NCBI GenBank assembly: GCA_964549305.1 | Contig: CAZJVM010000003.1 | Coordinates: forward strand, 31,380-95,379 | Source of the DNA: an uncultured bacterium | GTDB lineage: Bacteria > Schekmanbacteria > GWA2-38-11 > J061 | Direction of reading: 5' to 3' | Length of the DNA: 64,000 nt | In this document: positions 1 through 64,000 of the stretch, piece by piece | Position numbering within the stretch: position 1 is the first letter of the stretch | Layout of the letters: the number at the start of each line of letters is the position of its first letter | Made by a program: the position numbers and the translations under genes | The notes under the pieces: model-generated | Databases searched by the model: none | The model's input: only the letters and a program-made list of their open reading frames with translations | Told to the model about the DNA's origin: nothing

Positions 1-1032
1 ATAGGAAGCGTCGATGAATATGAGAAAGGGCGAAAAAAGCGGCAGTATGAGCATTAACGATGAACTGTTGCCGTCAGTGTTTTCTTTTAAAAAGAGATAA
101 AAAAGGAAAACGGCAATTGCGCCAAGCAATGGATTTATCAGCCATGGCACGTTGAAGAGTATTCCCGCAGCAAGAAGCAGTGATGAGCCTGCAAAGTATT
201 TTCCATACCATTTAGCTCCGTCGGTTACTATGAATTCATAATCGAAAAACTTGGGTATGGGGGGAGACTGGGCGTAAAGTTTTCCCGATGCAAACACCTT
301 TGCCTGAAAAAGGTAGGCGACTTCATCCTGTATATGGGGCATTGCGTCAAGGGCGGTAAAAAATATTACAACAGGTATGAAAATATAAAGAATCACGAGA
401 ATAATTTTTATTCCTCTGCCTGAAAGTATTCGCCTGAATGATTCAGAAAGATTGATTTTTCCCGCTGAAAGAGCAGATGCAAGGAAGAGCGAAACCGAAA
501 GGATTGCAAGAATGATTATCCCCTCGTCAACGCGGTTTCTCAAAAAAGTTGATTCGAGTTTTCCTATAAATCTCGCCGAAAGAGCGAATAGCGCTTCTGA
601 AAGAAGAAGAATGATGCAGGGAAAATAGGCGGTTTTTCTCTTGCTCTTCTCTTTTTCGCCTTTCCCGGAAAAAATGACGGATGCCGCGAGAGATATAAAC
701 AAAAATATTATGAAATAGGAAAGGCACAGGGAAATCGGAATGTAGATTTTAAAGAAATAGAGAATCAGGGGTGAGAAAGAAAGAGGCGCTGAAATAAACA
801 ATATGTTCTTGATTTTTAAAATTTCTGAGAGAGAGGAATATACGTTTAAAAACAATGCCGCTATTATTGGATAAAGAAAAACAAGAAGGGAGAATATGAA
901 AGCAGCGGAATGTCCAGGCGGATTCAGCCTTATTTTCTCTGAAATCAAAAAGCTTAAATAGAGGATGGGAATGTTAATTAAAAAAAATATGATTGATCCC
1001 GAAGGCAAAGATATCCGGTTTGTATTTTTCAT
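1..1032 (-). CDS. GT-C fold glycosyltransferase, ArnT/PMT-like (GT83/GT39-like). 3' end lies beyond the window edge. Not in the ORF track because no stop codon occurs inside the window.
   Basis: Manual reverse-complement translation from the ATG at 1032-1030 (MKNTNRISLPSGSIIFFLINIPIL...) stays open to position 1 (>340 codons). It is a multi-TM hydrophobic protein. The first extracytoplasmic loop carries the D-E-x-x-Y motif (ALDAMPHIQDEVAYLFQAKVF) typical of ArnT/PMT polyprenol-P-sugar dependent transferases. The start sits 5 nt after the stop of the upstream rSAM gene. Confidence 0.55.
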   Translation of the reverse strand, partial: MKNTNRISLPSGSIIFFLINIPILYLSFLISEKIRLNPPGHSAAFIFSLLVFLYPIIAALFLNVYSSLSEILKIKNILFISAPLSFSPLILYFFKIYIPISLCLSYFIIFLFISLAASVIFSGKGEKEKSKRKTAYFPCIILLLSEALFALSARFIGKLESTFLRNRVDEGIIILAILSVSLFLASALSAGKINLSESFRRILSGRGIKIILVILYIFIPVVIFFTALDAMPHIQDEVAYLFQAKVFASGKLYAQSPPIPKFFDYEFIVTDGAKWYGKYFAGSSLLLAAGILFNVPWLINPLLGAIAVFLFYLFLKENTDGNSSSLMLILPLFSPFLIFIDASY

Positions 1033-1037
1033 ATTTA

Positions 1038-2150
1038 TCAATACTCCCTCAGACAACACCTGAGGCAGTCATTAAAAAGTCCCTTTTTCTTAATTTTGTT
1101 TCTGAAGTTTTTGTATTGCATTGAATTCCACAATTGATGGAAAGGCGTACTGTTTATATTGCCGAGAGGAAAATGCACGCAGGGACCTATATCACCGGAA
1201 GGCGTTATCATCAATTTTTGCCACGGTGTATAACAGCGTTTTTCAAAAGGATATGAAATATCGTTGTAGTATTCATCAATCCTGTCTTCTGGCACAGAAG
1301 GATAAAAATATACTTTAAGCGGAGATTTGATTCTTTTTATTTCTTTCATCTCTGATATTACCGATTCCGCGGAGATGTCACCCTGAAACACATATCCGAG
1401 TATGTCTATGGACTTGTTATCTTCCTTTTTTATTTCATTGTTCCCTTTCTCTGTAGAAAACATGGGATGTTGAAATGAAAGCGCATCTGCGCCTATCTCC
1501 TCTGCCACGGGAACGACATCCTTTAAATTAGCGTAGTTGAAGGGGGTTATGAGGCAATTCACTCTGATAAGCGGAAAGACCGTATTCATCGATTTCTTTA
1601 TTTCGTTGAGCTTTTTCACACCGTTAATAATCTTCTGGTAAGTGTTGCCCCTGTTGCGGTTATGAATTTCTTCGGGTCCGTCAAGAGATATTACTAACCT
1701 GTCTGTGCCCGCCCTGACGGTTTCTTCGGCGAATTTTTCAAGTAGCGCGCCGTTTGTATTTACAAGAGAGTAAAGTTTGTTTTCCCGAAGAAAGGATAAA
1801 AGCTCTGTTATTCTGCTATATAAGAAAGGTTCTCCGCCTGAAAGATATATTGTCGGAGAAAAATACTTTATATGGGAAAGAAACTGTTTTAGATTATCAA
1901 AATCTAGTTCCTCATTTTGTTTTGACCGGGAAAGTTCATCCGAACTTTTCCCGAATTCGAAACATAGCTTACAGCGAAGATTGCACTTGTATGTAAGGTC
2001 AATTCTTACCGTGTCGGGAAGAAAACTAAAGCCCTTTAGGAGGCGATAATCAAGTTTTGCTTTATCCTTTACGCGCGCAAGAAAACTCCGCAATCCGTAA
2101 CGGGGATTTTTCAAAAGACTTCTGATGCGGTTTTCACTATTATTTGCCAT
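1038..2150 (-). CDS. Radical SAM enzyme with a C-terminal SPASM/twitch-like Cys cluster (anSME-like subfamily).
   Basis: CNLRCKLC (CxxxCxxC) after a 55-aa N-terminal extension. GGEP and ISLDGPEEIHN motifs are present. The C-terminus reads C-x17-C...C-x2-C-C and ends at the last residues. Confidence 0.8.
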   Translation of the reverse strand: MANNSENRIRSLLKNPRYGLRSFLARVKDKAKLDYRLLKGFSFLPDTVRIDLTYKCNLRCKLCFEFGKSSDELSRSKQNEELDFDNLKQFLSHIKYFSPTIYLSGGEPFLYSRITELLSFLRENKLYSLVNTNGALLEKFAEETVRAGTDRLVISLDGPEEIHNRNRGNTYQKIINGVKKLNEIKKSMNTVFPLIRVNCLITPFNYANLKDVVPVAEEIGADALSFQHPMFSTEKGNNEIKKEDNKSIDILGYVFQGDISAESVISEMKEIKRIKSPLKVYFYPSVPEDRIDEYYNDISYPFEKRCYTPWQKLMITPSGDIGPCVHFPLGNINSTPFHQLWNSMQYKNFRNKIKKKGLFNDCLRCCLREY

Positions 2151-2291
2151 GGAAAAATATTCGGCCTTTTTTGTCTGTCTTTACAAAATAGAATATTATA
2201 CCTGTTTTTATTAAGTTAATTAAAAAAAACCTTTTTGTCTGAAATATTTTCGGGAAATTGTGCGGGATAAATATATAAAAACTGAATTTCT

Positions 2292-4256
2292 CTATTTTAT
2301 ATAGCCGAGTGCCTTGAGCTTTTCCTGCATTTCGCTGTCCAATTTTGGCCTGCTTCCCGGTATTACGGTTTTTTGGATATTGATTTTTTTATCCAAAAGA
2401 GCTTTTAACTTTTCCGCTTTTTCTTTTTCACTTGAAATAATATTTAGATTTTCTTCGGGGTCGTTTCTTCTGTTGTACAATTCCGAATCACCCTTTGATG
2501 AGGTTATCAGGGTGTTTTTGGAATTTCTCAGGGAAAAAAGATCCCGTTCGAATTTCAAAATATTTTGCGCATAGAGAGAATCTTCGTATATTTCACTGAG
2601 AGCATATTCCTTTCCCGATTCGACATTTTCACCGGTGGTAAAGAGTTTAAGACTGCGGTCGGGAATGTTGTCTCTATATTCAATTCCCGCGAAATCGAGT
2701 ATAGTTTGATAAATGTCTGTTGACCCCACAATGGAATTCACAGTCAAACCTTTTTGTGTTTTTCCCGTAAAATGAATGATAAGCGGTATATGTGTCTGCT
2801 CTGTATAAAGACTATGTCCGTGATCCCACAGTCCGTGTTCACCAATACTTTCTCCATGATCTGAAGTTACTATTACAAGTGTATTATTCCATAAGCGCAA
2901 CTCTTTCATTTTTTCAAAGAGCACTCCAATATAGTTGTCGAGGAAAAGGATTTCACCATCATAAAGATCGTTCAGATGTTGAAAATATTCCGGTGATATG
3001 TTCAGTTTTCCCGTTACGGAGTCTCTTCTTCCCGCAAGGTCTTTGAATTCCACTCTTTGAGGAAAATCGATTTTATTGTCTGAAAAAATGTTGAACCTGT
3101 CAGGAGGTTCATAAGGCGAATGAACGTCATTGAAGTTTATAAATAGAAAAAATGGTTTGTCCTTTCTTATTTTTTCCAATTTTTTGGTTATCAGAGGTAT
3201 TAACTCATCTGCTTTTCTGTAACCGTTGGGAAAGACGAAGCGTTTGTAGGGTATGTAATTATCGTAACCCTTCTCGAGTATTTTTTTTGAAAGATTTAGG
3301 AATAAAAGAGGTGTTGTATTGTCGATAAATCCTAAACTGTCAACGTTTTCATCAAAGAATGAAAATCCCTGCGTAATTCCGACTTTTTTTGATAACCAGG
3401 CATTACCCGTAAAGCCAATTGTTTCCCATCCTTTTTCAGAAAGAATTTCCGCGATTGTTTGATTCGATTCATCAAGGTAGAGATGTTTGTATGTAGCACC
3501 GTGTGAAGAAGGATACAACCCCGTGAATATGGAAGAATGACTCGGGAAAGTCCACGATGACGCAGAAAAACAATTTGTGAATAAAACTCCCTTTGAGGCG
3601 AGTTTGTCGAGGTTTGGTGATGTTTTCCTTGGATATCCGTAACAGGATAAATGGTCTGCCCTTGCTGTGTCCATTACGATTAAGATTATATTAGGTTTAT
3701 CTGTTGTTCCCGGTGAAGTATCTCCGGTGTCAAAAATTGGTTTAATGAACATGATTATTAAACCTGCAATGATGAAAAGTAATGCAGTTGCGGAAATTAT
3801 TTTTTTATTTTTCCAAAATAAATTTAGTATTTTAGAAAATGCCCAAGACAGTATAACCGTGCAGAGAATGATGCCCGCAAAAACAGCAAGTCTAACAATC
3901 AAGTTTTTTTCAAGAGGATTAATGGATAGTGCAAAAAGTTTTATGTAGAAATAAACAATGAAAATTGCAGGCAGGAAGTTTTTAACATAATTTCTGATAT
4001 TTTTTGGAAATACTTTAAAAATGAGAAGAGAAAAAAAGGTTGATAACATTCCTGCGAAGAACCCGGTAATTCCGTAAAGGATGCCGGCATATGCGATTAA
4101 AGAATTGCCTGTCTGAAGGTTTGGGCTAATTAAAGAATTGCTTTTAGAGAGAAAGTAGAGTGATTCCGTTACTCCCGTTAGAAACGCAGTCAGGAATCCT
4201 GCAAAGCAATATATTATTAAAAAATCAAAATTTACGTATACTGATTTTTGTTTCAT
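2292..4256 (-). CDS. Membrane-anchored sulfatase-fold (alkaline phosphatase superfamily) transferase/hydrolase, with LtaS/EptA/MdoB-like architecture.
   Basis: About five N-terminal TM helices are followed by IILIVMDTARADHLSCYGYPRKTSPNLDKLASKG (the sulfatase N-terminal metal-binding signature). TFPSHSSIFTG sits where sulfatases have C/S-x-P-x-R, so the FGly motif is absent. Confidence 0.7.
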   Translation of the reverse strand: MKQKSVYVNFDFLIIYCFAGFLTAFLTGVTESLYFLSKSNSLISPNLQTGNSLIAYAGILYGITGFFAGMLSTFFSLLIFKVFPKNIRNYVKNFLPAIFIVYFYIKLFALSINPLEKNLIVRLAVFAGIILCTVILSWAFSKILNLFWKNKKIISATALLFIIAGLIIMFIKPIFDTGDTSPGTTDKPNIILIVMDTARADHLSCYGYPRKTSPNLDKLASKGVLFTNCFSASSWTFPSHSSIFTGLYPSSHGATYKHLYLDESNQTIAEILSEKGWETIGFTGNAWLSKKVGITQGFSFFDENVDSLGFIDNTTPLLFLNLSKKILEKGYDNYIPYKRFVFPNGYRKADELIPLITKKLEKIRKDKPFFLFINFNDVHSPYEPPDRFNIFSDNKIDFPQRVEFKDLAGRRDSVTGKLNISPEYFQHLNDLYDGEILFLDNYIGVLFEKMKELRLWNNTLVIVTSDHGESIGEHGLWDHGHSLYTEQTHIPLIIHFTGKTQKGLTVNSIVGSTDIYQTILDFAGIEYRDNIPDRSLKLFTTGENVESGKEYALSEIYEDSLYAQNILKFERDLFSLRNSKNTLITSSKGDSELYNRRNDPEENLNIISSEKEKAEKLKALLDKKINIQKTVIPGSRPKLDSEMQEKLKALGYIK

Positions 4257-4294
4257 AAAGATGAGATCAAAGAGTGATTGAAAACTGATTCAGA

Positions 4295-5677
4295 TTAATT
4301 TATATAACCGAGAGTTTTTAAACGTTGTTCCAGTTTTTTGGCTATATTATCTCTTAGTTTTTGCAGTGATTTGGGAACTTCTTTGCTGTAATCTTTTTCC
4401 ATGTCTTTGTTCCATGAATAATTTTTTTCCCAATTTAGTATTTTTTCTCTAAGATTATTTGACACTTCCGGATTAACCTTAGCGATATTTAAAGATTCAT
4501 TTGGGTCTTCTTTTATATTATAAAGTTCTTCCTTTTCATAAAAATACTCTAATTCTTTAAGAGGTTTTGGATGATAACCTGTGGGATTATAAATATATTT
4601 AAAATTATCTGTTCTTACAGAAACTATTTTATTTTGCCATTCGGAATAGGCATCATTTAATTTAATATCTTTACCTTCAATGAGAGGATACAAACTGGTC
4701 CCTTCAAAATTGCTTTGAGGAGAAATTTCCAACAAGTTTAATATAGTGGGGGCAATATCAATGCTTTCAACTGTTTTATCTATTTTTTTCCCCGATGAAA
4801 TTATTCCGGGCATTTTAAATAACAGGGGAATTTTAAGAGTGCTGTCGTGAATTGAGGCGCCATGTTGAAAATAAAAATTGTGTTGATATAAATCCTCGCC
4901 ATGGTCAGCAGTAAAAACAATTAATGTTTTATCTTCCAGTTTTAATTGCCTGAGAACATTAATCAGTTTTTTAATTTCATTATCAATGCTTGCTATTTCA
5001 CCGTCATATAGTGAAATGATATGGTTTAAATCATTTTTCCGTAGTCCAATTTTATTAAGTGTGATTTTATACAATTGTTCTCTGCTTCCATTTATGTTTC
5101 CTTTATAATCAGGATCAAAGAGAGTTTTGTATGGTTCAGGCGGGTCATATGGGTCATGTGGTGCAATATAGTGTATCCAGAGAAAGATTTTCTTTTTAGA
5201 ATTATTTTTCAGCCACTTGATTGCCATAGTGGTAATTTCATTATCTCTTCCATGTTCCTGATGTTCAAAACCTCTCCACTTTGCATAATAGGAATTTGCC
5301 AAAAATGAAGCGCATGAATATCCGTTATCTCTCAATATTTCAGCCAAACTGATTTTGCCTTCAGCTAACATCATTCCGTTTTCTCTAACCCCATGGGAAA
5401 CGGGGTATAAAGAAGTCATTATTGATGTAAGTGAAGGCCATGTTTGTCCTCTTTGTGCGATTACATTAGTAAATAAGGAACCTTTACTGGCAATTTCGTC
5501 TATTGTGGGGGAAGTGTTTCTTGCATATCCGTAGCAACCCAGATGATCCGGTCTTAAAGTATCAACAGATATAAACACTACATTGTATCCACTTGTTTTT
5601 TGATTATAGAGAGTTAAGGAAATAATAACGAATATTAATAAAAGGACGGGGAAAATAATAATAAATTTTTTTTGCAT
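4295..5677 (-). CDS. Sulfatase-family protein with a signal anchor, paralog of the previous gene.
   Basis: N-terminal hydrophobic signal/anchor, then VVFISVDTLRPDHLGCYGYARNTSPTIDEIASKG. TWPSLTSIMTSLYP occupies the position of the FGly motif. Confidence 0.7.
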   Translation of the reverse strand: MQKKFIIIFPVLLLIFVIISLTLYNQKTSGYNVVFISVDTLRPDHLGCYGYARNTSPTIDEIASKGSLFTNVIAQRGQTWPSLTSIMTSLYPVSHGVRENGMMLAEGKISLAEILRDNGYSCASFLANSYYAKWRGFEHQEHGRDNEITTMAIKWLKNNSKKKIFLWIHYIAPHDPYDPPEPYKTLFDPDYKGNINGSREQLYKITLNKIGLRKNDLNHIISLYDGEIASIDNEIKKLINVLRQLKLEDKTLIVFTADHGEDLYQHNFYFQHGASIHDSTLKIPLLFKMPGIISSGKKIDKTVESIDIAPTILNLLEISPQSNFEGTSLYPLIEGKDIKLNDAYSEWQNKIVSVRTDNFKYIYNPTGYHPKPLKELEYFYEKEELYNIKEDPNESLNIAKVNPEVSNNLREKILNWEKNYSWNKDMEKDYSKEVPKSLQKLRDNIAKKLEQRLKTLGYIN

Positions 5678-5985
5678 TAAACTAACCTGCCGGAGAAAAT
5701 TAAAACGCTATCTATTTTACAAACCAATAATATTATTATCTTTTGTCGCATTAAATTATTACTATAACAATAAACATTGTAAAGCTTATTTAGAAATATC
5801 AGATTTTTATAGAGGTAAAATTTCTTAATAAAAAGAATTATTGAGAAAATCGGTTATTTGCCAAACTCACAAATGTATACTTTAATAAAGTGTACACAGA
5901 AATTTATCGATGATGAATTTTCCGAAAATCAGCTAAGTTGCATTTTATATATTCCTTTAATTAGTGGCAAATATTTTGAGACAAA

Positions 5986-7422
5986 ATGTTATTTAACTCA
6001 ATAGAATTTGCAATATTCCTTCCTGTGGTGTTCATCATCTACTGGTTTATCCTAAAAAAGAATTTTAAAGCTCAAAACTTCTTTCTCCTTGTTTCAAGTT
6101 ACATATTCTACGGATGGTGGGACTGGAGATTTTTATCATTGATAATATTCAGTTCATCTGTGGATTACTTTGTAGGAATTGCGTTGTCGCGTGAGGAGAA
6201 GGAAGCAAAACGGAAACTTTTTTTACTTATCAGCATTTTAGTGAACTTGGGGTTGCTCGGATTTTTTAAATACTGGAATTTTTTCGTGGAGAGTTTTTCC
6301 GAAGCATTTACGCTTTTCGGAAAACATATAGAACCGGACAGACTGAATATCATACTTCCTGTGGGAATAAGTTTTTACACATTTCAAACTCTGAGTTATT
6401 CGATAGACGTCTACAGAAAAAAGTTTCGTCCCACCAAAGATGTTCTGGCATTTTTTGCCTTTGTGAGTTTTTTCCCTCAATTGGTTGCCGGTCCAATAGA
6501 AAGGGCAGTAAATCTTTTGCCGCAATTCTCCAGGGAGCGTAAATTTGATTACGAAAAATCGGTTGACGGAATGCGTCAGATTCTTTGCGGATTGTTTAAA
6601 AAAATCGTTATAGCGGATAATTGCGCAGTTTTAGTCAATGACATTTTTTTAAATTATGACAAATATTCGGGCAGTACTCTTTTGGCAGGTACGGTTTTTT
6701 TCGCTTTTCAGATATATTGCGATTTTTCGGGCTATTCTGACATCGCAATAGGCACGGCAAGATTGTTTGGTTTTCAACTGATGAGAAATTTCGCGTTTCC
6801 CTATTTTTCAAGGGATATTGCTGAATTCTGGCGAAGATGGCATATTTCCCTTTCAACGTGGTTTCGTGATTATGTCTATATCCCCCTCGGAGGTAGCAGG
6901 GGAAGCACTTGGGAAAAAATACGAAATACCTTTGTAATCTTTCTTGTAAGCGGATTCTGGCACGGGGCGAACTGGACATTTATAGTTTGGGGATTTATCA
7001 ATGCCCTATATTTCCTTCCTCTGCTACTTCTTAAACGAAACAGAAAATTCACTGACAATGCGGCGGAAGGGAAAATATTTCCCGGAATCAGGGAATTTTT
7101 TCAGATTTGCTGCACTTTCGGATTAACGGTTGTGGCGTGGATATTTTTTAGAGCGGAAAACATCAGCCAAGCTTTAAGTTATCTGTCTTCAATGTTTTCC
7201 GCTTCTTTATTTTCTCTTCCGAAAATAAAGTCGGGTAATTTAATTATTATTCTTTTGATCTTTATTTTTGTTGAATGGTTTCAGCGAGACAAGCAGCATG
7301 CCCTTCAGTTTGACAATGTAAAAATACCCGCTTTCATTCGCTGGGGCATTTATTATGCGATTATTCTAATGATTTTCGGATTAGGCGGAAATAAGCAGGA
7401 GTTCATCTATTTTCAGTTTTAG
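5986..7422 (+). CDS. MBOAT family membrane-bound O-acyltransferase (AlgI/DltB-like).
   Basis: Multi-TM protein. It carries the conserved WRRWHISLSTWFRDYVYIPLGGSRG block with the catalytic His. Confidence 0.85.
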   Translation: MLFNSIEFAIFLPVVFIIYWFILKKNFKAQNFFLLVSSYIFYGWWDWRFLSLIIFSSSVDYFVGIALSREEKEAKRKLFLLISILVNLGLLGFFKYWNFFVESFSEAFTLFGKHIEPDRLNIILPVGISFYTFQTLSYSIDVYRKKFRPTKDVLAFFAFVSFFPQLVAGPIERAVNLLPQFSRERKFDYEKSVDGMRQILCGLFKKIVIADNCAVLVNDIFLNYDKYSGSTLLAGTVFFAFQIYCDFSGYSDIAIGTARLFGFQLMRNFAFPYFSRDIAEFWRRWHISLSTWFRDYVYIPLGGSRGSTWEKIRNTFVIFLVSGFWHGANWTFIVWGFINALYFLPLLLLKRNRKFTDNAAEGKIFPGIREFFQICCTFGLTVVAWIFFRAENISQALSYLSSMFSASLFSLPKIKSGNLIIILLIFIFVEWFQRDKQHALQFDNVKIPAFIRWGIYYAIILMIFGLGGNKQEFIYFQF

Positions 7423-7427
7423 GAACG

Positions 7428-8312
7428 ATGAAAAAATTTTTAGAGAAAATATCATTATTTGTGCTTATCTATTGCCTCATTATGACTGTCAATTTTCTTT
7501 TAAACTCCTACTTCATTCAAACCAACAGTCCAAAAATAAATGCAGGGACTCTCGTGACAGGTGATTCATATACCGCCCTTGCAATCAATCCTGAAATAAT
7601 GAGAGATTCGGCAAACATCAGCATATTTGCCGAACCGTATATCATCACTTATTTTAAAATGAGAAAAATACTTAAAACGAATTCATTAAGAACAATACTG
7701 ATCGGTTATTCCTATCACAACATTTCCGCATTCAATGATACGAAATTCAAGGACCCCGTCTGGTCACACAGGTTTTTCGAGAAAAGTTATCCCATTTTAT
7801 CTCTTTCGGATTTGGAAGGTCTGGATGTCAATTATCTGGAATATATTAAAGTAATAAACAAATATATGTGTTCATATCCTTCCTCGCGTCATTACAGTTA
7901 TATAGGTTCTTTCCAAAGGGATTTTGACAGGTCTGAAGAATTTAACAGTGAGGAAGCAATCGAGAGACATTTCTTTATTGATAGCGAAAATGCGGGAATA
8001 TCGAAAATCTCGGAAAATTATTTGGATATGCTGTTGGGACTGGCGAATGAACGGAATATAAAGGTAATTCTGCTTTCCACTCCCCTGCATAAATCTTATC
8101 TTGATAAAGTTCCCGTAAATTTCAAGGAAGAATATGATGAATTCAGAAAAAAAATATTGAAAAAATATGCAAATACGGCCTTTTGGGATTACAGCAAATT
8201 GTTTTCGGAAAATAAATATTTTAAAAACACCGACCATTTAAACATCGATGGGGCGAATAAATTTTCACAACTTCTGAGAGAACGCCTCCAGAAAAAAATA
8301 GACTTTAAATAG
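7428..8312 (+). CDS. SGNH/DltD-AlgJ-like partner protein of the MBOAT acyltransferase.
   Basis: N-terminal signal anchor, a GDSYT block and a C-terminal DHLNIDGANKF (D-x-x-H) block. Starts 6 nt after the MBOAT stop. Confidence 0.5.
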   Translation: MKKFLEKISLFVLIYCLIMTVNFLLNSYFIQTNSPKINAGTLVTGDSYTALAINPEIMRDSANISIFAEPYIITYFKMRKILKTNSLRTILIGYSYHNISAFNDTKFKDPVWSHRFFEKSYPILSLSDLEGLDVNYLEYIKVINKYMCSYPSSRHYSYIGSFQRDFDRSEEFNSEEAIERHFFIDSENAGISKISENYLDMLLGLANERNIKVILLSTPLHKSYLDKVPVNFKEEYDEFRKKILKKYANTAFWDYSKLFSENKYFKNTDHLNIDGANKFSQLLRERLQKKIDFK

Positions 8313-8530
8313 CATTAATAAAAAATGCTTTGCGCCGTTATAATTGCTTTCTGTCCGCATATGTTATCTTAAAGGAGTTTTTGAGTTACTTTTGAGTGTG
8401 TTCGATTTACAATAAGAAAATGTTTTCTCCGGGTCTCTGTACCCTTTGTGAGAAATGATTTAGTTTCATTTGTTTTTGAATATTCCTGTCATGCAGGAAG
8501 ATAAAATGATGAACCGGAGGTTTTTCAAAT

Positions 8531-10462
8531 TTGAAATTTATAGAGAAATATAAACACGTAATATTTCTTTTATTAATTTTCATTATCTGTTTTTCCCTTT
8601 ATGTCCCTGCCCTTTTCTCCGTTGACGATATGGGATATTACCTGATGGGCAAATCCTTTGCCGAAGAACAAACCTTTCGGGTTTGGACGGGATATGAGGA
8701 ATTCAAGACTACTGCATTCGGAATATTTCAACCCGTATATTCACTTTCCGGTGATTCTCTTTATGTAAAGTATCCGCCCTTTTACGCATTCATATCAGCG
8801 CCTTTCTACAAACTCTTTCATCTGCGGGGTCTTTTTATACTTAATATTCTGTCATTTGCAGGAACAATATATTTTCTCTATCTCCTGTCGCTATCTCTCT
8901 TTGACAGCAAAAAGATGGGCGAAAGAGTTGTGCTGGTTTATGTTTTTGCCACATTTTCCGTCGAATACGCGATTGGATTATGGCCACATATGCTGTCGGT
9001 CTTTTTAGTGGTTTCGGGCGCCTACTTCTTTATAAAATACTTAAAGAGCGAAGATGCAGGCATTTTCAATATTTCGGCAGCCATTGCTCTCTTTGGCCTG
9101 TCAATAGGTGTTCGTCTTCAGAATATAGTCTTTTTGGGAATCGCTTTCGCGGCGATGATATTGTTAAAAAAGGATCTTAAAGCTGTATTTACCGCAGCAG
9201 TTGCGGGAGGTTCTTTTTTAATTATTGAGGGGGCAATAAACAAGGAGCGATTCGGATCCTTCGACCCTTTCAGCTACGGTCATTATAAGGGTAAAAATCT
9301 CGGATATTATTTGCAGTATCCGGAATACTTCGTGCTTTTTGGACTATTCGCGCTGTTATTCTTTTTATTCGCAAGAAAGAGAAAATTGTCTCCGAAAATC
9401 AAATATTCCATTATTGGGGTATCTTTTCTGATTCTTGTCACTGCGTTTCTAAGCAACCGGGTAATCAGGGGAATATTTTATTATTGGGCATATACGCTTT
9501 ACTGCAACCTTGTTGACCTTTCGGCGTTTTATAAAAAGAGCGGATTAATCATAGGAGATAGCGGCGCGATACTATATGGAGGAGTCGTGAAGAAATCTCT
9601 TTTGCAATCCTGTCCATATCTCATTTTGAGTTTTTTATCTCCCTTCATAATATTTAAAGAAAAGGGGAACAGAAGTGTTTCAATATTCCTGTCTTCTCTT
9701 TTGGTAATTCCCCTTGCATTTATTTCGAGTTTTTTCTTTCACGGAGGTTACGCCTTCAATATCAGGTATGCTTTGGAATTTTTGCCATTTGCAGTTATTC
9801 TTTTTTGTTGGTTAATCAGAAATATAAATTTTCAATTGAAAGAATTCCTCATTGCGGGACTTCTTTCATCTCCTTTTCCTTTTATTTTTTATTATCAGAG
9901 AGACGCAGGGTTGATAAAGGAAATGTTTATCCTGTATTGCCCTCTTCTTATGGCATCTCTGCTTCTGGTTGTTTTTGTCGTAAAAACCTTTAAAGGCAGA
10001 AGTATTTCAGTAGGAAGTTCATCATTTGTAAATATCCTGATATTGATTTCACTTTTCTATTCCTTTTCCGCGGGATGGGCAGGTGACCTTACGGCATCGA
10101 GGAGATTGAGGTTGAATAACTATTATTCCTATTCTTCCCTTTCCAAAGAGATAAAATCCGATTCACTTTTGATAATGCTTGAAGATATAGGTGTGGAGAT
10201 TCTCCCTTTAAAGGAGTACGCGAAAATACGAATTGCTTATGTGCCGGTTGAAAAAATTGAAACTTATCTCGGAATGATAGGTTATTATCTCGAAAAGAAT
10301 ATTCCGGTGTCTTTCATTTCTACAAAAACAAGCGCTGATGATATGAGGGGGGTATTGAGGGGATATTTTTCAATAAAAGAGAAAAAAATAGGAAAATTTG
10401 CTTTATTTGAAATAGTAAAAAGAAAAATCGATATGGATGTTTTTGAAAAGAAAGATGCGTAA
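8531..10462 (+). CDS. Integral membrane protein, GT-C-like glycosyltransferase candidate.
   Basis: About 12 or more TM segments. VDDMGYY(x9)G follows TM1, matching the first-loop motif of PMT/ArnT families. The start is a TTG, 13 nt downstream of a GGAGG. Confidence 0.45.
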   Translation: MKFIEKYKHVIFLLLIFIICFSLYVPALFSVDDMGYYLMGKSFAEEQTFRVWTGYEEFKTTAFGIFQPVYSLSGDSLYVKYPPFYAFISAPFYKLFHLRGLFILNILSFAGTIYFLYLLSLSLFDSKKMGERVVLVYVFATFSVEYAIGLWPHMLSVFLVVSGAYFFIKYLKSEDAGIFNISAAIALFGLSIGVRLQNIVFLGIAFAAMILLKKDLKAVFTAAVAGGSFLIIEGAINKERFGSFDPFSYGHYKGKNLGYYLQYPEYFVLFGLFALLFFLFARKRKLSPKIKYSIIGVSFLILVTAFLSNRVIRGIFYYWAYTLYCNLVDLSAFYKKSGLIIGDSGAILYGGVVKKSLLQSCPYLILSFLSPFIIFKEKGNRSVSIFLSSLLVIPLAFISSFFFHGGYAFNIRYALEFLPFAVILFCWLIRNINFQLKEFLIAGLLSSPFPFIFYYQRDAGLIKEMFILYCPLLMASLLLVVFVVKTFKGRSISVGSSSFVNILILISLFYSFSAGWAGDLTASRRLRLNNYYSYSSLSKEIKSDSLLIMLEDIGVEILPLKEYAKIRIAYVPVEKIETYLGMIGYYLEKNIPVSFISTKTSADDMRGVLRGYFSIKEKKIGKFALFEIVKRKIDMDVFEKKDA

Positions 10463-10464
10463 AC

Positions 10465-11982
10465 ATGACGCGTGAACAACCTTCCTGCATTGACAGATTT
10501 GATTTTAAAAAAAGAAATCATCTCCTGCTTTTTGTTTTCATTATTATCGCGTCGAGAATCCCTTTGCTCAATCTCGGTTTCGGTTATGACATTGACGGGT
10601 GGGTGGAAGCAAATTTTGGATTCAATACCATAAAAAACCTTGTCTATCTTCCCTCGAGAGGATTGGGTCATCCTCTTTATGAACTCTTTTTGTCGGGCCT
10701 TATAAAAATTGCGGAATTATTGTCGCTTCAAACATGGATTGTAACGAATACATTTTCCTTATTTTACCTGTTCATCTCATTATTCCTTTTTTACAGAATT
10801 CTTTCTTTATGGAATGTGGAAGGAAAGAATATTATCATTCTGTTTTACCCCTTTATACCGGTAATCTGGAAAAACAGCGCTATGACGGTGGATTTCAGCT
10901 TTTCTCTGATGTTTATTCTTATGGCCCATTACCTTTTGCTCAAGGGAAAATATGATTTGTCGGCTCTTATTCTTGGACTTGCCGCAGGATCAAGATTTCA
11001 GAATGGAATCATAATAGTTCCTTTTCTTTTCCTGATTTTTCAAAAATTCAATGGGCAATGGAAAAAAGCGGCGAGGTATATTGTCATATTCGGATTTGTA
11101 ACATTCCTTTTTCTTATTCCCTTCTTGCTCAATTACGGCACATCAATTGCGGAGAGATATCATTCCGTTGCAAACCTGGAATCAACTCCTCTTATGTATT
11201 TTCTTAAAGCGGGTTTCAGGGGGATTTACCGTTTCATAGGGATAGATGCAGCGATAATTTTATGCGTTCTCCTTCTCTTTTCAAAGGAGGGGTTCAAAAA
11301 AGTAACTTCATTTGTCAAATCGAGGGATGAATCAACTGTTTTTTCACTTCTCACGGTATTGCTTTTTTTAGCCCTTTTTGCGAAATTCCCCTACAAGCAG
11401 GAGTATATGTTTCCCGTTGTACCGTATTCTTTGATATTGTTTTATAACCTGCTCGGCAGAAGATTATTCCCCGTTATTGCCCTTATAGTAATTATAAACG
11501 GATTTGTGGTTCTACCTTCCGTAACTGTTGAATATACTCCCGAAGGAAAAATTTATCCCGTGATAAAGCCTGTGGGGAAGGGGACTCTTTTATCGGATAT
11601 TGACAAAAGAAAAGCGCTTTTGAAAGTAGATGATTTCGTGAAATCAGGAAAGATTCAAAAACACTCCATAGTCATATGGCACAGATTTCAGATGCCTTAT
11701 GTATTTTTAAACAGGCATAAAATTTACGATGAGGGAAACTTCAGAATAGAGGATAAAAAACTTCTTCCACTGGAATCCGTTTATGACAAAGAGCAGGATA
11801 TATATTTTACCGGAGGAGGGTTGATTAACGGAAAGAATGACGAGGAATTAAAACAGCTATATTCCGAAAGGAATGTTTATTACATACCATGCACTCTTAA
11901 AATAGTGTATAACAATACCGGAATCAATCTTCCCGATTACAATCCTATTCTTATAAAGGGTTTGAAACCTCACGAGTATTAG
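10465..11982 (+). CDS. Integral membrane protein, probable GT-C-like glycosyltransferase.
   Basis: Multi-TM N-terminal two-thirds plus a soluble C-terminal domain. Translationally coupled to the preceding membrane protein (3-nt gap). Confidence 0.4.
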   Translation: MTREQPSCIDRFDFKKRNHLLLFVFIIIASRIPLLNLGFGYDIDGWVEANFGFNTIKNLVYLPSRGLGHPLYELFLSGLIKIAELLSLQTWIVTNTFSLFYLFISLFLFYRILSLWNVEGKNIIILFYPFIPVIWKNSAMTVDFSFSLMFILMAHYLLLKGKYDLSALILGLAAGSRFQNGIIIVPFLFLIFQKFNGQWKKAARYIVIFGFVTFLFLIPFLLNYGTSIAERYHSVANLESTPLMYFLKAGFRGIYRFIGIDAAIILCVLLLFSKEGFKKVTSFVKSRDESTVFSLLTVLLFLALFAKFPYKQEYMFPVVPYSLILFYNLLGRRLFPVIALIVIINGFVVLPSVTVEYTPEGKIYPVIKPVGKGTLLSDIDKRKALLKVDDFVKSGKIQKHSIVIWHRFQMPYVFLNRHKIYDEGNFRIEDKKLLPLESVYDKEQDIYFTGGGLINGKNDEELKQLYSERNVYYIPCTLKIVYNNTGINLPDYNPILIKGLKPHEY

Positions 11983-12009
11983 GCAGGCAAGGAAGTTTCA
12001 GAACAACTC

Positions 12010-13191
12010 TCAGAATGGCGGCAGGTAAGTCCAGATTCTTTCATTCAACGCGCAACAACGGCTGCATTTGGGAAAGAGCCTGTTTTTTTTAAGATTGACC
12101 CTGAACTGCCGGTATTTTTCATTGTTCCAGATTTTTGCAAGTGTTTCAGTGCGAATATTGCCCATAGGCATATTCAGCGAGCAGGGATTTACCTCTCCGT
12201 AGGGATTTACTCTTACGTGGTACCACGGATACAGACATTTGTCGGTGAATGTAAAATCTGAATCGTTAAAATAGGAATTAACTTCGCGTTTTTTCAGCGG
12301 CGGGCTCGATTTAACCTCTATGCCGTATTTTCTACCTGTTTTCTTTGCCTCTGCAAGTTCCTTTATCAGCTCATCTGTATTTACATTCTTAAGTTGCTCG
12401 TCTATGTCCATATCACTGAATTCCGATTTTCCCCCGGAAAAGATTCTGTCCGTTTTCTCGAGCATTTCTTCCGTAATGTAACTTACAAAGGTAAAAACGA
12501 TATCCGTACCGATTTTTCCCGCAGTTTTGGCAACTTCGTTCAGATAACCTGCGTTTGCGCCTGAAACGGTGCAGTTAAAGCTCATATTCGGAAGATAAGT
12601 TCCTTTTTTTTCTTTTGCTCTTTGTATGAGTTGAACCGCATCGAGGAGCTTTTTGAATGCGTTTTTTTCATTTCTGATTTCGTTATGTATCTTTTCCGGA
12701 CCGTCCAGGGAGAAGACTATGGAATCAACTCTCTTTTCCACGATTAGAGATGCTGTTTGCTCGTTTATGAGGGTCCCGTTGCTTCTGAGGGCAACAGTAA
12801 GTCCCTTACCCTTAACGGCGCTTATTATATCGAAGATGTCCTTCCTTAAAAAAGGCTCACCTCCGGAAATGGTGAATATATTAACTCCCAGACTTTTTGC
12901 CTGCGTCGCGAGTTTTTCAATTTCCTCCAGTGAAAGTTCTCCTTTTTCTTTCCATTTTTCCCTGAGCTTAGAGTCCTTGTTTTTCAAATCACTCGCAAAT
13001 GAGCACATAGCGCAACTTTGATTGCAAAAAAATGTCGTCTCATAAACGAGTCTGTCAGGAGAGGGCGCGATGCCTTTTGAGAAACAATAATAAAACCAGT
13101 ATGGAAGATAGAATTTTATCTTAAAAATAAATCTCAAAAAAGGGAGAATCCCTTTGGGAAGTTTTTCCTTTATTAAAAATCTGATATTCAT
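12010..13191 (-). CDS. Radical SAM/SPASM-twitch enzyme, paralog of 1038..2150.
   Basis: CNQSCAMC motif, GGEPF, FSLDGPEKIHN. The C-terminal layout C-x18-C...C-x2-C-C matches the other two paralogs. Confidence 0.8.
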   Translation of the reverse strand: MNIRFLIKEKLPKGILPFLRFIFKIKFYLPYWFYYCFSKGIAPSPDRLVYETTFFCNQSCAMCSFASDLKNKDSKLREKWKEKGELSLEEIEKLATQAKSLGVNIFTISGGEPFLRKDIFDIISAVKGKGLTVALRSNGTLINEQTASLIVEKRVDSIVFSLDGPEKIHNEIRNEKNAFKKLLDAVQLIQRAKEKKGTYLPNMSFNCTVSGANAGYLNEVAKTAGKIGTDIVFTFVSYITEEMLEKTDRIFSGGKSEFSDMDIDEQLKNVNTDELIKELAEAKKTGRKYGIEVKSSPPLKKREVNSYFNDSDFTFTDKCLYPWYHVRVNPYGEVNPCSLNMPMGNIRTETLAKIWNNEKYRQFRVNLKKNRLFPKCSRCCALNERIWTYLPPF

Positions 13192-13227
13192 AAATCTGAA
13201 TTCGTCCTCAGAAACACTTAAAACTTT

Positions 13228-14640
13228 TTAAAAGTGAATAAGTTCCTTTATTTTGTCAAAATCCTCTTTGCCCAGCTCTTTTGTTACAAAAAGGATTATA
13301 AAATATATGAGAAGAAGCAAAGGGCATTTTATAAAAATATAAAAGCCGGAAGGTGAAACATAGCTTGTCAGCAGGAAGAGAATCCCGCCGGCAAAAATAA
13401 TTTTTATGAATGAGTTTATTTTGAGCGATACATGAAATTTTCGCTGAAGATAGATTAACATAATGATAATACCTATTAGAAATGTTGAGGTGGTTGCCAT
13501 TGCCGCGCCTGAAATTCCAAAGGATTTGATGAATAATAAATTAAAAATAATATCAATGGGAAGAATTAAAAGCGCAATATACATCGATGCTTTTGGATTT
13601 CCGCTGCCAACTATTATTGCCGAAAGCAAGGCGAGTATGGATGAAAAAGCGAGTCCGAAACTTAGAAACATCAACGGAAGATAAGCGTCGGTATATTGGT
13701 TCGTATAGAGCAATTCCAGTATTCCCGTTGCCGATGCGCTCATAATGACTGCAAGGGGAATGAGAAATATGAGCATATATCTCAGCGATTCGTTGAAGTA
13801 CTTTTCTATCTTGTAAAAATTCTTTTCCGCGACTGCCTTTGAAATCGATGGCAGGACTACAGTTGGAAAGCTTACGAATAAAATTGCGGGGACCTTGGCA
13901 ATGTTAACTGCCGCGGTATAAAGTCCCGTTTCCCTGTTGCTTCCGATAAGTGATTTTACGAAAAGAAGATCGATGCTCGAAATTGCCGTGATGCAAAAAA
14001 CATATAGAATGACCGTTGACGCGAAAGATAATATTTTTTTTAATTCGAAATTTTCATCTGACTCGGGATGTTTGCAGATTGACCTTGACAAAAAAAGCTC
14101 GGCAATTGCCGCGAATATAAGAGCAATGACAATTCCTTTAATTTTATAGCCGCCATATATAGCTATGAATACGAAAATAATTTTTGTCACTCCCTGAAAG
14201 GTGATAGAAACCGAAAGTCTTCCGAATTCCCTGATGCCGTTCATTGATGCCTGATAAATACCATTAATCGCGGTGGGAAGAATAATGAGAGTTGTAAGAA
14301 CGAGAAGGGGTGTAAGGGTCGTATCTTTCAGGAGGCGGGCTATTTGCGAACTGAATATTATTGCCGCTATTGTTACCACTCCCGCAAGAAGTGCCTGAAC
14401 TTTCAACCCTGTTTTGAGAATGGATTTTCCTATATTTGCAAACTCGGCGGTATACTTGGTTACTGCGGCATGCATCCCGGGCTGATAGGTCATATAGGTA
14501 ATATTCAGAAAGGACATCAAAACCCCGTATAAGCCATATTGTTCCACGCCGGCAAGTCTTGCAATGGCAATGTGTATTACGAAACTGCTCAATGCCAGAA
14601 AAATTCGGCTTACAGTGAGATATACTATTCCGCTTCCCAT
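13228..14640 (-). CDS. Polysaccharide/oligosaccharide flippase (Wzx/MOP superfamily).
   Basis: About 12-14 TM helices across 470 aa, with the typical MOP flippase hydrophobicity pattern. It sits inside the glycosyltransferase operon. Confidence 0.65.
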   Translation of the reverse strand: MGSGIVYLTVSRIFLALSSFVIHIAIARLAGVEQYGLYGVLMSFLNITYMTYQPGMHAAVTKYTAEFANIGKSILKTGLKVQALLAGVVTIAAIIFSSQIARLLKDTTLTPLLVLTTLIILPTAINGIYQASMNGIREFGRLSVSITFQGVTKIIFVFIAIYGGYKIKGIVIALIFAAIAELFLSRSICKHPESDENFELKKILSFASTVILYVFCITAISSIDLLFVKSLIGSNRETGLYTAAVNIAKVPAILFVSFPTVVLPSISKAVAEKNFYKIEKYFNESLRYMLIFLIPLAVIMSASATGILELLYTNQYTDAYLPLMFLSFGLAFSSILALLSAIIVGSGNPKASMYIALLILPIDIIFNLLFIKSFGISGAAMATTSTFLIGIIIMLIYLQRKFHVSLKINSFIKIIFAGGILFLLTSYVSPSGFYIFIKCPLLLLIYFIILFVTKELGKEDFDKIKELIHF

Positions 14641-14656
14641 TTTTAATTGATTGCTT

Positions 14657-15646
14657 TCAGTTTGAACAGTATTTGCAAAGATCTATATTCTTCCTTCTCA
14701 TTTTTTTCATTTCGTTTATTATCTTCAGCCTTTCGGGAGAATTGTAAATTTCATATATACTGCACTCGTTAACATTTCCTATTGTCCCTCTTTGATTCAA
14801 ATCCATACAACAGGGGCTTACATTTCCGTTCCAGTGTACGGCAAGTTGTCTTGTCACCGTATAACACAATCCTTTCCGCGCTTCTCCTTTTTCTGAAACT
14901 TCGATTTCTTCGCTTCCGTCCCACGAATGGAAACCGCGGGGAAGATATTTATCGGTTTTCCTGATTAATTGTTTGAAATCATCGGAAATGTTCTCGGGAT
15001 CTTCTATTATGGATACGAGACCTGTTTTTATATTCAGCCCTCGTTCCTTTATTTTATCAACAGTGTTATTTACATTCTGCAGAATATTTTCCCAGTTTGC
15101 CCCTCTTCTCCAATATTCAAAGGAATCCCTCGTTCCGCCGTCTATGCTCACAAGGACCATGTCGACAGCATTGCTTTCCAATATGGCATCGAGTTTTTTG
15201 CCTTTCAAAGAAACACCGTTTGTAAGGAGAGTTACATAGGGAAAAAGAATCTTTCTTTTTTTAAAGGAACCTATCATGGCGAGAAAATTTTCGAAATCGG
15301 GATGCAGAAGTGTTTCGCCTCCGTACCAAAGGGCGATATTGCTTACAGTAAGAAGTTTTGAGGAGACAATTTCATCCAATATTTTTTCAAGGGTCTTTTT
15401 TTCCATAAAACCCTGTGGCGCGTTTTGGTCAAGGGAGCACATCCTGCATTTAATGTTGCATAAGGAAGTGAACTCAATGTTAAGCCAGAGAAGACGAGCT
15501 TTTTTGGAGAATAACGATGAGAACTTAATGTAAGGAGAGCTGAAGAAAAACTTTTTATAAAGAGAACTGTTTAGAAATCTGCGGTATCGGTTTGTGAGAG
15601 TGTCGCTTTCTTTCCCTCTTTCATTTTTGCCGGTGCTTGAGCTCAT
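14657..15646 (-). CDS. Radical SAM/SPASM-twitch enzyme, third paralog.
   Basis: CNIKCRMC, YGGE, VSIDGGTRD. C-terminal cluster C...CC...C...CKYC. Confidence 0.8.
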   Translation of the reverse strand: MSSSTGKNERGKESDTLTNRYRRFLNSSLYKKFFFSSPYIKFSSLFSKKARLLWLNIEFTSLCNIKCRMCSLDQNAPQGFMEKKTLEKILDEIVSSKLLTVSNIALWYGGETLLHPDFENFLAMIGSFKKRKILFPYVTLLTNGVSLKGKKLDAILESNAVDMVLVSIDGGTRDSFEYWRRGANWENILQNVNNTVDKIKERGLNIKTGLVSIIEDPENISDDFKQLIRKTDKYLPRGFHSWDGSEEIEVSEKGEARKGLCYTVTRQLAVHWNGNVSPCCMDLNQRGTIGNVNECSIYEIYNSPERLKIINEMKKMRRKNIDLCKYCSN

Positions 15647-16325
15647 AGATGCTTATAACCTCTGTTAAGGTGTCTTTATTCTCTACATTGACAATTTCGA
15701 GCTTATTCTCATCAATTTCTTCTTCAAGGCCGGGATAATCTGCTATCGTTGACCAAAGGAGATAGATTCTTCCCTTTTCGGAAAGATGTTTGGGTGCTTC
15801 TCTCAGAAATGTGTGGCACACGTGGTCTTCGTAATCTCCGCCTCTGAATGCCCTTTCGTGCCAGCTTCTTGGGTTTCCGAGATAGAAAGGCGGGGTATAA
15901 AAAATCACGTCGAAAGTTTCACCCTCTACCGGTTCGAACATACTTCCTTCTTTTACCGTGAGTCTGTCCTGCAAACCGTTAATCAATCCGTTAATAGTTG
16001 CGCATCTTACCGCACTGGGATTGATGTCAGTTGCAGTCACGTTTTTTGAATACTGTGATGCAAAAACTCCTCCTATGCCCGAACCTGTGCCCAGGTCAAG
16101 CACGCGGTCAGTTTCCTTTATGCCAAGCTTATTGATGGTGTCGGCAAAATGAGGGCTGGTGGTGTAAAGTCCGGGATGAAAAACATTGGGAAGAACCACA
16201 ATGTACAGTCCCCGTATCATATTCAGACTTGGTTTATTTTTTCTGAAATAAAGAAGTTTAAGAATCCTGTATTTTATGAACTTGTATATGCGTCTTACAA
16301 AACTGAGCTTCTTTCCTCCCTCCAT
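15621..16325 (-). CDS. Class I SAM-dependent methyltransferase (MTS/HemK-like small domain).
   Basis: VLDLGTGSGIGG (motif I) and DVIFYTPPFY (NPPY-like motif IV). Confidence 0.6.
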   Translation of the reverse strand: MEGGKKLSFVRRIYKFIKYRILKLLYFRKNKPSLNMIRGLYIVVLPNVFHPGLYTTSPHFADTINKLGIKETDRVLDLGTGSGIGGVFASQYSKNVTATDINPSAVRCATINGLINGLQDRLTVKEGSMFEPVEGETFDVIFYTPPFYLGNPRSWHERAFRGGDYEDHVCHTFLREAPKHLSEKGRIYLLWSTIADYPGLEEEIDENKLEIVNVENKDTLTEVISIYELKHRQK

Positions 16326-17471
16326 CTAATTCTCCCTGTTTAAGTTCATTTGTAAAAAATTTTCAAGTTCCCGTGAAAATGCATCCAAAGAGAGGTTTTT
16401 ATTACTTTTTTTAATGTTTTCGGTGAATACTCCTTCGAGTTTTTCAGAGTAAAATTTAAGTATCTTTGAGGCAAGTTCTTCCGAATCTCCGGCTTCCGTA
16501 ATAAAGCCATTTTCACCTTCTTTTATTATATCAGGAAAACAACCTTTGTTTGAAGCAATTATCGGTTTGTTGCACGATAATGCCACCTGAAGCGCTCCAC
16601 TTCCCGTTGCGGAAAGATAAGGAAAAACGGCTATATCTGACGCAGACATATAAATGCCAATGCGGTTGCTCGATACAAATTTATCAACTATGATGACATT
16701 TTCTTTTAATCTCAGAGAGTCTATTTTTTGTTGTGCCGTTTCTCTTTCGTGCCAGAATTCTCCCACTATTAAAAGTTTGATATTGATTTTTTCCTTTATT
16801 GTCGCAAGGGCGTCGAGGAGATTATTCAATCCTTTATAGTACCTGACAATTCCGAAAAAAATTATAATGTTTTCATTTTCTTCAATACCGAGGATTTTTC
16901 TTGCTTTTTTCTTTTCAACATTCCATCCGTCATATTTGAAAACCGGAAGCCAGAGTTTTGCGGTTTTTGCCCTCGGTGAGATAGAAAGGAGTTTTTTCAT
17001 CTCTTCTTCCGAATGGACTACGATAAAATCCGCTTTTCTGAGGATTATTTTTGAAAGCAATTTTTTAAAAAAGTTTCTTTCGTGTTCAAATACATTGTGA
17101 CAGACAATCAGGACTTTTATGGATGAAAAGATATGAATCAGTGAAATAACCGTATAGAAATGAGGAAACCAAAACACTACCCACCATGGAATTACCACCA
17201 CATCAGCTTTAAAGCGTATGCACTTCCATATACAATTAATCCATGAGAAAGGATTGATTGAATCAAATGCCGAGAGTGCCTCCTTTTCATAGATAAAGGT
17301 AAAATCCGGCTCTTTGTCGGATTTGCCGGGAAAAAAAAGTTTCGGATATTGGCGTTTAAAGGTCAGAAAGAGTGTCTTGTTATTTTTTTTGAGCGCTTTG
17401 TAAAGGAGCGTTGTATTTAGTGAAATACCGCCTCTGTAAGGATAAGAGGGACCGATGAGCGCAATTCTCAT
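16326..17471 (-). CDS. Glycosyltransferase family 4.
   Basis: GT-B fold with the GT4 C-terminal signature region (...GFITEAGDSEELASKI). Confidence 0.75.
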   Translation of the reverse strand: MRIALIGPSYPYRGGISLNTTLLYKALKKNNKTLFLTFKRQYPKLFFPGKSDKEPDFTFIYEKEALSAFDSINPFSWINCIWKCIRFKADVVVIPWWVVFWFPHFYTVISLIHIFSSIKVLIVCHNVFEHERNFFKKLLSKIILRKADFIVVHSEEEMKKLLSISPRAKTAKLWLPVFKYDGWNVEKKKARKILGIEENENIIIFFGIVRYYKGLNNLLDALATIKEKINIKLLIVGEFWHERETAQQKIDSLRLKENVIIVDKFVSSNRIGIYMSASDIAVFPYLSATGSGALQVALSCNKPIIASNKGCFPDIIKEGENGFITEAGDSEELASKILKFYSEKLEGVFTENIKKSNKNLSLDAFSRELENFLQMNLNREN

Positions 17472-18445
17472 TTATCGGTCTCCGGACCTTTGTTTTTGTC
17501 GTTTTCCTTTAGCTCGATTTTTTTAACTCTGTATAGGGCTTCTTCGACAAGCTTTCTGTTTGCCGCTATGAGGTCGGCAATTACGCCTATTGTAACTATT
17601 ATAAATCCGATTATAAGAAGCACTGCCGAAATGATGAGGGACTGGATATGACCGTAAGGGCGGATGTTGAAAATGTAAAAATAGAGAAAGCGTATGAGCA
17701 GCAGAGAACCTACAAAGAAGACGGTGCTTCCCGCATAAACAAAAATTTTAAGGGGTTCATAAACCGTGTATATTCGCAATATGGTGGACATCGATTTTTT
17801 CAGATAACTCCAAATGCTTCTGAAAAGCCGTGAATCCCGTGTAGCGGGATTGGTTCTGACTGGCACGTGATGCACAGCGAGATTTTTCTTCCCTGCCTGA
17901 ATTATCGTTTCCAGTGTGTAGGTGAATCTCGATATAACATTGAGTTTTAAGGCAGATTCGCGGGAGAAAGCTCTGAATCCGCTTGTTGTATCAGGTACCG
18001 ATGTGCCGGAAAGCTGACGCACTGTCCAACTGCCCAGTCTTTGAAGAATTTTTTTGAGAAAAGAAAAATGTTCTATCTTCATTATTTCCCTGTCGCCAAT
18101 GACAATGTCGGCTTTTCCCTCAAGAATGGGCGCTACTAACTTTTCTATATCTTCGGCGCAATATTGGTTGTCGGCATCGGTATTGACGATGATATGAGCG
18201 CCTTTTCTCAACGCCTCGTCTAATCCCGCCATAAAAGCCTCCGCAAGGCCCTTATGTTTTGTAAATCTTACTATGTGATGGGCCCCGCATTTTTTTGCGA
18301 CTTGCGAAGTGTTATCACTGCTTCCGTCATCGACTATGAGAACCTCGATTTCGTCTATCCCTTCAATTTTCTTCGGAAGAGATTCAATAGTAGAGGGCAG
18401 TGTTTCCTCTTCGTTCAAGCAGGGTATCTGAATAATTAGTTTCAT
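17468..18445 (-). CDS. GT2 polyprenol-phosphate sugar synthase (DPM1/GtrB/ArnC-like).
   Basis: N-terminal GT-A domain (LIVDDGSSDNT; DAD/DxD) plus two C-terminal TM helices. This enzyme type supplies lipid-linked sugar donors for GT-C transferases. Confidence 0.75.
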   Translation of the reverse strand: MKLIIQIPCLNEEETLPSTIESLPKKIEGIDEIEVLIVDDGSSDNTSQVAKKCGAHHIVRFTKHKGLAEAFMAGLDEALRKGAHIIVNTDADNQYCAEDIEKLVAPILEGKADIVIGDREIMKIEHFSFLKKILQRLGSWTVRQLSGTSVPDTTSGFRAFSRESALKLNVISRFTYTLETIIQAGKKNLAVHHVPVRTNPATRDSRLFRSIWSYLKKSMSTILRIYTVYEPLKIFVYAGSTVFFVGSLLLIRFLYFYIFNIRPYGHIQSLIISAVLLIIGFIIVTIGVIADLIAANRKLVEEALYRVKKIELKENDKNKGPETDK

Positions 18446-18449
18446 TTGT

Positions 18450-18620
18450 TTATTTTTCCGAATCGTAACTTTTGTCAGACAGTTTATTTTCGACTATCAC
18501 ATTGAAATAATTTTTTGCCACCGTTGAAGTTCCCAAATCGGTAAAATGCACCGAATCAGTAAAATAATTTACCGTTGTTTTATCCACTTTCTTCGAATAT
18601 TCAAATTTAATGTAAGTCAT
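18450..18620 (-). CDS. Small hypothetical ORF (56 aa). Not in the ORF track.
   Basis: ATG at 18620-18618 and stop at 18452-18450. Sequence MTYIKFEYSKKVDKTTVNYFTDSVHFTDLGTSTVAKNYFNVIVENKLSDKSYDSEK. It ends 5 nt before the GT2 start. Only a weak RBS, no Cys. Confidence 0.2.
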   Translation of the reverse strand: MTYIKFEYSKKVDKTTVNYFTDSVHFTDLGTSTVAKNYFNVIVENKLSDKSYDSEK

Positions 18621-18868
18621 CTGAATTATTCCCGTAAAACCCTTTAACTTATTATACTGTATAAGAAACTATTATAAAGACTGTCAGGCAATAAATCGAA
18701 TAAAGTTTCTTTTAATTCAAGATCATGCCTGTCCAAAACAGATTTTTCATAACTTATATTTAACAGAGTCCCCTGATAAAAATACTGCTTAACTACGGAA
18801 AACAATACCTACACGGACAAAAGAACTTTGTGATGATTAGATATTTTTTTTAAAGACAACCTCTTTTA

Positions 18869-19999
18869 TTAATTTGTTTCCATTGTTTTTCTGAAAACAT
18901 TCAGAGTTTCTATGGCAGTCCTTCGCCACGAAAACTGTTTTACATGTTCAAGTCCCCCGGAAATCATTTTTTCCCTTAGCGGTTTGTCCTTCATAAGTGC
19001 CTTCATTTTTTCCGCAATGTCGGACACATTGTAAGGGTCCGCAAGCAGTGCGCACCCTCCGGCAACTTCGGGAAGCGCTGAGACCGTTGAAGTTACTACG
19101 GGTGCGCCGCAGGACATTGCTTCTATTACGGGTATTCCGAAAGACTCGTATTTTGACGCGAAAACAAAAAGGTCGGCATTGCGGTAAAGAGGCGGAAGTT
19201 CGTTGTTTGGAATAAATCCGGTAAATATAATGTCTTTTTCCCAGCGGGAAAATTGTGTGCCGAACCAGTCATTTTTTAAAAGAGGCCTTTTGTCTCCTAC
19301 CAAAACAAGCTGATGCTCGATTTTTTCGTTTTCTTTCAGCACCGCGAATGCCTCCACAAGGCCTTTTACATTTTTATGGCTTTTGGTACTTGCCACGGAA
19401 AGCACGAATTTTCCCCTGATTCCGTATTTTTTTCTGATGTCCTCCTTGTGGGGAGTTGATATATTGAAATTTTCCCCCACAGAATAAGGTATTACATCTA
19501 TAAGAGAAGAGTCAGCTTTGAAATAGTCGATTAGCTCTTTCCTGGTATATTGGGAAACAGTGATAATTCTGTCGCTCTTTCTCGAACTTCTCGGAATGAA
19601 AAAGTCGAGAGTCTTCAGGGTTAAATTGTCAAAGTCCCGCGGATGATGAATATATTTTATGCAGTGGATTGTTGTGACGGTTTTACATTTAATATTAAGC
19701 GGAGTGATATAGGCGGGAGAGAAAAGCAAGTCAACTGCTCTTTTTTTTGCCTGAAGCGGCAGAATAAATTGTTCCCAAAGCGTTTTTGAGATGCTTAAAC
19801 CTGATGATACAGGACATTGTATTTTTTCAGCTTTCCAGTTTTTAGAAAGAAATATTTCAAAGTTTTCTTTGTTGCAGAAAATAAAATATTCGTTTTCATT
19901 ATCGATGCGCAAAAGCTCTTCGAGGAGGTTTTCAAGATAAACCTGCATCCCTCCGTATCCTCCGCTCATTGAATATAGCGCGTTGATTCCAATTTTCAT
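18869..19999 (-). CDS. Glycosyltransferase family 4.
   Basis: Classic GT4 block ESFGIPVIEAMSCGAPVVTS. Confidence 0.8.
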   Translation of the reverse strand: MKIGINALYSMSGGYGGMQVYLENLLEELLRIDNENEYFIFCNKENFEIFLSKNWKAEKIQCPVSSGLSISKTLWEQFILPLQAKKRAVDLLFSPAYITPLNIKCKTVTTIHCIKYIHHPRDFDNLTLKTLDFFIPRSSRKSDRIITVSQYTRKELIDYFKADSSLIDVIPYSVGENFNISTPHKEDIRKKYGIRGKFVLSVASTKSHKNVKGLVEAFAVLKENEKIEHQLVLVGDKRPLLKNDWFGTQFSRWEKDIIFTGFIPNNELPPLYRNADLFVFASKYESFGIPVIEAMSCGAPVVTSTVSALPEVAGGCALLADPYNVSDIAEKMKALMKDKPLREKMISGGLEHVKQFSWRRTAIETLNVFRKTMETN

Positions 20000-20133
20000 A
20001 AACTTAAAAGTTCTTCCTCATTAATGTTGAAGTTACTGAATTTTTTTATAATTAGTCCGATTAGCCCTGTTCGAAATTTAAATTTTTTAAAAATTGAGTA
20101 TTCGACATAAATTTTAAATAAAATTATCCACAA

Positions 20134-21564
20134 ATGAAAATACTATTTATAAGCAATCAGCTTCTGGAGTTTACCAATTATGAACCACTGGGAATACTTT
20201 ATCTTTCATCATATCTGAAAAAACACGGACATTTGACGGCTTTTGCAAATTCCCGAATCAAGGAAGTCATTTCCGTAATGGACACTTTCCAGCCCGACAT
20301 AGTCGCCTACAGCGTGACAACGGGAATGCACGGCGATTTGATTTCCTTTAACAGAGAGCTCAAGAAAAGATATGATTTCTTGTCCCTTTTCGGAGGACCG
20401 CACGCGACTTTTTTCCCTCAAATGATAGAAGAAGAAGGAGTTGATGCTGTCTGCGTAGGGGAAGGCGAAGAGGCGATTGGCGAACTTGCCGACAAGATGT
20501 CCCGCAAGGAGGACATATCATCGGTTGAAAATCTTCTCGTAAAAACGTCTTTGGGTATAAAGAAAAACGATGTACGCCATCTCGTTGATGACCTTGATGT
20601 CTATCCATTTCCCGACAGAGAACTGATTTATTCGAAAAACAGCGAAATGAGGGATTCAAAAATAAAATTTTTTATTACAAACCGGGGATGCCCTTTCAAA
20701 TGCACATACTGTTTTAACCACTATTTTCATAAGATTTACGAAGGAAAGGGTAAAATTGTCAGATTAAGGTCCGTTGACAATGTAATAACGGAGATAGAAG
20801 AAGTGAGAGGAAAGTATCCCCTCGACTTTTTGAAGTTTGTGAACGATATTTTTGCCTTTACCGATGAATGGTTAGATGAATTTGCGGATAAGTACAGCAG
20901 AAAAATAGGACTTCCCTTTTACAGCATAGTAAGGGCGAATATGATGACTCCTTACAGGGCGAAGAAACTTCGCGAAGCAGGGTGTGTATCAGTGGCAATG
21001 GGAGTGGAAAGCGGGAATGATTCCATAAGAAACGACATTCTTAAAAGGTCGATGAAAAGAGAGGAAATAACCGAAGCGTGCAGGATGATCAAGGGAGAAG
21101 GGATAAAAATATTTACACAGAATATACTGGGACTTCCCGGTGAAACTTATGACAATGTCCTCGAAACTCTAAAGCTCAATATTGAATGCGCGCCGGACTA
21201 TGCCTGGGTGAGTCTTTACACACCATATCCGAATACGGAACTTGGTGAGAAGGCGCGCGAGATGGGGTTTTTTGACGGAAATATAGATGACTTTCCTGCT
21301 ACATACCATATCGGGTCACCGATGAAGATACCCGATAAAAAGAGAATCGAGAGACTGCAGAAACTCTTTGCCGTGGCAGTTGAGTTTAAAACATTCCGAC
21401 CTCTACTTCCCTATCTTGTTAAAATGCCCGGCGGAAAAATTTATGAATTCATCAGGAAGGTGTGGAAAGGGTATGCATTCAAGAGCAGGATTTATCCCGT
21501 GAAAATGTCTTTTCCGGAACTTTTCAAACAGGCGATAATTTTTATCTTCAGCAAGGGTGGATAA
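20134..21564 (+). CDS. B12-binding radical SAM protein (class B rSAM).
   Basis: N-terminal Rossmann-like B12-binding domain (MKILFISNQ...). CPFKCTYC motif. Confidence 0.8.
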   Translation: MKILFISNQLLEFTNYEPLGILYLSSYLKKHGHLTAFANSRIKEVISVMDTFQPDIVAYSVTTGMHGDLISFNRELKKRYDFLSLFGGPHATFFPQMIEEEGVDAVCVGEGEEAIGELADKMSRKEDISSVENLLVKTSLGIKKNDVRHLVDDLDVYPFPDRELIYSKNSEMRDSKIKFFITNRGCPFKCTYCFNHYFHKIYEGKGKIVRLRSVDNVITEIEEVRGKYPLDFLKFVNDIFAFTDEWLDEFADKYSRKIGLPFYSIVRANMMTPYRAKKLREAGCVSVAMGVESGNDSIRNDILKRSMKREEITEACRMIKGEGIKIFTQNILGLPGETYDNVLETLKLNIECAPDYAWVSLYTPYPNTELGEKAREMGFFDGNIDDFPATYHIGSPMKIPDKKRIERLQKLFAVAVEFKTFRPLLPYLVKMPGGKIYEFIRKVWKGYAFKSRIYPVKMSFPELFKQAIIFIFSKGG

Positions 21565-21570
21565 AACAGA

Positions 21571-22974
21571 TTATCCGAACCACTTTTTTTCCGTTGCCGT
21601 TCGAAGGTCTGATTTTTTTCCCTTGATTATATCCTCTGCCACATTGAGTCCCATTTCAACGGAATGGTCCATATTGTTGTATCTGAAAAGTGCGTTTCTT
21701 CCGAAATAGTGAAGATTGTCAAATCCCTCGAGATAGTCTTTTATTACCGTTACGTGTTGACGGTAGTATATGTCATAAATGGGATAGGCGTGTTTAAGCT
21801 TGCAGAGAAAATAGCTTTCCACATCATTTTCACCTATCAGACCCATTTGCACAAGGTCTTCCGTTACTCTGTCAACGATTCTCTCATCATTCATATTCCA
21901 GATTCTGTCTCCGAAAAAGCAGGTGACTTCGGCGCATATAATTGTCTTTCTCGGGGGCGCGGAGTTTTCGTTGAAATTTTTGAACTCAGAAAACCGGTTG
22001 CTTATAAATTTTCTCTCGGGCATATAAATCCAGTGATTTGCACTCAAACGCGGTCTGTTAACAACAAGATAGACAAAAACGATTGAGCGGAAAAAAAGCT
22101 CTGAGCAGGACTGTTTGATTTTCCCTTCGGGTTCGGGTGTTATGAGAGAAACAAGGTCTGTAAGGGGGATAGTTGAACAGAAATAATCGTATTCTTCCTT
22201 TTTAGGCGATGAGCCGTTTTCATAAGAAATTGAGAGAATTCTATTCTTGTCTGTTTCAATCTCTTTCACTTCAGCGCCCGTAATAACCTTGTTTCCCATA
22301 GCAAGTATTTTCTCTCTGTATTTTTCGCATATCGTCCCTATCCCGCCGTTTTCAGGATAGGAAAATTCAGAGACATAGGTGCGGGGAATATTTTTGGGTC
22401 TAAAAAGCGTTTTCATTATCACATCTGTGAGATTGAGCAGAGTTATCCTCTGTGAGGCATAATCCGCGGATATTTCCGTACAGGCGAGTCCCCAGGTTTT
22501 TTCCGTATATTCCTTGAAAAAAATTTCATAAAGCTTGTTGCCGAATCTCTTGCTTACCCAGTTTTCAAATGAATTGTCGGGAATGGACTGTAATATTATT
22601 TTGGCATAAACATAGTCATAGAAAATTTTAAGAAGTGTAAAGAAGGGCATCTTGGAAATGACATCCATTGCGCTTAAAGGGTAGATGAAATATCTGTTTT
22701 TAAGATATATTTCACTTTTTCTGATTTTCTTGACGGTTTTGTCGTCAAGGACTTCTCTTATATGGTCAACAAGCTCTTTTTTTTCTGAATGAAACCTGTG
22801 GGGTCCAAGGTCGCAGGTGAATTCGCCCTTTTTGAAACTTCGCGCGAGACCTCCCACATAATCTTCTTTTTCGATGACAGTAACGTCAAACCCCGCTTTG
22901 GAAAGTTCATACGCGCAGGTCAATCCCGCGAGCCCGGCGCCTAAAACAGCAACTTTTCTGTTTCTTTTATCCAT
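21571..22974 (-). CDS. FAD-dependent oxidoreductase, UDP-galactopyranose mutase (Glf)-like.
   Basis: N-terminal dinucleotide fold VAVLGAGLAGLTCAYEL...VIEKEDYVGG. LYEIFFKEYTEKTWGL resembles Glf LYEAFFKGYTIKQWGM, and the C-terminal FGRNALFRYNNMD block also matches. It is about 70-100 aa longer than classical Glf. Confidence 0.5.
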   Translation of the reverse strand: MDKRNRKVAVLGAGLAGLTCAYELSKAGFDVTVIEKEDYVGGLARSFKKGEFTCDLGPHRFHSEKKELVDHIREVLDDKTVKKIRKSEIYLKNRYFIYPLSAMDVISKMPFFTLLKIFYDYVYAKIILQSIPDNSFENWVSKRFGNKLYEIFFKEYTEKTWGLACTEISADYASQRITLLNLTDVIMKTLFRPKNIPRTYVSEFSYPENGGIGTICEKYREKILAMGNKVITGAEVKEIETDKNRILSISYENGSSPKKEEYDYFCSTIPLTDLVSLITPEPEGKIKQSCSELFFRSIVFVYLVVNRPRLSANHWIYMPERKFISNRFSEFKNFNENSAPPRKTIICAEVTCFFGDRIWNMNDERIVDRVTEDLVQMGLIGENDVESYFLCKLKHAYPIYDIYYRQHVTVIKDYLEGFDNLHYFGRNALFRYNNMDHSVEMGLNVAEDIIKGKKSDLRTATEKKWFG

Positions 22975-23110
22975 TTTGAGTTAATATAACAGATATAATA
23001 ACTTCAGCAAAACTTTACTTTTAGAAAAATTATTTCGACAATAATCACTAATTTTTCAATGATATTTTTAGTTTGCCGATTGTGTTGTTTTTTAAAAAGG
23101 TAAAATCCCA

Positions 23111-23863
23111 ATGGAAAAAGATGTTTATTCCGAGTTTCTGAATCTCGAAAAAAATCACTGGTGGTTTCTTGGAAGAAGAAGCATTTTCTTTAGCCTTTTG
23201 GATAAATTTTTGGACGGCAGAAAAGATTTGAATATAATCGACGTGGGATGCGGTCCGGGGGAGATGATTGAACCCCTTGAAAAATACGGTAATGTAACTG
23301 CCTGTGATATCACATTCGATGCCCTTGATTTTTGTTCGGAAAGGGGTTTCAACCTGCTTATGCTTGCAGACGGAAGCAGACTTCCCGTTAAGGATGAAAG
23401 TTATGACCTTCTCTCCCTCTTCGATACACTTGAGCATATCGACGATGATGTGTCAGTCCTCAGGGACTCATACCGTGTGCTCAAAGACGGTGCATTCGTG
23501 ATTATAACGCTTCCCGCGTATAATTTTCTTTTCAGCAATAACGACCGCGCGGCACATCATAAAAGGCGTTACAGCGCCGGCGAGATAAGCAGAAAGGCGC
23601 AGGTTGCCGGATTTAATGTAAGAAAGGTTACCTATATCAATACATTTCTTTTCCCGGTGATTTTTTCTGCGCTAATTTTGATAAAAATAAAGGAAGCTAT
23701 TTTTCCTGTTGCAAATCCGGATAAAACGAATATTTCTTTTTCGGTTCCCCAAATAATTAACAGCATACTGGCATCTATTTTTTGTTTTGAAAGCAGGATT
23801 CTCAAGAATATATCATTTCCATTCGGACATTCTCTCGTATGCATAGCGCAAAAGAAAAAATAA
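23111..23863 (+). CDS. Class I SAM-dependent methyltransferase.
   Basis: IIDVGCGPGEM motif I and a LFDTLEHI region, with a hydrophobic C-terminus. Confidence 0.7.
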   Translation: MEKDVYSEFLNLEKNHWWFLGRRSIFFSLLDKFLDGRKDLNIIDVGCGPGEMIEPLEKYGNVTACDITFDALDFCSERGFNLLMLADGSRLPVKDESYDLLSLFDTLEHIDDDVSVLRDSYRVLKDGAFVIITLPAYNFLFSNNDRAAHHKRRYSAGEISRKAQVAGFNVRKVTYINTFLFPVIFSALILIKIKEAIFPVANPDKTNISFSVPQIINSILASIFCFESRILKNISFPFGHSLVCIAQKKK

Positions 23864-25350
23864 TACTTTTTCATCCTCGAACCGCTTTTTCCTCCACCGG
23901 TTCCATCGTGCCTCTTCATCTTCTTGCGGTGTGCAGGCATTTGGACAGCCAAAAATTCGATGTGCTCATAATAAACGGTGAAATGGAGCACGACTACAGG
24001 GAAAAGCTCAAAGAGCATTGCAAGGATGCCCTGTGCATCGGCATCGGATTTATGACCGGATATCAGATTAAACAGGCAATCGAGGCATCTAAGATTGCCC
24101 GTGATGTTAACCCGGGCATAAGGGTTATATGGGGCGGATGGCATCCCTCTGTTTCAACTGAGCAGACTCTCGAACATCCCCTCGCTGACATATTAGTGCG
24201 TGGACAGGGAGATGTTGTTTTCTCCGAACTTGTAAACGCGATTTCCGAAGGAAGGGATATTTCCGCCATAAAGGGACTTGCTTTCAGGAAAAACGGTGCG
24301 ATAACAATAACCGATGATAATTATCTCGAAGATTTAAAATCGTTCGATTCTCTGCCTTTCCAACTTCTTCCTCTCAACGATTATATCAGGGGGACGCGCC
24401 TCGGACTTAGAAATATTCATTACTACTCAAGTCAGGGGTGTCCGTTCAGATGTTCGTTCTGTGCCGATTCCCTTGTTAACAAAAGAAGGTGGGTAAGCAT
24501 CTCAAATGAACAGTTTATCGAAGATGTGAAATTTCTCAGGAAAGAATGCAATATAGATTCGGCAACGGTCATAGACAGTAATTTTTTCGTTGATATGAAA
24601 AGAATCAGAGGGCTTGCAGACCTTCTTGTGAAAGAAAATCTTGGCGTAAAGTATGGCGGTTTGAACGGTCGCGCGGCACAGTTGAAAAAAATTGAAACTT
24701 CCGAATGGAAGCATTTTTCAGAAGCGGGATTCAAAGAACTTTTCGTCGGTGTGGAATCCGCTCTTCAGGAACAGCTGAATTTCATAAAAAAGGATACGAA
24801 GGCGACTGATGTACTCGAACTGGCAGACAACTTAAAGGGTGTTGATATAAGTCTCACTTTTTCTCTTATAATGGGACTGCCAGGGTCTTCAGAGAGAATG
24901 AATGATATATCCGCCGACCTTGACAGGGAACTTGAAAGCGCTTTATCTCTTACGAAAAAGGTATTCGAGGCAAACCCAGGCGCAACTGCCTGGTTTTTCC
25001 TCTATACTCCCTATCCCGGGACTCCGCTTTTTGACAGAAGTGTTGAAAACGGTTTCAAAAAGCCCGTAAGTCTCGAAGAATGGGAGGGGATGGACCTTGG
25101 AAACATAAACATACCGTGGATTTCAAAGACATTCGCAAACAAAGTTTCCTTCTTCACGGAATTCATTTTCTATTTTTTGCTGGAGGAAAGGTTGAATAAT
25201 TTTCTGAAAAGCAAAGGTTCCGTCATGAAAAAAGTTATTTATATCATTTTGCATAACCTTGCCAGATTCAGATGGAAAACCGGTTTTTTCTCATTGCGAT
25301 TTGAGAATTCCCTTGTTAAATTCCTTAGAAAGTTGTCAGGGGGAGTTTAA
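23839..25350 (+). CDS. B12-binding radical SAM protein (class B rSAM), second copy.
   Basis: N-terminal B12-binding domain. CPFRCSFC motif. Overlaps the preceding MTase by 25 nt. Confidence 0.8.
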   Translation: MHSAKEKIILFHPRTAFSSTGSIVPLHLLAVCRHLDSQKFDVLIINGEMEHDYREKLKEHCKDALCIGIGFMTGYQIKQAIEASKIARDVNPGIRVIWGGWHPSVSTEQTLEHPLADILVRGQGDVVFSELVNAISEGRDISAIKGLAFRKNGAITITDDNYLEDLKSFDSLPFQLLPLNDYIRGTRLGLRNIHYYSSQGCPFRCSFCADSLVNKRRWVSISNEQFIEDVKFLRKECNIDSATVIDSNFFVDMKRIRGLADLLVKENLGVKYGGLNGRAAQLKKIETSEWKHFSEAGFKELFVGVESALQEQLNFIKKDTKATDVLELADNLKGVDISLTFSLIMGLPGSSERMNDISADLDRELESALSLTKKVFEANPGATAWFFLYTPYPGTPLFDRSVENGFKKPVSLEEWEGMDLGNINIPWISKTFANKVSFFTEFIFYFLLEERLNNFLKSKGSVMKKVIYIILHNLARFRWKTGFFSLRFENSLVKFLRKLSGGV

Positions 25351-25382
25351 AGGTTTCCGTTAAGAAAAGACATTTTTTTGTC

Positions 25383-26438
25383 TTACGCTTTATGCAAATA
25401 GCTTTTGTCGTATTCCATAAGAATATGAGCGGATGTTTTGATTTTTTCCGACAACGACATTTCCTCAGGTATGGACTTGCCCGTAAGTTTTCTCAGAAGT
25501 TTCGATGCTCTTTTCATCTCATCACCGCCTTTTACGCAGTTTTTAAGGATTTCTTCTGCAGTTTCAAAAAAAAGCGATGTTGAATTAACGGCAAGATTTG
25601 CTCTTTTGCGGGTTTTTAAATTGTAACTTACATACCTGATATAATCATTCACTTTAAAACCACGATTAATTTTTCCCGAGAGTAAATCAAGAAATTTTTC
25701 AGTTGTCTCTTTTGCTTCAGAAATCGGGTAATGCCCCGCGTAATCCCCTTCAAATCTTGAAGCAATTGCGTCGCGGAGAAATCGAGAAAATTCTGAGCTT
25801 ATTTCCCTTTCATACTCTAATGCCTTTTCAGAACATTTTTTAAGACTGTAAAAGTTTTTCCACTCTCCGTAGGAGGCATTGTTTTCTTTAAAGAATAAAA
25901 ATGCCTGAAATGCCTGAATTGCCGATTTTTCAAAATAGGGCATTCCGGAGTCGCCTTCGCTTATTCCCTTGATTAAAAATTTATAGGCCCGTTTCAGGTT
26001 ATTTACCGGTTCCGGAGTCTTCATCTTATCAAGCGTTCTGTCGAGACCGTTCTCTTTTTTTAAAGTTTTTCCCGCAAGTGTGGTGAGATGAAATTTCAGA
26101 GCTTTATCCCAAACAATGATAAATTCGATATCTCTGATAACATTTATCCTTGATTTTAATTGGGCAAGGAGATGGTTTTTCCGCGCGGAAATGCTTTGCC
26201 ATAAGGAATCGAAGACAAGAAAGATATCTACATCGCTTGAAACTTCGCTTTTCCGGTTTTTCTCGATGGTTTTTCCCTCTGCGTAACAAAGACTTCCTCC
26301 GAGAATAATCGAGCATTTAGGGAATTCAGAGGATATTGATTCAACTAATGATTCAATTTCTTTCTTAATTTCATTGTTTAAGGGATTTTCTTTATCAATG
26401 AGAAATGTTTCGGATTGAATCAATTTGCTTTCAGTCAT
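25383..26438 (-). CDS. Hypothetical protein with a Pol-beta-like nucleotidyltransferase-fold motif.
   Basis: GGSLCYAEG...SDVDIFLVF (G[GS]...DxD) near the N-terminus, with a helical C-terminal region. Confidence 0.3.
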   Translation of the reverse strand: MTESKLIQSETFLIDKENPLNNEIKKEIESLVESISSEFPKCSIILGGSLCYAEGKTIEKNRKSEVSSDVDIFLVFDSLWQSISARKNHLLAQLKSRINVIRDIEFIIVWDKALKFHLTTLAGKTLKKENGLDRTLDKMKTPEPVNNLKRAYKFLIKGISEGDSGMPYFEKSAIQAFQAFLFFKENNASYGEWKNFYSLKKCSEKALEYEREISSEFSRFLRDAIASRFEGDYAGHYPISEAKETTEKFLDLLSGKINRGFKVNDYIRYVSYNLKTRKRANLAVNSTSLFFETAEEILKNCVKGGDEMKRASKLLRKLTGKSIPEEMSLSEKIKTSAHILMEYDKSYLHKA

Positions 26439-26538
26439 AAGGTAAATGCCTTGATAAAATATTATGCCTTTATTATAGAAATTATACCGTGTTAATGAAA
26501 TAATAATGACAATAATAAATTAAAAAAGAGAGATAATT

Positions 26539-27687
26539 ATGTCTTCGAAAGTATCCCTTGTATCGTGTGCCGAATATGAAAAGGAAAAAGTTGATTCAGC
26601 GGTAAAGGAAGCAGTAGGCCTTTTAGGCGGAATCGAAAAATTCGTATCAGGCGGAAACAGGGTGCTTATCAAGCCGAATCTCCTTTCGGGAAAACCTCCG
26701 GAAAAAGCCGTAACAACCCATCCTATGGTGCTTGCCGCGGTAATTGATTTGGTAAGGGAGGCGGGAGGCATTCCCGTAGTTGGAGACAGTCCGGCAACGG
26801 AAGGCAAGGGAAGTCTCGAGAAATTCAAAAAGGTTTGCGAAATCACCGGCATTCTCGATGTCGTTGAAAAGAAAGAGGTCGAACTTGCCCATTTCAGCTC
26901 ATCGAGAATCGAAATCGAAAACCCCGAAGGGAAAATATTTAAGAAATTTACTGTTACCGAAGAGATTAAAAAATGTGATGTCCTTATTAATCTTTGTAAG
27001 CTCAAGACGCACGGACTGACGCTTCTCACGGGGGCGGTGAAGAACCTTTTCGGATGCGTGCCGGGGCTTTTAAAGGGACAGCTTCATATGCGCGCCCCCC
27101 ACAGGCCCGAGTTTTCACAGATGCTCGTTGACCTTTATCAGGTTGTAAAGCCCTCGATTAATATAATGGACGCCGTTGTGGGAATGGACGGCAACGGTCC
27201 CGGAAACGGAAACCCGAGAAAAGTGGGGGCAGTCATAGCAAGTATCGATGCAGTCGCGCTGGATTCCGTTGCCTGCCAGATAATCGGAAAAAGCCCCTAT
27301 GCCCTCGACACATGCAAAATTGGGGAATCACAGGGAATAGGTGTCGCGAATCCCCATGAGATAGAAGTGCTTGGAGACGATGTGGGAAAATTTTTAGTAT
27401 CGGACTATGAAGTGCTTGTAGATGATGTTACGGACAAACCACTTATGAGGTTTATTATCGCGCTTATGCGTGAGAGGACAACGGCTAAACCGGTAGTTGA
27501 CAAGAAGAAATGTACAGGGTGTAAAACCTGCCACGTTGCCTGCGTGCCGGAGGCGATAACTATGGCCGATGGCTATCCGGTGATGGATTACGATAAATGT
27601 ATAAAATGTTACTGTTGTCACGAAGTTTGTCCCGAAGGAGCAATCAACCTTAAAAAAGGGCTTCTTTACAGGCTGCTTTCAAGATAA
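26539..27687 (+). CDS. DUF362-family protein with a C-terminal 2x[4Fe-4S] ferredoxin domain.
   Basis: CTGCKTCHVACVPEAI and CIKCYCCHEVCPEGAI ferredoxin motifs after a DUF362-like body. Confidence 0.65.
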   Translation: MSSKVSLVSCAEYEKEKVDSAVKEAVGLLGGIEKFVSGGNRVLIKPNLLSGKPPEKAVTTHPMVLAAVIDLVREAGGIPVVGDSPATEGKGSLEKFKKVCEITGILDVVEKKEVELAHFSSSRIEIENPEGKIFKKFTVTEEIKKCDVLINLCKLKTHGLTLLTGAVKNLFGCVPGLLKGQLHMRAPHRPEFSQMLVDLYQVVKPSINIMDAVVGMDGNGPGNGNPRKVGAVIASIDAVALDSVACQIIGKSPYALDTCKIGESQGIGVANPHEIEVLGDDVGKFLVSDYEVLVDDVTDKPLMRFIIALMRERTTAKPVVDKKKCTGCKTCHVACVPEAITMADGYPVMDYDKCIKCYCCHEVCPEGAINLKKGLLYRLLSR

Positions 27688-27702
27688 AGAGAGAGAAAAG
27701 AA

Positions 27703-29616
27703 TTGTCGTCTAAAGACAGCAGAGCGTATCTTGCCGCAATATTCCTCATCTTTGTTTTTCATTTTGTCTGTGCCGCCGGATTTTTTTCCAATGTGGATAT
27801 AGATTCAGGATTTCCCGTATTGAATGACGATTACTCCATTCATTTCGGCCACGTGGACCCTGTAAAGGAATTCTTCAGGGACAGTTTCAGGTTGTGGGGA
27901 TATGACCCTTTTTATATGGCGGGATTGCCTAAGTCCACGGTTTTTGACGCAGACGCAAAGTCGCCGGAAATAATAGGTGTTATCTTTTCTTTTGCCGATT
28001 CGGCAACGGTTTACAATATCTATATCTTTCTGAATTACATTCTTGCTCCTCTGCTTTTTCTCTGGTCGATTTTCAATTTCGGATTAAGAAGATGGGGGCT
28101 TGCCACGGGATTTGCCGCAGGCGTATTTTACTGGTGGGCATATCCGGCATTCAGGTTCAATCTCGCGGGACAATTCGCATTCATCTTCGTATCTCATATT
28201 ACATTGCTTATATTTTCTCTCTTTTACCGTTATGTGGATTCCGGTAAATTCCGCTTCATAGCGCTTTGCGGTGTAATCGGAGCTATTGCCCTTTCGGTAC
28301 ACATCCTTGCGCCCATAAACATCGCGGTGGGGTCGCTCATCCTTTATGCAGTTGCCTTTAAAAAAATGAGCGGGAAACAACACGCGGGGCTTTTTGCCTG
28401 CCTTGCTTTTATTCTCATTGCGAACAGCCCCTGGGTGATACCTTTTATACGTTTCTACGGAATGAATAATCTTGCTGATATCGACTGGTTTTTCGGCGCC
28501 ACCAATCCTTTCTTTTTTCTCGAAGCGTATTTTCCCGGAGGGGCAATCTACAGATATCTTCGCCTCGCTATTTTGATTGCCTCGATTGGCGGTTTTATGA
28601 AATGGAAAAAAGAAAAAAATATCCTCTTTTATCCCGTGCTCGGCAACGCGCTCATACTTTTTATCTATTCATACTTCGGCGCCTATTCAACGCTTACATT
28701 TCTGCAAAATCCATGGCGCTACGAATTTGAACTGAATCTTTTTCTCCTTGCCCCGGCGGCAGTTTATCTGAATTCACTTTTTGAAAAGAACGGTTTCAGC
28801 AGAAAAATTTTACCTCTTGCCGTTTCCCTCTTCCTCATTGTCTGCCTTTTTCCGCTAAATGCTTTTAAGTCAGCAAAACGTCTCATTCCCCGTTACAGAA
28901 ATGAAAGAATTGTAAAATATGACCGTCTCACCCCTTTGAAAAACGGAGAGGTGGAGTATTCATACGAGGAACTTCCTCACTCATCGCTTCCTCCTGCGGG
29001 GTATGAGTTTATTGAATGGATTAAACGGAATACCACAAAAGATGCGCGGATAATGCTTGAAGATTCCTGCTGGCAGTCTCGTCACGCCTATTGGGGTTCG
29101 CATCTTCCGGCAATGCTTCCAACGCTCACCGGAAGGGAATATATCGGCGGGCCAATCCCACAGTATTTTATGGTGCACCATTATGCGAGTTTTCAGGACG
29201 GTTTTTTCTGCGGCAAGTATCTCGATGAATACGACGAAGAAGAATTCCTTGAAAAGACAGATCTCTATAACATCAAGTGGATAGTTGCCTTTACGCCCTA
29301 CTCGAGAAATTTTCTGGAAAAAATTCCGGAAAGAGTTCACCTTATTGACAGGGTTGATAAATTCTATCTTTACGAGATTACGCGAAAGCAGGATTTTTTC
29401 CTCGAGGGAAGGGGAGAGATAAAATCCGCTTACAATCACCTTTATCTTTCAGGGCTTTCCGAAGGCGAGGATATAATAATCAAATATCACTGGATAAAAA
29501 CGCTTAAAACATCGCCTCCGAGAAAGTTAAGCGAATTTAAAATAAAGGATGACCCTGTGGGCTTTATAAAGGTTGAGAATGTTCCCTCTGAGATTGAAAT
29601 CTATAACGGATATTAA
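27703..29616 (+). CDS. Large polytopic membrane protein with a C-terminal soluble domain (GT-C-like architecture).
   Basis: About 11 TM helices followed by a roughly 230-aa hydrophilic domain. Coupled to the DUF362 gene (15-nt gap). Confidence 0.35.
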   Translation: MSSKDSRAYLAAIFLIFVFHFVCAAGFFSNVDIDSGFPVLNDDYSIHFGHVDPVKEFFRDSFRLWGYDPFYMAGLPKSTVFDADAKSPEIIGVIFSFADSATVYNIYIFLNYILAPLLFLWSIFNFGLRRWGLATGFAAGVFYWWAYPAFRFNLAGQFAFIFVSHITLLIFSLFYRYVDSGKFRFIALCGVIGAIALSVHILAPINIAVGSLILYAVAFKKMSGKQHAGLFACLAFILIANSPWVIPFIRFYGMNNLADIDWFFGATNPFFFLEAYFPGGAIYRYLRLAILIASIGGFMKWKKEKNILFYPVLGNALILFIYSYFGAYSTLTFLQNPWRYEFELNLFLLAPAAVYLNSLFEKNGFSRKILPLAVSLFLIVCLFPLNAFKSAKRLIPRYRNERIVKYDRLTPLKNGEVEYSYEELPHSSLPPAGYEFIEWIKRNTTKDARIMLEDSCWQSRHAYWGSHLPAMLPTLTGREYIGGPIPQYFMVHHYASFQDGFFCGKYLDEYDEEEFLEKTDLYNIKWIVAFTPYSRNFLEKIPERVHLIDRVDKFYLYEITRKQDFFLEGRGEIKSAYNHLYLSGLSEGEDIIIKYHWIKTLKTSPPRKLSEFKIKDDPVGFIKVENVPSEIEIYNGY

Positions 29617-29631
29617 AGTATTTTAAAGGAG

Positions 29632-30915
29632 ATGCCTGTGAATATTTTTGAAGAAGCGAGCAAACGTCTCGATAAGGCGCTTCAACATATCGATGTAAGC
29701 GATGATGTATTCGAAAAGCTGAGGCACCCCAAGGCATCCCTCGAGGTTTCCGTGCCTGTGAGAATGGATAACGGAGAGCTCAGGACATTCAGCGGTTTCA
29801 GGGTAATTTATGACGATACGCGAGGCCCCGCAAAAGGCGGAATCCGCTACCATCCTTCCGCGTCACTCGATGAGGTAAAGGCGCTTGCATTCTGGATGAC
29901 ATTCAAATGCGCCGCGGCAAACATTCCTTATGGCGGCGCTAAGGGCGGTGTGGTAGTTGACCCTAAGAAACTTTCAAAGTTTGAACTTGAAAGACTCAGC
30001 CGGGGATATATCGACGCGATTGCCGATTTCATAGGTCCCAACAGGGACATTCCCGCCCCTGACGTTTATACCAATGCAATGATAATGGGCTGGATGGCTG
30101 ACCAGTACAATATCATAAGGCGCGCAAAGGTGCCCTGTGTAATCACGGGAAAACCCCTCGAGCTGGGCGGAAGTTTAGGCAGGGATGAGGCAACGGGACG
30201 GGGCGCTTATTATATTACGAGAGAAATGATTAAAGATTCAGGCAGGACGCCTTCCGATGTAACGGTTGCAGTGCAGGGATTCGGCAACGCGGGATATAAT
30301 GTGGCGCGTCTTCTGCATAATGACGGATTCAGGATTGTTGCAATAAGTGATTCTCAGGGAGGAATTTTTTCAGGCGACGGACTTATTCCCGACGACATTA
30401 AAAGATTCAAGAATGAAACAAGAAAGCTTGAAGCGGTGTATTGTGAGGGTTCGGTTTGCCATATTCAAAAGCACGACAAGATAACAAACGAAGAATTGCT
30501 TTCTCTCAACGTGGATGTGCTTATCCCCGCGGCGCTTGAAAACCAGATTGATGCCGGAAATGCAGGCAATGTGAAGGCAAAGACAATAGTCGAGGTTGCA
30601 AACGGTCCTGTGACAAATGAAGCCGATAAAATTTTAAATGAAAAAGGTATTCCTGTTGTGCCCGATATTATCGCAAACTCCGGCGGAGTGATTGTAAGCT
30701 ATTTTGAGTGGGTGCAGAACAGAAACGGCTACTACTGGACTTTGGATAAGGTAAACGCCACGCTTGAAGAGATGATAACTTCGGAATATAAAAAAATCGT
30801 CGATGTTTCCATATCAAAGAAAATAGATATCCGCACTGCCGCCTATGTTCACGCTCTCTCACGAATCGCCGGCGCCATAGAAGCAAAAGGAACCAAGGAT
30901 TTCTTCAGGAAATAG
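29632..30915 (+). CDS. gdhA: Glutamate dehydrogenase (Glu/Leu/Phe/Val dehydrogenase family).
   Basis: K-rich catalytic GGAKGGV block and a dinucleotide-binding GFGNAGY block. 427 aa. AGGAG RBS 8 nt upstream. Confidence 0.9.
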   Translation: MPVNIFEEASKRLDKALQHIDVSDDVFEKLRHPKASLEVSVPVRMDNGELRTFSGFRVIYDDTRGPAKGGIRYHPSASLDEVKALAFWMTFKCAAANIPYGGAKGGVVVDPKKLSKFELERLSRGYIDAIADFIGPNRDIPAPDVYTNAMIMGWMADQYNIIRRAKVPCVITGKPLELGGSLGRDEATGRGAYYITREMIKDSGRTPSDVTVAVQGFGNAGYNVARLLHNDGFRIVAISDSQGGIFSGDGLIPDDIKRFKNETRKLEAVYCEGSVCHIQKHDKITNEELLSLNVDVLIPAALENQIDAGNAGNVKAKTIVEVANGPVTNEADKILNEKGIPVVPDIIANSGGVIVSYFEWVQNRNGYYWTLDKVNATLEEMITSEYKKIVDVSISKKIDIRTAAYVHALSRIAGAIEAKGTKDFFRK

Positions 30916-30955
30916 CCTGACTTGTTGTTTGCTTTAGCGCAAGCTGACTGAAGAA

Positions 30956-32272
30956 TTATTTCCTTCCTCCTGCCGGCTTTTTACTGTGGACTTTATCTGC
31001 AGGTTTTCTTCTTTTTCTGGAAAAATTCCCTTTTCCCTGCGGCTTTCTTCTTGATCCCGTGTTGTGTGAAGTTTTTCCGCGAAAGGCGTGGGTTTTTTTA
31101 AATGCAGGTCTGGGCGGAATTTTGTAGTCGGTTTCTATAATATCATCGGTTACGGGGACTACTTCGATTTTAAGCTTTATATAATCTTCTATATCGGGAA
31201 GCGTATGAACATATTTTTCGCAGGCAAGAGTTATTGCCCGTCCTTCCGCGCCTGCCCTCGCAGTCCTTCCGATTCTGTGCACATAGTATTCCGGATCACC
31301 TGGAAGATCATAATTTATCACGTGCGTCACACCATCAATATGAATTCCCCTGCTTGCAACATCTGTTGCAATGAGAATGTTTAGAGTGCCGTCTTTAAAA
31401 TCAGAGAGGACTTTCATCCTTTTTTTCTGATTAAGGTCCCCGGTGATGGCGGCGGTTTTATGACCGTTAAAATTGAGAAGGCGGTCCAGTCTTTCCGCCG
31501 CGGCTTTTGTGTTGCAGAAAACAAGAAATTTTCCATTCTCTTCCGATTTTATTATTCCTAAAAGCAATCCCGTTTTTTCCGAAAGTCCCACGTGATAGAC
31601 TTCCTGTTTAATCTTTTCTACCGTTACCTGTTCAGGTGAGAGAGAGATTTTTTTCTTTATATCCATATGCTCGTAACATAACTCAAGTACGCGTCTTGAA
31701 AGCGTTGCGGAAAAGAGCATTGACTGCCTTTTGTCATAAGGTGGCATCCGTCGAAGAATGAAACGAATGTCCTTTATAAATCCCATATCGAAAAGACGGT
31801 CTGCTTCATCGATAATAAGAAACTGGGTTTTCGCGAGACTGTACACTCTCTGCTTGAGGTAATCTATAAGCCGTCCCGGTGTGCCTATTAGCATATCGAC
31901 ACCTTTTTCTATCTCTTTGCGCTGTTTGATGTAATCAATTCCCCCGTATACGGGAAGAATTTTAAAGTCCGTATGGCTTGCAAGAATTTTTGCCTCTGCG
32001 TCGATTTGTACTGCAAGCTCGCGAGTGGGCGCAATTATGAGCGAGCGCGGAGAAGGTCCCCGTCCCGGCGAGGGGATTTCAAGCATACGGGAGAATACGG
32101 CTATTAGAAAAGCGGCGGTTTTACCGGTGCCTGTCTGCGCCTGCGCGGCAATATCATTGCCCTGAAGCGCTTCAGGGAGGGTTTCCTCCTGTACGGGAGT
32201 GCATTCCTTAAAGCCTGCCGATTTGATTCCTTCAAGTATCTGGGGCTGTATATTAAGTTCGTCGAATTTCAT
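30956..32272 (-). CDS. DEAD-box ATP-dependent RNA helicase.
   Basis: Q-motif region, AQTGTGKT (motif I), DEAD, SAT, HRIGRTARAG. Basic R/K-rich C-terminal tail. Confidence 0.9.
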   Translation of the reverse strand: MKFDELNIQPQILEGIKSAGFKECTPVQEETLPEALQGNDIAAQAQTGTGKTAAFLIAVFSRMLEIPSPGRGPSPRSLIIAPTRELAVQIDAEAKILASHTDFKILPVYGGIDYIKQRKEIEKGVDMLIGTPGRLIDYLKQRVYSLAKTQFLIIDEADRLFDMGFIKDIRFILRRMPPYDKRQSMLFSATLSRRVLELCYEHMDIKKKISLSPEQVTVEKIKQEVYHVGLSEKTGLLLGIIKSEENGKFLVFCNTKAAAERLDRLLNFNGHKTAAITGDLNQKKRMKVLSDFKDGTLNILIATDVASRGIHIDGVTHVINYDLPGDPEYYVHRIGRTARAGAEGRAITLACEKYVHTLPDIEDYIKLKIEVVPVTDDIIETDYKIPPRPAFKKTHAFRGKTSHNTGSRRKPQGKGNFSRKRRKPADKVHSKKPAGGRK

Positions 32273-32471
32273 TTATTATTATCTTATACTATAAATAAGG
32301 GGGGAAAGGCAAACCTATTGAAGCGTTCCGTAATTTGACAATTTTACCCGGATATCTTTTTTAATTTATCTCGTTATATTTCATGTGAGACCATTGCTTT
32401 CCGGGATATTGGGAAAAGAGGTTTTGATACATCTTAACACGCTGATTATGACCGTCAGAATCGACCTATTC

Positions 32472-33233
32472 TTAAAACATCACAATCGGCGGAAGTGTCT
32501 GAAGAATCATCGCTTCAGGGGGAATGCCGATTTTAATTCCGGCAACGAATCCCTTATCCTCCACGAGGTTGAATTCAACCCATTGTCCGCGCGCAACAAG
32601 CATTGCCTCGCGGGCCTTTTTGTTAAGTTTTTTTCCTTTGGTACTCTCGATTATCTTTTTGTACGTCCTGATAAAAGTATTTCCTGTTTCCATTAAAAAA
32701 GGCATATCCTTCTCCGCCAAGTCAAAGGCAATTCCGAGTCCTCCTCCCCTCTGCTTGTTGCGGTAGATGGAATGGAAGAGATTTTTCAGATTTTCATTGA
32801 GGGCGCCGTAATTTTTTCCGTATTTTTTGCATAGCGCTTTCATCGATTTGATAAAAATTTCCCTTTCATCTTCTGATTCGAGAAATGGCGAAAGGTCGGT
32901 ATGCCCCATTAAGCGGCATTGTTTTTTTCTTTTCAACATTCTCAGACTAAGGGTGCCTACGGGCACTTCAGGATTAAAGGTGTGCGAGCATATTTCAAAT
33001 ACCCTAACGGAAGTTTTTTCATTATAACGGGGAATTACCATTGAAAAGCGCGTATCACTGATTGCCATCTTCTCGAGGACTTTTCCTCTTAATGTGTTTA
33101 CCTCCATAAAACCGTCTGCGATATCCCAACTTTTTGAATCGAATTTGGCTCTATCGTCCGCTTTTTTAAATGTGCTGATTGCCTTTTTCTTCGCCTTCTC
33201 CATAAACTTGTCAAAATCGGATATTGCAGTCAT
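32472..33233 (-). CDS. Oxygen-dependent coproporphyrinogen III oxidase (HemF family)-like.
   Basis: IYRNKQRGGGLGIAFDL and ARGQWVEFNLVEDKGFVAGIKIG...LPP align with HemF YLKHRNEQRGIGGLFFDDL and [24 protein letters not shown]...MPPL. It is about 45 aa shorter than E. coli HemF. Confidence 0.55.
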   Translation of the reverse strand: MTAISDFDKFMEKAKKKAISTFKKADDRAKFDSKSWDIADGFMEVNTLRGKVLEKMAISDTRFSMVIPRYNEKTSVRVFEICSHTFNPEVPVGTLSLRMLKRKKQCRLMGHTDLSPFLESEDEREIFIKSMKALCKKYGKNYGALNENLKNLFHSIYRNKQRGGGLGIAFDLAEKDMPFLMETGNTFIRTYKKIIESTKGKKLNKKAREAMLVARGQWVEFNLVEDKGFVAGIKIGIPPEAMILQTLPPIVMF

Positions 33234-33298
33234 TTGTCCTTCTCCCCCTTTTAATTTCAGTAAGCTAACAATAAATATTAACTGCTTTCAGGAAAGCT

Positions 33299-34213
33299 TT
33301 AAACATTGTTGCCTATGATTTCAAATACTTTTTCAGCACCAAGACCTTCAAGGCAATCCTTCTCTCTTCCTGCGTCAATAATATAAACATTTTCAACGGG
33401 AGGCGCCCATATTTCAGGCGCAGTGGGTCCGAATATTATAAAACTCTTAACTCTCAAACATCCCGCAAGATGGCTGATACCGGAATCATTGCCTATGTAA
33501 AACTTTGCCCCTTTAATGACAGAAGCAATCTTTAGCAGGGTTTCATTGTGAAGATGAATAAATCTTTCGGGAACCATTGCCCTAAGATATCCATCTGCCT
33601 CACCTGTTAAAAAAACAGGCGAAAGCGAATATTCCTTTTCAATAGTCTCTGCAAGGGCAATAAATTTTCCCATATTCCAGTTTTTCTTTTTTGAGCCGCT
33701 TCCCGGATGAATGCAAAAGTAATTCTCCGCAGGTTTCCATTCTTCGGCATAAGAAATGTTGATTTCGTATTCGGTATTTCTCCTGCCAATGCCAATTAAC
33801 TCAAGGGAATTAAGGTAGTGCTCATATATGTTAATTTTAAGTCCGTCTCTTATATTTCCCTTCCATGAAATTACTTTCCCGGTGGTATTTTTTCGCAGGT
33901 TTTTCGAAAACGTCCCTTTTGTGTCATCTATGTAGCTTACTATCAAATCTCTGCTTTCAAGATAATCTCTTGTCCTTCCCGTGCACGCCGAAGGCGAAGC
34001 AAAAAGCCCTGACAGGGCGAAGGAAATCCGCTCGATGACATTTGCTACATAAGGTTTTGCTTCCACAAGGCAGGCATAGGCGCTTTTGCAGGCGATATCG
34101 ATATTCGCCTCCTGATATTCCTTTCGAATGAGTTTAAGCGCGGGGAGAAAGGCGATGAAATCTCCCAATGAACCGGGAAAGATAATCAGGATTTTTTCTG
34201 TCTTCACCTGCAT
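33299..34213 (-). CDS. Glycosyltransferase family 9 (LPS heptosyltransferase-like).
   Basis: N-terminal KILIIFPGSLGDFIAFLPAL and C-terminal IGNDSGISHLAG motifs. Confidence 0.7.
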   Translation of the reverse strand: MQVKTEKILIIFPGSLGDFIAFLPALKLIRKEYQEANIDIACKSAYACLVEAKPYVANVIERISFALSGLFASPSACTGRTRDYLESRDLIVSYIDDTKGTFSKNLRKNTTGKVISWKGNIRDGLKINIYEHYLNSLELIGIGRRNTEYEINISYAEEWKPAENYFCIHPGSGSKKKNWNMGKFIALAETIEKEYSLSPVFLTGEADGYLRAMVPERFIHLHNETLLKIASVIKGAKFYIGNDSGISHLAGCLRVKSFIIFGPTAPEIWAPPVENVYIIDAGREKDCLEGLGAEKVFEIIGNNV

Positions 34214-34238
34214 CCGTCATTTGGATTGTAAAGCGAAT

Positions 34239-35351
34239 CTAAAACACAAGGGACTCAAGAGTTGCCGAGCAACCGTTGCACTTGGAACATCCCGAGTTTG
34301 TCCTTTCGGGATTAAGCCCGTATTTTTTAAGCAGGCCGGGCAATGCTCTGTATACCTTTATCACATCATCGGTTGCAGGCGGTTTTCTGTTTTCAAGCTC
34401 TGTGCCCGAAAGAGGCCTGAATACTGTTAGGTGGGGAATTGCTCCCGCGTTCGCGGTTGCTTCGATTCCCGCAATGGTGCTCTCAGGCGCCTCAAGCCCA
34501 ACGATAAGCCACGAGCTTGTCTGGTCTTTTCCGAATATTTCCGATGCCTGTGAAAGCGCAGTAAGATAACTGCTCAGCGGTATTTCGCCTTTGCCCGGGC
34601 ATATTTCCCTTCGTATCTTCTCATCATAGATTTCAATATTGAAACTTACCGAATCGAGTCCCGCATCTTTAAGGCGCAGAATTGTTTCCTTGTCCACGGG
34701 GCAAAGCTGAGCATAAACGGGCAATGAGCACGCTTCCTTAACCGCCCTGATGGTTTCCATATATTCGTCAGCCGATGTTGTCTCATTTTCGATTACGCCG
34801 GAATTGATGTTGATTTCCGTAATTTCGGAACCCAATATTCCCTTTTCATCTAAAAGTGTGAGTACTTCCTTAATCTCCTGCGGTTTCTTGATTGCGTAGT
34901 TGTCTCCGCCGTCAAGTGCGCAGAACTTGCATCCTTTCCCCTCCACCTTGTATGAACAGTAATTTGAAAGCGCAGTGCCCAAAATCGACGTGCTGTGCTG
35001 CTGCATTATATTTATAAGTTTCTGCCCGTTCGGAAGTTCGAAATCCGCCCATCGCGGAGGAGGCACCGGGTCTGCTCCGATTTTTATTCCCTTGCCCACA
35101 ATAAATCCTTTTCCATCTTCCTCTATGTATTTATAGGGGGAGTCCCCGGCGAATGATTCGCGCACGGCAAGGTTTGCCACGGTGCTGTAACCGTTAATGT
35201 CCAATCTGAAGCACTTGCCGTTTGAAAGGGATGCCCGTTTGTTTCTGTAGACTCTTGTGGGCAGTATGGACTTCATCGACTCGTTGCTGATATTCGGGTC
35301 GACTCCGATTCCGTTGCAGAAAAGTTCTATTTTAGTTCTCAGAGGGTCCAT
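34239..35351 (-). CDS. Putative radical SAM-like Fe-S enzyme with non-canonical cysteine spacing.
   Basis: CSYKVEGKGCKFCALDGG gives C-x8-C-x2-C rather than CxxxCxxC. A TIM-barrel-like middle region and a C-terminal CSKCNGC. About 130 aa of N-terminal extension. Confidence 0.35.
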   Translation of the reverse strand: MDPLRTKIELFCNGIGVDPNISNESMKSILPTRVYRNKRASLSNGKCFRLDINGYSTVANLAVRESFAGDSPYKYIEEDGKGFIVGKGIKIGADPVPPPRWADFELPNGQKLINIMQQHSTSILGTALSNYCSYKVEGKGCKFCALDGGDNYAIKKPQEIKEVLTLLDEKGILGSEITEININSGVIENETTSADEYMETIRAVKEACSLPVYAQLCPVDKETILRLKDAGLDSVSFNIEIYDEKIRREICPGKGEIPLSSYLTALSQASEIFGKDQTSSWLIVGLEAPESTIAGIEATANAGAIPHLTVFRPLSGTELENRKPPATDDVIKVYRALPGLLKKYGLNPERTNSGCSKCNGCSATLESLVF

Positions 35352-35525
35352 TCTGTTCCATTTCTATATGTCAAAATAAGCTTAGAAAAATAATGTTTCC
35401 ATAGATTCCGAAATATGCTTATACTGAAGCGGTCTTCTTTAAAGTTTGCGTGCCTTATACCTTATAGATTTTTTTGAATCAACAATCAATAAGGTGTTGC
35501 CTTCAAAAAGGGAGAGTGAATAAGT

Positions 35526-35792
35526 TTGCAGGGGAAAAATGTTTTTCTGATTCTGCTTTTTATAATCCTGGGAATGCTCGCGGGAAATGTTTTATCGGAA
35601 TTGTGCCTTCTTATTCCCGCAAAGGCGGTGCGAAATATATTCTCGGCGGGTTTTGACATCGGTTTTTCTCCCACCACATTGAAACTTCGCTTCATTACGC
35701 TGACTTTGGGCGGAAAACTTTTTTTCAATGCGGGTACGGTACTCGGAATAGTCTTTGCGGTTTTACTTTACAGATGGAGCAGTGGTAAATAA
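35526..35792 (+). CDS. Small membrane protein (DUF4321-like).
   Basis: 88 aa with two hydrophobic helices. Sits immediately upstream of the HD-domain gene. Confidence 0.3.
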   Translation: MQGKNVFLILLFIILGMLAGNVLSELCLLIPAKAVRNIFSAGFDIGFSPTTLKLRFITLTLGGKLFFNAGTVLGIVFAVLLYRWSSGK

Positions 35793-35794
35793 AA

Positions 35795-36754
35795 ATGTCT
35801 GAACAGAGAGTAAGCAGTTTAAAGGAAGGAGATTCGGTAGAAAGCAGTTATGCCGTAAAATGGATTCAGCTTTATCACAAGAAAAACGGCGAACCTTATC
35901 TTCGCCTTGTCTTCACTGACAAAACAGGCGAAGTCACGGGCATTTGCTGGAATTTCAGAAGCGAGTACGAAAACATCAAAGTCGATTCCGTATGCAGTAT
36001 TAAGGGTACCGTGGGAAAATATAAAGATAAACTGCAGATTACTATTTCTTCGATGAGCGTCGTAGATGATGAGGATGTGGACTTCGGGCTTTTTGTAAAA
36101 ACTTCGGATATGGATACCGAAACACTGGGAAGAGGATTAGATGAGGTCATTTCCCTCGTAAAAGAAGATTTTTTGAGGAAACTCATTTCCTCGTTCTTCG
36201 ACGATTCTGCCTTCAGAAGAAAGTTTTTAACCCATCCCGCGGCAAAATCCATTCATCATTCCTGGTCAGGCGGACTCGCCGAGCATACCATCGGAGTTTG
36301 CAGAATATGCTCTTCTCTTGCAGGGCAATATGAGCTTAACGGCGACCTGCTCATTACAAGCGCTCTCCTTCACGATATAGGAAAGGTTCGCGAGCTTAAA
36401 AACGGATTGACCGCAAACTATACCGATGAGGGTCGCCTCGTTGGACATATTACCCTTGGAGTCAATATGATTGGTGAGAAGATTGCAGAGATAGGGGATT
36501 TTCCAGCGGATATTTCAAACGAGCTGAAACACGCTGTTTTAAGCCATCACGGCGAGCTTGAATTCGGGTCGCCCATCAGACCTATGACTATTGAAGCGTT
36601 AGCCCTTCACTATGCCGACAATACGGATTCCAAGATTTCAGCTTTCAAAGGGTGGATTAAGGAAAAGCCCGATATGAGTGACCCCAAGTGGACTCAGTTC
36701 TGGCCTGTAATGGACAGATTCATTTACCGGAATTCAGAATCAGATACCGAATAG
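35795..36754 (+). CDS. OB-fold plus HD-domain phosphohydrolase (YhaM-like 3'-5' exoribonuclease family).
   Basis: N-terminal OB-fold-like region. HD motifs HHSWSGGLAEHT and LLHDIGK. Confidence 0.65.
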   Translation: MSEQRVSSLKEGDSVESSYAVKWIQLYHKKNGEPYLRLVFTDKTGEVTGICWNFRSEYENIKVDSVCSIKGTVGKYKDKLQITISSMSVVDDEDVDFGLFVKTSDMDTETLGRGLDEVISLVKEDFLRKLISSFFDDSAFRRKFLTHPAAKSIHHSWSGGLAEHTIGVCRICSSLAGQYELNGDLLITSALLHDIGKVRELKNGLTANYTDEGRLVGHITLGVNMIGEKIAEIGDFPADISNELKHAVLSHHGELEFGSPIRPMTIEALALHYADNTDSKISAFKGWIKEKPDMSDPKWTQFWPVMDRFIYRNSESDTE

Positions 36755-36768
36755 ATTCGGGCTGATAG

Positions 36769-38160
36769 TTACTCATTAAAATCAGACGGGAATATCTTTC
36801 CCGGATTCATTATTCCCTGAGGGTCGAATGCCTTTTTGATTCTTGCCATAAGACTTAATTCTTCCCTGTTGATTTCAAGGGTGATATAGGGGGACTTCGT
36901 AATGCCTATTCCGTGCTCGCCTGATATGCTTCCTCCCATATTCACAGTTTCCCTGAAGATTTCCCCCACTGCCTTTTCAACACGCGACATCTCTTCGCTG
37001 TTTCCTCTGTCAGTCATAATATTCGTGTGAATGTTACCGTCGCCCGCGTGTCCGAAGCAGATGATTTTTAAATTATAAAGTTTTGCAATCTCATAGATTT
37101 TTTTTAGGATTTCAGGAATCTTTGTGCGTGGTACGGTGATATCTTCGTTGATTTTTGTGGGGGATAATTGCCCGAGAGAAGGAGAGACGCTTCGCCGTAT
37201 TTTCCATAAATCTTCGATTTCATCCTTCCCTGACGCGGTTTTTATTTCGAGAATATCTTTTTCCCTGCATATTTTCGCGATAACATCCGCTTTCTTTTTT
37301 ACTTCCTCTTCACCGCCGTCAATTTCCATTATAAGAAGCGCTCCGCATTCTTCAGAAATGTCAAATCCCATATATTTGTTTACTGTCCCGATACATTCCT
37401 TATCCATAAACTCGATTGTGGATGGGATGATTTTTGATGAGATAATGCGCGTTACCGTCTGTGCCGTATCTTCCACGCTTCTAAACATCGCAAGGAGGCA
37501 TTTTCTTGACTCAGGCAGGGGAATGAGTTTCAAAGTCGCTTTTGTGATTATGCCGAAAGTCCCTTCTGAGCCGGCAATGAGGCGCGTAAGGTCATATCCG
37601 ACTACGCTTTTTGCAGTTTTCACTCCCGTTTTGATTACCTTCCCCGGCGGTATTATAAGATTGAGTCCAAGTATATAATCTCTTGTAACCCCGTATTTCA
37701 CCGCGCGCGGACCTCCGGAGCATTCTGCGATATTTCCGCCTATTGTTGAGAATTTAAGGGATGCCGGGTCAGGCGGATAAAAAAGCCCGCGGGCTTCGGC
37801 TTCCTTCTGAAATTGTTCCGTTACAACTCCCGGTTCCACTTCCGCAATTAGGTTTTGGGTATCGATATTTATTATTTTGTCCATCTTTGAAAGGCATACG
37901 ACGATTCCTCCCTTCACAGGGACACTTCCTCCGGTAAATCCTGAACCGGCACCTCGGGGAAGTACGGGAATGGAATATCTGCTTGCCGCTTTTAAGATTT
38001 CGATTACTTCGTTTTCTGTTTCGGGAAAGATTACGGCATCGGGCATATAGCTTATATCTGCCGCGTCATAGGAATATGTGAGCAGGTCTTCTTTGTCAGT
38101 TGAAAATCTTTCTTCTCCTGCAATACTTTTGAATTTATTTATAGCTTCACTATTAATCAT
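36769..38160 (-). CDS. FAD-linked oxidase (GlcD/D-lactate dehydrogenase family).
   Basis: FAD-binding PCMH-type domain (PRGAGSGFTGGSVP) with a C-terminal FAD-oxidase domain. Confidence 0.8.
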   Translation of the reverse strand: MINSEAINKFKSIAGEERFSTDKEDLLTYSYDAADISYMPDAVIFPETENEVIEILKAASRYSIPVLPRGAGSGFTGGSVPVKGGIVVCLSKMDKIINIDTQNLIAEVEPGVVTEQFQKEAEARGLFYPPDPASLKFSTIGGNIAECSGGPRAVKYGVTRDYILGLNLIIPPGKVIKTGVKTAKSVVGYDLTRLIAGSEGTFGIITKATLKLIPLPESRKCLLAMFRSVEDTAQTVTRIISSKIIPSTIEFMDKECIGTVNKYMGFDISEECGALLIMEIDGGEEEVKKKADVIAKICREKDILEIKTASGKDEIEDLWKIRRSVSPSLGQLSPTKINEDITVPRTKIPEILKKIYEIAKLYNLKIICFGHAGDGNIHTNIMTDRGNSEEMSRVEKAVGEIFRETVNMGGSISGEHGIGITKSPYITLEINREELSLMARIKKAFDPQGIMNPGKIFPSDFNE

Positions 38161-38211
38161 TTTTAGAAAATTGAATAATTTTATTATTGTTGATGCAATC
38201 TCTCTTTCTTG

Positions 38212-38439
38212 TCAGTCATCATTTGTCATATCTGAATTATCAGTTTTTTCAATTTTAAGCGCAGGACTGTCTTTAAAGAATTTTCTTATTCCGTAGTTGA
38301 TAAAGCTTATCACAAGCAGGGTGTCATTTCCTTTTTTTTCAAATTTCAGCACTCTGCCTCTGCCGTACTTTTCGTGCCTTACAAATGTACCGGGGGTGTA
38401 ATCATCATTTTTTGCCATAACAGTTTCAATATTACGCAA
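38212..38439 (-). CDS. Small hypothetical protein with a UvrD-C-terminal-like (Tudor-like) motif.
   Basis: GTFVRHEKYGRGRVLKFEKKGNDTLLVISF resembles the G-x-V-x-H-x-x-F/Y-G-x-G-x-V C-terminal domain of UvrD/PcrA. Confidence 0.3.
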   Translation of the reverse strand: MRNIETVMAKNDDYTPGTFVRHEKYGRGRVLKFEKKGNDTLLVISFINYGIRKFFKDSPALKIEKTDNSDMTNDD

Positions 38440-38593
38440 AAGAAATAATGCTGTCCAAAGATATTCTTGTTTAACTCCGGCAAAGGGAAATGATGTGTCC
38501 GGTTGATACAGGGCAATGATAATTTGTTATACCGTGGAATGACAAAGTATTTTGCCGGGCAATAATGATGGTAAAAGTACTGAATCTTAAAGA

Positions 38594-38899
38594 TTATTTT
38601 GCCGCTGAGGCGGCGGGTTTTTTTACTTCCGTTTTTTTCGTTCCGGTTTTTTTGGAATTGTCAGGAGAGGAAGCAGTTGACGATGTTTTCTCGGCTTGCA
38701 TTCCCTTCTTTCTTGACTCGGAAGGATAATCGGTTACATACCATCCTGAACCCTTCAGTATAAATCCGCCTGAAGATATGAGACGTTTTACCTTTTCGGA
38801 ACTGCAGTGGGGGCATTTTTCATTGTCTTTTTCGGATATTTTTTTGAAGACTTCGAATTTAGACCCGCAGTCGTCACATTGATATTCATAAATTGGCAT
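38594..38899 (-). CDS. FmdB-family zinc-ribbon protein.
   Basis: MPIYEYQCDDCGSKFE...CPHCSS, two CxxC pairs. Confidence 0.65.
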   Translation of the reverse strand: MPIYEYQCDDCGSKFEVFKKISEKDNEKCPHCSSEKVKRLISSGGFILKGSGWYVTDYPSESRKKGMQAEKTSSTASSPDNSKKTGTKKTEVKKPAASAAK

Positions 38900-38920
38900 T
38901 TTGTTAATCCTCCTTACTTC

Positions 38921-39832
38921 TTAAATCAGGGTCAGCCATTTTGAGAAATGACTGTTACTGCCCTTTACTGTTTCAAAAAACAGTTTCTGAAGTTTTTTCG
39001 TGATGATTCCCGCTTTCCCGTTGCCTATATGCCGTCTATCTATTTCCCTGATAGGAGTAAGTTCTGCGGCAGTGCCTGTGAAAAATGCTTCATCAGCTGT
39101 ATAGACATCGTCTCTTGTAAGATTCACCTCTTTAACTGTATACTTTTTGTATTCTGCAATCTTGATTACGCTGTCTCTCGTAATTCCGCTTAGGATGCAG
39201 AGGGTAGGCGGTGTTAAAATAATACCGTCTCTGATGATAAAAATATTTTCGCCCGACCCTTCCGATACTCTGCCTTCCGTGTCCAAAAGAAGGGCTTCGT
39301 CATATCCGTTTTCGATTGCCTCTATTTTTGCAAGCTGTGAATTGACATAATTTCCGCATATCTTTGCTTTTGTCATCGATGAATTTATAAATGGGCGCTG
39401 GAAAGAAGAAACCTTTACCCTGATTCCGTTGTTAAGCCCTTCCTTGCCCAGATAAGCACCCCACGGATATACGGATATGGCGGAACTTACAGGATTGTCT
39501 TTCGGATAAAGCCCGATTTCACCGTATCCGTAATAGATGATGGGTTTGATGTAACATTCCTTGAGCTTGTTTGATTTGATGGTTTTTATGATTGCTTTTC
39601 TCATCCCATCTTTTGAGAAATTCGGCTCGATAGATGCAATCTTCGCGGAATTGTAAAGACGGTCAAGATGCTCTTCAAGACGAAATATGGCGGGACCTTT
39701 TTTGGTGTTGTAACAGCGGATTCCTTCGAAAACACCAAGTCCGTAATTGAAAGCATTGGTGAGCAGATGAATTTTCGCATCATCCCAGTCAACAAGCTTT
39801 CCGTCCATCCAGATTTTCTTCGCCTTTTCCAT
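38921..39832 (-). CDS. ilvE: Branched-chain amino acid aminotransferase (class IV aminotransferase).
   Basis: N-terminal [35 protein letters not shown] and a class IV PLP fold. Confidence 0.85.
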
Positions 39833-39975
39833 TTTTTTAACTCTCAGGTTAAATGTGAGCTTTGAGCATCAATATATCGGAAATATCACATTAAATAAAA
39901 AATAGAATTTTATAAATAAAGAATAGGGGAAATGTCAATAATTTTTTTATTTTCAATGACTTTGTCTGTTTGCAT

Positions 39976-41913
39976 TTATTTCTTTTCCTTAAAGCTGTAT
40001 GATATGAGGCGTGCCGAGTTTGCCACTACCACGATTGACCCGATATTGTGGACAATCGCGCCTCCGATTGGTCCGAGAAGCCCTGAAGAGGCGAAATAAA
40101 GTGCAAAAGCGTTTATAATTATTGATATGGAAAGACTCTGCTTGATTATCGTTATGGTCTTCTTGCCGATTGCTATTCCTTCGGGTACCTTTGAAATATC
40201 GTCGGAGACAAGGGCAATGTCCGCAGATTCTATTGCTATGTCGGTGCCTCCCGCGCCCATTGCTATTCCCACATCGGCAAGGGCAAGGGCAGGAGCGTCG
40301 TTTATGCCGTCGCCAATCATTGCCACTATTTCCCCTGAATCCTTGATTTTAGATATATGTGCCACTTTGTCCTCTGGAAGCAATTCCGCCTCCACTGAGT
40401 CAAAGCCTATTCCGTGGGCAACCTTTTGTGCCGATTCCCTGCGGTCTCCCGTGAGCATAACAATATTTTTTGCGCCGAGCTTTTTAAGGTCTTCTATGGT
40501 TTCCGAAACTTCCTCCCTTATAGTGTCGGAAATGCTTATCATCCCCGCGAATTCCCCGTTTAAAGCCACGCTTATTACCGTATTTCCTTCTTTTGATTTA
40601 TCCCCGATATAGGAAAGCGATTCACTGCTCATATCAATATTTTCTTCCCTGAACATAAGCGGATTTCCGATTACGATTTTATCTCCTCCGCTTATGACTT
40701 TTACGCCCTTGCCTACGAGGGTTTCGCTCTCATCGGGTGCCATAATAATCATTCCCTTCTCATCCGCCTTTGCAAGCACCGCCTTTGCAAGTGAATGAGT
40801 GGAATGCTTTTCCGCCATCGCTGCAAGCTCGAGCACAGCGTCTTCGCTGAATCTTCCCACGGATTTCACTTCGCTCACCATCGCTTCGCCGAGAGTGACA
40901 GTTCCCGTTTTATCAAAAACAAAAGATGTGAGTTTTCCCATAGATTCAAGAATTGCGCCGCCTTTAATGAGTATCCCCTTTCTTGCGGCATTTCCGATTC
41001 CCGCAACTACTGCCGTGGGAGTGGCAATTACAAGGGCGCAGGGACAGGCAACGACAAGTATGGAAACAGCCCTTATGATTTCTCCCGTTACGAGATAAAC
41101 AGCGGCGCTGAAAAGAAGTATGGCAGGAGTAAACCATCCCGAGAAACGGTCCGCAATTCTCTCGATAGGCGGTTTTTCCGCCTGCGCTTCCTTTACCATA
41201 TCGATTATCTTCGCGAGCGTTGTCTGTCCTCCTACTCTTGTCGCTCTTATTATGAGAACTCCGTTTTTGTTGATGGTGCCGCTGAAAACTTCACCACCTT
41301 CCTCTTTGTTTACCGGAAGGGGTTCTCCCGTGATTGCCGATTCGTCCACTTCTGCAAACCCTCTCTCAACAATGCCGTCAACGGGTATTTTTCCACCCGC
41401 TTTTGCAATGATGAGTTCTCCTCTTCTTACATCTTCCACCGGAACAGTCATTTCCCTTCCGGTCCTGATTACCGTTGCGAAATCGGGAGTGATTTCGATG
41501 AGTTTTCTTATGGCATCTCCGGTTTTTGCAATCGTAAGATCTTCGAGAAGTTCGCCTACATTCATCATTAGTACAACTATTGCGCCGGCCATATATTCTC
41601 CCACCCATATTGAAGCGAAGAGGGCGAGGGTGACCAAAAGTTCGGCATTAAGCCGTTTATCTTCGAAGATTGCCCTGATTGAATTTTTTATGATTGGAAA
41701 TCCGCTCAACACGCAGGCGGCAAGAGAAAGCTTTATTCCGGGCGCGGTTTTGTCTCCGCCTAAGAAAAAGGATAAAGCGATAAGAACAATTGAAAGGACG
41801 GGGGAGAAGAAGGGCTCAATCCGTTCGGTTTCCATAAGCCATGAATTTTCACCGCACTTCTCCCGCTCTTTTATGTTGCTTTCAATGACTGCTTCTCTGC
41901 TAATGTCGTGCAT
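39976..41913 (-). CDS. P1B-type heavy-metal translocating ATPase with no fused N-terminal metal-binding domain.
   Basis: TM6 CPCALVIATP, DKTGTVT phosphorylation site, GDGINDAP hinge, TGEP actuator motif. Confidence 0.85.
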   Translation of the reverse strand: MHDISREAVIESNIKEREKCGENSWLMETERIEPFFSPVLSIVLIALSFFLGGDKTAPGIKLSLAACVLSGFPIIKNSIRAIFEDKRLNAELLVTLALFASIWVGEYMAGAIVVLMMNVGELLEDLTIAKTGDAIRKLIEITPDFATVIRTGREMTVPVEDVRRGELIIAKAGGKIPVDGIVERGFAEVDESAITGEPLPVNKEEGGEVFSGTINKNGVLIIRATRVGGQTTLAKIIDMVKEAQAEKPPIERIADRFSGWFTPAILLFSAAVYLVTGEIIRAVSILVVACPCALVIATPTAVVAGIGNAARKGILIKGGAILESMGKLTSFVFDKTGTVTLGEAMVSEVKSVGRFSEDAVLELAAMAEKHSTHSLAKAVLAKADEKGMIIMAPDESETLVGKGVKVISGGDKIVIGNPLMFREENIDMSSESLSYIGDKSKEGNTVISVALNGEFAGMISISDTIREEVSETIEDLKKLGAKNIVMLTGDRRESAQKVAHGIGFDSVEAELLPEDKVAHISKIKDSGEIVAMIGDGINDAPALALADVGIAMGAGGTDIAIESADIALVSDDISKVPEGIAIGKKTITIIKQSLSISIIINAFALYFASSGLLGPIGGAIVHNIGSIVVVANSARLISYSFKEKK

Positions 41914-41922
41914 TCTAATTCC

Positions 41923-42594
41923 CTATTTCCACGAGAAATCAAGTTTAAGAAAGCTTCCAAGGAAGATGAATATGGTCATTATTGCCGCAGTCAATGCTTC
42001 GCCTGCAAATATCAACCCAAAGAGAAAGATTGCTGCCAAAAGTTCGGGCAAAATCTTTTTTTTCAGGATTCCTTCAAAAATCGCGTTTTTAAGCAGAGGG
42101 AAAAGCCCCATCACCGTAATTACGATTAAAAATCCTTCATCAAGATTATCATTCATCGGTACTGTCTGATTTATAAGCAAAAGGACGCTCATAAAGATAA
42201 GCGCAAACCAATCCTGCAGAGGGTTGTTGAATATTCTGTGGACAAGAGTGTTTTCATCGGAACTGTGCTCGTGATGGTGTGCGTGGTGAACTTTGTGGGA
42301 GTGTTCGTGCACGTGATGATATGCCCTTGATTCAAAACGGCTCTCTTTGTGGCTATGGTCAGAATGAAAATGCTCGTCTAAGGTGTCGTGGTTGTGGTCG
42401 TGTCCGGTGAATGATTCTTCATCATTGTGGTTATGTTCGTCATGGCGGTCGTGTTCATCGTTATGTTCGTGGTGGTTGTGCCCTTCGTGTCCGTGACTGT
42501 GCTCTTCACCCGAACCGTGAGAATGGGAAGATTTCTTAACCTTTTGTCCCGATGAGGTTTTCTTGAAGATATCGTCTCTGTTTATATCGTGCAT
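41923..42594 (-). CDS. His-rich metal-binding membrane protein, homologous to the N-terminal TM helices of the adjacent P1B ATPase.
   Basis: Residues 20-120 are very rich in H/E/D (HSHGSGEEHSHGHEGHNHHEHNDEHDRHDEHNH...). The C-terminal roughly 90 aa (FPLLKNAIFEGILKKKILPELLAAIFLFGLIFAGEALTAAIMTIFIFLG) align with the ATPase N-terminus (FPIIKNSIRAIFEDKRLNAELLVTLALFASIWVGEYMAGAIVVLMM). The 3' end overlaps the ATPase start by 11 nt. Confidence 0.6.
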   Translation of the reverse strand: MHDINRDDIFKKTSSGQKVKKSSHSHGSGEEHSHGHEGHNHHEHNDEHDRHDEHNHNDEESFTGHDHNHDTLDEHFHSDHSHKESRFESRAYHHVHEHSHKVHHAHHHEHSSDENTLVHRIFNNPLQDWFALIFMSVLLLINQTVPMNDNLDEGFLIVITVMGLFPLLKNAIFEGILKKKILPELLAAIFLFGLIFAGEALTAAIMTIFIFLGSFLKLDFSWK

Positions 42595-42630
42595 CTTTTC
42601 TACTCCCGATTAATTCTTAATTTATCATAG

Positions 42631-43782
42631 TCAGGCAGTTGCACTGCCGGGTTTTTGTGTTTTCTTTTTTGCTTTCTTTGCAGGTTGTTTAGCTTTTTCC
42701 TCCATCTGTTTCGCATAATCGAGAACCTGCTGAAACTTTCCTTTTGAAAGTTCTGCATCCTCAAAGGGAGTTCTTCTCATTCTGAATCCGAGAGTAAGCT
42801 CGCTTGCAAGGCGTACATCTTCCTCTGTGACTTCCTTTCTTCCGTCGTAGGCGGCTTTTGTCTTGGCGCCTCTCGTTATGATAATATCAGGCCTGTGCCC
42901 GTCAACGTCAAGCTCAATGCACATACGGGCGATGATACGCAGAAAATATTTTGAAATTTCCACTTTTTCAAGATTCTTTTTTGCCTGAGCTATCTTTTTG
43001 GTTATTTCTTTGTTCTGCTTATCGTATCTTGATTTGAAAAGAATCGGGTCCTCTTCGAATTCGCGGATTCGTTTTGCGATGAGCATTCTTGAATTTATGT
43101 CGGAAAGCCCTTTCACTTCAACGTGGAAAGCGAGGCGGTCATGAAGCTGGGGGCGAAGCTCGCCTTCTTCGGGATTCATCGTGCCGGCAAGAATGAAGTT
43201 TGCCGGATGGGAAAGTGAAACTCCCTCGCGCTCAACGATATTTACTCCCATTGCCGCTGAATCGAGAAGCACATCCATTATGTGGTCGTCAAGAAGGTTG
43301 ATGTTGTCAATATAAAGAATACCGCGGTTCGCTTCCGCGAGAATTCCCGTCTCAAGGGCTTTGATTCCTTCCTTTATTGCGCGCTCGATGTTAAGGGTGC
43401 CAACGACTCTGTCTTCTGTTGCGCCTACGGGGAGTTCCGCTATGTGCATTTTTTGTTTGACGCCATTGAGCTTTCCGCCCTTATCGACAGTTTCCCTGCA
43501 TATGGAGCACATCTTGGCGGTTTCATTGGGATTGCAGTGAAAACGGCAGTCTTTGACTGCGGCAATTTCCGGCAGTACATCTGAAAGACCTCTTACGGCA
43601 ACGGTTTTTCCCGTGCCTCTTTCACCTCTTATTAGTACTCCTCCTATCTGAGGATTTATGGCATTTAGCAGAAGCGCCATCTTCATCTTTTCCTGTCCCA
43701 CTATTGCCGAGAAGGGGAAATTGGTTCTTGCCGAGGAAAAAGCGCCGGTAGTTGATTCCTTCTTTTTCTTTTTATCCTTCAT
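42631..43782 (-). CDS. Class I chelatase AAA+ subunit (ChlI/BchI-like), copy 2.
   Basis: [13 protein letters not shown], Walker [56 protein letters not shown]. Confidence 0.8.
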
Positions 43783-43801
43783 TTATAATCTCCGTAAAAA
43801 T

Positions 43802-45847
43802 TTATCTTACAGTTTGAGTTCCCTGAATTTCAACCTGCTCAAAAGCCATTTTCTTTTCAAGAGTTATGAGTGAGCCGAGACTCTGATAATTTAACTGGTC
43901 AATTCGGTAGTATTTTGCCGACAAGGAGTCCGCTATGTCCTTTGCAAAACCGTAGGAGAAGTTGATGAAGCTCATCTTCTTCGTTACTTCCGTATCGATT
44001 ACCACTGAAAATACGCCTTCGGAATATACCATTTCGGCCAGTTTTTTTATCTCTTCCATGGGGTCCGATTCAGGTACTATGGGAACATTTGCTCTGCCGT
44101 CTGTAAGAAGCACGAGAAGGGGAATTATGGTAGGGTCTTTCTTCATTTCGTTTTTAATGAGATTCATTGCCTTCATAAGTCCGAGCCCAAGAGGAGTCTT
44201 TCCGCCTGTCGGCAGAGTGGTAAGCATTTTTTTTGCAAGCTCCACTCCGTTTGTGGGAGGCAGGATAACCTGCGCGTCGTTGCCCCTGAAGGCAACCATC
44301 GCAATCCTGTCCCTGCTCTGGTAGGCATCCATCAGAAGGGAAAAGACAGTTCCCTTGGCACATTCCATTCTGTCCATCGCGCCCATTGTGCCGCTTGCAT
44401 CCACAAGAAGCACAATCAGCGAAGACACCTTGCTCTGCCTTACTTTTTTGCGGATGTCCTCTTTGCGAATGAGAAGAGCGTGAGCGGATTCGTTCTTTTC
44501 CCTTCTTCTTTTTTGATGAGGCGCTGCCGAGCGCACCGTTGCGTCAAAAGCGATGTCATTGATGTCGTCTCTCGGGATGGAATGTTTGATATATCTTCCC
44601 TTGCGCCCCGATGTTATTGATTTTATCCTTTTCCCCGAACCGGAACGTGTTTTTCGGTCGGCTTTTTTTCTCGTCATCTGCTTCGGGATTTCAACGGCAG
44701 TGCCTATTCGGTGAATCTGTCCTTCGATGGCGTCCTCCTGCTCATCGGATGCTTCCATCTCGGTGTCCGAATCTGAGGGAGGCATAATATCCTCCATCTC
44801 CTGTGAAAGTTCATCTATAAGCTGGTCCATCATTTCATCGTTTGCAGTGTCTTCTCCGTAAGGCAGCGCTCGTATTCTGAAGGGAAGTATAAGCTCTCCC
44901 GCTTTTTTAATGTGGTTGTTGTTAAGCTCTGCTTCTTCGTCAAAGGCAGCAAGCGTCGCGGCGGTTTTTAAAATCATAGTTTCGGGTCTGTGCCCTTCCA
45001 CATCGAGTTCCTTGCACATCTTACACACGAGAAGCATCGTTCGGTCTGAGGTATCTATGTTTTTAAGCGCTTTCTGGGCACGTAAAATATGCTTTCTGAG
45101 AGCTGAACTCTTTCTTTCGTATTTTTTCCTGAATGCTTCGGGTCTGTTTTCGAAGTTGTTTCTGAGGTTCGTAATGTCAACCCTTTCCTCAACGCTTTCA
45201 AGGGCTTTCACTTCCACGTGAAGCGCTATTCTGTCAAGAAGCTGAGGACGAAGCTCGCCTTCTTCAGGATTCATTGTGCCGATGAGAATGAAGCGCGAAG
45301 GATGGGAGAAGGAGATACCCTCCCTTTCTACGGTGTTTACGCCCGATGCCGCAGCATCGAGAAGCACATCCACAACGTGGTCATCGAGGAGGTTGATTTC
45401 GTCTACATAAAGAATTCCCTGATTTGCCTCGGCGAGCATTCCCGGTTCGATTACTTTTTTGCCGAATTTTACCGCCTGCTCGATGTCGAGGCTTCCCACG
45501 AGACGGTCTTCCGTAAGCCCCAGTGGAAGGTCGATTACCCGAATCTGCCTTTTTGCTATTTTCAGTTTTTCCCCTTCCATTACATCCTTTTTGCAGTTTG
45601 GGCAAAGGTCGGTGAAAATATGCGGGTTGCAGTTGAAGGGGCATCCTTGCACAACATCCACCGGTGGCAGGATTTCGGCAAGAGCCCTTACGAATGTTGA
45701 TTTTCCCGTACCCTTTTCCCCCCTTATGAGGACGCCGCCTATTTTTGGGTTGATGGCATTGAGCGTGAGAGCAAGCTTCATATTTTCCTGTCCTACCATT
45801 GCGGTGAAAGGATAAAGAAGTCTTTTAGCCGTTATTCTTTTTCCCAT
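43802..45847 (-). CDS. Class I chelatase D subunit (ChlD/BchD-like: AAA+ plus acidic linker plus vWA/MIDAS).
   Basis: N-terminal ChlI-like AAA+ module with an intact Walker A (GEKGTGKS). Acidic/Pro linker ([32 protein letters not shown]). C-terminal vWA with [15 protein letters not shown]. Confidence 0.8.
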
Positions 45848-45848
45848 T

Positions 45849-46922
45849 TTATTTAAGTTCCATTCCTTTTTCTTTTGAAAGCCGGTTGAGAACTTCGTCT
45901 ATGAGATTTATGTGATGGTCTTCAGGTTTGAAAGGTATGCGCTTTACCCTGAAGGTAAGTATGAACTTTGCGGCGGTTTTTATGTCTGCCATTAAGAGCT
46001 TTTTCCTTCCCCTCATTGCGGCTAGAGTGAGCGCAGTTTTAATTACCATCGTGTCCGCCCTGTGCCCTTCCACTTCGAGCTCCTGGCAGAGACGGCAGAC
46101 AAGTTTCAGTGCCTTTTCGGAGAATGTTACCGAGCTGAAATTCTTTCCCGCCTTCATTATTTTTTTTCTCAAAGCATCGCTTTGTCTGGAAGACTTTTCA
46201 TTAAAGGCAGTCGGGTCGGATTCGAATTCGTTTCGAAGCAGAGTTATGTTGACGCGGTCATCTACATTCTTAAGTCCTTCCACATCCACGTGTATGGCAA
46301 TTCTGTCAAGAAGCTGTGGTCGAAGTTCGCCTTCTTCTGGATTCATTGTGCCGACAAGAATGAAGCGCGAAGGATGGACAAAGGATATGCCTTCCCTCTC
46401 TACGACATTTATTGCTGAAGTTGCCGCGTCGAGAAGCACATCGACGACGTGGTCGTCGAGAAGGTTTATTTCATCTACATATAAAATTCCGCCGTTCACT
46501 TCGGCAAGTATTCCCGGTTCAAGTTCACGTTTGCCTTCCTTTATTGCCCTTTCAATGTCGAGACTTCCTATGAGACGGTCTTCAGTAACTCCCAGGGGAA
46601 GGTCAACGACTTTCATCTTGCGTTTTTCAAGGGGAAGCTTTTCGCCTTTTTCAATTGCAGACGCGCAGGACGGACATAGCGCGGAATCAGATCCCGGTGA
46701 GCAGTTAAAGGGGCATCCTTTGACTACTGTTACCTCAGGAAGTATTTCAGCAAGCGCCCTTACCGCAGTGGACTTTCCCGTGCCCTTTTCCCCTCTGATT
46801 AAAACTCCGCCGATGGAAGGATTTGCGGCATTAAGCGTCAGGGCAAGTTTCATATCTTCCTGTCCTACGATTGAAACAAATGGGTAAAGTGTCCTTTTGA
46901 CCTTTTCTGTTTTTTTCTCCAT
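45849..46922 (-). CDS. Class I chelatase AAA+ subunit (ChlI/BchI-like), copy 1.
   Basis: [68 protein letters not shown]. Confidence 0.8.
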
Positions 46923-46937
46923 TGAGTAACTCCGTTT

Positions 46938-49900
46938 TTATTCTTCCTGTTCTTCTATCTCAGATTCTATCTCGAGATAGATTTTCTTCAGCTTTTCTAT
47001 TTCTTCTTCTGTAGCATCCCATATTCCCCTGTTGAATGCTTCCATAAGCCGGTTAAGCTGATGCTCCACAGCCCAGACATTCTCCTTCATCATGCTTTTT
47101 CTGACATTTTCATCGAAGAGGTATTTTTCCGCAACCTGGCTCCATACCCAGTTGTCAACAGATTCCGATGTTGCCGACCACCCGATGAGATGCTCGACTC
47201 TTTGGCTGATGTTTTTCACTCCCCTGTATCCGCTCGATACCTGTCCCTCTATCCATTTGGGGTTGAAGAGTTTTGTCTTCGCTTCGTATTCCAGCGTGGA
47301 TTTAATGTTCTTCGTGCTTATGCGGTCTTTTGTGGTGTCAGCAACGAGAATGGAAGGTTTCGATTTTTTCTGCTTACCGCTTTTCCTTTTTACCGTTTCA
47401 ACGGATTTTGCCATACCGCCGAGAAACTCGTAGTAGTGGTCAAGGTCTGCCATTCCGTATTCGTCACTGCTTCTTACCTGCGCAACCACATCCACCTTGT
47501 CGAGCACTTCCCTGAATGTGTCCGTATTCGATACGGCGTGAAATGAATCTCCGTAGATGTGGGACATCTTTGCAATATGAAGGTTTGCTATATCTTCACT
47601 TTCCTCCCAACCCGATGTTTCGATTAGCTGAGTGACATCGGTGCCGTAGTTTGATGCCGAGGGACCGAATATCCTTGCGCGGGAGAGGGCCTCTGCCTGA
47701 TTTTTCGGTACTCCTTTATCAGTGAGCACCTTGCGTATTTCGTCTGAATGTTTTTTAACGAAATTTTTATCGTGCGGTTCATCCAAATCAGCGACAATGT
47801 TAAAGGCACGGTCTATGATTTTCAGCAGCACGGGGAAGGTGTCCCTGAATATGCCGCATATTTCCACTGCCACATCGAGGCGGGGCCTTCCTAATTTTTC
47901 AGGAGGTATCGCTTTTACGCCGACGAATTCGCCCGTGCCCGCCCATTTCGGCTCGACTCCGAGATAGTGAAAAATCTCTGCGACGGTTTCGCCCTGAGTT
48001 TTCATCGTTTCGAAACCCCAGAGAATGACTCCCACCGTTTCGGGAAATTTTCCTTCGTTTTCTTCCTTGTATCCTTCTATTACCTGTTTTCCGATGAGAA
48101 GTCCCCTTTCAACTGCCGTGCGTGTGGGTATGAGGTCGGGATTGAACTGATAAATATTTCTTCCCGTGGGAATAACGGCAGGGCTTCGCACAGGGTCGCC
48201 TCCCACTCCCGGCTTTATGTATTTGCCGGAAAAAGTTGCGAGCAGACTGTCTATTTCAAAATTGTTCGAAAGGTTTGATGCAATCTCACCGGCAAAGCCC
48301 AGAGTCTTTTCGAACTCGTTTATCTGTTTGGAGTTGGGTTTATTACTGATAAACTTTTTAATTGTTTTTTTAACAGACGGTGATTTTGCTTTGAGATAGT
48401 CAAGAAGAATCTTTTTGGATTTTTCTTCCACTTCTTCAAGCACTATGCCCATAGGCCTTCCGTCGGGGCCGATTTTCGATGGTTTGTCGCGGGCATCTTC
48501 CCAGTCGATTCCTTCCGCCTCAGACACGAGTCTGTGAAGCGAAAGAGTTTCTCCTTTGTCAAATCTAACTATGCCCATTACATAATCGGCCAATTCTTCG
48601 TCCTTGAAGGAGTTGCCGAGGACGTGTACTCCCTTTGTCATAAGCGTGCCCTTCATTTCGGTAAGGGAGTCGTAAAGCTCGTTTATGTCAATATCCGCGG
48701 CTTCAATGTCGGCAAGGTTTTCTTCTTTTGCCATTTCAAGGATTTTTTCCTTTATCGCCTTTGCCTGAGCGGGGCTTTGTTCCTTCTGCTGGAAATAATT
48801 ATGTATTTCCGTTTCCATTTCAAAAAGCCGCCCGTAGAGATTTGAAACAATCATCGGAGGCGTCATATAATCCACAGTCGTCGCGTGGCTTCTTCTGCGC
48901 GCAATGGAAGATTCCGAGGGATTTGAGCAGGTGTAGTAATAGGCGTGAGGGATATCGCCTATAAGAAGGTCGGGATAGCAGTTTTCAGAAAGGGCAACCT
49001 GTTTTCCCGGTAAAAATTCCAATGTGCCGTGGGTGCCGAAATGAACGAGAAGGTCAGCCTGAAATTCCTTCTGAAGCCAGAGATAGTATGCAAGATACTG
49101 ATGATGAGGCGCTATTCCCGTATCGTGATAAGTCTTCGAAGGGTCTTCGAAATATCCCCTGGGCGGCTGAAATCCTAAAAATATCTTCCCAAAAGTAATT
49201 CCCGGTATGAGGACATCTTCATCGTCGGCGAGAATGTTTCCCGGAGATTCACCCCATTGCTCGATGATGTCCTTCCTGTTATGTTCGGGAATTTCGTTAA
49301 GCCATTCATTATAAGCGCTTACGGGCACCTTGAAGGCATTTTCCTTGATTTTTTGCAATCCTGTCCAGTTGCTCAGGTTCACGAGATTTTTCTTTACCAT
49401 AAGGCGGATGAACTCCTGACGTGTTTTCGGGTATCCCGAAACATCGTAACCCTCTTTTTTCATCCTGTCGAAAAGTCTTATCAAACTGTCGAAGGTGTCG
49501 AGGTTTCCCGCGTTTCCTATGTTGTCTTTTCCGGGAGGATAATTGAAAAGAACAAAAGCCACTTTCTTTTCACTGTTTTTAAGGTTTCTGAGCTTAACCC
49601 ATCTTGCCGTTCTTTCCACTGCCCTGTCCACCCGGTCTTCGATTGCCTGCATTACGCGGATGGTCTTCCCGTTTTCCGAAAGGTCCTTGTGACCTGATAT
49701 AAGGACGCCTTCAATCAGTCCGTCAAGCTCGGGAAGTATTGCCGTAATCGTTGTCTCAAGAGGCGCCATTCCTTCACTCTTTTCCCTCCACTCGTCAACG
49801 GTTGTGTATCCCATATTAAGATACTTCATAATCGGGACATTCAGTCTTGCGGCAAGATCTATGAATGCTTCGTAATCGCCGCCGAGCGGTCCTCCTTCGA

Positions 49901-50840
49901 TTCTGAAAAAGAGAAAGCTTATGATTGCTTCAACTATTGATTTGCCCTTTGACATAAACTGGCGTTCCATATTTTTCATATTTTCAGAACCTGATGTGAG
50001 GATTGTAATCGCGCCGAGTCCACGTTTCTCGAGAGCTTCTATGACTGCTTCAAGGTCGCCTGTGTCCTGTGTCTGATAGCGTTGAGTGTAGAAGAGGATA
50101 CCCACATAAGGATTTTTGACTGTTTTAGTGAGTTCGGTCTTTTGAATGAGTCCGGATTTTTTGTACCAGCTGAGATATTCATCGACGGTGGCGTATATTT
50201 TCTCCGATTTCGGATGATAAAGCGCGCCCTGCTTGATTTCTTCGGGAGGTTTGTATTCGACCTTGTATCCGTAATATTCGGAGAGGATGAACATAAAAAA
50301 TTGCGTAATGTTGTCTCTGCCTCCTGCAAAGAAATATTTCCATGCCCTGATGTAATTCGCGGCATCCTTCCATTTTCCGAATCTCATAACCTTGAGAATC
50401 GCGTCTGCCATTACAAGAAGTTTGCGCACTTCCATAGTGCTCTTGCTTGAATTCATTAATCCTCTGAGGATTCCAACGGCTTTTCCGAGCATTGAGTCGC
50501 TTTTTTCCATAGACATCTTGGGAAGCTGAAATTTTCCAATCTTCGTAAGGCTCATTCCGCGGGGCATTGAAGCGAGGACAATATAATTCTTTTTTTCGCT
50601 TTTGTGTTTTTCGAGTATGTCGAGAATTTCATCGTCAAACACCATATTGACGATTACCGTATCGGCTTCCTTTATGCTTTTTTCGATTTTTGAAAGATGT
50701 TCTTTCTGAAACTTCTGGTGGCGAAGGCAGAAGAAATAATCGAGTTTTACTTCACCCTTGAATTTCTTTTCAAGTTCATTTGATGCCTCGGCAAGAGACT
50801 TACTGAAGGTATAGTCTCCAATTATGGCAGTAAAATGCAT
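46938..50840 (-). CDS. Class I chelatase large subunit (CobN/ChlH family), 1300 aa.
   Basis: CobN/ChlH-family blocks throughout, including LLVHFGTHGTLEFLPGK, PNLYGRLFE and VKLRNLKNSEKKVAFVLFNYPPG. Confidence 0.85.
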   Translation of the reverse strand: MHFTAIIGDYTFSKSLAEASNELEKKFKGEVKLDYFFCLRHQKFQKEHLSKIEKSIKEADTVIVNMVFDDEILDILEKHKSEKKNYIVLASMPRGMSLTKIGKFQLPKMSMEKSDSMLGKAVGILRGLMNSSKSTMEVRKLLVMADAILKVMRFGKWKDAANYIRAWKYFFAGGRDNITQFFMFILSEYYGYKVEYKPPEEIKQGALYHPKSEKIYATVDEYLSWYKKSGLIQKTELTKTVKNPYVGILFYTQRYQTQDTGDLEAVIEALEKRGLGAITILTSGSENMKNMERQFMSKGKSIVEAIISFLFFRIEGGPLGGDYEAFIDLAARLNVPIMKYLNMGYTTVDEWREKSEGMAPLETTITAILPELDGLIEGVLISGHKDLSENGKTIRVMQAIEDRVDRAVERTARWVKLRNLKNSEKKVAFVLFNYPPGKDNIGNAGNLDTFDSLIRLFDRMKKEGYDVSGYPKTRQEFIRLMVKKNLVNLSNWTGLQKIKENAFKVPVSAYNEWLNEIPEHNRKDIIEQWGESPGNILADDEDVLIPGITFGKIFLGFQPPRGYFEDPSKTYHDTGIAPHHQYLAYYLWLQKEFQADLLVHFGTHGTLEFLPGKQVALSENCYPDLLIGDIPHAYYYTCSNPSESSIARRRSHATTVDYMTPPMIVSNLYGRLFEMETEIHNYFQQKEQSPAQAKAIKEKILEMAKEENLADIEAADIDINELYDSLTEMKGTLMTKGVHVLGNSFKDEELADYVMGIVRFDKGETLSLHRLVSEAEGIDWEDARDKPSKIGPDGRPMGIVLEEVEEKSKKILLDYLKAKSPSVKKTIKKFISNKPNSKQINEFEKTLGFAGEIASNLSNNFEIDSLLATFSGKYIKPGVGGDPVRSPAVIPTGRNIYQFNPDLIPTRTAVERGLLIGKQVIEGYKEENEGKFPETVGVILWGFETMKTQGETVAEIFHYLGVEPKWAGTGEFVGVKAIPPEKLGRPRLDVAVEICGIFRDTFPVLLKIIDRAFNIVADLDEPHDKNFVKKHSDEIRKVLTDKGVPKNQAEALSRARIFGPSASNYGTDVTQLIETSGWEESEDIANLHIAKMSHIYGDSFHAVSNTDTFREVLDKVDVVAQVRSSDEYGMADLDHYYEFLGGMAKSVETVKRKSGKQKKSKPSILVADTTKDRISTKNIKSTLEYEAKTKLFNPKWIEGQVSSGYRGVKNISQRVEHLIGWSATSESVDNWVWSQVAEKYLFDENVRKSMMKENVWAVEHQLNRLMEAFNRGIWDATEEEIEKLKKIYLEIESEIEEQEE

Positions 50841-50858
50841 ATTAATCTCCTTACGGGG

Positions 50859-51308
50859 TTAAATGCTCAGTTTTTCAAGAATTTTCCTGACTTTATCAAG
50901 TGAGTTTCCAAGCTCGCTTACTTCTTCATCTGTGAGGCGGCTAAAAATATTGAGAAGTTCTTCACGGCGCTTCATCATAAATTCCATCCTCATTTCCACG
51001 CCTTTCTCTGTAAGATTCACCTTTACCACTCTGCGGTCATTTTTATCTCTTTCTCTTTCTACGATGCCTTCCTTAACCAGTTTGTCGATTGCTTCTGTCA
51101 TGCTTGGAAGGGTTACGCCCGCGTTTTTAGCCAATTCACCCATTGTGAAGGGGCGGGATTCGGTAAAGGCGGAAAGGGCTTTGATTTTGGAGAGACTTAG
51201 GTCATAGCTTAATTTTACGCCGTTTAGAGAAACAACCTTTTTTGTAAACTCAATAAAGAAATCTTTTACCTTGAGGATATTTTCTTCAAGATTTTTCGCT
51301 CTCTGCAT
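50859..51308 (-). CDS. MarR-family transcriptional regulator.
   Basis: Winged HTH: MGELAKNAGVTLPSMTEAIDKLVKEGIVERERDKNDRRVVKVNLTEKG. It is the first gene of the chelatase operon. Confidence 0.8.
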   Translation of the reverse strand: MQRAKNLEENILKVKDFFIEFTKKVVSLNGVKLSYDLSLSKIKALSAFTESRPFTMGELAKNAGVTLPSMTEAIDKLVKEGIVERERDKNDRRVVKVNLTEKGVEMRMEFMMKRREELLNIFSRLTDEEVSELGNSLDKVRKILEKLSI

Positions 51309-51325
51309 TTATTTTACCTCTTTTT

Positions 51326-51356
51326 ATTTAGATAAATAATATTTCAGTATCTAAAT
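51326..51356. promoter_or_regulatory. Perfect 9-bp inverted repeat ATTTAGATA-N13-TATCTAAAT in the divergent MarR/GGDEF promoter region; candidate MarR operator.
   Basis: Read directly from the sequence. Left arm at 51326-51334 and right arm at 51348-51356, 18-48 nt upstream of the marR start. Confidence 0.4.
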
Positions 51357-51463
51357 ATTAATTAAATAAATATTATTGTCAAGAGAAAGAAATAAGATAT
51401 TTAAACTTTTTTCCCCTTTTGCATTAGAAATTAATATTGAAGCGATAAAAAACGATACTAAGA

Positions 51464-53104
51464 ATGAAAAAAAAATTATTTTCCGGATTAAGAACAATTC
51501 ATTTATATTTGCTTTTGGAAACATCGCCTATGAAAGATATCAAAGTATTTTTTTCGTTTAAGGCAAGGCTGGCATTTGCGGTTTTTCTTACAGCGCTTCT
51601 TTTTATCCATACCCCGGTAAAGAACTTCTTTGCAGTTGCAATCGTTGTGGAATTTATCTGTTACGGAATGTTTTGGGGATTTCTTTTAAAGAAGACCTTT
51701 TTGTCGAAAATCAAATGGTCTCTTTATATCGCCGCGTCAACTGATATTCTCATTGTGATTGCTCTAATCATTGCCGGCGGAGGCAATGCGGGCGCGCTGT
51801 TTCCACTCTTGTGCTGCTTTACGGGTTTTTATGCGTACTTTGCGGGATTGAGAGTGTCTCTTGCCGTGGCATTTCTCTCGACTCTCTTTTATCTCGGCGC
51901 GGGAAGTTTTTTCGGGGAAAGCGGTAAAACGATTTCCGAGCTATTTGTAAGAATCGGACTTTTTTATCTTGTTTCATTTTTTATAGGACTGCCTGTTGAT
52001 AAGACGGAAAAGGAAAAAGAAAATGTAAAATTCCTGAGAAGGCGGCTCGATGGCGAGATTGATAAGAGCGAGAAGTTGAAGGATAAGATTAAAAAGCAGG
52101 CAAAAGAAATTGTCGTTATGCATGAGCTTGGAAGAATAATGAATTCCGAAAACAGCTCATTGAAGGAAATATGCGATAAAGTCGCGTTCATTCTCGCGCG
52201 CCATCTTCAACTTAAGAGTTTCTGCATCTTTGTGCTTAATGAAGAAACTTCACAGCTTGAAATAAAATCCTCCATAGGCCTTCCAAAGGGAATCGAAAGA
52301 AAGGTCATTATCAATATAGGCGAAGGTATTACGGGAAAAGTCGCCAAGACGGGCGATCCAATGCTAATCAATGATGTTACGAAGGATGAAAGATTTACCT
52401 ATTTCGGCGGATTGTGCAGGAATATAAAATCTTATCTCTGCGTGCCTATGACAGTGGACAGAAAGGTTGTAGGAGTAATCAGTGCCACAGAAGATTCGCC
52501 GGGATATTTCACAGTTCCCGATATGAATCTCCTTGCCGATGTGGCAAGCCATTTGTCTGTTGCAATGCAGAACATCAAATATATGGATAAACTGAAGAGT
52601 ATGTCTTCAATGGACGGTTTGACGGGATTGTGCAACCATCGATTCTTTTATCAGAGACTGAAACAGGAGATATCTGCCGCGGGCAGATTCAAGGACAAGA
52701 TAAGCATTGTAATGCTCGACATAGACTTCTTCAAGAAAGTCAACGATACATACGGACATAAAGCGGGAGACCGCATATTGGTGGGAGTTGCTTCCATTCT
52801 AAAAAATGCCTGCAGGGAATCAGACCTTGTCGCACGATACGGAGGTGAGGAATTTGCCCTTATTCTTCCCCGTACTTCAAAGGAAAGGGCAATGGCAATC
52901 GCGGAACGAATAAGGGAGAGAATCAGGAAAAGAAGTTTTTCAATAAGCAATGATGGTGCGAAAATTGCCGTAACCTTGAGCGCCGGTATTTCGGAATATC
53001 CCGCTGACGGTAAAAGTTCGAACGAGATTGTGCAGAAGTCCGATGAAGCGCTCTATAGCGCGAAGCACTCGGGAAGAAACAGAGTCGAACTTTACGCCGG
53101 ATAG
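51464..53104 (+). CDS. Membrane-anchored GAF-GGDEF diguanylate cyclase.
   Basis: N-terminal TM segments, a coiled-coil, a GAF-like region, and a GGDEF domain with RYGGEEF and the KxxND/D-x-L-T-G-L blocks. The true start is possibly the MKDIKV Met at 51530. Confidence 0.85.
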   Translation: MKKKLFSGLRTIHLYLLLETSPMKDIKVFFSFKARLAFAVFLTALLFIHTPVKNFFAVAIVVEFICYGMFWGFLLKKTFLSKIKWSLYIAASTDILIVIALIIAGGGNAGALFPLLCCFTGFYAYFAGLRVSLAVAFLSTLFYLGAGSFFGESGKTISELFVRIGLFYLVSFFIGLPVDKTEKEKENVKFLRRRLDGEIDKSEKLKDKIKKQAKEIVVMHELGRIMNSENSSLKEICDKVAFILARHLQLKSFCIFVLNEETSQLEIKSSIGLPKGIERKVIINIGEGITGKVAKTGDPMLINDVTKDERFTYFGGLCRNIKSYLCVPMTVDRKVVGVISATEDSPGYFTVPDMNLLADVASHLSVAMQNIKYMDKLKSMSSMDGLTGLCNHRFFYQRLKQEISAAGRFKDKISIVMLDIDFFKKVNDTYGHKAGDRILVGVASILKNACRESDLVARYGGEEFALILPRTSKERAMAIAERIRERIRKRSFSISNDGAKIAVTLSAGISEYPADGKSSNEIVQKSDEALYSAKHSGRNRVELYAG

Positions 53105-53128
53105 AAGTTTGGTGTATAAGCCTTACCT

Positions 53129-53989
53129 ATGAAAGTAAAACCCCAATGTTTTGAATGCATAAAGCAATTGATATACCGTACCTGCGCGTTGTCCACGGAC
53201 AATGCTGAATTGCGGGAAAAGGCGCAGAGAGCGGCGATAAAAATTCTTTTGGACAATTACGGACGCGATTCCGTTCCGGCCAAAATATCTACCATATTTC
53301 ATAAGAAAATCCGCGAGATTACCGGAAATGACGACCCCTATAAAAAACAGAAAGAAAAGGAAATGGAAAATTCCCGCAGTTGCATTGAGATAGCGCGTAA
53401 AAATGCAGGTGAAGATATGTATGGCGCAATACGTCTTTCCGCGATTGGTAACTCGATTGATTATTTCAGAGATTTTGAAGAAGTAAAAAAGGACCTTACG
53501 GGAGATTTTTCTTTTGCCGTGGATGACATATCAAAAGCCCTTCCGATTATAGACGAACTCGCCTCGAAGAGGGACACGGTGCTTTTTCTTTCCGATAACG
53601 CAGGGGAATTCTTTTTTGATATGCCACTTATTTCGCTTATGGAAGAAAGAGACATCAAGGTTTTTTATTCCATAAAGAGCGCCCCCGTTCAAAATGATTT
53701 GTCTCTGTCCGATTTCGGGAAATTCGGGGATTTAAGAAAACCCGCGAATGTGCTCTTGAGCGGGAATGCATCTGTGGGATTTTCTCTTGAAGAGGCAAGC
53801 GATGAATTTAGGGAAGTATTCAGGCAGTCCGCGTTGATAATAGCCAAGGGTATGGGGCACTATGAAACTCTCACTGAAATCAAATGCGGAAAGCCTGTGT
53901 TATATCTTCTTAAGGCAAAATGCGCTCCTGTAGCCGGATCATTGAATGTCAAAGAGGGAAGTTTCGCTGCAAAACTTTTGTTTCAGTAG
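53129..53989 (+). CDS. DUF89-family protein (ARMT1-like metal-dependent phosphatase/damage-control family).
   Basis: N-terminal CFECIKQ, the LSDNAGE motif and a KGMGHYE block. Confidence 0.65.
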   Translation: MKVKPQCFECIKQLIYRTCALSTDNAELREKAQRAAIKILLDNYGRDSVPAKISTIFHKKIREITGNDDPYKKQKEKEMENSRSCIEIARKNAGEDMYGAIRLSAIGNSIDYFRDFEEVKKDLTGDFSFAVDDISKALPIIDELASKRDTVLFLSDNAGEFFFDMPLISLMEERDIKVFYSIKSAPVQNDLSLSDFGKFGDLRKPANVLLSGNASVGFSLEEASDEFREVFRQSALIIAKGMGHYETLTEIKCGKPVLYLLKAKCAPVAGSLNVKEGSFAAKLLFQ

Positions 53990-54004
53990 GTTAAGCGCGG
54001 GAGG

Positions 54005-54652
54005 TTATTTTTTTTTAAAGACCATTAACGAGTGAAGTGCCGTTATGCTTTCCTTGTTTTCCAATTTAAAGCCTTCTCTGCCAAGAAGCCATTCAAGGTC
54101 GTCTTCGCCGTATTTGCCGTGCTCGGAAAACATTTCAAATGCCGCATCCTCAGGCATATTCCTTCCCATCAGCTTGTGAAATTCCACATAATCTTCAAGA
54201 GATGTCCTTACCCAATCGTAAATAATAAAATAACCATTTTTCGAAAGAAGATTATGCTTCAGATTGTCAAGAAGCGAAAGGGGAGAGGGAAGGTGATGAA
54301 AGACAAAATTCATTGTTATGAAATCAAAAGGCCTGTCTTTTAAATTCGTTTTTCCTGATGAGATATCCCTCTTGTATATCTTTGCTCTTGCCCGCGGAAG
54401 TTTCATTTGTTTCGCGTATGAAACCATTGCTTCAGATTCGTCTACGCCCGTAGCCGTAAGATTCGGGTAGGCGGAAATGATGTCGCGCACGAAAAGTCCC
54501 GGACCCGTGCCCAGATCAAGAAGGGTTCCTTTCTTTGTCGTTTTTAAAGGGACAAAAGCCTCTAATGTTTGCCAGTAAAAAAGGGGAAAGCGAAAATCAT
54601 GGGTTTCAACCATTATTGATGTGAGATCCGGTTTTCTTTTTTTTACTCTCAT
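54005..54652 (-). CDS. Class I SAM-dependent methyltransferase.
   Basis: LLDLGTGPGLF motif I and an ITMNFVFHHL motif. Confidence 0.65.
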   Translation of the reverse strand: MRVKKRKPDLTSIMVETHDFRFPLFYWQTLEAFVPLKTTKKGTLLDLGTGPGLFVRDIISAYPNLTATGVDESEAMVSYAKQMKLPRARAKIYKRDISSGKTNLKDRPFDFITMNFVFHHLPSPLSLLDNLKHNLLSKNGYFIIYDWVRTSLEDYVEFHKLMGRNMPEDAAFEMFSEHGKYGEDDLEWLLGREGFKLENKESITALHSLMVFKKK

Positions 54653-54698
54653 TTCATTTTTCCTTTGTCAAAGTTGTTTCCTATGCCCATCGCTATTG

Positions 54699-55403
54699 CT
54701 ATGTATAGGCATTCAGATACAAGAGAATTACGGCATTAGTTGCAAGGTTCGCAGTTGTGACAACCCAAAAAACTCCGCTTTCTTTTTCCCTTGAAACAAA
54801 CATTCCCCAAAGAGCTCCGAGAGAAAACAGTATGATTATTATCGTAAAGGACCAGGAACCGACACTGTAAAGTTCAAAAAGGAAAGTGCCCAGCCTAAAG
54901 ATATCTTTTGCAAACCACCACGAACAAAATGTCCAGAATAAAATGCGGGGAGTAAAAGCTCTTCTGCGTGAAAAAGAAAATTTAAAGTCCAACAATCCCC
55001 AAAAAATAAAAATCAGTAATGCGGGAAGATAAATGTCCTGAGGTTTTACGAAAAAGGCCGCTCCTAATGTGCCTTCGGGCCACATTGCGCTATCTGTGCT
55101 CACCACAAGCATCTTTTCGAGCATTAGCATAATGACTATGATTAACGAGCAGGGGAGAAATGAAATAAGTATCCCTGAGAATTTTTTTTCATAAGCTCTT
55201 TCAATCTGAGTTGCAAAAGCCGTTGAAAGGATTACGGCGATTGTCAGAAAGAAAATCTTAAATCCCCAAAAGCTCAATGTCTGAGAGCGCGCTAACAAAA
55301 CTTCAAATAGTGTGGTGATTGAAAGAAAGAGCATTAGATAAATCAGCGAAAACGCTCTTGTGTTTAAATCGCGCAATTTACATTCGTAATACTCAAAATT
55401 CAT
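54699..55403 (-). CDS. Hypothetical polytopic membrane protein.
   Basis: 234 aa with about six hydrophobic helices. No recognisable catalytic motif. Confidence 0.35.
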   Translation of the reverse strand: MNFEYYECKLRDLNTRAFSLIYLMLFLSITTLFEVLLARSQTLSFWGFKIFFLTIAVILSTAFATQIERAYEKKFSGILISFLPCSLIIVIMLMLEKMLVVSTDSAMWPEGTLGAAFFVKPQDIYLPALLIFIFWGLLDFKFSFSRRRAFTPRILFWTFCSWWFAKDIFRLGTFLFELYSVGSWSFTIIIILFSLGALWGMFVSREKESGVFWVVTTANLATNAVILLYLNAYT

Positions 55404-55856
55404 AATAAATAAATTATATCAGACATTTTACAATTTTAAAATCTGAATTTTAAATAACTCTAATAAATATGAGTTAGAGGCGTTAGTTAAATATCGAAAT
55501 CAGAATATGGATTTTTATTAAGGGAATAAATATCATAATATCAGTATGTTATGTTTAAATATGTCGATATTTTGACAATATCTATGTCAGATGAATGACA
55601 TTGTTTATTTAGGTTAAGTTGTTGAAATAATTAACTATAAAATATTATATCTTTTTTTTGATATTTTTTTTTGTTGAAAAATCCTCATAAAATACTTTTT
55701 TTTGTTCTTTGCAATTTCTTCCTATAATAATATCGTAAGTTAATTCAATACGTTATGCCTTAAAAGACTCTCTTTTAAAAATAATGGTATGATTTTTGCA
55801 ATGTTCACAATGTTTGAAAATTTTTTTTCATTTAACTTTTAGAGAGGGAGGTTTCC

Positions 55857-56015
55857 ATGAGGTGTCCTAAATGCAGCGGTATCATGGTTCTCCAGAGGTT
55901 TTTTGACAGGTATTACAGTTTTGAAGGTTGGCGTTGCGTTAACTGCGGTTCGATTATTGACGGTATCATTCTTGAAAACAGAAAGAAATCAAGTTCAAAA
56001 TCAGCAGCAGCTTAG
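55857..56015 (+). CDS. Small zinc-ribbon protein (52 aa). Not in the ORF track.
   Basis: ATG preceded by AGAGAGGGAGG at an 8-nt spacer. MRCPKCSGIMVLQRFFDRYYSFEGWRCVNCGSIIDGIILENRKKSSSKSAAA, with two CxxC pairs. A TGgTATGAT extended -10 lies about 60 nt upstream. Confidence 0.45.
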   Translation: MRCPKCSGIMVLQRFFDRYYSFEGWRCVNCGSIIDGIILENRKKSSSKSAAA

Positions 56016-56026
56016 GATATTTTAGT

Positions 56027-56728
56027 TCATTTATTTTTCAGAAGCAGGGTTATTTCTCCCTTCAGGTTGTCTAAAGCGCCTGAGAGGAGTAAAGACTGTA
56101 CGGTGTCCGTAACTACTTCCTCGTGAATTTTTGTCAACTCACGACAAATACAAATTTCTCTATTACCTGCAATGTTGGAAATTTCTTCAATAAGCCGTTT
56201 CACTCTTTTCGGTGATTCAAATATAATTACGGTTTCTTTGCGGGAGGCCAAATCCATAAGCACCTTTTCTCTTTTTCCTTTTTTTCGTGGCAGAAATCCT
56301 TCAAAGTAAAACCTCGACGTATCAAATCCCGAAACGGAAAGAGCGGTTATGGGCGCCGATATGCCTCCTATTGGGGAAACCTTGATTTCTTCCTTTATGG
56401 CATCGATTATGAGGGATGTGCCCGGGTCTGAAATTCCGGGCATTCCCGCCTCGGAAACAAGAGCTACATTCTTTCCCGATTTTAATTCTTCGATAATCTT
56501 TTTACCCTTATATCTGCTATTGGCGCTGTAATAACTGGTGAGGCGTTTTTTTATTTTGTAGCGGTTTAACAGCTTTAGCGTTTTTCGTGTATCCTCCGCC
56601 GCGATAATGTCGCAGGTCCTGAGGGTTTTAATCGCTCTTATGGTAATGTCTTCGAGATTTCCGATGGGCGTGGAAACTATATAAAGAGTTCCTGCCGATG
56701 GATTTACGACACTGTTTCCGCCGTTCAT
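56027..56728 (-). CDS. rsmI: 16S rRNA (cytidine1402-2'-O)-methyltransferase.
   Basis: Tetrapyrrole-methylase fold: LYIVSTPIGNLEDITIRAIKTL..IAAEDTR, EAGMPGISDPG. Confidence 0.85.
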   Translation of the reverse strand: MNGGNSVVNPSAGTLYIVSTPIGNLEDITIRAIKTLRTCDIIAAEDTRKTLKLLNRYKIKKRLTSYYSANSRYKGKKIIEELKSGKNVALVSEAGMPGISDPGTSLIIDAIKEEIKVSPIGGISAPITALSVSGFDTSRFYFEGFLPRKKGKREKVLMDLASRKETVIIFESPKRVKRLIEEISNIAGNREICICRELTKIHEEVVTDTVQSLLLSGALDNLKGEITLLLKNK

Positions 56729-57648
56729 TTAAATTTATCCGGCACTTCGAAATGAGTAAGGTCTTTCAGAGTATGAAACTGTTTTTTTATTTCTTCTTTA
56801 TTGAGGTTTGCAGTTTTCTCTATGCTGAAATCCTGTACGGCGAATGATGCCATTACAGTGCCTGCTACTACTGCTTCATTCAGGGTTTTATTGTCTATCT
56901 TATCCTTTGATGCGATGTAACCGACAAATCCTCCCGCAAAACTGTCTCCCGCGCCTGTTGGATCGGAAACTTTTTTTAAGGGAACCGCGGGAACAAAAAA
57001 TTGCTTGTCTTTTGAGAAAAGAAGCGCGCCATATTCTCCTCTTTTTATGACAACATATTGCGGACCCATATTAATAATGCTTTCCGCCGCATCGGTGATA
57101 TTGTTTTTCCCTGAAAGCATTTTTGATTCCGTATCGTTAATGAGCAGAGCATTGATTTTTCCTATTACTTTTTTGAGCATATCGTTTTTACCGGTAATCC
57201 AGAAATTCATTGTGTCAAGAGCGATAAATTTACCATTTCCGGTTTTCTCGAGCACCCGGAGTTGAAGTTCGGGGTCTATATTGCCGAGGAAAAGGCAATT
57301 GCAGTCCGAATAGGATTCCGGTATTGATGGAACGAACTCTTCGAAAACATTGAGATGAGTTTCAAGGGTAATCGCCTCGTTGAGATTTTCTCCGTATTCG
57401 CCCTTCCATCTGAAAGTGTTGCCGTCGCTTTTAATTTCAAGACCTTCGAGGTCGATGTTCTTCGATTTTAAAAGTTCGATATGCTCCTGCGGAAAATCAC
57501 TTCCTGCAACTGCCACAAGTTTTACTTTGGTAAAGTAAGATGCCGCAACGGAAAAATAAACCGCGCTTCCTCCAAGAGCGTTTTCCACGCTTCTTTCCGG
57601 TGTTTTGACCGAATCAAGTGCTACTGACCCCACTGTTACTATGCTCAA
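56725..57648 (-). CDS. PfkB-family carbohydrate/nucleoside kinase.
   Basis: DPTGAGDSFAGGFVGY and an N-terminal GG motif. Overlaps rsmI by 4 nt. Confidence 0.8.
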   Translation of the reverse strand: MSIVTVGSVALDSVKTPERSVENALGGSAVYFSVAASYFTKVKLVAVAGSDFPQEHIELLKSKNIDLEGLEIKSDGNTFRWKGEYGENLNEAITLETHLNVFEEFVPSIPESYSDCNCLFLGNIDPELQLRVLEKTGNGKFIALDTMNFWITGKNDMLKKVIGKINALLINDTESKMLSGKNNITDAAESIINMGPQYVVIKRGEYGALLFSKDKQFFVPAVPLKKVSDPTGAGDSFAGGFVGYIASKDKIDNKTLNEAVVAGTVMASFAVQDFSIEKTANLNKEEIKKQFHTLKDLTHFEVPDKFK

Positions 57649-57658
57649 TTTTCTGTCC

Positions 57659-58228
57659 TCACATTTGAATGGTTATCGTTGCAAGCTGATAAAAAACCAG
57701 AATTATAAATGATATGATTAGGAAAAAAAAGAGGAAAAATATGAGTATGATAGGGGAGAAAGCCAGCAACAACGCGATCAGTTTCGATATGGAGTAGTAT
57801 TTGCTTAAAACGATTACCTGAATAACTATTATCCAGATTAGAGTTAGGAAATATACCAGAGGATAAAGACCGGTACTGTCCGTCAACAGGAGAATAGTGG
57901 CGAAAGGAGTGAGGAAGATATTCGGTATCAAACTGCAGTACATCAGTTTTATGACAGTGACAGAGTAACCTTTTATACCTCCCACTTCCGCAATAAAGTT
58001 TATGATTACAGACGTGATACCTATCAACAGTGCGGTGAAAACAAAGGGGGATATCACGGTAAGAAAAATGCTGCTTCCATAATAATTGGAATTGATAAGG
58101 TTCTTTGAAACAGAATAGCTTGCAACGGAAAGAAGGAGAAGAAAAAACAAAGCAATGTTGTTACCCTTTTCCTTTATCAAATCCACCGCTTCCGAGGGAT
58201 GAAAAATGAAATTGTAAAAAATTTCCAC
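57659..58228 (-). CDS. Yip1-like small polytopic membrane protein.
   Basis: 189 aa with five hydrophobic helices and an N-terminal FYNFIFHPSEAVDLIKE resembling Yip1-domain proteins. Confidence 0.35.
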   Translation of the reverse strand: MEIFYNFIFHPSEAVDLIKEKGNNIALFFLLLLSVASYSVSKNLINSNYYGSSIFLTVISPFVFTALLIGITSVIINFIAEVGGIKGYSVTVIKLMYCSLIPNIFLTPFATILLLTDSTGLYPLVYFLTLIWIIVIQVIVLSKYYSISKLIALLLAFSPIILIFFLFFFLIISFIILVFYQLATITIQM

Positions 58229-58238
58229 AGGCAGTCCG

Positions 58239-59228
58239 TTAATTTTGAAAAGGAATTAAACTGTTTTTAAACCCTATGCTTTCCGAATATAGGTATTTAA
58301 CCGGTGATGAATTGAGGTTCAGGTATTTATTGAAACTGTTTCCCGAATCGCGGTCCAGAAATCTGAATATTTGCTCGATAGGCAGGGTAATATCGCTGAT
58401 TATATGAAGTTCGCCTTTTATACCCGCAAGTTCGGCTGCAACGGTTTTTGCCTTGTCAAATCCTCCCAGTTCATCTACAAGACCTGCTTCCATTGCCTCT
58501 TCGCCGCTGAAAATTCTTCCGTCGGCAATCTTCCTGAGTTTGGAAACCTCGATGTTTCTTCCGCCTGAAACTGCAAAGAGAAATTGTTCATAGACATTGT
58601 TTACTGTATTTTGAAGAAGGTTCCTTTCCTTGTCGGAAAGATCCCGCCAGAATGCCAGGGTATCCTTGAAAGCTCCGCTTTTTATCACGTTATATTTGAT
58701 CCCGTATTTTTCAAAAAGGCGGTTTAAATTGGGAGAAGTTATAATGACTCCTATGCTTCCCGTAATCGTTCCTTTGTTGGACACGATTTTATCGCAGGCA
58801 CTGGCGACATAGTATCCGCCCGACGCGGCAATATCACCCAATGAGGCGACTACTTTTATCCCTTTCTGTTTTGCCCTTATTATGGCATCGAATATTTCCT
58901 GCGTCGCCCCTACCGTGCCTCCCGGGCTGTTTATCCTGATAATAATTGCTTTTACCCGGGAATCTTTGGAAAAGCGGTCAATTTTGTCAACTACAGAATC
59001 TGCTCCCCTCATCATACTCAGCGGTAGGGAAACAGGGGATAAATTGATTTCTCCGTAAATATTAACGACCGCAATGGATTCGGTTTTAACGGGAAAAAGC
59101 GATTTCAAAGCCGAAGTGTCAAAGGTGGTCTTTTCCGGTTCTTTTTTTGATAAGAGAATTATTCCCGCAATAACCGAAAAGGTGCAAAGTATTATAATTA
59201 AAATTGAAAATACGCGCTCTTTATTCAT
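58239..59228 (-). CDS. sppA: Signal peptide peptidase SppA (36K type).
   Basis: N-terminal anchor, RINSPGGTVGATQEI and ASGGYYVA (Ser/Lys dyad region). Confidence 0.8.
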   Translation of the reverse strand: MNKERVFSILIIILCTFSVIAGIILLSKKEPEKTTFDTSALKSLFPVKTESIAVVNIYGEINLSPVSLPLSMMRGADSVVDKIDRFSKDSRVKAIIIRINSPGGTVGATQEIFDAIIRAKQKGIKVVASLGDIAASGGYYVASACDKIVSNKGTITGSIGVIITSPNLNRLFEKYGIKYNVIKSGAFKDTLAFWRDLSDKERNLLQNTVNNVYEQFLFAVSGGRNIEVSKLRKIADGRIFSGEEAMEAGLVDELGGFDKAKTVAAELAGIKGELHIISDITLPIEQIFRFLDRDSGNSFNKYLNLNSSPVKYLYSESIGFKNSLIPFQN

Positions 59229-59501
59229 TAATCCTGATAATCCTTACCTTAATTTATAATTTCAATTTACCGTCTATAACAACCTTATGTCAAATGCAAA
59301 GAGAGAGAAAAGTGCCTTAAAAGGAAGCCGGCTCTTTGCCCTGACAAAAAATTAATTTTCATTTGACTAAAAAAAAACTGTAAGTTAGTTTATTTTTCGT
59401 TGTAGCCAATTTTGTGTTATGGAGTCAGGAACCATTTTGGACTACAGACAATAACAGTTTCCTATCACTTTATAACTATTTAATTTAATAGGGGGAGTGT
59501 A

Positions 59502-61445
59502 ATGAATGATAAGCCTATTGAGGCATTGCTTGAGGAAGATCGTCTTTTTGCGCCTTCAGAAGAGTTTGTAAAGAATGCAAATGCAAATGATGAAAAAATA
59601 TACGAAGAAGGCAAAGATATAGAAAAATTCTGGGCTAAGGCGGCAGAAAACATCGATTGGTTCAAAAAATGGGACAAAGTTCTTGAATGGGATCCTCCCT
59701 GGGCAAAATGGTTTGTCGGCGGGAAACTTAATATTTCCCATAATTGTCTTGACCGCCACGTGAACAGCCACCGCAAGAATAAAGCGGCGATTATCTGGGA
59801 AGGCGAACCGGGAGACGAAAAGGTTTATACATATTGGGATCTCTACAGGGAAGTCTGTAAGTTTTCCAATGTATTGAAGCAGTTTGGTGTTAAAAAGGGC
59901 GACAGGGTAACAATCTATATGCCAATGATACCTGAACTTCCCATTGCAATGCTTGCATGCTGCAGAATAGGCGCTGTCCATAGCGTAATCTTCGGAGGAT
60001 TCAGCCCTGATTCCATTATTGAAAGAGTAAATGACTCCGATTCAAAACTCATTATAACCGCTGATGGAGGTTACAGAAGGGGAACGGTTATTCCATTAAA
60101 GAAAAATGTTGAGGAAGCAGTTGAGAAATGTCCCTGTGTTGAGAATGTTATTGTTGTCAAAAGAGTGGGCGATGAAGCGAGAACTCATATGAAGGAGGGA
60201 CGGGACCATTGGTGGAAGGATCTGATGGATGAAGCAAAACCCGATTGCCCGCCTGAAGAAATGGACAGCGAAGATATGCTCTACATTCTTTATACAAGCG
60301 GGACTACAGGGAAGCCAAAAGGAATTGTTCATACAACCGGAGGCTATCTTGTGGGGACGACTATGACATCGAAACTCATCTTTGACCTGAAAGAGGAAGA
60401 TACATATTGGTGTACTGCCGATATAGGATGGGTTACGGGGCACAGCTATATTATTTACGGCATACTCTCAAATGGTGCTACTACGTTAATGTATGAAGGA
60501 TCTCCTGATTATCCGGAAAAGGACAGATTCTGGGAAATAGTCGAGAAGTATAATGTGAACATTCTCTATACCGCACCGACTGCTATCAGGACATTTATGA
60601 AATGGGGTGAACAATGGCCTGAAAAAAGAGACCTGTCATCATTGAGACTTTTGGGAACAGTAGGAGAACCTATTAATCCTGAAGCATGGATTTGGTATAA
60701 TAAAAATATCGGCAAAGAGAGATGCCCAATTGTAGATACATGGTGGCAGACTGAAACAGGAATGATACTTATTTCATCACTGCCAGGAATTGTTAAAACA
60801 AAACCGGGCTCTGCAACGAAACCCTTCCCCGGAATTGAAGCCAAGGTTTTGGATGATGCCGGGAATGAAGTTCCTCCGGGTTCAGGCGGATTTCTTGTTT
60901 TAACCAAACCCTGGCCGTCAATGCTGAGAACGATTTATAAGGACCCTGAGAGATTTAAGGAGCAATACTGGTCAAAGTATAAAAACATATATTTTACAGG
61001 AGACGGGGCAAATAAGGACAAGGATGGTTATTTCTGGGTTATGGGAAGAGTTGATGATGTATTAAATGTATCAGGACATCGTTTAAGCACAATGGAAATT
61101 GAAAGTGCCCTTGTTGATCATAATGCTGTTGCGGAATCTGCGGTTATAGGTAAATCTCACGAAGTTAAGGGACAGGCAGTTGTCGCTTTTGTAACTTTAA
61201 AAGAAAGTTTTGAGGCAAACAGGGAAATGGAAGGGGATTTGAAAGAGCATGTTGCAAAAAAAATAGGTGCTATGGCAAGGCCCGAAGACATCTTTTTTAC
61301 CCATGAACTTCCCAAAACAAGAAGCGGCAAGATAATGCGAAGACTCCTGCGCGACATTGCCGAAAAACGGGCATTGGGAGATGTGACGACACTTGCAGAC
61401 CCGGCAATAATCGAAAGTCTGAAGCAAAAGTATGAGGAAGATTAA
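59502..61445 (+). CDS. acs: Acetyl-CoA synthetase (AMP-forming).
   Basis: Near-collinear with E. coli Acs: [50 protein letters not shown]. Confidence 0.92.
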
Positions 61446-61463
61446 AGAGCGGTAAGAATACAG

Positions 61464-61494
61464 GGGAAGCCGGTTATTTCGGCTTCCCTTTTTT
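61464..61494. terminator. Bidirectional Rho-independent terminator between acs (+) and the NtrC-like gene (-).
   Basis: GGGAAGCCG-gttattt-CGGCTTCCC stem-loop followed by TTTTTT on the + strand. The A-run on the other side serves the converging minus-strand gene. Confidence 0.6.
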
Positions 61495-61496
61495 AT

Positions 61497-62885
61497 TTAG
61501 TTGATGTTGTACTTGTTAAGGAGATATCTGAATGAGCGAAAGCTGATATTTAAAAGCTCGGCGGCTTTCGTCTTTTTCCCCCCTGTTTTATCGAGAGCTT
61601 TTAAGAGATAGTTTTTTTCGATATTCATCATTATTTTTTCAATATTGATACCTTCGGAATTGATCTCAGGAAGGGTTTTGGCGCGATCAAGATACATTTC
61701 ATTTTCGTTCCCCGGGTTTTTAATTTCTTCGGGAAGATATTTTGGAGAAATCGCATTTTCGCTGCAGAGTATCAAAAGCCGTTCAATGACATTTTCAAGT
61801 TCTCTGATATTTCCGGGCCAAGAATATTTTTTCATAAGCTCAAGACTTCCCTTATCCATTTGAGGCGGTTTCCTGCCGGTTTTTTTCGAATATTTTTCAA
61901 CAAAGTGTTTAACGAGTCCTGGTATATCATCAATGCGCTCCCTTAATGGCGGGACACGAATGGGAAAGACGTTTACCCTGTAAAACAGGTCTTCTCTGAA
62001 TAATCCTTCGTTTACAAGCGTTTTTAAATCCTTGTTCGTTGCGGAAACGATTCTCACGTCCACATTGATTATTTTTGAACCTCCCACTCTTTTAATTTCC
62101 ATTTCCTGAAGGACTCTCAGAAGTTTTACCTGTGTGGATGGCGATGTTTCGGCTATTTCATCGAGAAATAACGTTCCTCCGTTTGCCATTTCAAAAAGCC
62201 CCTGCTGTGTTTTTACGGCATCGGTAAATGCTCCTTTTTCATGTCCGAAAAGTTCGCTTTCAAGGAGAGTTTCCGTAAGGGCGCCGCAGTTTATGGATTC
62301 GAATGGCAGTCCGTTTCTCGAGCTGTTTGCGTGAATCGCTCTTGCAACCAATTCCTTGCCCGTTCCGCTTTCACCGTATATGAGAACAGAGCTATCGGTG
62401 GCGGAAACTTTCTTGATTAGATCGAGAACATTTTTGATTTCATGGGATTTTCCTATGATTCTTTTTTTAAGGCTGTCTTCTCTTTCGATGCGCCGTCTGA
62501 GCCTGATATTTTCTTTTTTAAGATTATGCTTTTCGAGGGCTTTTCTGATAACGAGTTTTATCTGCTCATTGTTGAATGGTTTGCTGATGTAATCATAGGC
62601 GCCTTCTTTCATTGCCTCCACTGCAGTTTCGTGTGATGCAAATGCAGTAATCATTATGACATCCGTTTCCGGAGAAGTGCTTTTTATATATTTTAGAATG
62701 TCAATTCCGCTTACGCGCGGCATTTTTATATCGGTGATAACAATATCGAATATTTTTCCCTTCAATAATTCGATGGCACTTTCTCCGTTTGGGCAGGTTG
62801 TCACGTTGAATCCTTCCTGCTCGAGCATTATTTTCATGAATTCGAGCAGATTTTTTTCATCGTCTACAACAAGTATTTTCGACAT
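61497..62885 (-). CDS. Sigma-54-dependent response regulator (NtrC family).
   Basis: Receiver domain (VVDDE...D), AAA+ sigma-54 activator (GESGTGKE, GAFTDA, ESELFGHEKGAF) and a C-terminal HTH. Confidence 0.85.
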   Translation of the reverse strand: MSKILVVDDEKNLLEFMKIMLEQEGFNVTTCPNGESAIELLKGKIFDIVITDIKMPRVSGIDILKYIKSTSPETDVIMITAFASHETAVEAMKEGAYDYISKPFNNEQIKLVIRKALEKHNLKKENIRLRRRIEREDSLKKRIIGKSHEIKNVLDLIKKVSATDSSVLIYGESGTGKELVARAIHANSSRNGLPFESINCGALTETLLESELFGHEKGAFTDAVKTQQGLFEMANGGTLFLDEIAETSPSTQVKLLRVLQEMEIKRVGGSKIINVDVRIVSATNKDLKTLVNEGLFREDLFYRVNVFPIRVPPLRERIDDIPGLVKHFVEKYSKKTGRKPPQMDKGSLELMKKYSWPGNIRELENVIERLLILCSENAISPKYLPEEIKNPGNENEMYLDRAKTLPEINSEGINIEKIMMNIEKNYLLKALDKTGGKKTKAAELLNISFRSFRYLLNKYNIN

Positions 62886-62910
62886 ATTTCTTTTCCGTTA
62901 TCCTATTTGG

Positions 62911-64000
62911 TCAGATGGGAAGATAGATAACAAACCTAGTTCCTCTGTCTTCATTTTTTTCAACTTCAATAATTCCCGAATGTTCTTCTATGATTCTGTA
63001 TACAATGGCAAGTCCGAGTCCCGTGCCGCCTTCTTTTGTGGTGTAAAAAGGGGAAAATATCTTATCAATATCTGTGTTTTTTATACCCAATCCGTTATCG
63101 GAAAATGTTATTTTAACAAAACTTTTGCTGATTATATCAAAATTCCCTTTTATTTGTTCTTCTGCTATTTTTTCAATTTTTATTTCAATCTTTCCGGAGT
63201 TTTCGAATGCCTCTATTGCGTTTATGGAAAGATTCCAAAAGACTTGTTCAAGCTGTCTGCTGTCGCCTGAAACGACAATGTTTTTATCGTGAGACGTAAC
63301 CAAAATATCGATATCTTTATTTTCGCACTTGGGGCTGTTTTTAACGAGTACAACTACATCATCGAGTATTTTTTTCACATCACAATCGGAGAATTTCGCG
63401 TGCCCCGGTCGCGCGTATTGAAGAAAGTTATTTATCAGGTGATCGAGACGTTCAGATTCCTTAATGCTAATGTCCATCAGTTTTTTGTTTTTACCGTCGG
63501 TTTCTATCGTGCCTTTCAGCATTTGAATAGAACCGCTAATGGAGGCAAGCGGATTTCTTATTTCGTGTGCCATTCCCGCCGCGACTTCTCCGATTGCCGC
63601 AAGGCGGTCTGCCCGTTTGAGCTTCTGCTCCATCTTTTTTACATCAGACAAATCCTGAAAATTGCCTATCATTCCTGTCGTTTTCCCTTCCTCGTCCTTA
63701 AGAGAGATTAGTGTTATTTCTATATGCTTCATAACTCCTTTGATATTTATCTCTGATTCGCTTGAAATAAGTCCCGATGAAATTCCGCTGAGCTTTTGCA
63801 TACAATCTTCATAAGGTATGTCGGGAAAGATATCGTTCCATTTTTTGCCGATTGTATCTTGCGCGCTTCTTGAAAAAATTGATTCTGCCGCGCTGTTAAA
63901 GGATATGATATTCCCTTCAAGGTCAGTGGTTACAAGGCCGTTACTGAGACTTTGCAGAATATTTTCGTTCAATCTTTCAAGTCGTTTGAGTGTTCCTGAT
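62911..64000 (-). CDS. PAS-domain sensor histidine kinase; its 5' end lies beyond the right edge of the window.
   Basis: H-box HEIRNPLASI and an HATPase_c (GLGLAIV). The frame stays open upstream of the TTG at 63972 to position 64000 (…SGTLKRLERLNENIL), so the true start is outside the window. Confidence 0.8.
   Translation of the reverse strand, partial: SGTLKRLERLNENILQSLSNGLVTTDLEGNIISFNSAAESIFSRSAQDTIGKKWNDIFPDIPYEDCMQKLSGISSGLISSESEINIKGVMKHIEITLISLKDEEGKTTGMIGNFQDLSDVKKMEQKLKRADRLAAIGEVAAGMAHEIRNPLASISGSIQMLKGTIETDGKNKKLMDISIKESERLDHLINNFLQYARPGHAKFSDCDVKKILDDVVVLVKNSPKCENKDIDILVTSHDKNIVVSGDSRQLEQVFWNLSINAIEAFENSGKIEIKIEKIAEEQIKGNFDIISKSFVKITFSDNGLGIKNTDIDKIFSPFYTTKEGGTGLGLAIVYRIIEEHSGIIEVEKNEDRGTRFVIYLPI

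Follow-up and report, generated by a model that had tools for sequence, protein, structure and literature searches.

A mosaic, radical SAM-rich locus beside gdh in a Schekmanbacteria lineage, with a probable role in cell-envelope glycoconjugates

Among described radical SAM (rSAM) enzymes, HpnJ and Cds are proposed ring-contraction rSAMs whose substrates are lipid-bound sugars (PMC13459092). Here we describe a real but mosaic locus from an uncultured bacterium of a Schekmanbacteria lineage with an unusual number of uncharacterised rSAM enzymes. It occupies positions 1-29616 of a 64,000-nucleotide stretch of DNA (the window). As the initial annotation had reported, open reading frames and domain scans place five rSAM genes in these 30 kb, three SPASM/twitch-type and two B12-binding, versus one in the other 34 kb. 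The count rises to six with a near-identical contig (L091, 99.3% identical over window 1-8920), which adds another B12-type rSAM and a second flavoenzyme to the left of position 1. The gene content given for 1-29616 stands, and the left boundary does not, because L091 carries the continuation of the locus. We consider it reasonably probable that this is a hypervariable, horizontally shuffled, modular cell-envelope glycoconjugate locus next to gdh. The rSAM genes are:

1038-2150, minus strand: g01, twitch-type rSAM (Radical_SAM, SPASM), paralog of g08
12010-13191, minus strand: g08, twitch-type rSAM (Radical_SAM, SPASM), a strain-variable one-gene insertion
14657-15646, minus strand: g10, short SPASM/twitch rSAM (Radical_SAM, SPASM), in the core module described below
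20134-21564, plus strand: g15, class B rSAM (B12-binding, Radical_SAM) of a large uncharacterised family
23839-25350, plus strand: g18, second B12-binding rSAM (B12-binding, Radical_SAM)

Assignment to named subgroups, the check first proposed for these enzymes, gave no family: none reached any curated equivalog cutoff in NCBIfam, and their function therefore rests on context. The best models were HpnJ for g15 (120 bits, cutoff 578) and BchE for g18 (126 bits, cutoff 481), and the two proteins are 24% identical. The twitch rSAMs had been described as three anSME-like paralogs. Paralogy holds for g01 and g08 (30% identity), whereas g10 is remotely related to both; the general architecture fits, but anSME identity was rejected (TIGR03942, 60 bits versus a cutoff of 349). 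Each of the three has one CX3CX2C motif, at residues 56-63 in g01, where C-terminal cysteines follow at 306, 324, 362, 365, and 366. The g01/g08 family has the spacing C-x17-C-x38-C-x2-C, a single-auxiliary-cluster pattern; in g08, Cys 319, 337, 376, and 379 are conserved at 99% or more and Cys380 at 90%. A fold search with the g08 AF2 model (pLDDT 91.7) returned BlsE, BtrN, DesII, and viperin on the sugar side and SkfB, SuiB, and anSME on the peptide side, all at TM 0.44-0.61, and thus did not separate sugar- from peptide-acting enzymes.

The genes for glycan assembly, transfer, and sugar modification are:

1-1032, minus strand: g00, N-terminal 344 residues of a polytopic PMT_2-type GT-C of about 740 residues, truncated by the window edge
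8531-10462, plus strand: g06, polytopic GT-C-like glycosyltransferase
10465-11982, plus strand: g07, polytopic membrane protein, probable GT-C, conserved core module
13228-14640, minus strand: g09, MOP-superfamily (Wzx/MurJ-type) lipid-linked glycan flippase (Pfam MurJ, Polysacc_synt, Polysacc_synt_3)
15621-16325, minus strand: g11, class I SAM methyltransferase, MTS/PrmA-like (Pfam MTS, 58.8 bits), core module
16326-17471, minus strand: g12, GT4 (Glycos_transf_1, 105 bits), core module
17468-18445, minus strand: g13, GT2, polyprenol-phosphate-sugar-synthase-like (Glycos_transf_2)
18446-18868, minus strand: decayed SGNH/GDSL gene remnant, found by tblastn with the intact L086:7602-8735
18869-19999, minus strand: g14, GT4 (Glycos_transf_1, 121 bits; Glyco_transf_4), core module
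21571-22974, minus strand: g16, UDP-galactopyranose-mutase-like FAD enzyme
23111-23863, plus strand: g17, class I SAM methyltransferase (Methyltransf_11, 65 bits), overlapping g18 by 25 nt
27703-29616, plus strand: g21, glycosyltransferase with a GT-C fold, from a rare family; its periplasmic C-terminal domain is beta-rich

Domain scans bear out the GT2, both GT4s, the flippase, and the Glf-like enzyme that had been predicted; instead of three SAM methyltransferases, just g11 and g17 were detectable. The Glf-like g16 exceeds the cutoffs of NF005548 (402 bits versus 389) and Pfam GLF (26.7 versus 26.3), and among PDB structures it matches best, over its full length, the T. cruzi UDP-galactopyranose mutase 4dsg (E 3.6e-23). 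Its wider family is loosely tied to glycan genes (among 110 neighbours, GtrA 5, epimerase 4, PMT_2 3), a point against the glycoconjugate reading. GT2 g13 ends in two TM helices and matches AglJ, PpgS, PgfS, DPM, and ArnC models, all sub-threshold. The SGNH remnant retains 63% identity to its intact counterpart over the last 35 residues (E 4e-12), plus two internal fragments.

Four to five GT-C-like proteins had been expected, and four can be upheld, with sub-threshold support for g06 and g07 and a predicted fold for g21. The visible part of g00 has about 10 hydrophobic segments, and the remainder of the gene lies in L091; its ortholog L016:5811-7610 clears the cutoff of Pfam PMT_2 (40.6 bits versus 26.1), and homologs adjoin g08-like rSAMs in L003, L013, L020, and L061. 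The best match of g06 is the NCBIfam LA_3751/LA_3752 putative glycosyltransferase model (73 bits, E 1.5e-20, sub-threshold), with a weak Pfam GT87 match (E 1.3e-3). Pfam and NCBIfam scans gave no direct match for g07, whose ortholog L082:2431-3879 reaches 24.8 bits for GT87 (cutoff 25) and matches PMT_2 weakly. Neither database matched g21, a family with 16 homologs found; its AF2 model (pLDDT 78) places it in the GT-C fold outside their coverage, with all of the top 30 structure matches being GT-C enzymes (STT3, AglB, PglB, AftA/D, DPY19, ArnT, and Emb), and the first loop carries an invariant D43. The proposed pairing of polyprenol-phosphate sugars with GT-C transfer fits g13 alongside these four proteins, and a small GT2 directly precedes g21 in L082 and L084.

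The remaining genes are:

2292-4256, minus strand: g02, six-TM anchor with a sulfatase-fold (alkaline-phosphatase superfamily) domain (Pfam Sulfatase, 183 bits)
4295-5677, minus strand: g03, sulfatase-fold protein held by one TM anchor, Thr as nucleophile
5986-7422, plus strand: g04, MBOAT membrane O-acyltransferase (Pfam MBOAT, 112 bits)
7428-8312, plus strand: g05, TM-anchored 294-residue protein that may be an SGNH-like partner for the MBOAT
25383-26438, minus strand: g19, 351-residue protein with no family match that accompanies the core module
26539-27687, plus strand: g20, DUF362 (215 bits) ending in a 2x[4Fe-4S] ferredoxin domain (Fer4)

The sulfatase-fold, MBOAT, and DUF362 calls were likewise confirmed by domain scans. 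Aligned to 4upi/4upl, g03 has Thr ('QTWPSL') where those structures carry formylglycine and Leu where they carry Arg; the nucleophile-region motif of g02 ('WTFPSH') was assigned by likeness to g03, with no structure alignment behind the g02 call. The [CS]x[PA]xR motif is absent from both. With weak EptA/CptA/MCR matches, g02 is a putative phospho-substituent transferase. GC3 is 0.35 in g02 and 0.26, the lowest in the window, in g03. The MBOAT g04 scores 148 bits against the DltB model (cutoff 375). Because g05 starts 5 nt past g04, it may be the MBOAT partner; a 'TGDS' motif behind the TM anchor and 'DHLN' near the C-terminus agree with the SGNH label, but family membership does not, as Pfam and NCBIfam scans gave no match at E ≤ 1. 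Domain scans found no family for g19; by eye, its sequence shows a 'GGS...DVDIF' motif that would fit a Pol-beta-type nucleotidyltransferase. In relatives, g20 is always accompanied by g21.

The B12-binding genes invite a reading in lipid chemistry. The g15 family numbers more than 2,688 homologs, with about 45% identity between phyla. Its members adjoin g16 in L086, L088, and L102 and border PMT_2 genes in L089 (Chlamydiota) and L172 (Nitrospinae), which also counts for the glycoconjugate reading; some sit in non-glycan surroundings (L090, L173), which counts against it. Some PMT_2/ArnT-type enzymes act on lipids. The B12-rSAMs, possibly along with the twitch rSAMs, might then modify a membrane lipid or a glycolipid sugar head-group, through ring contraction of the hopanoid or calditol type or through C-methylation of a lipid, with the GT and GT-C genes building a glycolipid instead of a polysaccharide or glycoprotein. 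The HpnJ/Cds precedent and the repeated adjacency of g15 homologs to PMT_2/ArnT-type enzymes speak for this, as do the models matched: HpnJ, HpnR, and a "lipid biosynthesis B12-binding rSAM" for g15/g18, the tetraether synthase Tes for g01 (52 bits), and HpnE for g16 (67 bits). However, the model scores fall 4-10 fold under their cutoffs, UDP-galactopyranose mutases match g16 better and over its full length, and no match to a squalene/hopene cyclase or to phospholipid or ether-lipid synthesis turned up in scans of the 22 locus genes and flanking genes, which covered about 40 of the window's 49 ORFs. We regard this alternative as unlikely.

Comparison with relatives showed which parts of the locus travel together. 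Nine genes (g07, g10-g12, g14-g17, and g19) are kept together, in shuffled order, in the distant L088 at 35-66% identity, alongside four more GT4s and a WecA-type Glycos_transf_4. Orthologs in L086 and L088 include those of g07 (69% and 51%; 41% in L082), g10 (71% and 49%), g11 (82% and 63%), g17 (85% and 66%), g12, and g14, with g19 found in L086, L082, L088, and L169. Outside this core, L086 has an ortholog of g18 (81%) and, with L016, of g06 and g09. Genes g10 and g11 overlap by 26 nt. Other cassettes come and go. L086 (84% identity) is without g08, its blastn blocks jumping window 11982-13246, and has an intact SGNH gene in place of the remnant; L082 has other genes in place of the left part; L016 joins g10-g09-g06-g01-g00 without g02-g05, its g01 ortholog (49% identical) adjoining that of g00; and a same-phylum relative keeps just g19-g20-g21 beside gdh, with other glycan genes to the left. 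Gene GC is 0.32-0.43, except g20 at 0.47, versus 0.41-0.48 in flanking housekeeping genes. The indels relative to L086, L082, and L016 show that the locus is modular; it is also low in GC and anchored beside gdh, and the single dedicated glycan machine first envisaged gives way to a mosaic.

The same mosaicism, together with at least seven transcription units on both strands, could mean that the rSAM density is coincidental, with glycan and non-glycan islands adjacent and no pathway shared by the rSAMs. This is rather improbable, as two rSAMs (g10 and g15) are among the nine genes kept in L088. Moreover, g01/g08-like genes lie beside g10-like genes in L016, L017, L022, L023, L028, L054, L056, and L063, including Aminicenantes and Acidobacteriota loci, and beside B12-rSAM genes in L017, L026, L057, and L077. 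Tandem rSAM fusion proteins exist, and further rSAM-rich glycan clusters occur in L089, L084, and L172.

We counted 122 genes within three genes of g01/g08 homologs at 23 loci (Omnitrophota, Deltaproteobacteria, Acidobacteriota, Binatia, Rokubacteria, Schekmanbacteria, Aminicenantes, Melainabacteria, Patescibacteria, and others). GT4 (18), GT2 (9), Wzy_C (7), and PMT_2 (6) made up about one third, followed by additional rSAMs (5), polysaccharide deacetylases (4), and formyltransferases (4). One protein, P0304, fuses a GT2 domain to a g08-family rSAM (33% identical over residues 32-391). The N-terminus ahead of CX3CX2C has a median of 53 residues in 133 family members, too short for an RRE. Genes in the locus are 5-40 nt apart; small ORFs in these gaps have no recognisable ribosome-binding site and are neither Gly-rich nor, as first noted beside the SPASM genes, Cys-rich. 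The locus holds no protease or peptide exporter. Since the rSAMs are consistently beside sugar-transfer genes, they probably tailor sugars rather than peptides, and the carbohydrate or envelope role originally proposed is favoured over a RiPP role. A role in maturing peptides or proteins (RiPP or anSME-type), with the glycan genes as unrelated neighbours, is very improbable: SkfB and SuiB top the g08 Foldseek matches, many peptide maturases appear in NCBIfam at 40-80 bits, and two sulfatase-fold genes adjoin g01, but those scores are far under cutoffs, the sulfatase-fold proteins depart from CxPxR as described, the g01/g08 family conserves four to five C-terminal cysteines versus seven to eight in a full SPASM domain, the N-terminus leaves no space for an RRE, the intergenic gaps hold no plausible precursor, and the neighbours seen across phyla are glycosyltransferases.

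We propose the following pathway for the glycoconjugate reading, in which we infer every substrate, the step order, and the radical chemistry. In the cytoplasm, g16, the B12-rSAMs g15/g18, the twitch rSAMs g10/g08/g01, and the methyltransferases g11/g17 would tailor sugars that are either nucleotide-activated or already attached to the lipid carrier; by precedent, candidate radical reactions are C-methylation, dehydrogenation or epimerisation, decarboxylation, dehydration, and ring contraction. The GT4s g12 and g14 would build a lipid-linked glycan, which g09 would flip across the membrane, and g13 would supply polyprenol-phosphate-monosaccharide donors. In the periplasm, g00, g06, g07, and g21 would move sugars from these donors to a protein, lipid, or polysaccharide acceptor, g04 and g05 may O-acylate the glycan, and g02 and g03 may attach phospho-substituents.

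Two further results weigh against this reading. The set of genes differs from a textbook O-antigen or capsule locus, as Pfam scans (E ≤ 0.01) found no Wzy_C, Bac_transf, Glycos_transf_4, or export families among its 22 genes. Among solved structures, g15 comes equally close, with about 63 bits each, to a protein methylase (MgmA, 9ccb) and to a sugar dehydratase (AprD4).

The locus at window positions 1-29616 comprises genes g00 to g21, numbered from left to right, with g00 cut by the first position of the window. The ORF listing and Pfam and NCBIfam scans bore out the gene inventory of the initial annotation, including its five radical SAM (rSAM) genes, which are given here with the gene at the right boundary:

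1038-2150, minus strand: g01, Radical_SAM and SPASM domains, one CX3CX2C motif
12010-13191, minus strand: g08, Radical_SAM and SPASM domains, one CX3CX2C motif
14657-15646, minus strand: g10, Radical_SAM and SPASM domains, one CX3CX2C motif
20134-21564, plus strand: g15, N-terminal B12-binding domain and rSAM core
23839-25350, plus strand: g18, N-terminal B12-binding domain and rSAM core
29632-30915: gdh (g22), right boundary of the locus

Around these genes, the Pfam and NCBIfam scans identified GT4 glycosyltransferases (g12 and g14), an MBOAT protein (g04), sulfatase-fold proteins (g02 and g03), a DUF362 protein with two [4Fe-4S] sites (g20), and methyltransferases, of which two (g11 and g17) are detectable instead of the three claimed. 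g13 is a GT2 with two C-terminal transmembrane (TM) helices, whose AglJ, PpgS, ArnC, and DPM-type matches lie below threshold, and g09 is a MOP flippase of the Wzx type that matches Polysacc_synt and MurJ. Four proteins are polytopic (g00, g06, g07, and g21). g05, previously described as an SGNH partner, has a GDS motif only and no family match. The product of g19 (25383-26438), which likewise lacks a family match, has a ‘GGS...DVDIF’ motif that recalls Pol-beta-type nucleotidyltransferases, and its homologs are found together with g16 orthologs in two loci (L088 and L169). Neither Rfam models nor a tRNA search gave a match in the window.

The three SPASM/twitch-type rSAMs had been taken for paralogs, which holds for g01 and g08 (30% identity), whereas g10 is only remotely related. 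None of them reached an NCBIfam equivalog cutoff: among their best matches, ‘W-cofactor maturase’ scored 74-124 bits (cutoff 380) and the twitch subfamily NF033640 scored 97 bits for g08, 79 for g01, and 70 for g10, all below its cutoff of 170. An exhaustive search placed g08 in a family of 413 representative clusters (50% identity) at E<=1e-30. Among 135 aligned members, the conserved cysteines are the rSAM triad, positions 319, 337, 376, and 379 (>=99%), and position 380 (90%), with no others; the seven to eight cysteines of a full SPASM domain with two auxiliary clusters were not found in these members. The C-terminal spacing, C-x17-C-x38-C-x2-C, is conserved at >=99% in the g01/g08 family. 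This single C-terminal set, enough for one auxiliary cluster and not for two, points to a twitch-like family. The AF2 model of g08 (pLDDT 91.7) had SkfB, SuiB, BlsE, viperin, PqqE, anSME, MoaA, DesII, and BtrN as its Foldseek neighbors in the PDB; because these mix peptide and sugar enzymes, all at TM 0.44-0.61, the fold gives no substrate. BlsE is both the second-best PDB sequence match of the twitch family and a top-group Foldseek match (TMt 0.72). An aromatic N-terminal helix precedes the rSAM core of g08 at residues 16-37, with R20, Y31, W32, and Y35 near-invariant among the ten closest homologs, and may serve at the membrane interface or in substrate binding.

Context, not fold, assigns the substrate class of the SPASM-type rSAMs. 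A genome scan found 80 loci with g01/g08 homologs in many phyla, and 23 of them were used for a Pfam census of the 122 genes lying no more than three genes from the rSAM. This neighborhood contained GT4 (18 genes), GT2 (9), Wzy_C (7), PMT_2 (6), further rSAM (5), methyltransferase (5), polysaccharide deacetylase (4), and formyltransferase (4) genes. Particular arrangements recur: a g08-like gene and a g00-like PMT_2 gene are divergently oriented in L003, L013, L020, and L061, g01/g08-like genes adjoin g10-like ones in eight loci (L016, L017, L022, L023, L028, L054, L056, and L063), and they stand next to a B12-binding rSAM in L017, L026, L057, and L077. The link extends to a natural GT2::rSAM-SPASM fusion protein (P0304), the rSAM half of which comes from the g08 family. 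Other g08-related proteins are tandem fusions of two or three rSAM units, 779-1444 aa long (P0315, P0325, P0354, P0361, and P0380). One locus, L027, is labeled as a Klebsiella pneumoniae MAG; its g08 homolog (36% identity) sits in a glycosyltransferase-rich context like those of the other, environmental loci, and the label is probably a binning or labeling error.

We weighed this carbohydrate reading against other roles for the twitch-type rSAMs. A RiPP maturase role was rejected for lack of room for an RRE, of a precursor ORF, and of a protease or exporter. The CX3CX2C motif begins at residue 56 in g01 and g08 and at residue 63 in g10, with no N-terminal, PqqD-like RRE ahead of it; across the family, the residues before the triad have a median length of 53 aa, not long enough to hold an RRE, and form a single helix in the g08 model. 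No intergenic ORF of at least 20 aa was Cys- or Gly-rich, nor did the small intergenic ORFs have a recognizable Shine-Dalgarno-like sequence in the 20 nt upstream. Domain scans of 1-29616 found no peptidase or ABC exporter. With no RRE, no precursor candidate, and glycosyltransferases as neighbors, the original preference for a carbohydrate over a RiPP role stands.

The second alternative is that the rSAMs act as anaerobic sulfatase-maturating enzymes (anSMEs) on the sulfatase-fold proteins g02 and g03. Against the anSME cutoff of 349 bits (TIGR03942/PRK13745), g01 scored 59.7 and g10 39, and the anSME model was absent from the 25 best families of g08. The [CS]x[PA]xR motif is absent from both g02 and g03, and g03, aligned to 4upi and 4upl, has Thr (‘QTWPSL’) at the formylglycine position and Leu at the Arg position. 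The Thr nucleophile, the missing CxPxR, and the low scores led us to reject sulfatase maturation, and the label “anSME-like” fits only the overall architecture, given those scores, the partial Cys set, and the lack of an adjacent C/S-x-P-x-R sulfatase. LtaS/EptA-type phospho-transferases are recognized by a Thr nucleophile combined with a membrane anchor. The suggestion that the sulfatase-fold proteins are LtaS-like gains from the Thr nucleophile of g03 and from the membrane anchors (about six TM helices in g02, one in g03), but the EptA, CptA, and LtaS models gave only 27-62 bits, where the cutoffs are 400-970, and the top overall matches are arylsulfatase-type models, likewise below cutoff. 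Anti-phage defense was dismissed, as PADLOC showed partial, generic rSAM-core similarity to pVip/viperins and no match for the glycosyltransferases.

Returning to carbohydrate tailoring, both B12-binding rSAMs have the class B architecture: g15 matches PF02310 at 57 bits and PF04055 at 78 bits with CPFKCTYC, and g18 matches them at 44 and 40 bits with CPFRCSFC. Neither reached a characterized equivalog (HpnJ, BchE, PhpK, HpnR, AprD4, MgmA, and others). The HpnJ, PhpK, and BchE models scored 100-126 bits against cutoffs of 480-600, with the best NCBIfam scores being HpnJ at 120 (cutoff 578) and BchE at 126 (cutoff 481). The latter gap, together with context, led us to reject a BchE/tetrapyrrole role. 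Some 10 kb away from the B12-rSAM genes, positions 39976-50840 encode a class I metal chelatase cluster with a P-type ATPase, a His-rich 223-aa protein, three ChlI/ChlD-like AAA+ proteins (one with VWA), and a 1300-aa CobN/ChlH protein. AprD4-type members of this class do not methylate, and both cobalamin binding and methyl transfer by g15 and g18 are putative. The closest solved structures to g15, at about 63 bits, are 9ccb, identified as MgmA (PMC11796369, PMC12931638), and, in second place, AprD4 (6fd2). The g15 family has more than 2,688 matches and keeps about 45% identity between phyla (Chlamydiota, Nitrospinae, Chloroflexi, Planctomycetota, and Acidobacteriota). In Chlamydiota (L089) and Nitrospinae (L172, which additionally has a GT9 and a sugar epimerase), its members lie on the flanks of PMT_2 genes in the company of other rSAMs and methyltransferases, and two other contexts (L090 and L173) have no glycan character.

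A g15 homolog adjoins an ortholog of the flavoenzyme gene g16 in L086, L088, and L102. The best solved relatives of g16 are UDP-galactopyranose mutases (UGMs), with a full-length match to 4dsg (E 3.6e-23, residues 6-450). It scored 26.7 against the Pfam GLF cutoff of 26.3 and 69 bits against 304 for TIGR00031, and it passes NF005548, a family titled ‘hypothetical protein’. A general adjacency of the g16 family to B12-rSAMs was dismissed, since a g15-like or extension-type (see L091 below) match occurs in only 6 of 80 metagenome loci of the wider family; L102 has the B12-rSAM adjacent, and in L163 the B12-rSAM match overlaps the g16 ORF call.

At least four GT-C transferases had also been proposed, and four GT-C-like proteins are plausible, g21 by predicted fold and g00 by orthology, while g06 and g07 are borderline. 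g21 has no Pfam or NCBIfam match and 16 homologs were found. Its structure as predicted by AF2 from 13 homologs (pLDDT 78, pTM 0.81) has a polytopic TM core and a periplasmic domain and matched only GT-C proteins at Foldseek ranks 1-30 (ranks 1-23 at E 2e-7 to 7e-5, TM about 0.5), among them STT3, AglB, PglB, AftA, AftD, DPY19, ArnT, Emb, ALG3, PMT, and ALG6. D43, in ‘NDDYS’ of the first extracytoplasmic loop, is invariant in the 13 homologs. g00 has ‘IQDE’ where its PMT_2-homologous part begins, and its ortholog in L016 scored 40.6 for PMT_2 (cutoff 26.1), which places g00 in this class by orthology. g06 matches the putative-GT family of Leptospira LA_3751/2 below cutoff, and the g07 ortholog scored 24.8 for GT87 (cutoff 25).

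We compared the locus across relatives. The source organism is Schekmanbacteria-like: its gdh, g24, and g26 share 68-75% identity with JACRJM01. The 84%-identity relative (L086/L087) has g06-g07-g09...g21-gdh in collinear order but no g08, a clean one-gene insertion or deletion (blastn blocks skip 11982-13246). Window positions 18446-18868 hold a 424-bp decayed remnant of an SGNH/GDSL hydrolase gene; L086 has the intact gene (377 aa) there, with which the remnant shares 63% identity over the last 35 aa (E 4e-12). JACRJM01 (L082) keeps only g19-g20-(small GT2)-g21-gdh, and to the left of these it has different glycan genes (DegT, GT2, two GDSL genes, and a g07-like gene). The small GT2 lies directly before g21 in L082 and L084 and is absent from the window. 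Schekmanbacteria GWA2_38_11 (L016) has g10-g09-g06-g01-g00 contiguous, without g02-g05, g07, and g08. An unrelated assembly (L088) holds orthologs of g07, g10, g11, g12, g14, g15, g16, g17, and g19 in changed order, accompanied by four more GT4s and a WecA-type transferase. GC content is 0.32-0.43 in the locus genes (g20, at 0.47, is an exception) and 0.41-0.48 in the flanking housekeeping genes, with a GC3 of 0.26 in g03.

On the left, a JGI contig (L091) matches window 1-8920 at 99.3% identity and reaches 4.4 kb further. This extension (L091:8929-13291), on a frameshifted contig, completes g00 and adds two genes confirmed by Pfam: one for a second amine-oxidase/UGM-like flavoprotein, which shares 24% identity with g16, and one for a third B12-rSAM, which shares 28% with g15. 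Thus, the locus has at least six rSAM genes, and the pairing of B12-rSAM and flavoenzyme is repeated. On the right, g20 travels with g21 in the Schekmanbacteria-type L082, L083, and L087 (L086 ends within g20), and the pair (26539-29616) is kept even without a variable-locus rSAM nearby; synteny lends no support to the DUF362 ferredoxin g20 as the rSAM reductant. Beyond gdh, a GT9 (heptosyltransferase-like) gene lies beside a ‘variant radical SAM’ gene at 33299-35351; the latter scores 180 bits for NF045502 (cutoff 125), is MSMEG_0568-like, and has CX2C-type cysteines, not CX3CX2C. This pair is conserved with gdh in L082 and is therefore a separate stable unit.

The picture suggested by these comparisons is a hypervariable surface-glycan locus built from modules: an rSAM-containing conserved core, a pair of GT-C and twitch rSAM, a cassette for phospho-transfer and O-acylation, and the g20-g21 anchor. 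The initial annotation's “single glycan machine” was overstated, since relatives differ in g08, the SGNH gene, g02-g05, and the left part. Synteny upholds the nine-gene core, which stays together in L088, but other parts are replaced or missing.

We propose the following scheme. In the cytoplasm, the UGM-like g16 would tailor sugars together with the rSAM and methyltransferase enzymes, and from these sugars the GT4s would build a lipid-linked glycan that g09 would flip. Polyprenol-P-sugars made by g13 may feed the periplasmic GT-C transferases, whose acceptor could be a polysaccharide, a lipid, or a protein, with O-acylation by g04/g05 and phospho-substitution by g02/g03 as putative last steps. 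Radical sugar chemistry has precedents in BtrN, NeoN, HygY, BlsE, DesII, AprD4, and GenK. NeoN is an rSAM sugar epimerase (PMC10991966), and HpnJ and Cds have been proposed to contract the ring of lipid-bound sugars (PMC13459092).

The locus itself is of a known kind, an envelope glycan locus that relies on polyprenol-P donors and the logic of GT-C systems. Radical-free nucleotide-sugar chemistry is the usual account of surface glycan loci; here, conserved neighborhood and a domain fusion connect two large, phylogenetically widespread rSAM families with glycosyltransferases. Our full-text literature search found no characterized rSAM in bacterial surface-polysaccharide (O-antigen or capsule) synthesis, and the searchable literature held no description of a conserved role for the two uncharacterized rSAM families or the g21 GT-C family. 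The one related observation that turned up concerns rSAM genes of the C. jejuni HS:19 capsule region, noted as unannotated curiosities (PMC8743553), and polysaccharide substrates go unmentioned in a 2026 review of B12-rSAMs (PMC12931638). We tentatively propose, with somewhat less than even confidence, that the g01/g08 and g15 families are unrecognized classes of radical carbohydrate-tailoring enzymes dedicated to envelope glycan assembly. If so, many uncultured phyla would carry radical-derived sugars in their surface glycans, installed by GT-C enzymes and C-methylated, epimerized at unactivated centers, deoxygenated, or carbocyclic. The proposal predicts unknown sugar structures in candidate phyla. 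In addition, g21 represents, by predicted fold, a GT-C family missed by current domain libraries. The locus also offers rSAM enzymologists three targets, namely the nine-gene core (g07, g10-g12, g14-g17, and g19), the twitch rSAM and PMT_2 pair, and the B12-rSAM and UGM-like pair. The locus is a solid, testable lead for rSAM and glycan enzymology, with the radical chemistry putative.

Among known systems, Wzx/Wzy O-antigen and capsule loci share its low GC, its hypervariability between close relatives with conserved housekeeping flanks, and its GT4s, GT2, Wzx-type flippase, and O-acyltransferase. In contrast to them, g00-g21 yielded no Wzy, Wzz, initiating phosphoglycosyltransferase, or export gene, and Wzy_C, Bac_transf, Glycos_transf_4, and Poly_export had no matches there (such genes could lie outside the window). 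Polyprenol-P-sugar/GT-C systems (ArnC-ArnT, GtrA/B/C, PMT, and mycobacterial Glf with Aft/Emb in arabinogalactan) resemble it in the DPM1/ArnC-like GT2 with C-terminal TM helices, several GT-C-like proteins, the UGM-like enzyme, the predicted STT3/PglB/AftA/AftD/ArnT-like fold of g21, and PMT_2 in the g00 ortholog. They differ in that four divergent GT-C-like paralogs occur here, with the g21 family lacking a Pfam or NCBIfam model, and no GtrA. To our knowledge, association with rSAMs is not a feature of those systems.

The class B sugar rSAMs, such as the C-methylases GenK and GenD1, the diol dehydratase AprD4, and HpnJ, have the same B12-binding and rSAM architecture as g15, but scores here reach about 60-120 bits where the cutoffs are 480-600, and g15 and its homologs form a separate, very large clade. 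The twitch carbohydrate rSAMs BtrN, NeoN/HygY, and BlsE are like the g01/g08 family in having one rSAM cluster and cysteines for one predicted auxiliary [4Fe-4S] cluster (C-x18-C-x43-C-x2-C in BtrN), no RRE, and a carbohydrate context, and unlike it in identity (15-19%) and in the NF033640 threshold (97 bits here against 170); the g01/g08 family also has the aromatic N-terminal helix described above. The known twitch enzymes belong to antibiotic pathways, where their substrates are small aminoglycosides or nucleosides, whereas the twitch rSAMs described here belong to an envelope glycan locus.

Follow-up and report, generated by a model that had tools for sequence, protein, structure and literature searches.

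Two sulfatase-fold proteins and a radical SAM protein are encoded side by side near one end of the stretch of DNA analysed here (64,000 nucleotides, hereafter the window), which raises the question of whether this locus holds sulfatases with their maturase, a maturase acting on threonine, or enzymes of some other pathway. A sequence-only reading had noted that the formylglycine motif of both sulfatase-fold proteins (A and B) is replaced by T-x-P-S-H/L, and had suggested that the radical SAM protein (rSAM1), taken to resemble the anaerobic sulfatase-maturating enzymes (anSMEs), may modify this Thr, as one of two alternatives. The three minus-strand genes are indeed present (Table 1) and the observation holds; the headline interpretation does not. 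The region from 1038 to 5677 is probably the end of an envelope glycan or glycolipid cluster of about 25 kb, in which A and B would be extracytoplasmic Thr enzymes and rSAM1 a cytoplasmic pathway enzyme, and not a sulfatase/maturase pair.

Table 1. Features of the locus and of the adjoining gene cluster (positions in the window)
Feature	Position	Strand	Basis or remark
GT-C-like polytopic membrane protein, 5' part	1..1032	-	at least 8 TM; continues past window edge
rSAM1, 370 aa, predicted BtrN-like Twitch domain with one auxiliary cluster	1038..2150	-	Pfam Radical_SAM and SPASM
Twitch motif C306-x12-G319-x4-C324 ... C362-x2-C365(-C366)	1053..1235	-
CNLRCKLC, SAM-binding [4Fe-4S] motif, residues 56-63 (C56, C60, C63)	1962..1985	-
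A/rSAM spacer	2151..2291	-	141 bp, AT-rich; sequence read
Sulfatase-fold protein A, 654 aa	2292..4256	-	PF00884 E 9.6e-54; 5 predicted TM helices, N-in, then catalytic domain
A nucleophile motif T236-F-P-S-H240, NPP/ENPP-like	3537..3551	-	aligned to formylglycine position
Sulfatase-fold protein B, 460 aa	4295..5677	-	PF00884 E 3.1e-47 after one N-terminal TM/signal anchor
B nucleophile motif T79-W-P-S-L83, clade signature, not decay	5429..5443	-	relatives of B aligned
Remainder of envelope-glycan cluster	5986..25350		profile matches and synteny with loci L001-L004, L087, L170
MBOAT/DltB-like gene and 294-aa partner	within 5986..25350
Two more GT-C-like membrane proteins	within 5986..25350
Paralogous Twitch rSAM	12010-13191
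Flippase gene	within 5986..25350
Third Twitch rSAM	14657-15646
HemK-like methyltransferase gene	within 5986..25350
Glycosyltransferases GT1, GT2, GT1	within 5986..25350
B12-rSAM, FAD oxidase, methyltransferase, second B12-rSAM	within 5986..25350

Threonine at the nucleophile position

Proteins A and B are 28% identical, B representing a second Thr-nucleophile clade, and both possess the C-terminal subdomain PF16347 (SGSH_C) besides PF00884, in keeping with a sulfatase fold. When each protein is aligned pairwise by HMMER with S1 sulfatases of solved structure, with S-T-P-A-R in 7oz8 and A-G-P-S-R in 4upi as reference motifs, the formylglycine position falls on T236 in A and on T79 in B, while the position of the motif Arg is occupied by H240 and L83, respectively. 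Open reading frames, motifs (TFPSH and TWPSL) and alignments all agree with the earlier claim of a Thr at this site. The C/S-x-P-x-R motif is absent throughout both proteins, and the rest of the window likewise contains no canonical sulfatase signature. For the region of the 'GKWH' Lys and His, comparison by eye gives GNAW for A and ANSY for B.

This Thr is the normal state in the relatives of both proteins. In an alignment of 122 sequences, comprising A and B together with the 120 best relatives of A, Thr occupies the nucleophile column in 104 and Ser in 18, and 100 sequences read TxPxH. Among 131 aligned best relatives of B, 129 have the nucleophile Thr and 53 read TxPSL, other hydrophobic residues being common at position 5. 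The families are large: A has 2,310 matches at E<=1e-20, and B matches 19,437 representative clusters at E<=1e-30. The sequence comparisons identify the two Thr motifs as signatures of very large clades. Thr also stands at the nucleophile position in 30 of the 59 PF00884 seed sequences according to SulfAtlas (PMC5066984). Alignment A2 shows no variation at D196, R199, P238, H379, D466, H467 or H479, and the putative metal ligands of A (Asp196, Thr236, Asp466-His467, His379, His474 and His479) are conserved. Unmodified Thr is a competent nucleophile in NPP, LtaS and EptA; as A and B would use Thr and not formylglycine, a maturase would be unnecessary.

Affinities of the sulfatase-fold proteins

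The whole domain of A and B, C-terminal subdomain included, finds its best sequence and fold matches among S1 sulfatases and phosphonate monoester hydrolases (PMH; 5G2V, 7OZ8, 4UPI, 2VQR), from which the two proteins differ in having Thr for the Cys- or Ser-derived formylglycine and His or Leu for the motif Arg. In the AlphaFold2 model of A, pLDDT exceeds 90 in the majority of 10-residue blocks within the catalytic domain and falls below 50 in several internal segments; the top Foldseek matches of this predicted fold are S1 sulfatases and PMH (E 1e-25, target-normalised TM about 0.7). All sulfatase NCBIfam models nevertheless score far below cut-off (best 187 vs 481). Taken together, these comparisons place A and B in two very large Thr-nucleophile clades of the sulfatase/PMH branch of the alkaline phosphatase superfamily.

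The nucleophile motif itself points elsewhere in this superfamily. The motif peptide of A (WTFPSHSSIFTGLYPSSHG) has ENPP1 (KTFPNHYSIVTGLYPESHG) as its best PDB match and also resembles the ENPP3/NPP nucleophile motif, its pattern T-F-P-(N/S)-H-x-S-I-x-T-G-L-Y-P-x-S-H-G being nearly identical to that of ENPP1. The likeness to the T-F-P-N-H type is restricted to A, B having Leu where His stands, and the PF01663 match is N-terminal in both proteins (in A mainly residues 191-266), with 66.8 and 55.1 bits (cut-off 23) against 183 and 162 bits for PF00884; over the whole domain and the SGSH_C subdomain both proteins are instead of S1-sulfatase/PMH type, by sequence and predicted fold. With LtaS, EptA (MCR) and OpgB, A shares an N-terminal set of five TM helices ahead of a PF00884 domain predicted to be extracytoplasmic, the Thr nucleophile, Asp and His ligands and a setting among envelope-polymer genes; this architecture is limited to A, as B has a single TM. 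The TM helices of A show a positive-inside pattern (N-in/C-out), which would place its catalytic domain outside the cytoplasm. None of the LtaS, EptA, CptA, MCR and YejM family models exceeds its cut-off for A or B, the matches being weak and partial (best P_eth_NH2_trans, 62.3 vs 500; LtaS 27.4 vs 970, B only). The other proposal of the sequence-only reading, Thr phosphotransferases beside an unrelated radical SAM protein, therefore stands in part: the clade-wide Thr, the conserved ligands, the 5-TM anchor and the predicted location agree with it, but the catalytic domains are closer to sulfatases and PMH than to LtaS/EptA. Because they are more like true sulfatases than any known phosphotransferase, A and B may also act on sulfate esters or perform some other chemistry.

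A link between a sulfatase-fold hydrolase and radical SAM genes is also seen for STM4013/SEN3800 (NF038075), whose Salmonella gene we take to have two of them as neighbours. Its model is matched by the N-terminal half of A, far below cut-off (60.6 bits vs 250), but the radical SAM models of that system are not among the best 25 matches of rSAM1. Our literature search returned nothing on STM4013/SEN3800 function.

A Twitch-type radical SAM protein

Like anSME (TIGR03942; PDB 4K36-4K39), rSAM1 has a CxxxCxxC core, a similar length and a C-terminal Fe-S domain matching SPASM, and likewise adjoins PF00884 genes. The size and sequence blocks that had been read as those of anSMEs, among them ISLDGPEEIHN (residues 154-164), are generic to radical SAM proteins of the SPASM/Twitch type. 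The core cysteines are invariant in the 22-sequence family alignment A1. The C-terminal cysteines (306, 324, 362, 365 and 366), previously taken as an anSME trait, form a four-Cys Twitch motif and not the seven-Cys one. A full SPASM motif, CX9-15GX4C-gap-CX2CX5CX3C-gap-C, binds two auxiliary clusters (PMC6231123). Only the first four of these seven cysteines are retained in rSAM1 (C306, C324, C362 and C365), which makes its C-terminal region a Twitch domain, and the protein ends four residues past its last Cys, so that the CX5CX3C...C portion cannot fit. The anSME model gives 59.7 bits against a cut-off of 349.45, with 15 other radical SAM models scoring higher, and no NCBIfam model reaches its cut-off on rSAM1 (best W_rSAM_matur, 123 vs 380). 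With this score, the incomplete seven-Cys motif and a BtrN-like C-terminus, rSAM1 was rejected as an anSME.

The nearest likeness of the C-terminal domain is to BtrN, the Twitch radical SAM dehydrogenase of 2-deoxy-scyllo-inosamine in butirosin biosynthesis (PDB 4M7T). Both share the four-Cys pattern CX(n)GX4C...CX2C, BtrN is the sole PDB protein matched by the last 80 residues of rSAM1, and the family profile aligns with the BtrN Twitch domain (residues 184-256, E 1.4e-13), family cysteines falling on BtrN C169 and C232. Judged by sequence, rSAM1 is a Twitch-type enzyme with one predicted auxiliary [4Fe-4S] site of BtrN type, as against two in anSME. BtrN is shorter (250 aa), rSAM1 having about 100 more residues between core and Twitch domain, and the radical SAM cores show no specific similarity. 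Over the core, the PDB proteins that best match the family profile are two peptide maturases, SkfB and CteB, and single-sequence PDB matches of rSAM1 include the GDGT/macrocyclic archaeol synthase (E 2.3e-7). Ahead of the core lie about 45 residues, and rSAM1 contains no RRE or peptide-binding extension and no TM segment, on which ground it is predicted to be cytoplasmic.

Genomic linkage

If rSAM1 served A and B, the genes would be expected to remain together, and they do not. A sulfatase relative is found within 10 kb of a radical SAM relative in 3 of 80 genome loci and directly adjoins it in none, and no radical SAM relative lies near the sulfatase relatives in 80 metagenome loci (843 kb). 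Among the seven contexts of the close rSAM1 subfamily, a sulfatase gene is adjacent in two, 5 kb off in one and not seen in four, several of the sulfatase-free contigs being short (9-13 kb). In the window and in L001/L002, which are the two nearest contexts, the gene immediately upstream on the same strand does encode a sulfatase-fold protein; the radical SAM protein of L001 is 77% identical to rSAM1 and its adjoining sulfatase 37% identical to A. Linkage is thus not conserved, with no co-inheritance beyond the two nearest relatives. The co-localisation had been called suggestive, with the reservation that it would be coincidental if rSAM1 grouped with SPASM families other than anSME; that is where rSAM1 falls. 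As A and B would need no maturase and rSAM1 is not anSME-like, the pairing appears ordinary.

The neighbour that does recur is of another kind. In close relatives a GT-C/PMT_2-type or large polytopic membrane gene lies beside the radical SAM gene, and the gene at 1..1032 is orthologous to the GT-C glycosyltransferase gene of PMT_2 type found after it in related loci (phmmer, 375 bits against the downstream gene in L001/L002 and 131 bits in L004, both annotated PMT_2). Only 5 bp separate the rSAM1 stop codon from the start of this gene, compared with 141 bp between rSAM1 and A. A TATAAT hexamer occurs in the longer spacer, about 45 nt upstream of the rSAM1 start codon, and for this reason the spacer may contain a separate promoter for rSAM1 and the GT-C gene; a consensus promoter scan detected no complete -35/-10 pair there.

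More widely, the radical SAM family is spread across many phyla in glycan clusters. The genes most often flanking its members encode DegT (15), GT1/GT4 (8), other radical SAM proteins (7) and methyltransferases (6), and GFO/IDH/MocA sugar oxidoreductases and Wzx-type flippases also occur; 16 of the 80 loci, in other phyla, have a DegT sugar aminotransferase gene no more than 400 bp away. The BtrN pathway subsequently uses a DegT-family aminotransferase, and the substrate of BtrN is a carbohydrate-like small molecule. There is no DegT gene in the window cluster, so that the BtrN/aminotransferase analogy fits the wider family and not rSAM1 directly. With respect to the other radical enzymes of the cluster, the best matches of its B12-rSAMs are HpnJ, HpnR and a lipid 'ladder' radical SAM protein, all below threshold, and its FAD oxidase weakly matches HpnE and phytoene-desaturase models.

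Proposed roles

Database and literature searches found no characterised member of either Thr clade or of the radical SAM family, and substrates are accordingly suggested from gene context. A and B would catalyse through a covalent phospho-Thr intermediate, either transferring a phospho-substituent onto an exported glycan or hydrolysing a phosphomonoester or phosphodiester that the glycan carries. In this they would work together with those GT-C and MBOAT enzymes of the cluster that face the periplasm. In the cytoplasm, rSAM1 would abstract hydrogen from a sugar or lipid-linked pathway intermediate and not from a protein, the likely reaction being either conversion of a carbinol to a ketone, as catalysed by BtrN, or an epimerisation.

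Alternative explanations

Reading A and B as ordinary formylglycine sulfatases with an anaerobic maturase, their C/S-x-P-x-R having been overlooked, would suit the PF00884 and SGSH_C matches and the fact that the best PDB and NCBIfam matches are arylsulfatases and carbohydrate sulfatases. It is already refuted by the lack of that motif, by Thr at the formylglycine site and His or Leu at the Arg site, by the low sulfatase model scores and by the failure of rSAM1 to match either the model or the Cys motif of anSMEs, and we give it practically no credence. The idea that rSAM1 is a dedicated maturase of the T-x-P-S-H/L Thr before export, producing for example 2-amino-3-ketobutyrate, would, if true, be important, as it would add a new radical-SAM-installed cofactor system analogous to that of anSME and formylglycine. 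Enzymes of the BtrN and anSME types alike dehydrogenate carbinol carbons by radical chemistry (PMC6231123), rSAM1 is predicted to be cytoplasmic and its targets exported, as for anSME, and the same-strand adjacency recurs at the locus of the 77%-identical homologue. The evidence is nonetheless against it, which makes it very improbable even for the two nearest relatives: Thr clades with thousands of members lack a nearby radical SAM gene in every sampled locus, no sulfatase accompanies the radical SAM relatives in 77 of the 80 genome loci or in four of the seven close contexts, and between loci the radical SAM proteins are far better conserved than the adjoining sulfatases. Tighter coupling to the GT-C gene, the single auxiliary cluster, the missing second auxiliary motif and peptide-binding extension, and the sufficiency of unmodified Thr in established enzymes weigh in the same direction.

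Two further possibilities dissociate rSAM1 from the Thr motif. It could be a maturase of peptides or proteins, either RiPP-like or with a glycoprotein as its substrate, that has no connection with A and B, given the SkfB and CteB matches over the core and the many RiPP maturases among its NCBIfam matches, but there is no RRE domain, the 141-bp and 5-bp gaps are too small for a precursor ORF, the conserved neighbours are glycan genes, and the C-terminal domain is nearest to a small-molecule enzyme; we consider this quite unlikely. That rSAM1, perhaps with the two Twitch paralogues and the B12-rSAMs, modifies a lipid (a polyprenyl carrier, a membrane lipid or a glycolipid anchor) while A and B act on lipid head groups is unlikely as well, since all lipid-enzyme matches are far below cut-off and the DegT, GT1/GT4, GFO/IDH/MocA and Wzx-type genes that mainly flank the wider family indicate nucleotide-sugar chemistry. 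The archaeol synthase match of rSAM1 and the weak hopanoid and lipid matches of the B12-rSAM and FAD-oxidase neighbours are what give this lipid reading some plausibility, and EptA- and LtaS-type enzymes do use phospholipid donors.

Implications for annotation and genome mining

Going by their motifs, the 'sulfatase' annotation of W-T-x-P-S-H and T-W-P-S-L proteins is almost certainly wrong, and such proteins should be left out of sulfatase counts and of anSME-like pairing in genome mining. It is possible, if rather doubtful, that the locus samples two uncharacterised families of broader interest. Proteins of the A/B type, often membrane-anchored, might be new envelope-glycan phosphoryl transferases or phosphodiesterases. 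Within the pan-bacterial Twitch radical SAM family, DegT-coupled members might be BtrN-like keto-sugar dehydrogenases for amino-sugar synthesis in anaerobes, and GT-C-coupled members might tailor the sugar that the GT-C enzyme transfers. Its recurrent coupling to DegT and GT-C genes makes this family a reasonable target in the search for radical enzymes that tailor the sugars of envelope glycans in uncultivated anaerobes.

Nucleophile site of the sulfatase-fold proteins

The flagged interval comprises three consecutive minus-strand ORFs, which encode the radical SAM protein (rSAM) and its two sulfatase-fold neighbours, proteins A and B (see the table). In a simple hydropathy scan, five N-terminal transmembrane (TM) helices are predicted in A, one in B and none in rSAM, and the positive-inside pattern of the helices of A predicts that its catalytic domain lies outside the membrane. 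The sequence-only reading had reported a Thr in place of the formylglycine (FGly) motif in both proteins. This was correct, as in HMMER alignments with solved sulfatases T236 (A) and T79 (B) fall on the FGly residue, with H240 and L83 on the motif arginine, C/S-x-P-x-R is absent from both, and a search of all six frames of the window found no sulfatase signature elsewhere.

As judged from their aligned relatives, the Thr motifs of A and B are family signatures rather than lesions. Relatives of A numbered 2,310 at E<=1e-20 among the candidates scored; when A, B and the best 120 of these were aligned, the nucleophile column held Thr in 104 sequences and Ser in 18, and T-x-P-x-H was found in 100, typically as W-T-L-P-S-H-A-S-x-F-T-G. 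A search with B against 1.84 billion cluster representatives gave 19,437 matches at E<=1e-30. TWPSL is the signature of a second clade, because 129 of the 131 best alignable matches have Thr in the nucleophile column and T-x-P-S-L is the commonest form among them (53), other hydrophobics being common at the fifth position. The alignments also establish a conserved Asp/His set around this nucleophile position, listed here as active-site candidates: D196, R199, P238, H379, D466, H467 and H479 are invariant among relatives of A, with T236, H240 and H474 nearly so, while in B D39 is nearly invariant (125/130 aligned) and H175, D258, H259 and H272 are invariant or nearly invariant.

The best PDB match of the motif peptide of A is ENPP1 (KTFPNHYSIVTGLYPESHG versus WTFPSHSSIFTGLYPSSHG), followed by ENPP3, ENPP4 and a bacterial NPP; the ENPP1-type motif carries the catalytic Thr of NPPs. 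In the characterised superfamily enzymes NPP, LtaS and EptA, a Thr nucleophile works without maturation. According to the SulfAtlas authors, Thr occupies the catalytic position in 30 of the 59 PF00884 seed sequences, and these cannot be shown to be sulfatases (PMC5066984). A Thr here is consequently a frequent and familiar feature of PF00884.

By sequence, A and B are closest over the whole domain to S1 sulfatases and phosphonate monoester hydrolases (PMH), their matches to LtaS, EptA and MCR models being weak and partial. The same enzymes are closest to the AlphaFold2 model of A, whose catalytic domain is mostly predicted at pLDDT > 90; the TM region is of low confidence (pLDDT about 40-78), so the fold comparison is one of the catalytic domain. 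An EptA- or LtaS-like fold was considered for A, but the best Foldseek matches in the PDB are all soluble S1 sulfatases or PMH instead. We regard A and B as Thr-type alkaline-phosphatase-superfamily enzymes mis-annotated as sulfatases.

Architecture of the radical SAM protein

The description of rSAM as like an anaerobic sulfatase-maturating enzyme (anSME) was not borne out in any specific sense. It reaches no NCBIfam cut-off, scoring 59.7 bits against the anSME equivalog (cut-off 349), which ranks below the models for tungsten-cofactor maturase, AhbD, NirJ, MoaA, viperin and others. When its sequence alone is searched against the PDB, it matches anSME with an E-value of 7e-6, behind MoaA, GDGT-MAS, viperin-like enzymes and BlsE. 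In a 22-sequence family alignment, C56/C60/C63 are invariant and the C-terminal cysteines are limited to C306-x12-G319-x4-C324 and C362-x2-C365(-C366), the protein ending at residue 370. The SPASM motif is CX9-15GX4C-gap-CX2CX5CX3C-gap-C, and Twitch is its truncated form with a single auxiliary cluster (PMC6231123). Since only the truncated cysteine set is present, its sequence identifies rSAM as a Twitch enzyme. BtrN is the sole PDB match of its C-terminal 80 residues, with the cysteines aligned, and positions 312-379 of the family profile match BtrN residues 184-256 (E 1.4e-13).

No named family was found above an NCBIfam cut-off for rSAM, its two paralogues or the B12-binding radical SAM proteins (B12-rSAMs) of the window. 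We found no literature tying Twitch radical SAM enzymes to polysaccharide or epimerase work, nothing relevant on radical SAM/SPASM proteins with O-antigen, and no functional data on STM4011-4013.

Linkage between the radical SAM and sulfatase-fold genes

Co-occurrence was examined in both directions. Eighty loci of GTDB species representatives encode rSAM relatives at 26-35% identity (Planctomycetota, Omnitrophota, Elusimicrobiota, Scalindua, Acidobacteriota, Treponema, Paenibacillus and others); in only three of them does a gene related to A or B lie within 10 kb, and it is adjacent in none. Conversely, 80 metagenome loci (843 kb) encoding relatives of A contain no relative of any radical SAM protein of the window.

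Among GTDB species representatives, rSAM identity does not exceed 35% for the best match, and the close subfamily (46-77% rSAM identity) is therefore known from metagenome contigs only. It occurs in seven distinct contexts: a sulfatase-fold gene is adjacent in the window and in L001/L002 (77%), it lies 5 kb away in L003 (53%), where the direct neighbour is a flippase, and it is missing from the contigs L170 (60%), L171 (53%), L004 (46%) and P0011 (46%). There is synteny between these loci and the cluster of the window. The rSAM gene is present in all and the downstream gene for a GT-C (membrane-type) glycosyltransferase in most; a methyltransferase, a short radical SAM gene and a flippase are common to most, and a GT1 and two GT-C-like membrane proteins to several. 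Given this synteny, the two nearest relatives owe the adjacency to common descent of one cluster, in which the sulfatase-fold gene seems to be an optional extra. Identity to the protein of the window is 77% for the rSAM of L001, and only 37% (to A) for the sulfatase next to it; A has its closest homologue (48%) in another cluster variant, L087. In one of the 80 metagenome loci, from a distant relative (L089; 16415-21908, minus strand, and 11912-14485, plus strand), a gene for a Thr-type sulfatase-fold protein with five TM helices precedes a YfhO-family gene, with three tandem sulfatase-fold-TPR fusion genes nearby and no radical SAM gene.

Among the 144 genes directly flanking rSAM relatives, a Pfam census found DegT/DnrJ/EryC1 aminotransferases (15), GT1/GT4 (8), further radical SAM proteins (7), methyltransferases (6), B12-rSAMs (5), GFO/IDH/MocA oxidoreductases (4) and Wzx-type flippases (3); sulfatases were not among its top 25 families. 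In 16 of the 80 genome loci, mainly those most similar to the query, a DegT gene is found no more than 400 bp away, and it frequently overlaps the rSAM start codon. Relatives of ~387 aa sit directly downstream of it, often overlapping, in L007, L009, L011, L012, L013, L018, L021, L023, L027, L037 and others, from Planctomycetota, Omnitrophota, Elusimicrobiota, Firestonebacteria and Scalindua. This conserved pair is reminiscent of BtrN and its aminotransferase in 2-deoxystreptamine synthesis.

In the window itself, only 5 bp separate the rSAM stop codon from the next gene, encoding a polytopic membrane protein that leaves the window and whose orthologues match PMT_2 (GT-C); association with a glycan cluster and tight coupling to a GT-C gene are established features of rSAM. 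The spacer between A and rSAM is 141 AT-rich bp with a TATAAT hexamer. A promoter/terminator scan of 900-6100 gave counts at or below shuffle expectation, so the operon boundaries are putative.

Proposed functions and alternatives

The overall picture that we favour, and hold to be reasonably probable, is that A and B are phospho-Thr enzymes acting on a glycan and rSAM acts on a cytoplasmic intermediate of the pathway. A and B would act on an exported polymer or lipid-linked precursor through a phospho-Thr intermediate, either adding a phospho-substituent (LtaS/EptA-like logic) or cleaving a phosphodiester or phosphomonoester (NPP/PMH-like logic). In the cytoplasm, rSAM would abstract an H-atom from a sugar or lipid-linked intermediate, the chemistry most likely being BtrN-like carbinol-to-ketone oxidation or epimerisation. 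In the DegT-coupled relatives, the aminotransferase would take up the ketone; in the subfamily of the window, the GT-C enzyme would deliver the sugar that the reaction yields.

The sequence-only reading had raised, as one of two alternatives, the idea that rSAM modifies the Thr motif. This finds no support: every co-occurrence test is against it, as are the gene spacing and the Twitch architecture, with a single auxiliary cluster and without a peptide-binding extension. Very probably rSAM is not the maturase of A or B, and a Thr-modifying role seems highly improbable. Canonical FGly sulfatases served by an anSME are excluded by the sequences of A and B, leaving that pairing a negligible chance. 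Substrates of rSAM other than a sugar are a different matter, the evidence for them consisting of sub-threshold similarities; we consider a lipid unlikely and a peptide somewhat more so. A and B, as Thr-type enzymes, and rSAM, as a Twitch radical SAM protein in a glycan cluster, belong to kinds of enzyme already known; the residual interest lies in their families, which are uncharacterised, and in the radical-SAM-rich cluster.

The surrounding glycan cluster

Judging by its gene content, the window holds a glycan cluster to about 25.3 kb, comprising an MBOAT/DltB-like gene with a 294-aa partner, a flippase, GT1, GT2 and GT1 glycosyltransferases, an LA_3751/LA_3752-family GT-C-like protein, another polytopic protein, a HemK-like methyltransferase, a PRK07208-family FAD oxidase and two B12-rSAMs. 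It is unusually rich in radical SAM genes, with five between 1 and 25.3 kb.

Features of the window
Feature	Position	Strand	Remarks
Polytopic membrane protein	1-1032	-	large
rSAM	1038-2150	-	370 aa; Pfam Radical_SAM + SPASM
Protein A	2292-4256	-	654 aa; PF00884 E 1e-53, SGSH_C, weaker Phosphodiest match
Protein B	4295-5677	-	460 aa; PF00884 E 3e-47, SGSH_C, weaker Phosphodiest match
MBOAT/DltB-like O-acyltransferase	5986-7422	+	TIGR04091 148 bits, below cut-off
Single-TM protein	7428-8312	+	294 aa; 5 bp after MBOAT gene; no Pfam or NCBIfam match
Polytopic membrane protein	8531-10462	+	large
Polytopic membrane protein	10465-11982	+	large
Twitch-type radical SAM	12010-13191	-	full-length rSAM paralogue, 30% identity; same terminal CxxC pattern
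Third, shorter Twitch-type radical SAM	14657-15646	-	329 aa; same terminal CxxC pattern
HemK/PrmC-like methyltransferase	15621-16325		end overlaps short radical SAM gene by 26 bp
B12-rSAM	20134-21564	+	flanks FAD oxidase gene
FAD oxidase	21571-22974	-	PRK07208 'hypothetical protein' family, 402 bits (cut-off 389)
B12-rSAM	23839-25350	+	flanks FAD oxidase gene
DUF362 protein	26539-27687	+	C-terminal two-[4Fe-4S] ferredoxin domain; outside glycan cluster
Weak radical SAM match	34239-35351	-	370 aa; outside glycan cluster

The MBOAT pair is divergent from the sulfatase-fold genes and looks, by analogy, like a DltB/DltD- or AlgI/AlgJ-style pair for polymer O-acylation. One of the three polytopic proteins weakly matches the Leptospira LA_3751/LA_3752 putative glycosyltransferase family and GT87, and the one at 1-1032 matches PMT_2 in its orthologues; together they suggest several GT-C-type periplasmic glycosylation steps. 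The methyltransferase and short radical SAM pair is kept in L001, L003, L004, L087 and the P0011 contig. The FAD oxidase is distantly like UDP-galactopyranose mutase and HpnE, and the best matches of the B12-rSAMs, all sub-threshold, are HpnJ, BchE and PhpK.

The DUF362/ferredoxin protein, the weak radical SAM match and the many radical SAM genes fit an anaerobic organism. With a G+C of 31-37% across its sulfatase/GT-C part (1-12000), against 44-47% around 40-50 kb, the glycan cluster stands out from the rest of the window as much richer in AT, a frequent trait of surface-polysaccharide loci that are exchanged horizontally.

Follow-up and report, generated by a model that had tools for sequence, protein, structure and literature searches.

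The four-gene block and its setting

Within the 64,000-nucleotide stretch of DNA analysed here (the window), from an uncultivated bacterium, two predicted B12-binding radical SAM (rSAM) enzymes bracket a flavoprotein (FLAV) and a SAM-dependent methyltransferase (MT11), which raises the question of what such enzymes would do side by side and whether their arrangement carries any meaning. The four genes are best explained as a sugar-tailoring block within an envelope-glycan locus. None of the four proteins is close to a characterised enzyme, and the roles that we assign to them are predictions from sequence.

The bracketing reported in the preliminary description is upheld, with four intact open reading frames at positions 20134-25350 (Table 1). 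rSAM1 and FLAV are convergent and separated by 6 nt, while the last 25 nt of MT11 are also the first of rSAM2; the block therefore comprises three transcription units in the window, on both strands, and not a single operon. We consider these genes real rather than chance open reading frames because two metagenome contigs (L001 and L002) carry their orthologues (81-87% identity) in the same order and because each also has more distant homologues. These number >2,800 among 8,000 candidates scored for rSAM1, 1,315 for FLAV, and 449 for rSAM2.

The surroundings, previously described as a glycan locus, fit that label: the window encodes a MurJ/Wzx-type flippase, a GT4, a GT2 with C-terminal transmembrane (TM) helices, a second GT4, and an MBOAT protein, together with LtaS/sulfatase-like proteins and SPASM radical SAMs. 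The best NCBIfam matches of the GT2 are AglJ, PpgS, PgfS, dolichyl-phosphate hexose transferase, and ArnC, all below cutoff, and its orthologue directly adjoins rSAM1 in a related locus (L007). The 351-residue neighbour of rSAM2 has no match in Pfam, NCBIfam, or PDB; its homologues adjoin the module in L001, L002, L003, and L007, and GGSL and SDxD are invariant in its family (alignment A3).

Two polytopic membrane proteins are also of interest. The protein encoded at 8531 scored 73.5 bits (E = 1.5e-20, below cutoff) on its NCBIfam model and weakly matched Pfam GT87 (E = 1.3e-3). For the one encoded at 27703, Pfam and NCBIfam searches gave no family match; we infer its candidate GT-C role only from the YfhO, PMT_2, or GT87 proteins that take its place in related loci. 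Beyond the weak GT87 and LA_3751-family matches, the membrane proteins of the window could not be placed in any GT-C family.

Table 1. Features of the four-gene block and neighbouring genes (positions counted from the first nucleotide of the window)
Feature	Position	Strand	Description
Polytopic membrane protein	8531..10462	+	Probable membrane glycosyltransferase; NCBIfam LA_3751/LA_3752 putative glycosyltransferase family
GT2	17468..18445	-	Two C-terminal TM helices (232-297); resembles polyprenyl-phosphate sugar synthases (AglJ, PpgS, ArnC type)
GT4 glycosyltransferase	18869..19999	-	Pfam Glycos_transf_1, 121 bits; divergent from rSAM1
rSAM1	20134..21564	+	476 aa; class-B-type radical SAM: N-terminal B12-binding domain, radical SAM core, helical C-terminal domain
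CPFKCTYC	20689..20712	+	[4Fe-4S] cluster motif of rSAM1; residues 186-193; C186/C190/C193 invariant in alignment A2
FLAV	21571..22974	-	467 aa; FAD-dependent relative of eukaryotic-type UDP-galactopyranose mutases; probably interconverts pyranose and furanose forms of a nucleotide sugar
MT11	23111..23863	+	250 aa; class I SAM-dependent methyltransferase with hydrophobic C-terminal region
rSAM2	23839..25350	+	503 aa; second class-B-type radical SAM enzyme
CPFRCSFC	24439..24462	+	Cluster motif of rSAM2; residues 201-208; C201/C205/C208
Conserved neighbour	25383..26438	-	351 aa; nucleotidyltransferase-like G-G-S ... D-x-D motif, by eye only
Polytopic membrane protein	27703..29616	+	At least 7 TM by hydropathy, then soluble C-terminal domain of ~245 aa; candidate GT-C-type transferase

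Class and chemistry of the radical SAM enzymes

Both cluster motifs named in the preliminary description were found, each once. The class B architecture proposed there is likewise supported, as both proteins exceed the Pfam gathering scores for the B12-binding domain (PF02310; 56.9 bits for rSAM1 and 44.1 bits for rSAM2; gathering score, 32.1) and the Radical_SAM domain (PF04055; 78.4 and 40.3 bits, respectively; gathering score, 29.5). With 24% identity to one another (BLASTP), they are, as judged by domain content, distantly related class-B-type radical SAM enzymes.

Neither protein could be assigned to a subfamily: nearest names were obtained for both, but no NCBIfam cutoff was reached. Neither passed the methylase models (PhpK, KedN5, HpnR, TsrM-type, MgmA/QCMT, RiPP C-MT, BzaD, and Sden_1168), for which the best scores were 104 against a cutoff of 600 (rSAM1, PhpK) and 92 against 575 (rSAM2, Sden_1168), and neither passed the non-methylating models (HpnJ, BchE, ladderane rSAM, and AprD4). 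The top NCBIfam matches were non-methylases, namely, HpnJ for rSAM1 (120 bits against 578) and BchE for rSAM2 (126 against 481), with methylases nearly tied; the AprD4 model gave 73 of 500 bits. The AF2 model of rSAM1 (pLDDT 91) best matched MgmA (9ccb), AprD4, TsrM, OxsB, CysS, and TokK by Foldseek, with MgmA the closest solved fold (E = 4.9e-23). TokK and MgmA were also the best PDB sequence matches of rSAM2. The nearest named relatives of both enzymes are thus a mixture of methylases and non-methylases.

Given this mixture, the rSAMs might act on sugars without methylating them, through radical reactions such as ring contraction or carbocycle formation, AprD4-like 1,2-diol dehydration or deoxygenation, epimerisation, or C-C bond formation. 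Precedents include HpnJ, proposed to act on hopanoid-linked glucosamine, and OxsB, shown to act on a deoxynucleotide (ring contraction). In addition to the HpnJ and BchE matches, this reading can draw on AprD4, a paromamine-acting enzyme that is the best PDB match of the rSAM1 family profile (E = 8.5e-30) and second by fold, and on the dedicated SAM methyltransferases already present in the FLAV cassette (see below), so that the rSAMs could bring a different chemistry. We nevertheless regard it as somewhat unlikely. The HpnJ, BchE, and AprD4 scores reach at most about one-quarter of the family cutoffs and are nearly tied with those of methylases, and AprD4 aligns with the rSAM1 family profile over the radical SAM core only, not the N-terminal domain, whereas the B12-binding domain of rSAM1 scores above its Pfam threshold.

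According to a 2026 review (PMC12931638), non-methylating B12-rSAMs are indistinguishable from methylases by sequence or structure and sit with them, without distinguishing features, in the largest similarity group; all functionally characterised groups include C-methyltransferases, and no other activity of class B rSAMs has been demonstrated nearly as often as methylation. Because sequence and structure cannot separate the two kinds, a grouping with non-methylating members, which the preliminary description took as refuting, is not decisive against methylation (PMC12931638). Methylation remains the chemistry that we favour for rSAM1 and rSAM2.

The preliminary description also connected the cobalamin requirement of these enzymes to a CobN-type chelatase operon 15 kb away, and here it needs correction. 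The chelatase genes lie at 42631-50840, 17-25 kb off, and the large subunit (46938-50840) passes the BchH model (TIGR02025; 1038 versus 829) and fails the CobN model (TIGR02257; 733 versus 822). For its ChlI/ChlD-like partners, the top-scoring model is TIGR02442 ("putative cobaltochelatase"), with scores below cutoff. As the chelatase scores as BchH-type, the cobalamin/CobN link to the rSAMs is weak. We note that cobalamin binding by class B enzymes is base-off and has no diagnostic motif, and that some rSAMs with an architecture similar to that of rSAM1 and rSAM2, such as AprD4-type proteins, bind none (PMC12931638).

Genomic partners of FLAV and of the rSAMs

The tail-to-tail rSAM1/FLAV pair, with 6 to 11 nt between the genes, occurs in the window and in L001, L002, L003, and L007. 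The MT11/rSAM2 overlap is found in L001 and L007 as well, while L003 contains rSAM1, FLAV, and MT11 but lacks rSAM2. Farther afield, a metagenome locus (L089) has the order GT2-FLAV-X-MT11, where X is a second methyltransferase, followed by a convergent rSAM1 homologue (54% identity) and YfhO. In an archaeon (L009) and a Gemmatimonadota metagenome-assembled genome (L042), the FLAV homologue has a divergent B12-rSAM (25-29% identity to rSAM1) as its immediate neighbour. B12-type rSAMs therefore accompany FLAV only in certain lineages, namely, the clade of the window, L089 as an intermediate metagenome locus, and single genomes of an archaeon and of a member of the Gemmatimonadota.

The conserved partners of FLAV, on our revised reading, are SAM methyltransferases and not rSAMs. 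Methyltransferase X is directly downstream of FLAV in 24 of 80 species loci and is then followed in 21 by an MT11 homologue (32-46% identity; ~0.9 kb downstream of FLAV). Scanning of the 80 species loci revealed no B12-rSAM within 10 kb of these FLAV-X-MT11 cassettes, and only two FLAV loci have an adjacent B12-rSAM. MT11 itself matches Methyltransf_11 (65 bits), in keeping with its earlier description as a conventional methyltransferase, and has hydrophobic segments within residues 172-226. We infer that the mutase-plus-methyltransferase cassette is the older unit and that the rSAMs joined it in particular lineages.

Viewed from the other side, rSAM1 is one of a very large, uncharacterised family of enzymes encoded mostly among glycan-synthesis genes. 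Of 45 metagenome loci with a length of 6 kb or more, 28 have GT2, GT4, epimerase, DegT, GT9, or HldE-like neighbours, and 13 contain more than one B12-rSAM. GT2 is the most frequent neighbour, lying within 200 bp in 7 loci, and one polysaccharide locus (L008) contains six B12-rSAMs. In the metagenome loci surveyed, FLAV does not recur as a neighbour of this wider family. For this reason, and because so few FLAV loci have an adjacent B12-rSAM, the coupling between FLAV and the rSAMs may be loose.

Taken further, the bracket might have no pathway meaning, with the mutase and MT11 working on different glycan residues from the two rSAMs and the gene order kept through recent common ancestry. The division into three transcription units on both strands, the absence of rSAM2 alone from L003, the 21 rSAM-free cassettes, and the absence of FLAV from the recurrent rSAM1-family neighbours are all compatible with this explanation. 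We judge it unlikely, since adjacency of FLAV and a B12-rSAM recurs with the divergent archaeal and Gemmatimonadota enzymes and with the homologue in L089. Moreover, the tail-to-tail junction persists in L003 and L007 despite rearranged surroundings, and the MT11/rSAM2 overlap is retained at 25 nt in L007 at 50-62% protein identity.

FLAV is related to UDP-galactopyranose mutase

FLAV is the best-supported part of the block. Among Pfam models, it matches Amino_oxidase most strongly (96 bits) and also NAD_binding_8, with a marginal match to GLF (26.7 bits; gathering score, 26.3). It passes NCBIfam NF005548 (PRK07208.1-4, "hypothetical protein"; 402 bits versus a cutoff of 389) and falls below the prokaryotic UDP-galactopyranose mutase (UGM) equivalog TIGR00031 (69 versus 304 bits). 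The best PDB sequence match is Trypanosoma cruzi UGM (TcUGM; 4dsg; E = 3.6e-23), aligned over the full length at ~21% identity. The best 34 Foldseek PDB matches of the FLAV AF2 model (pLDDT 86) are all UGMs (E = 8e-33; TM, 0.84), and PPOX structures rank after them (TM, 0.77).

The preliminary description made its Glf-like assignment depend on conserved active-site residues, and these are largely present. Compared with the TcUGM active-site list (H62, V63, R176, N201, Y317, R327, Y395, R423, Y429, and N433; PMC4192007), FLAV keeps 8 to 9 of 10 residues: H59, R176, Y317, R327, Y397, R426, Y432, and N434 align with TcUGM H62, R176, Y317, R327, Y395, R423, Y429, and N433, respectively. These eight and W315 are invariant across 20 FLAV homologues (42-87% identity); G12, G14, and G17 of the N-terminal GxGxxG FAD site are invariant too. 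Of the remaining positions, TcUGM V63 is matched by R60 and TcUGM N201 by V201, which lies in a loop of low confidence; two residues of the uridine region also differ (TcUGM N157 is T in FLAV, and Q103 is S). The catalytic and diphosphate residue set is retained, but the sugar-contact set is not.

From sequence and structural model, FLAV is thus predicted to be a cytoplasmic FAD protein of UGM fold that retains the residues used by TcUGM for holding the diphosphate and for flavin-N5 catalysis. It is part of a large uncharacterised family of bacteria and archaea, one member of which is fused to UDP-xylose synthase. In view of this fusion and of the N201/V201 substitution, the sugar need not be galactose; FLAV may act on something other than UDP-galactose, or other than a UDP-sugar altogether.

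A redox flavoenzyme of the amine-oxidase, protoporphyrinogen-oxidase, or phytoene-desaturase type, acting on a lipid or amine with no mutase activity, would fit the Amino_oxidase match, the name "protoporphyrinogen oxidase" given to homologues in source annotations, the rank of PPOX structures next after UGMs, and the failed TIGR00031 model, but is very improbable, as the UGM-specific diphosphate-binding residues (R327, Y397, and Y432) and the catalytic His-loop and Arg residues (H59, R176, and R426) are family-invariant, the best folds are exclusively UGMs, non-UGM proteins align by sequence only over the first ~60 residues, the neighbours are glycan genes, and one homologue is fused to UDP-xylose synthase.

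Proposed pathway

We propose, with middling confidence, a pathway of sugar tailoring by the FLAV mutase, O-methylation by MT11, radical chemistry by the rSAMs, and attachment to an extracellular glycan. FLAV would convert a nucleotide-activated pyranose, which could be a hexose or a pentose, to the furanose, and the GT2 with TM helices would place the sugar on polyprenyl phosphate. MT11 would then O-methylate the sugar at the membrane face, as would the second methyltransferase X in other lineages. Acting on this sugar or on residues next to it, rSAM1 and rSAM2 would remove hydrogen at unactivated C-H positions, with transfer of a methyl group from methylcobalamin (C-methylation) as the likeliest outcome. 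Finally, the polytopic GT-C-like membrane proteins would attach the decorated sugar to a glycan outside the cell. The methylated furanose decoration predicted earlier is plausible in this scheme, while its C-methylation is unproven.

Comparison with known systems

Three-component extracytoplasmic glycosylation systems consist of a GT2 (CsbB/GtrB/ArnC type), a flippase, and a GT-C (YfhO/ArnT/PMT type) (PMC7389260). The window has a possible counterpart of the first in its GT2 with C-terminal TM helices, and FLAV homologues elsewhere adjoin a DPM-like GT2 as well as YfhO, PMT_2, or GT87 genes. It differs in that no flippase was identified in the window for that role and that its membrane proteins are only weakly GT-C-like; the systems as described, in turn, lack a sugar-tailoring mutase, methyltransferases, and radical SAMs.

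FLAV shares with the eukaryotic-type UGMs (T. cruzi UGM, PDB 4DSG/4DSH; Aspergillus fumigatus UGM) its fold, a full-length sequence relationship, a cytoplasmic location, and the GxGxxG FAD site. In contrast, FLAV is of bacterial and archaeal provenance, its GGH loop reads GPH, and it falls in NF005548, outside the UGM models.

HpnJ functions in hopanoid cyclitol ether formation. HpnJ, OxsB, and AprD4 have the same architecture as rSAM1, and all three work on sugar rings; HpnJ, the best NCBIfam match of rSAM1, does so on a lipid-linked sugar, and AprD4 (PDB 6FD2) is a B12-independent 1,2-diol dehydratase of paromamine. Unlike these enzymes, rSAM1 and rSAM2 have no hopanoid, oxetanocin, or aminoglycoside genes around them.

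GenK, GenD1, and Fom3 are class B C-methyltransferases that act on sugars or nucleotide-activated substrates. Such enzymes, like rSAM1 and rSAM2, combine an N-terminal B12-binding domain, a CxxxCxxC core, and a helical C-terminal domain, and MgmA/QCMT (PDB 9CCB) is a strong sequence match of rSAM1 as well as its best fold match. Identity to the class B C-methyltransferases is 15-20%, and whereas these belong to antibiotic or cofactor clusters, rSAM1 and rSAM2 belong to a glycan locus.

Four-gene block and surroundings

The four open reading frames that a preliminary description had placed at 20134-25350 were located exactly there, and its two cysteine motifs each occur once, CPFKCTYC at residues 186 to 193 of rSAM1 and CPFRCSFC at residues 201 to 208 of rSAM2. 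Both of these radical S-adenosylmethionine (rSAM) proteins scored above the Pfam gathering threshold for the radical SAM domain and for the B12-binding domain. They surround a flavoprotein resembling UDP-galactopyranose mutase (UGM), here called FLAV, and a class I SAM methyltransferase, MT11. Genes rSAM1 and FLAV converge, 6 nt apart, FLAV and MT11 diverge, and the last 25 nt of MT11 are shared with the start of rSAM2; thus, the block comprises three transcription units. Promoter and terminator scans of 18400-26600 gave counts no higher than the shuffled expectation and were left unused.

The surrounding glycan locus encodes LtaS/sulfatase-like proteins, three SPASM-domain radical SAMs, an MBOAT protein, a MurJ/Wzx-type flippase, a HemK-like methyltransferase, two GT4 glycosyltransferases, a GT2 with C-terminal transmembrane helices (GT2-TM), and several polytopic membrane proteins. 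The window also carries GGDEF and sigma-54 activator genes, which together with MurJ argue for a bacterial host. None of the three SPASM proteins reached the cutoff of any curated family; two sulfatase/LtaS-like proteins adjoin one of them. A 351-residue neighbor of the block had no match in Pfam, NCBIfam, or PDB, including with a four-sequence profile, and two of the membrane proteins had no family match at E values up to 5. The 423 bp between GT2-TM and a GT4 hold frame-shifted pieces matching the C-terminal third of a GDSL-lipase-like gene. This gene (377 residues) is intact at the equivalent position in two related loci, L001 and L002, indicating that the window copy is a decayed pseudogene.

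Two further observations concern redox and radical SAM proteins nearby. The gene best conserved between the window and L001/L002 (88 to 90% identity) encodes a DUF362 protein that ends in a 2x[4Fe-4S] ferredoxin domain; syntenic loci at greater distance lack it. This protein may be an electron donor to the radical SAMs or have nothing to do with them. A "variant radical SAM" (NF045502, 180 bits versus a cutoff of 125), a relative of the MSMEG_0568 family, adjoins a GT9-like gene, and the GT4 beside rSAM1 scored highest for the MSMEG_0565 glycosyltransferase family. These are therefore two members of one poorly understood gene-neighborhood family, 15 kb apart.

Features of the window, in window coordinates
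Feature	Position	Strand	Description
SPASM-domain radical SAM	1038-2150	-	Glycan locus
Sulfatase/LtaS-like protein	2292-4256
Sulfatase/LtaS-like protein	4295-5677
Membrane protein	10465-11982		No family match
SPASM-domain radical SAM	12010-13191	-	Glycan locus
SPASM-domain radical SAM	14657-15646	-	Glycan locus
GDSL-lipase-like remnant	18446-18868		Pseudogene
GT4	18869-19999	-	Best score to MSMEG_0565 family
rSAM1	20134-21564	+	476 aa; Pfam Radical_SAM + B12-binding
FLAV	21571-22974	-	467 aa; Pfam Amino_oxidase + NAD_binding_8, GLF marginal
MT11	23111-23863	+	250 aa; Pfam Methyltransf_11
rSAM2	23839-25350	+	503 aa; Pfam Radical_SAM + B12-binding
Neighbor of block	25383-26438		351 aa; no match
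DUF362 protein	26539-27687	+	C-terminal ferredoxin domain
Membrane protein	27703-29616		No family match
HemF-like protein	32472-33233	-	253 aa
Variant radical SAM	34239-35351	-	NF045502
With chelatase cluster	39976-41913
Chelatase cluster	42631-50840	-	ChlI/ChlD-like proteins and large subunit
TP_methylase	56027-56728		RsmI

Proposed pathway

The analysis established the gene identities, domain architectures, a largely UGM-type active site, a conserved mutase-methyltransferase cassette, and the glycan context, and we propose the following pathway. FLAV would form a nucleotide furanose, and GT2-TM would place a sugar onto polyprenyl phosphate. MT11 would O-methylate the sugar, its hydrophobic tail suggesting work at the membrane, while the rSAMs would act on unactivated C-H bonds, most likely by C-methylation. 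GT-C-like membrane proteins would then move the product to the outside. We give this scheme as a whole, from FLAV through GT-C-like transfer, an even chance of being correct, and C-methylation specifically somewhat less. Fom3 and GenK are precedents for C-methylation of an exocyclic carbinol carbon.

Radical SAM enzymes

The two radical SAMs are distant paralogues (24% identity), and both scored far below every curated NCBIfam subfamily cutoff. The highest scores of rSAM1 were to HpnJ (120 against a cutoff of 578), PhpK (104 against 600), and BchE (104 against 481), and those of rSAM2 were to BchE (126 against 481), HpnJ (102), and Sden_1168 (92). In sequence searches of solved structures, rSAM1 matched the methylase MgmA/QCMT (9CCB) and AprD4, a B12-independent sugar diol-dehydratase; with the family profile, AprD4 ranked first, over the radical SAM core only. 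The rSAM1 model (pLDDT 91) matched the folds of MgmA, AprD4, TsrM, OxsB, CysS, and TokK, while rSAM2 matched TokK and MgmA. We rejected a methylase or nonmethylase call from these best matches because the scores were about one-quarter of the cutoffs or less, and mixed.

That the rSAMs remodel the sugar without methylating it is unlikely, although it is the alternative that best survives. The AprD4 matches are compatible with such chemistry, and nonmethylating B12-rSAMs have no features setting them apart from methylases (PMC12931638); thus, subfamily assignment is unable to settle the chemistry. C-methyltransferases are present in every characterized B12-rSAM group, and the largest similarity groups are unexplored, with no characterized or structurally solved member (PMC12931638, a 2026 review).

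The rSAM1 family is large and well conserved: of 8,000 scored candidates, more than 2,800 are homologues. They come from many phyla, at about 45% identity, and their length is constant, near 475 residues. In 80 metagenome loci, its neighbors were most often GT2 (n = 15), GT4 (n = 12), NAD epimerase/dehydratase (n = 10), another GT2 (n = 8), DegT aminotransferase (n = 8), and SPASM radical SAM (n = 6) proteins, followed by GT9 and HldE-like kinase/nucleotidyltransferase proteins. In seven loci, the commonest GT2 lay no more than 200 bp from the rSAM. Such glycan genes were found in 28/45 loci of at least 6 kb, and 13/45 contained at least two B12-rSAMs. Six separate genes for B12-binding radical SAMs occur in a single polysaccharide locus of a Nitrospirota metagenome-assembled genome (L008; GCA_049303235.1, 1437-21175), with genes for GT2, GT4, asparagine synthase-like, epimerase, and methyltransferase proteins in between. 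These recurrent neighbors argue that rSAM1-type enzymes are glycan associated as a family. A broader reading is tentative and, in our estimate, probably too bold: that this family, found in many anaerobic phyla, consists of cobalamin-dependent radical SAMs acting on lipid- or nucleotide-linked envelope-glycan sugars, which together with a UGM-like mutase would yield C-methylated or ring-remodeled furanoses.

FLAV-methyltransferase cassette

Scanning FLAV neighborhoods with one genome per species gave 80 loci (32 to 49% identity to FLAV) from Planctomycetota, Solirubrobacterales and other Actinomycetota, Myxococcales, Altiarchaeota, Bacteroidota, Acidobacteriota, and others. Directly downstream of FLAV, 24/80 loci encode a second methyltransferase of about 300 residues (Methyltransf_23), here called X, which is followed in 21/24 by an MT11 homologue (32 to 46% identity). 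A DPM-like GT2 is often upstream, with YfhO or PMT_2 (GT-C) genes close by, and no B12-rSAM was found within 10 kb in these loci. The neighbor counts point to an older, widespread unit of mutase, two SAM methyltransferases, GT2, and GT-C. Because MT11 is part of this unit, the mutase has a link to methylation that does not depend on the radical SAMs. A search of the window for X returned only a weak cross-match to MT11, and close relatives also lack X.

Those relatives show how the radical SAMs accompany FLAV. In L001 and L002 (81 to 87% identity), the four-gene order of the window is intact; L003 (62 to 66%) carries rSAM1 and FLAV tail-to-tail with MT11 and lacks rSAM2. In L007 (50 to 64%), overlapping MT11 and rSAM2 genes precede a PMT_2-like gene, and tail-to-tail FLAV and rSAM1 are followed by a GT2-TM orthologue and a PMT_2 gene. 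L089 is an intermediate: GT2-FLAV-X-MT11 is accompanied by an rSAM1 homologue (54%) in convergent orientation, and YfhO genes lie to either side. In an uncultured archaeon (L009) and a Gemmatimonadota metagenome-assembled genome (L042), the FLAV homologue directly adjoins a more distant B12-binding radical SAM (25 to 29% identical to rSAM1). Both loci include a GT2, joined by epimerases and a PMT_2 gene in L009 and by a SPASM radical SAM in L042. It is improbable that FLAV/MT11 and the rSAMs are mere neighbors with no pathway coupling: adjacency of FLAV and a B12-rSAM is a minority pattern (2/80 species loci), but its independent recurrence argues for a functional link.

Flavoprotein identity and active site

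FLAV passed the NCBIfam model NF005548 (PRK07208.1-4, named only "hypothetical protein") and fell below the cutoff of the prokaryotic UGM equivalog TIGR00031. Its sole full-length sequence match in PDB was the Trypanosoma cruzi enzyme, TcUGM (E = 3.6e-23), with other UGMs next; matches to non-UGM flavoenzymes were confined to the first ~60 residues. An AlphaFold model built with 20 homologues as input (pLDDT 86, pTM 0.85) had eukaryotic-type UGMs as all of its 34 best PDB fold matches (E = 8e-33, TM 0.84), with protoporphyrinogen oxidases ranking after them (TM 0.77). That FLAV is instead a redox enzyme is highly improbable, those oxidase matches notwithstanding.

The preliminary description had named loss of the conserved Glf active-site residues as a refutation; on alignment, most of them are kept. 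TcUGM active-site residues are H62, V63, R176, N201, Y317, R327, Y395, R423, Y429, and N433 (PMC4192007), and HMMER alignment numbering was converted to native TcUGM numbering (chain index = native + 3). FLAV matches 8/10 of them, as H59, R176, Y317, R327, Y397, R426, Y432, and N434, all invariant in 20 homologues. The unmatched sites are V63, opposite R60, and the sugar-hydroxyl ligand N201, opposite V201 in a low-confidence loop. The uridine region also differs (TcUGM N157 to T and Q103 to S). Sequence and model make it very probable that FLAV interconverts the pyranose and furanose forms of a nucleotide sugar, which may be other than UDP-galactose.

The FLAV family spans 1,763 clusters at 50% identity (E ≤ 1e-30), and 7/150 of the best representatives are fusions (P0515, P0489, P0499, P0456, P0501, P0420, and P0483). 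In one, the N-terminal 312 residues resemble human UDP-glucuronate decarboxylase (UDP-xylose synthase; E = 1.9e-103), which hints at UDP-pentose handling by at least some members. This idea rests on one fusion because a search beside FLAV homologues found no true UDP-xylose synthase orthologue (best, 36% identity). The remaining fusions carry membrane domains that may be of the GtrA type or of another lipid-sugar flippase type. In six loci (L059, L063, L065, L066, L070, and L073), FLAV homologues are flanked by a small membrane domain resembling the one in P0483.

Tetrapyrrole-related genes

The preliminary description had tied a need for cobalamin to a CobN-type chelatase operon. This link is weak, as the 1,300-residue large subunit passed the BchH (Mg-chelatase H) model and failed the CobN model, in an apparently nonphototrophic host. 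The cluster also encodes two ChlI-like proteins and one ChlD-like protein, all with "putative cobaltochelatase" as the top model, below cutoff, and is adjoined by a P-type ATPase. The sole other tetrapyrrole-type methylase in the window, a TP_methylase, was rejected as a corrin enzyme, being RsmI. Given the chelatase scores and RsmI, the window is silent on cobalamin synthesis, for or against. Elsewhere lies a short homologue of HemF-like coproporphyrinogen oxidase (122 bits versus a cutoff of 297), an oxygen-dependent type that is odd amid a radical-SAM-rich region.

Significance and relation to known systems

All four proteins fall within known superfamilies, and none is within a characterized family. 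Our literature search found no description of B12-type radical SAMs as envelope-glycan tailoring enzymes, of the bacterial UGM-like (PRK07208) family, or of a system combining UGM and radical SAM enzymes. We know of no biosynthetic enzyme described for C-methylated or ring-remodeled furanose glycan decoration. B12-dependent radical SAMs are among the largest unexplored enzyme groups, and this locus links one large family to envelope-glycan synthesis. The mutase, methyltransferase, lipid-carrier GT2, and membrane transferases beside it give that link a defined context for testing. If the rSAMs C-methylate or remodel furanoses, they would represent new bacterial glycan chemistry and new catalysts for unactivated carbohydrate C-H bonds.

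Eukaryotic UGMs have been studied as drug targets. The FLAV family is their prokaryotic counterpart, itself uncharacterized, and its conserved operon with two methyltransferases offers an entry point to its function. Should the broader reading of the rSAM1 family prove true, FLAV-X-MT11-GT2-GT-C would be a widespread, unrecognized pathway of methylated-furanose decoration in Planctomycetota, Actinomycetota, and others. This arrangement fits the three-component lipid-carrier glycosylation route (PMC7389260).
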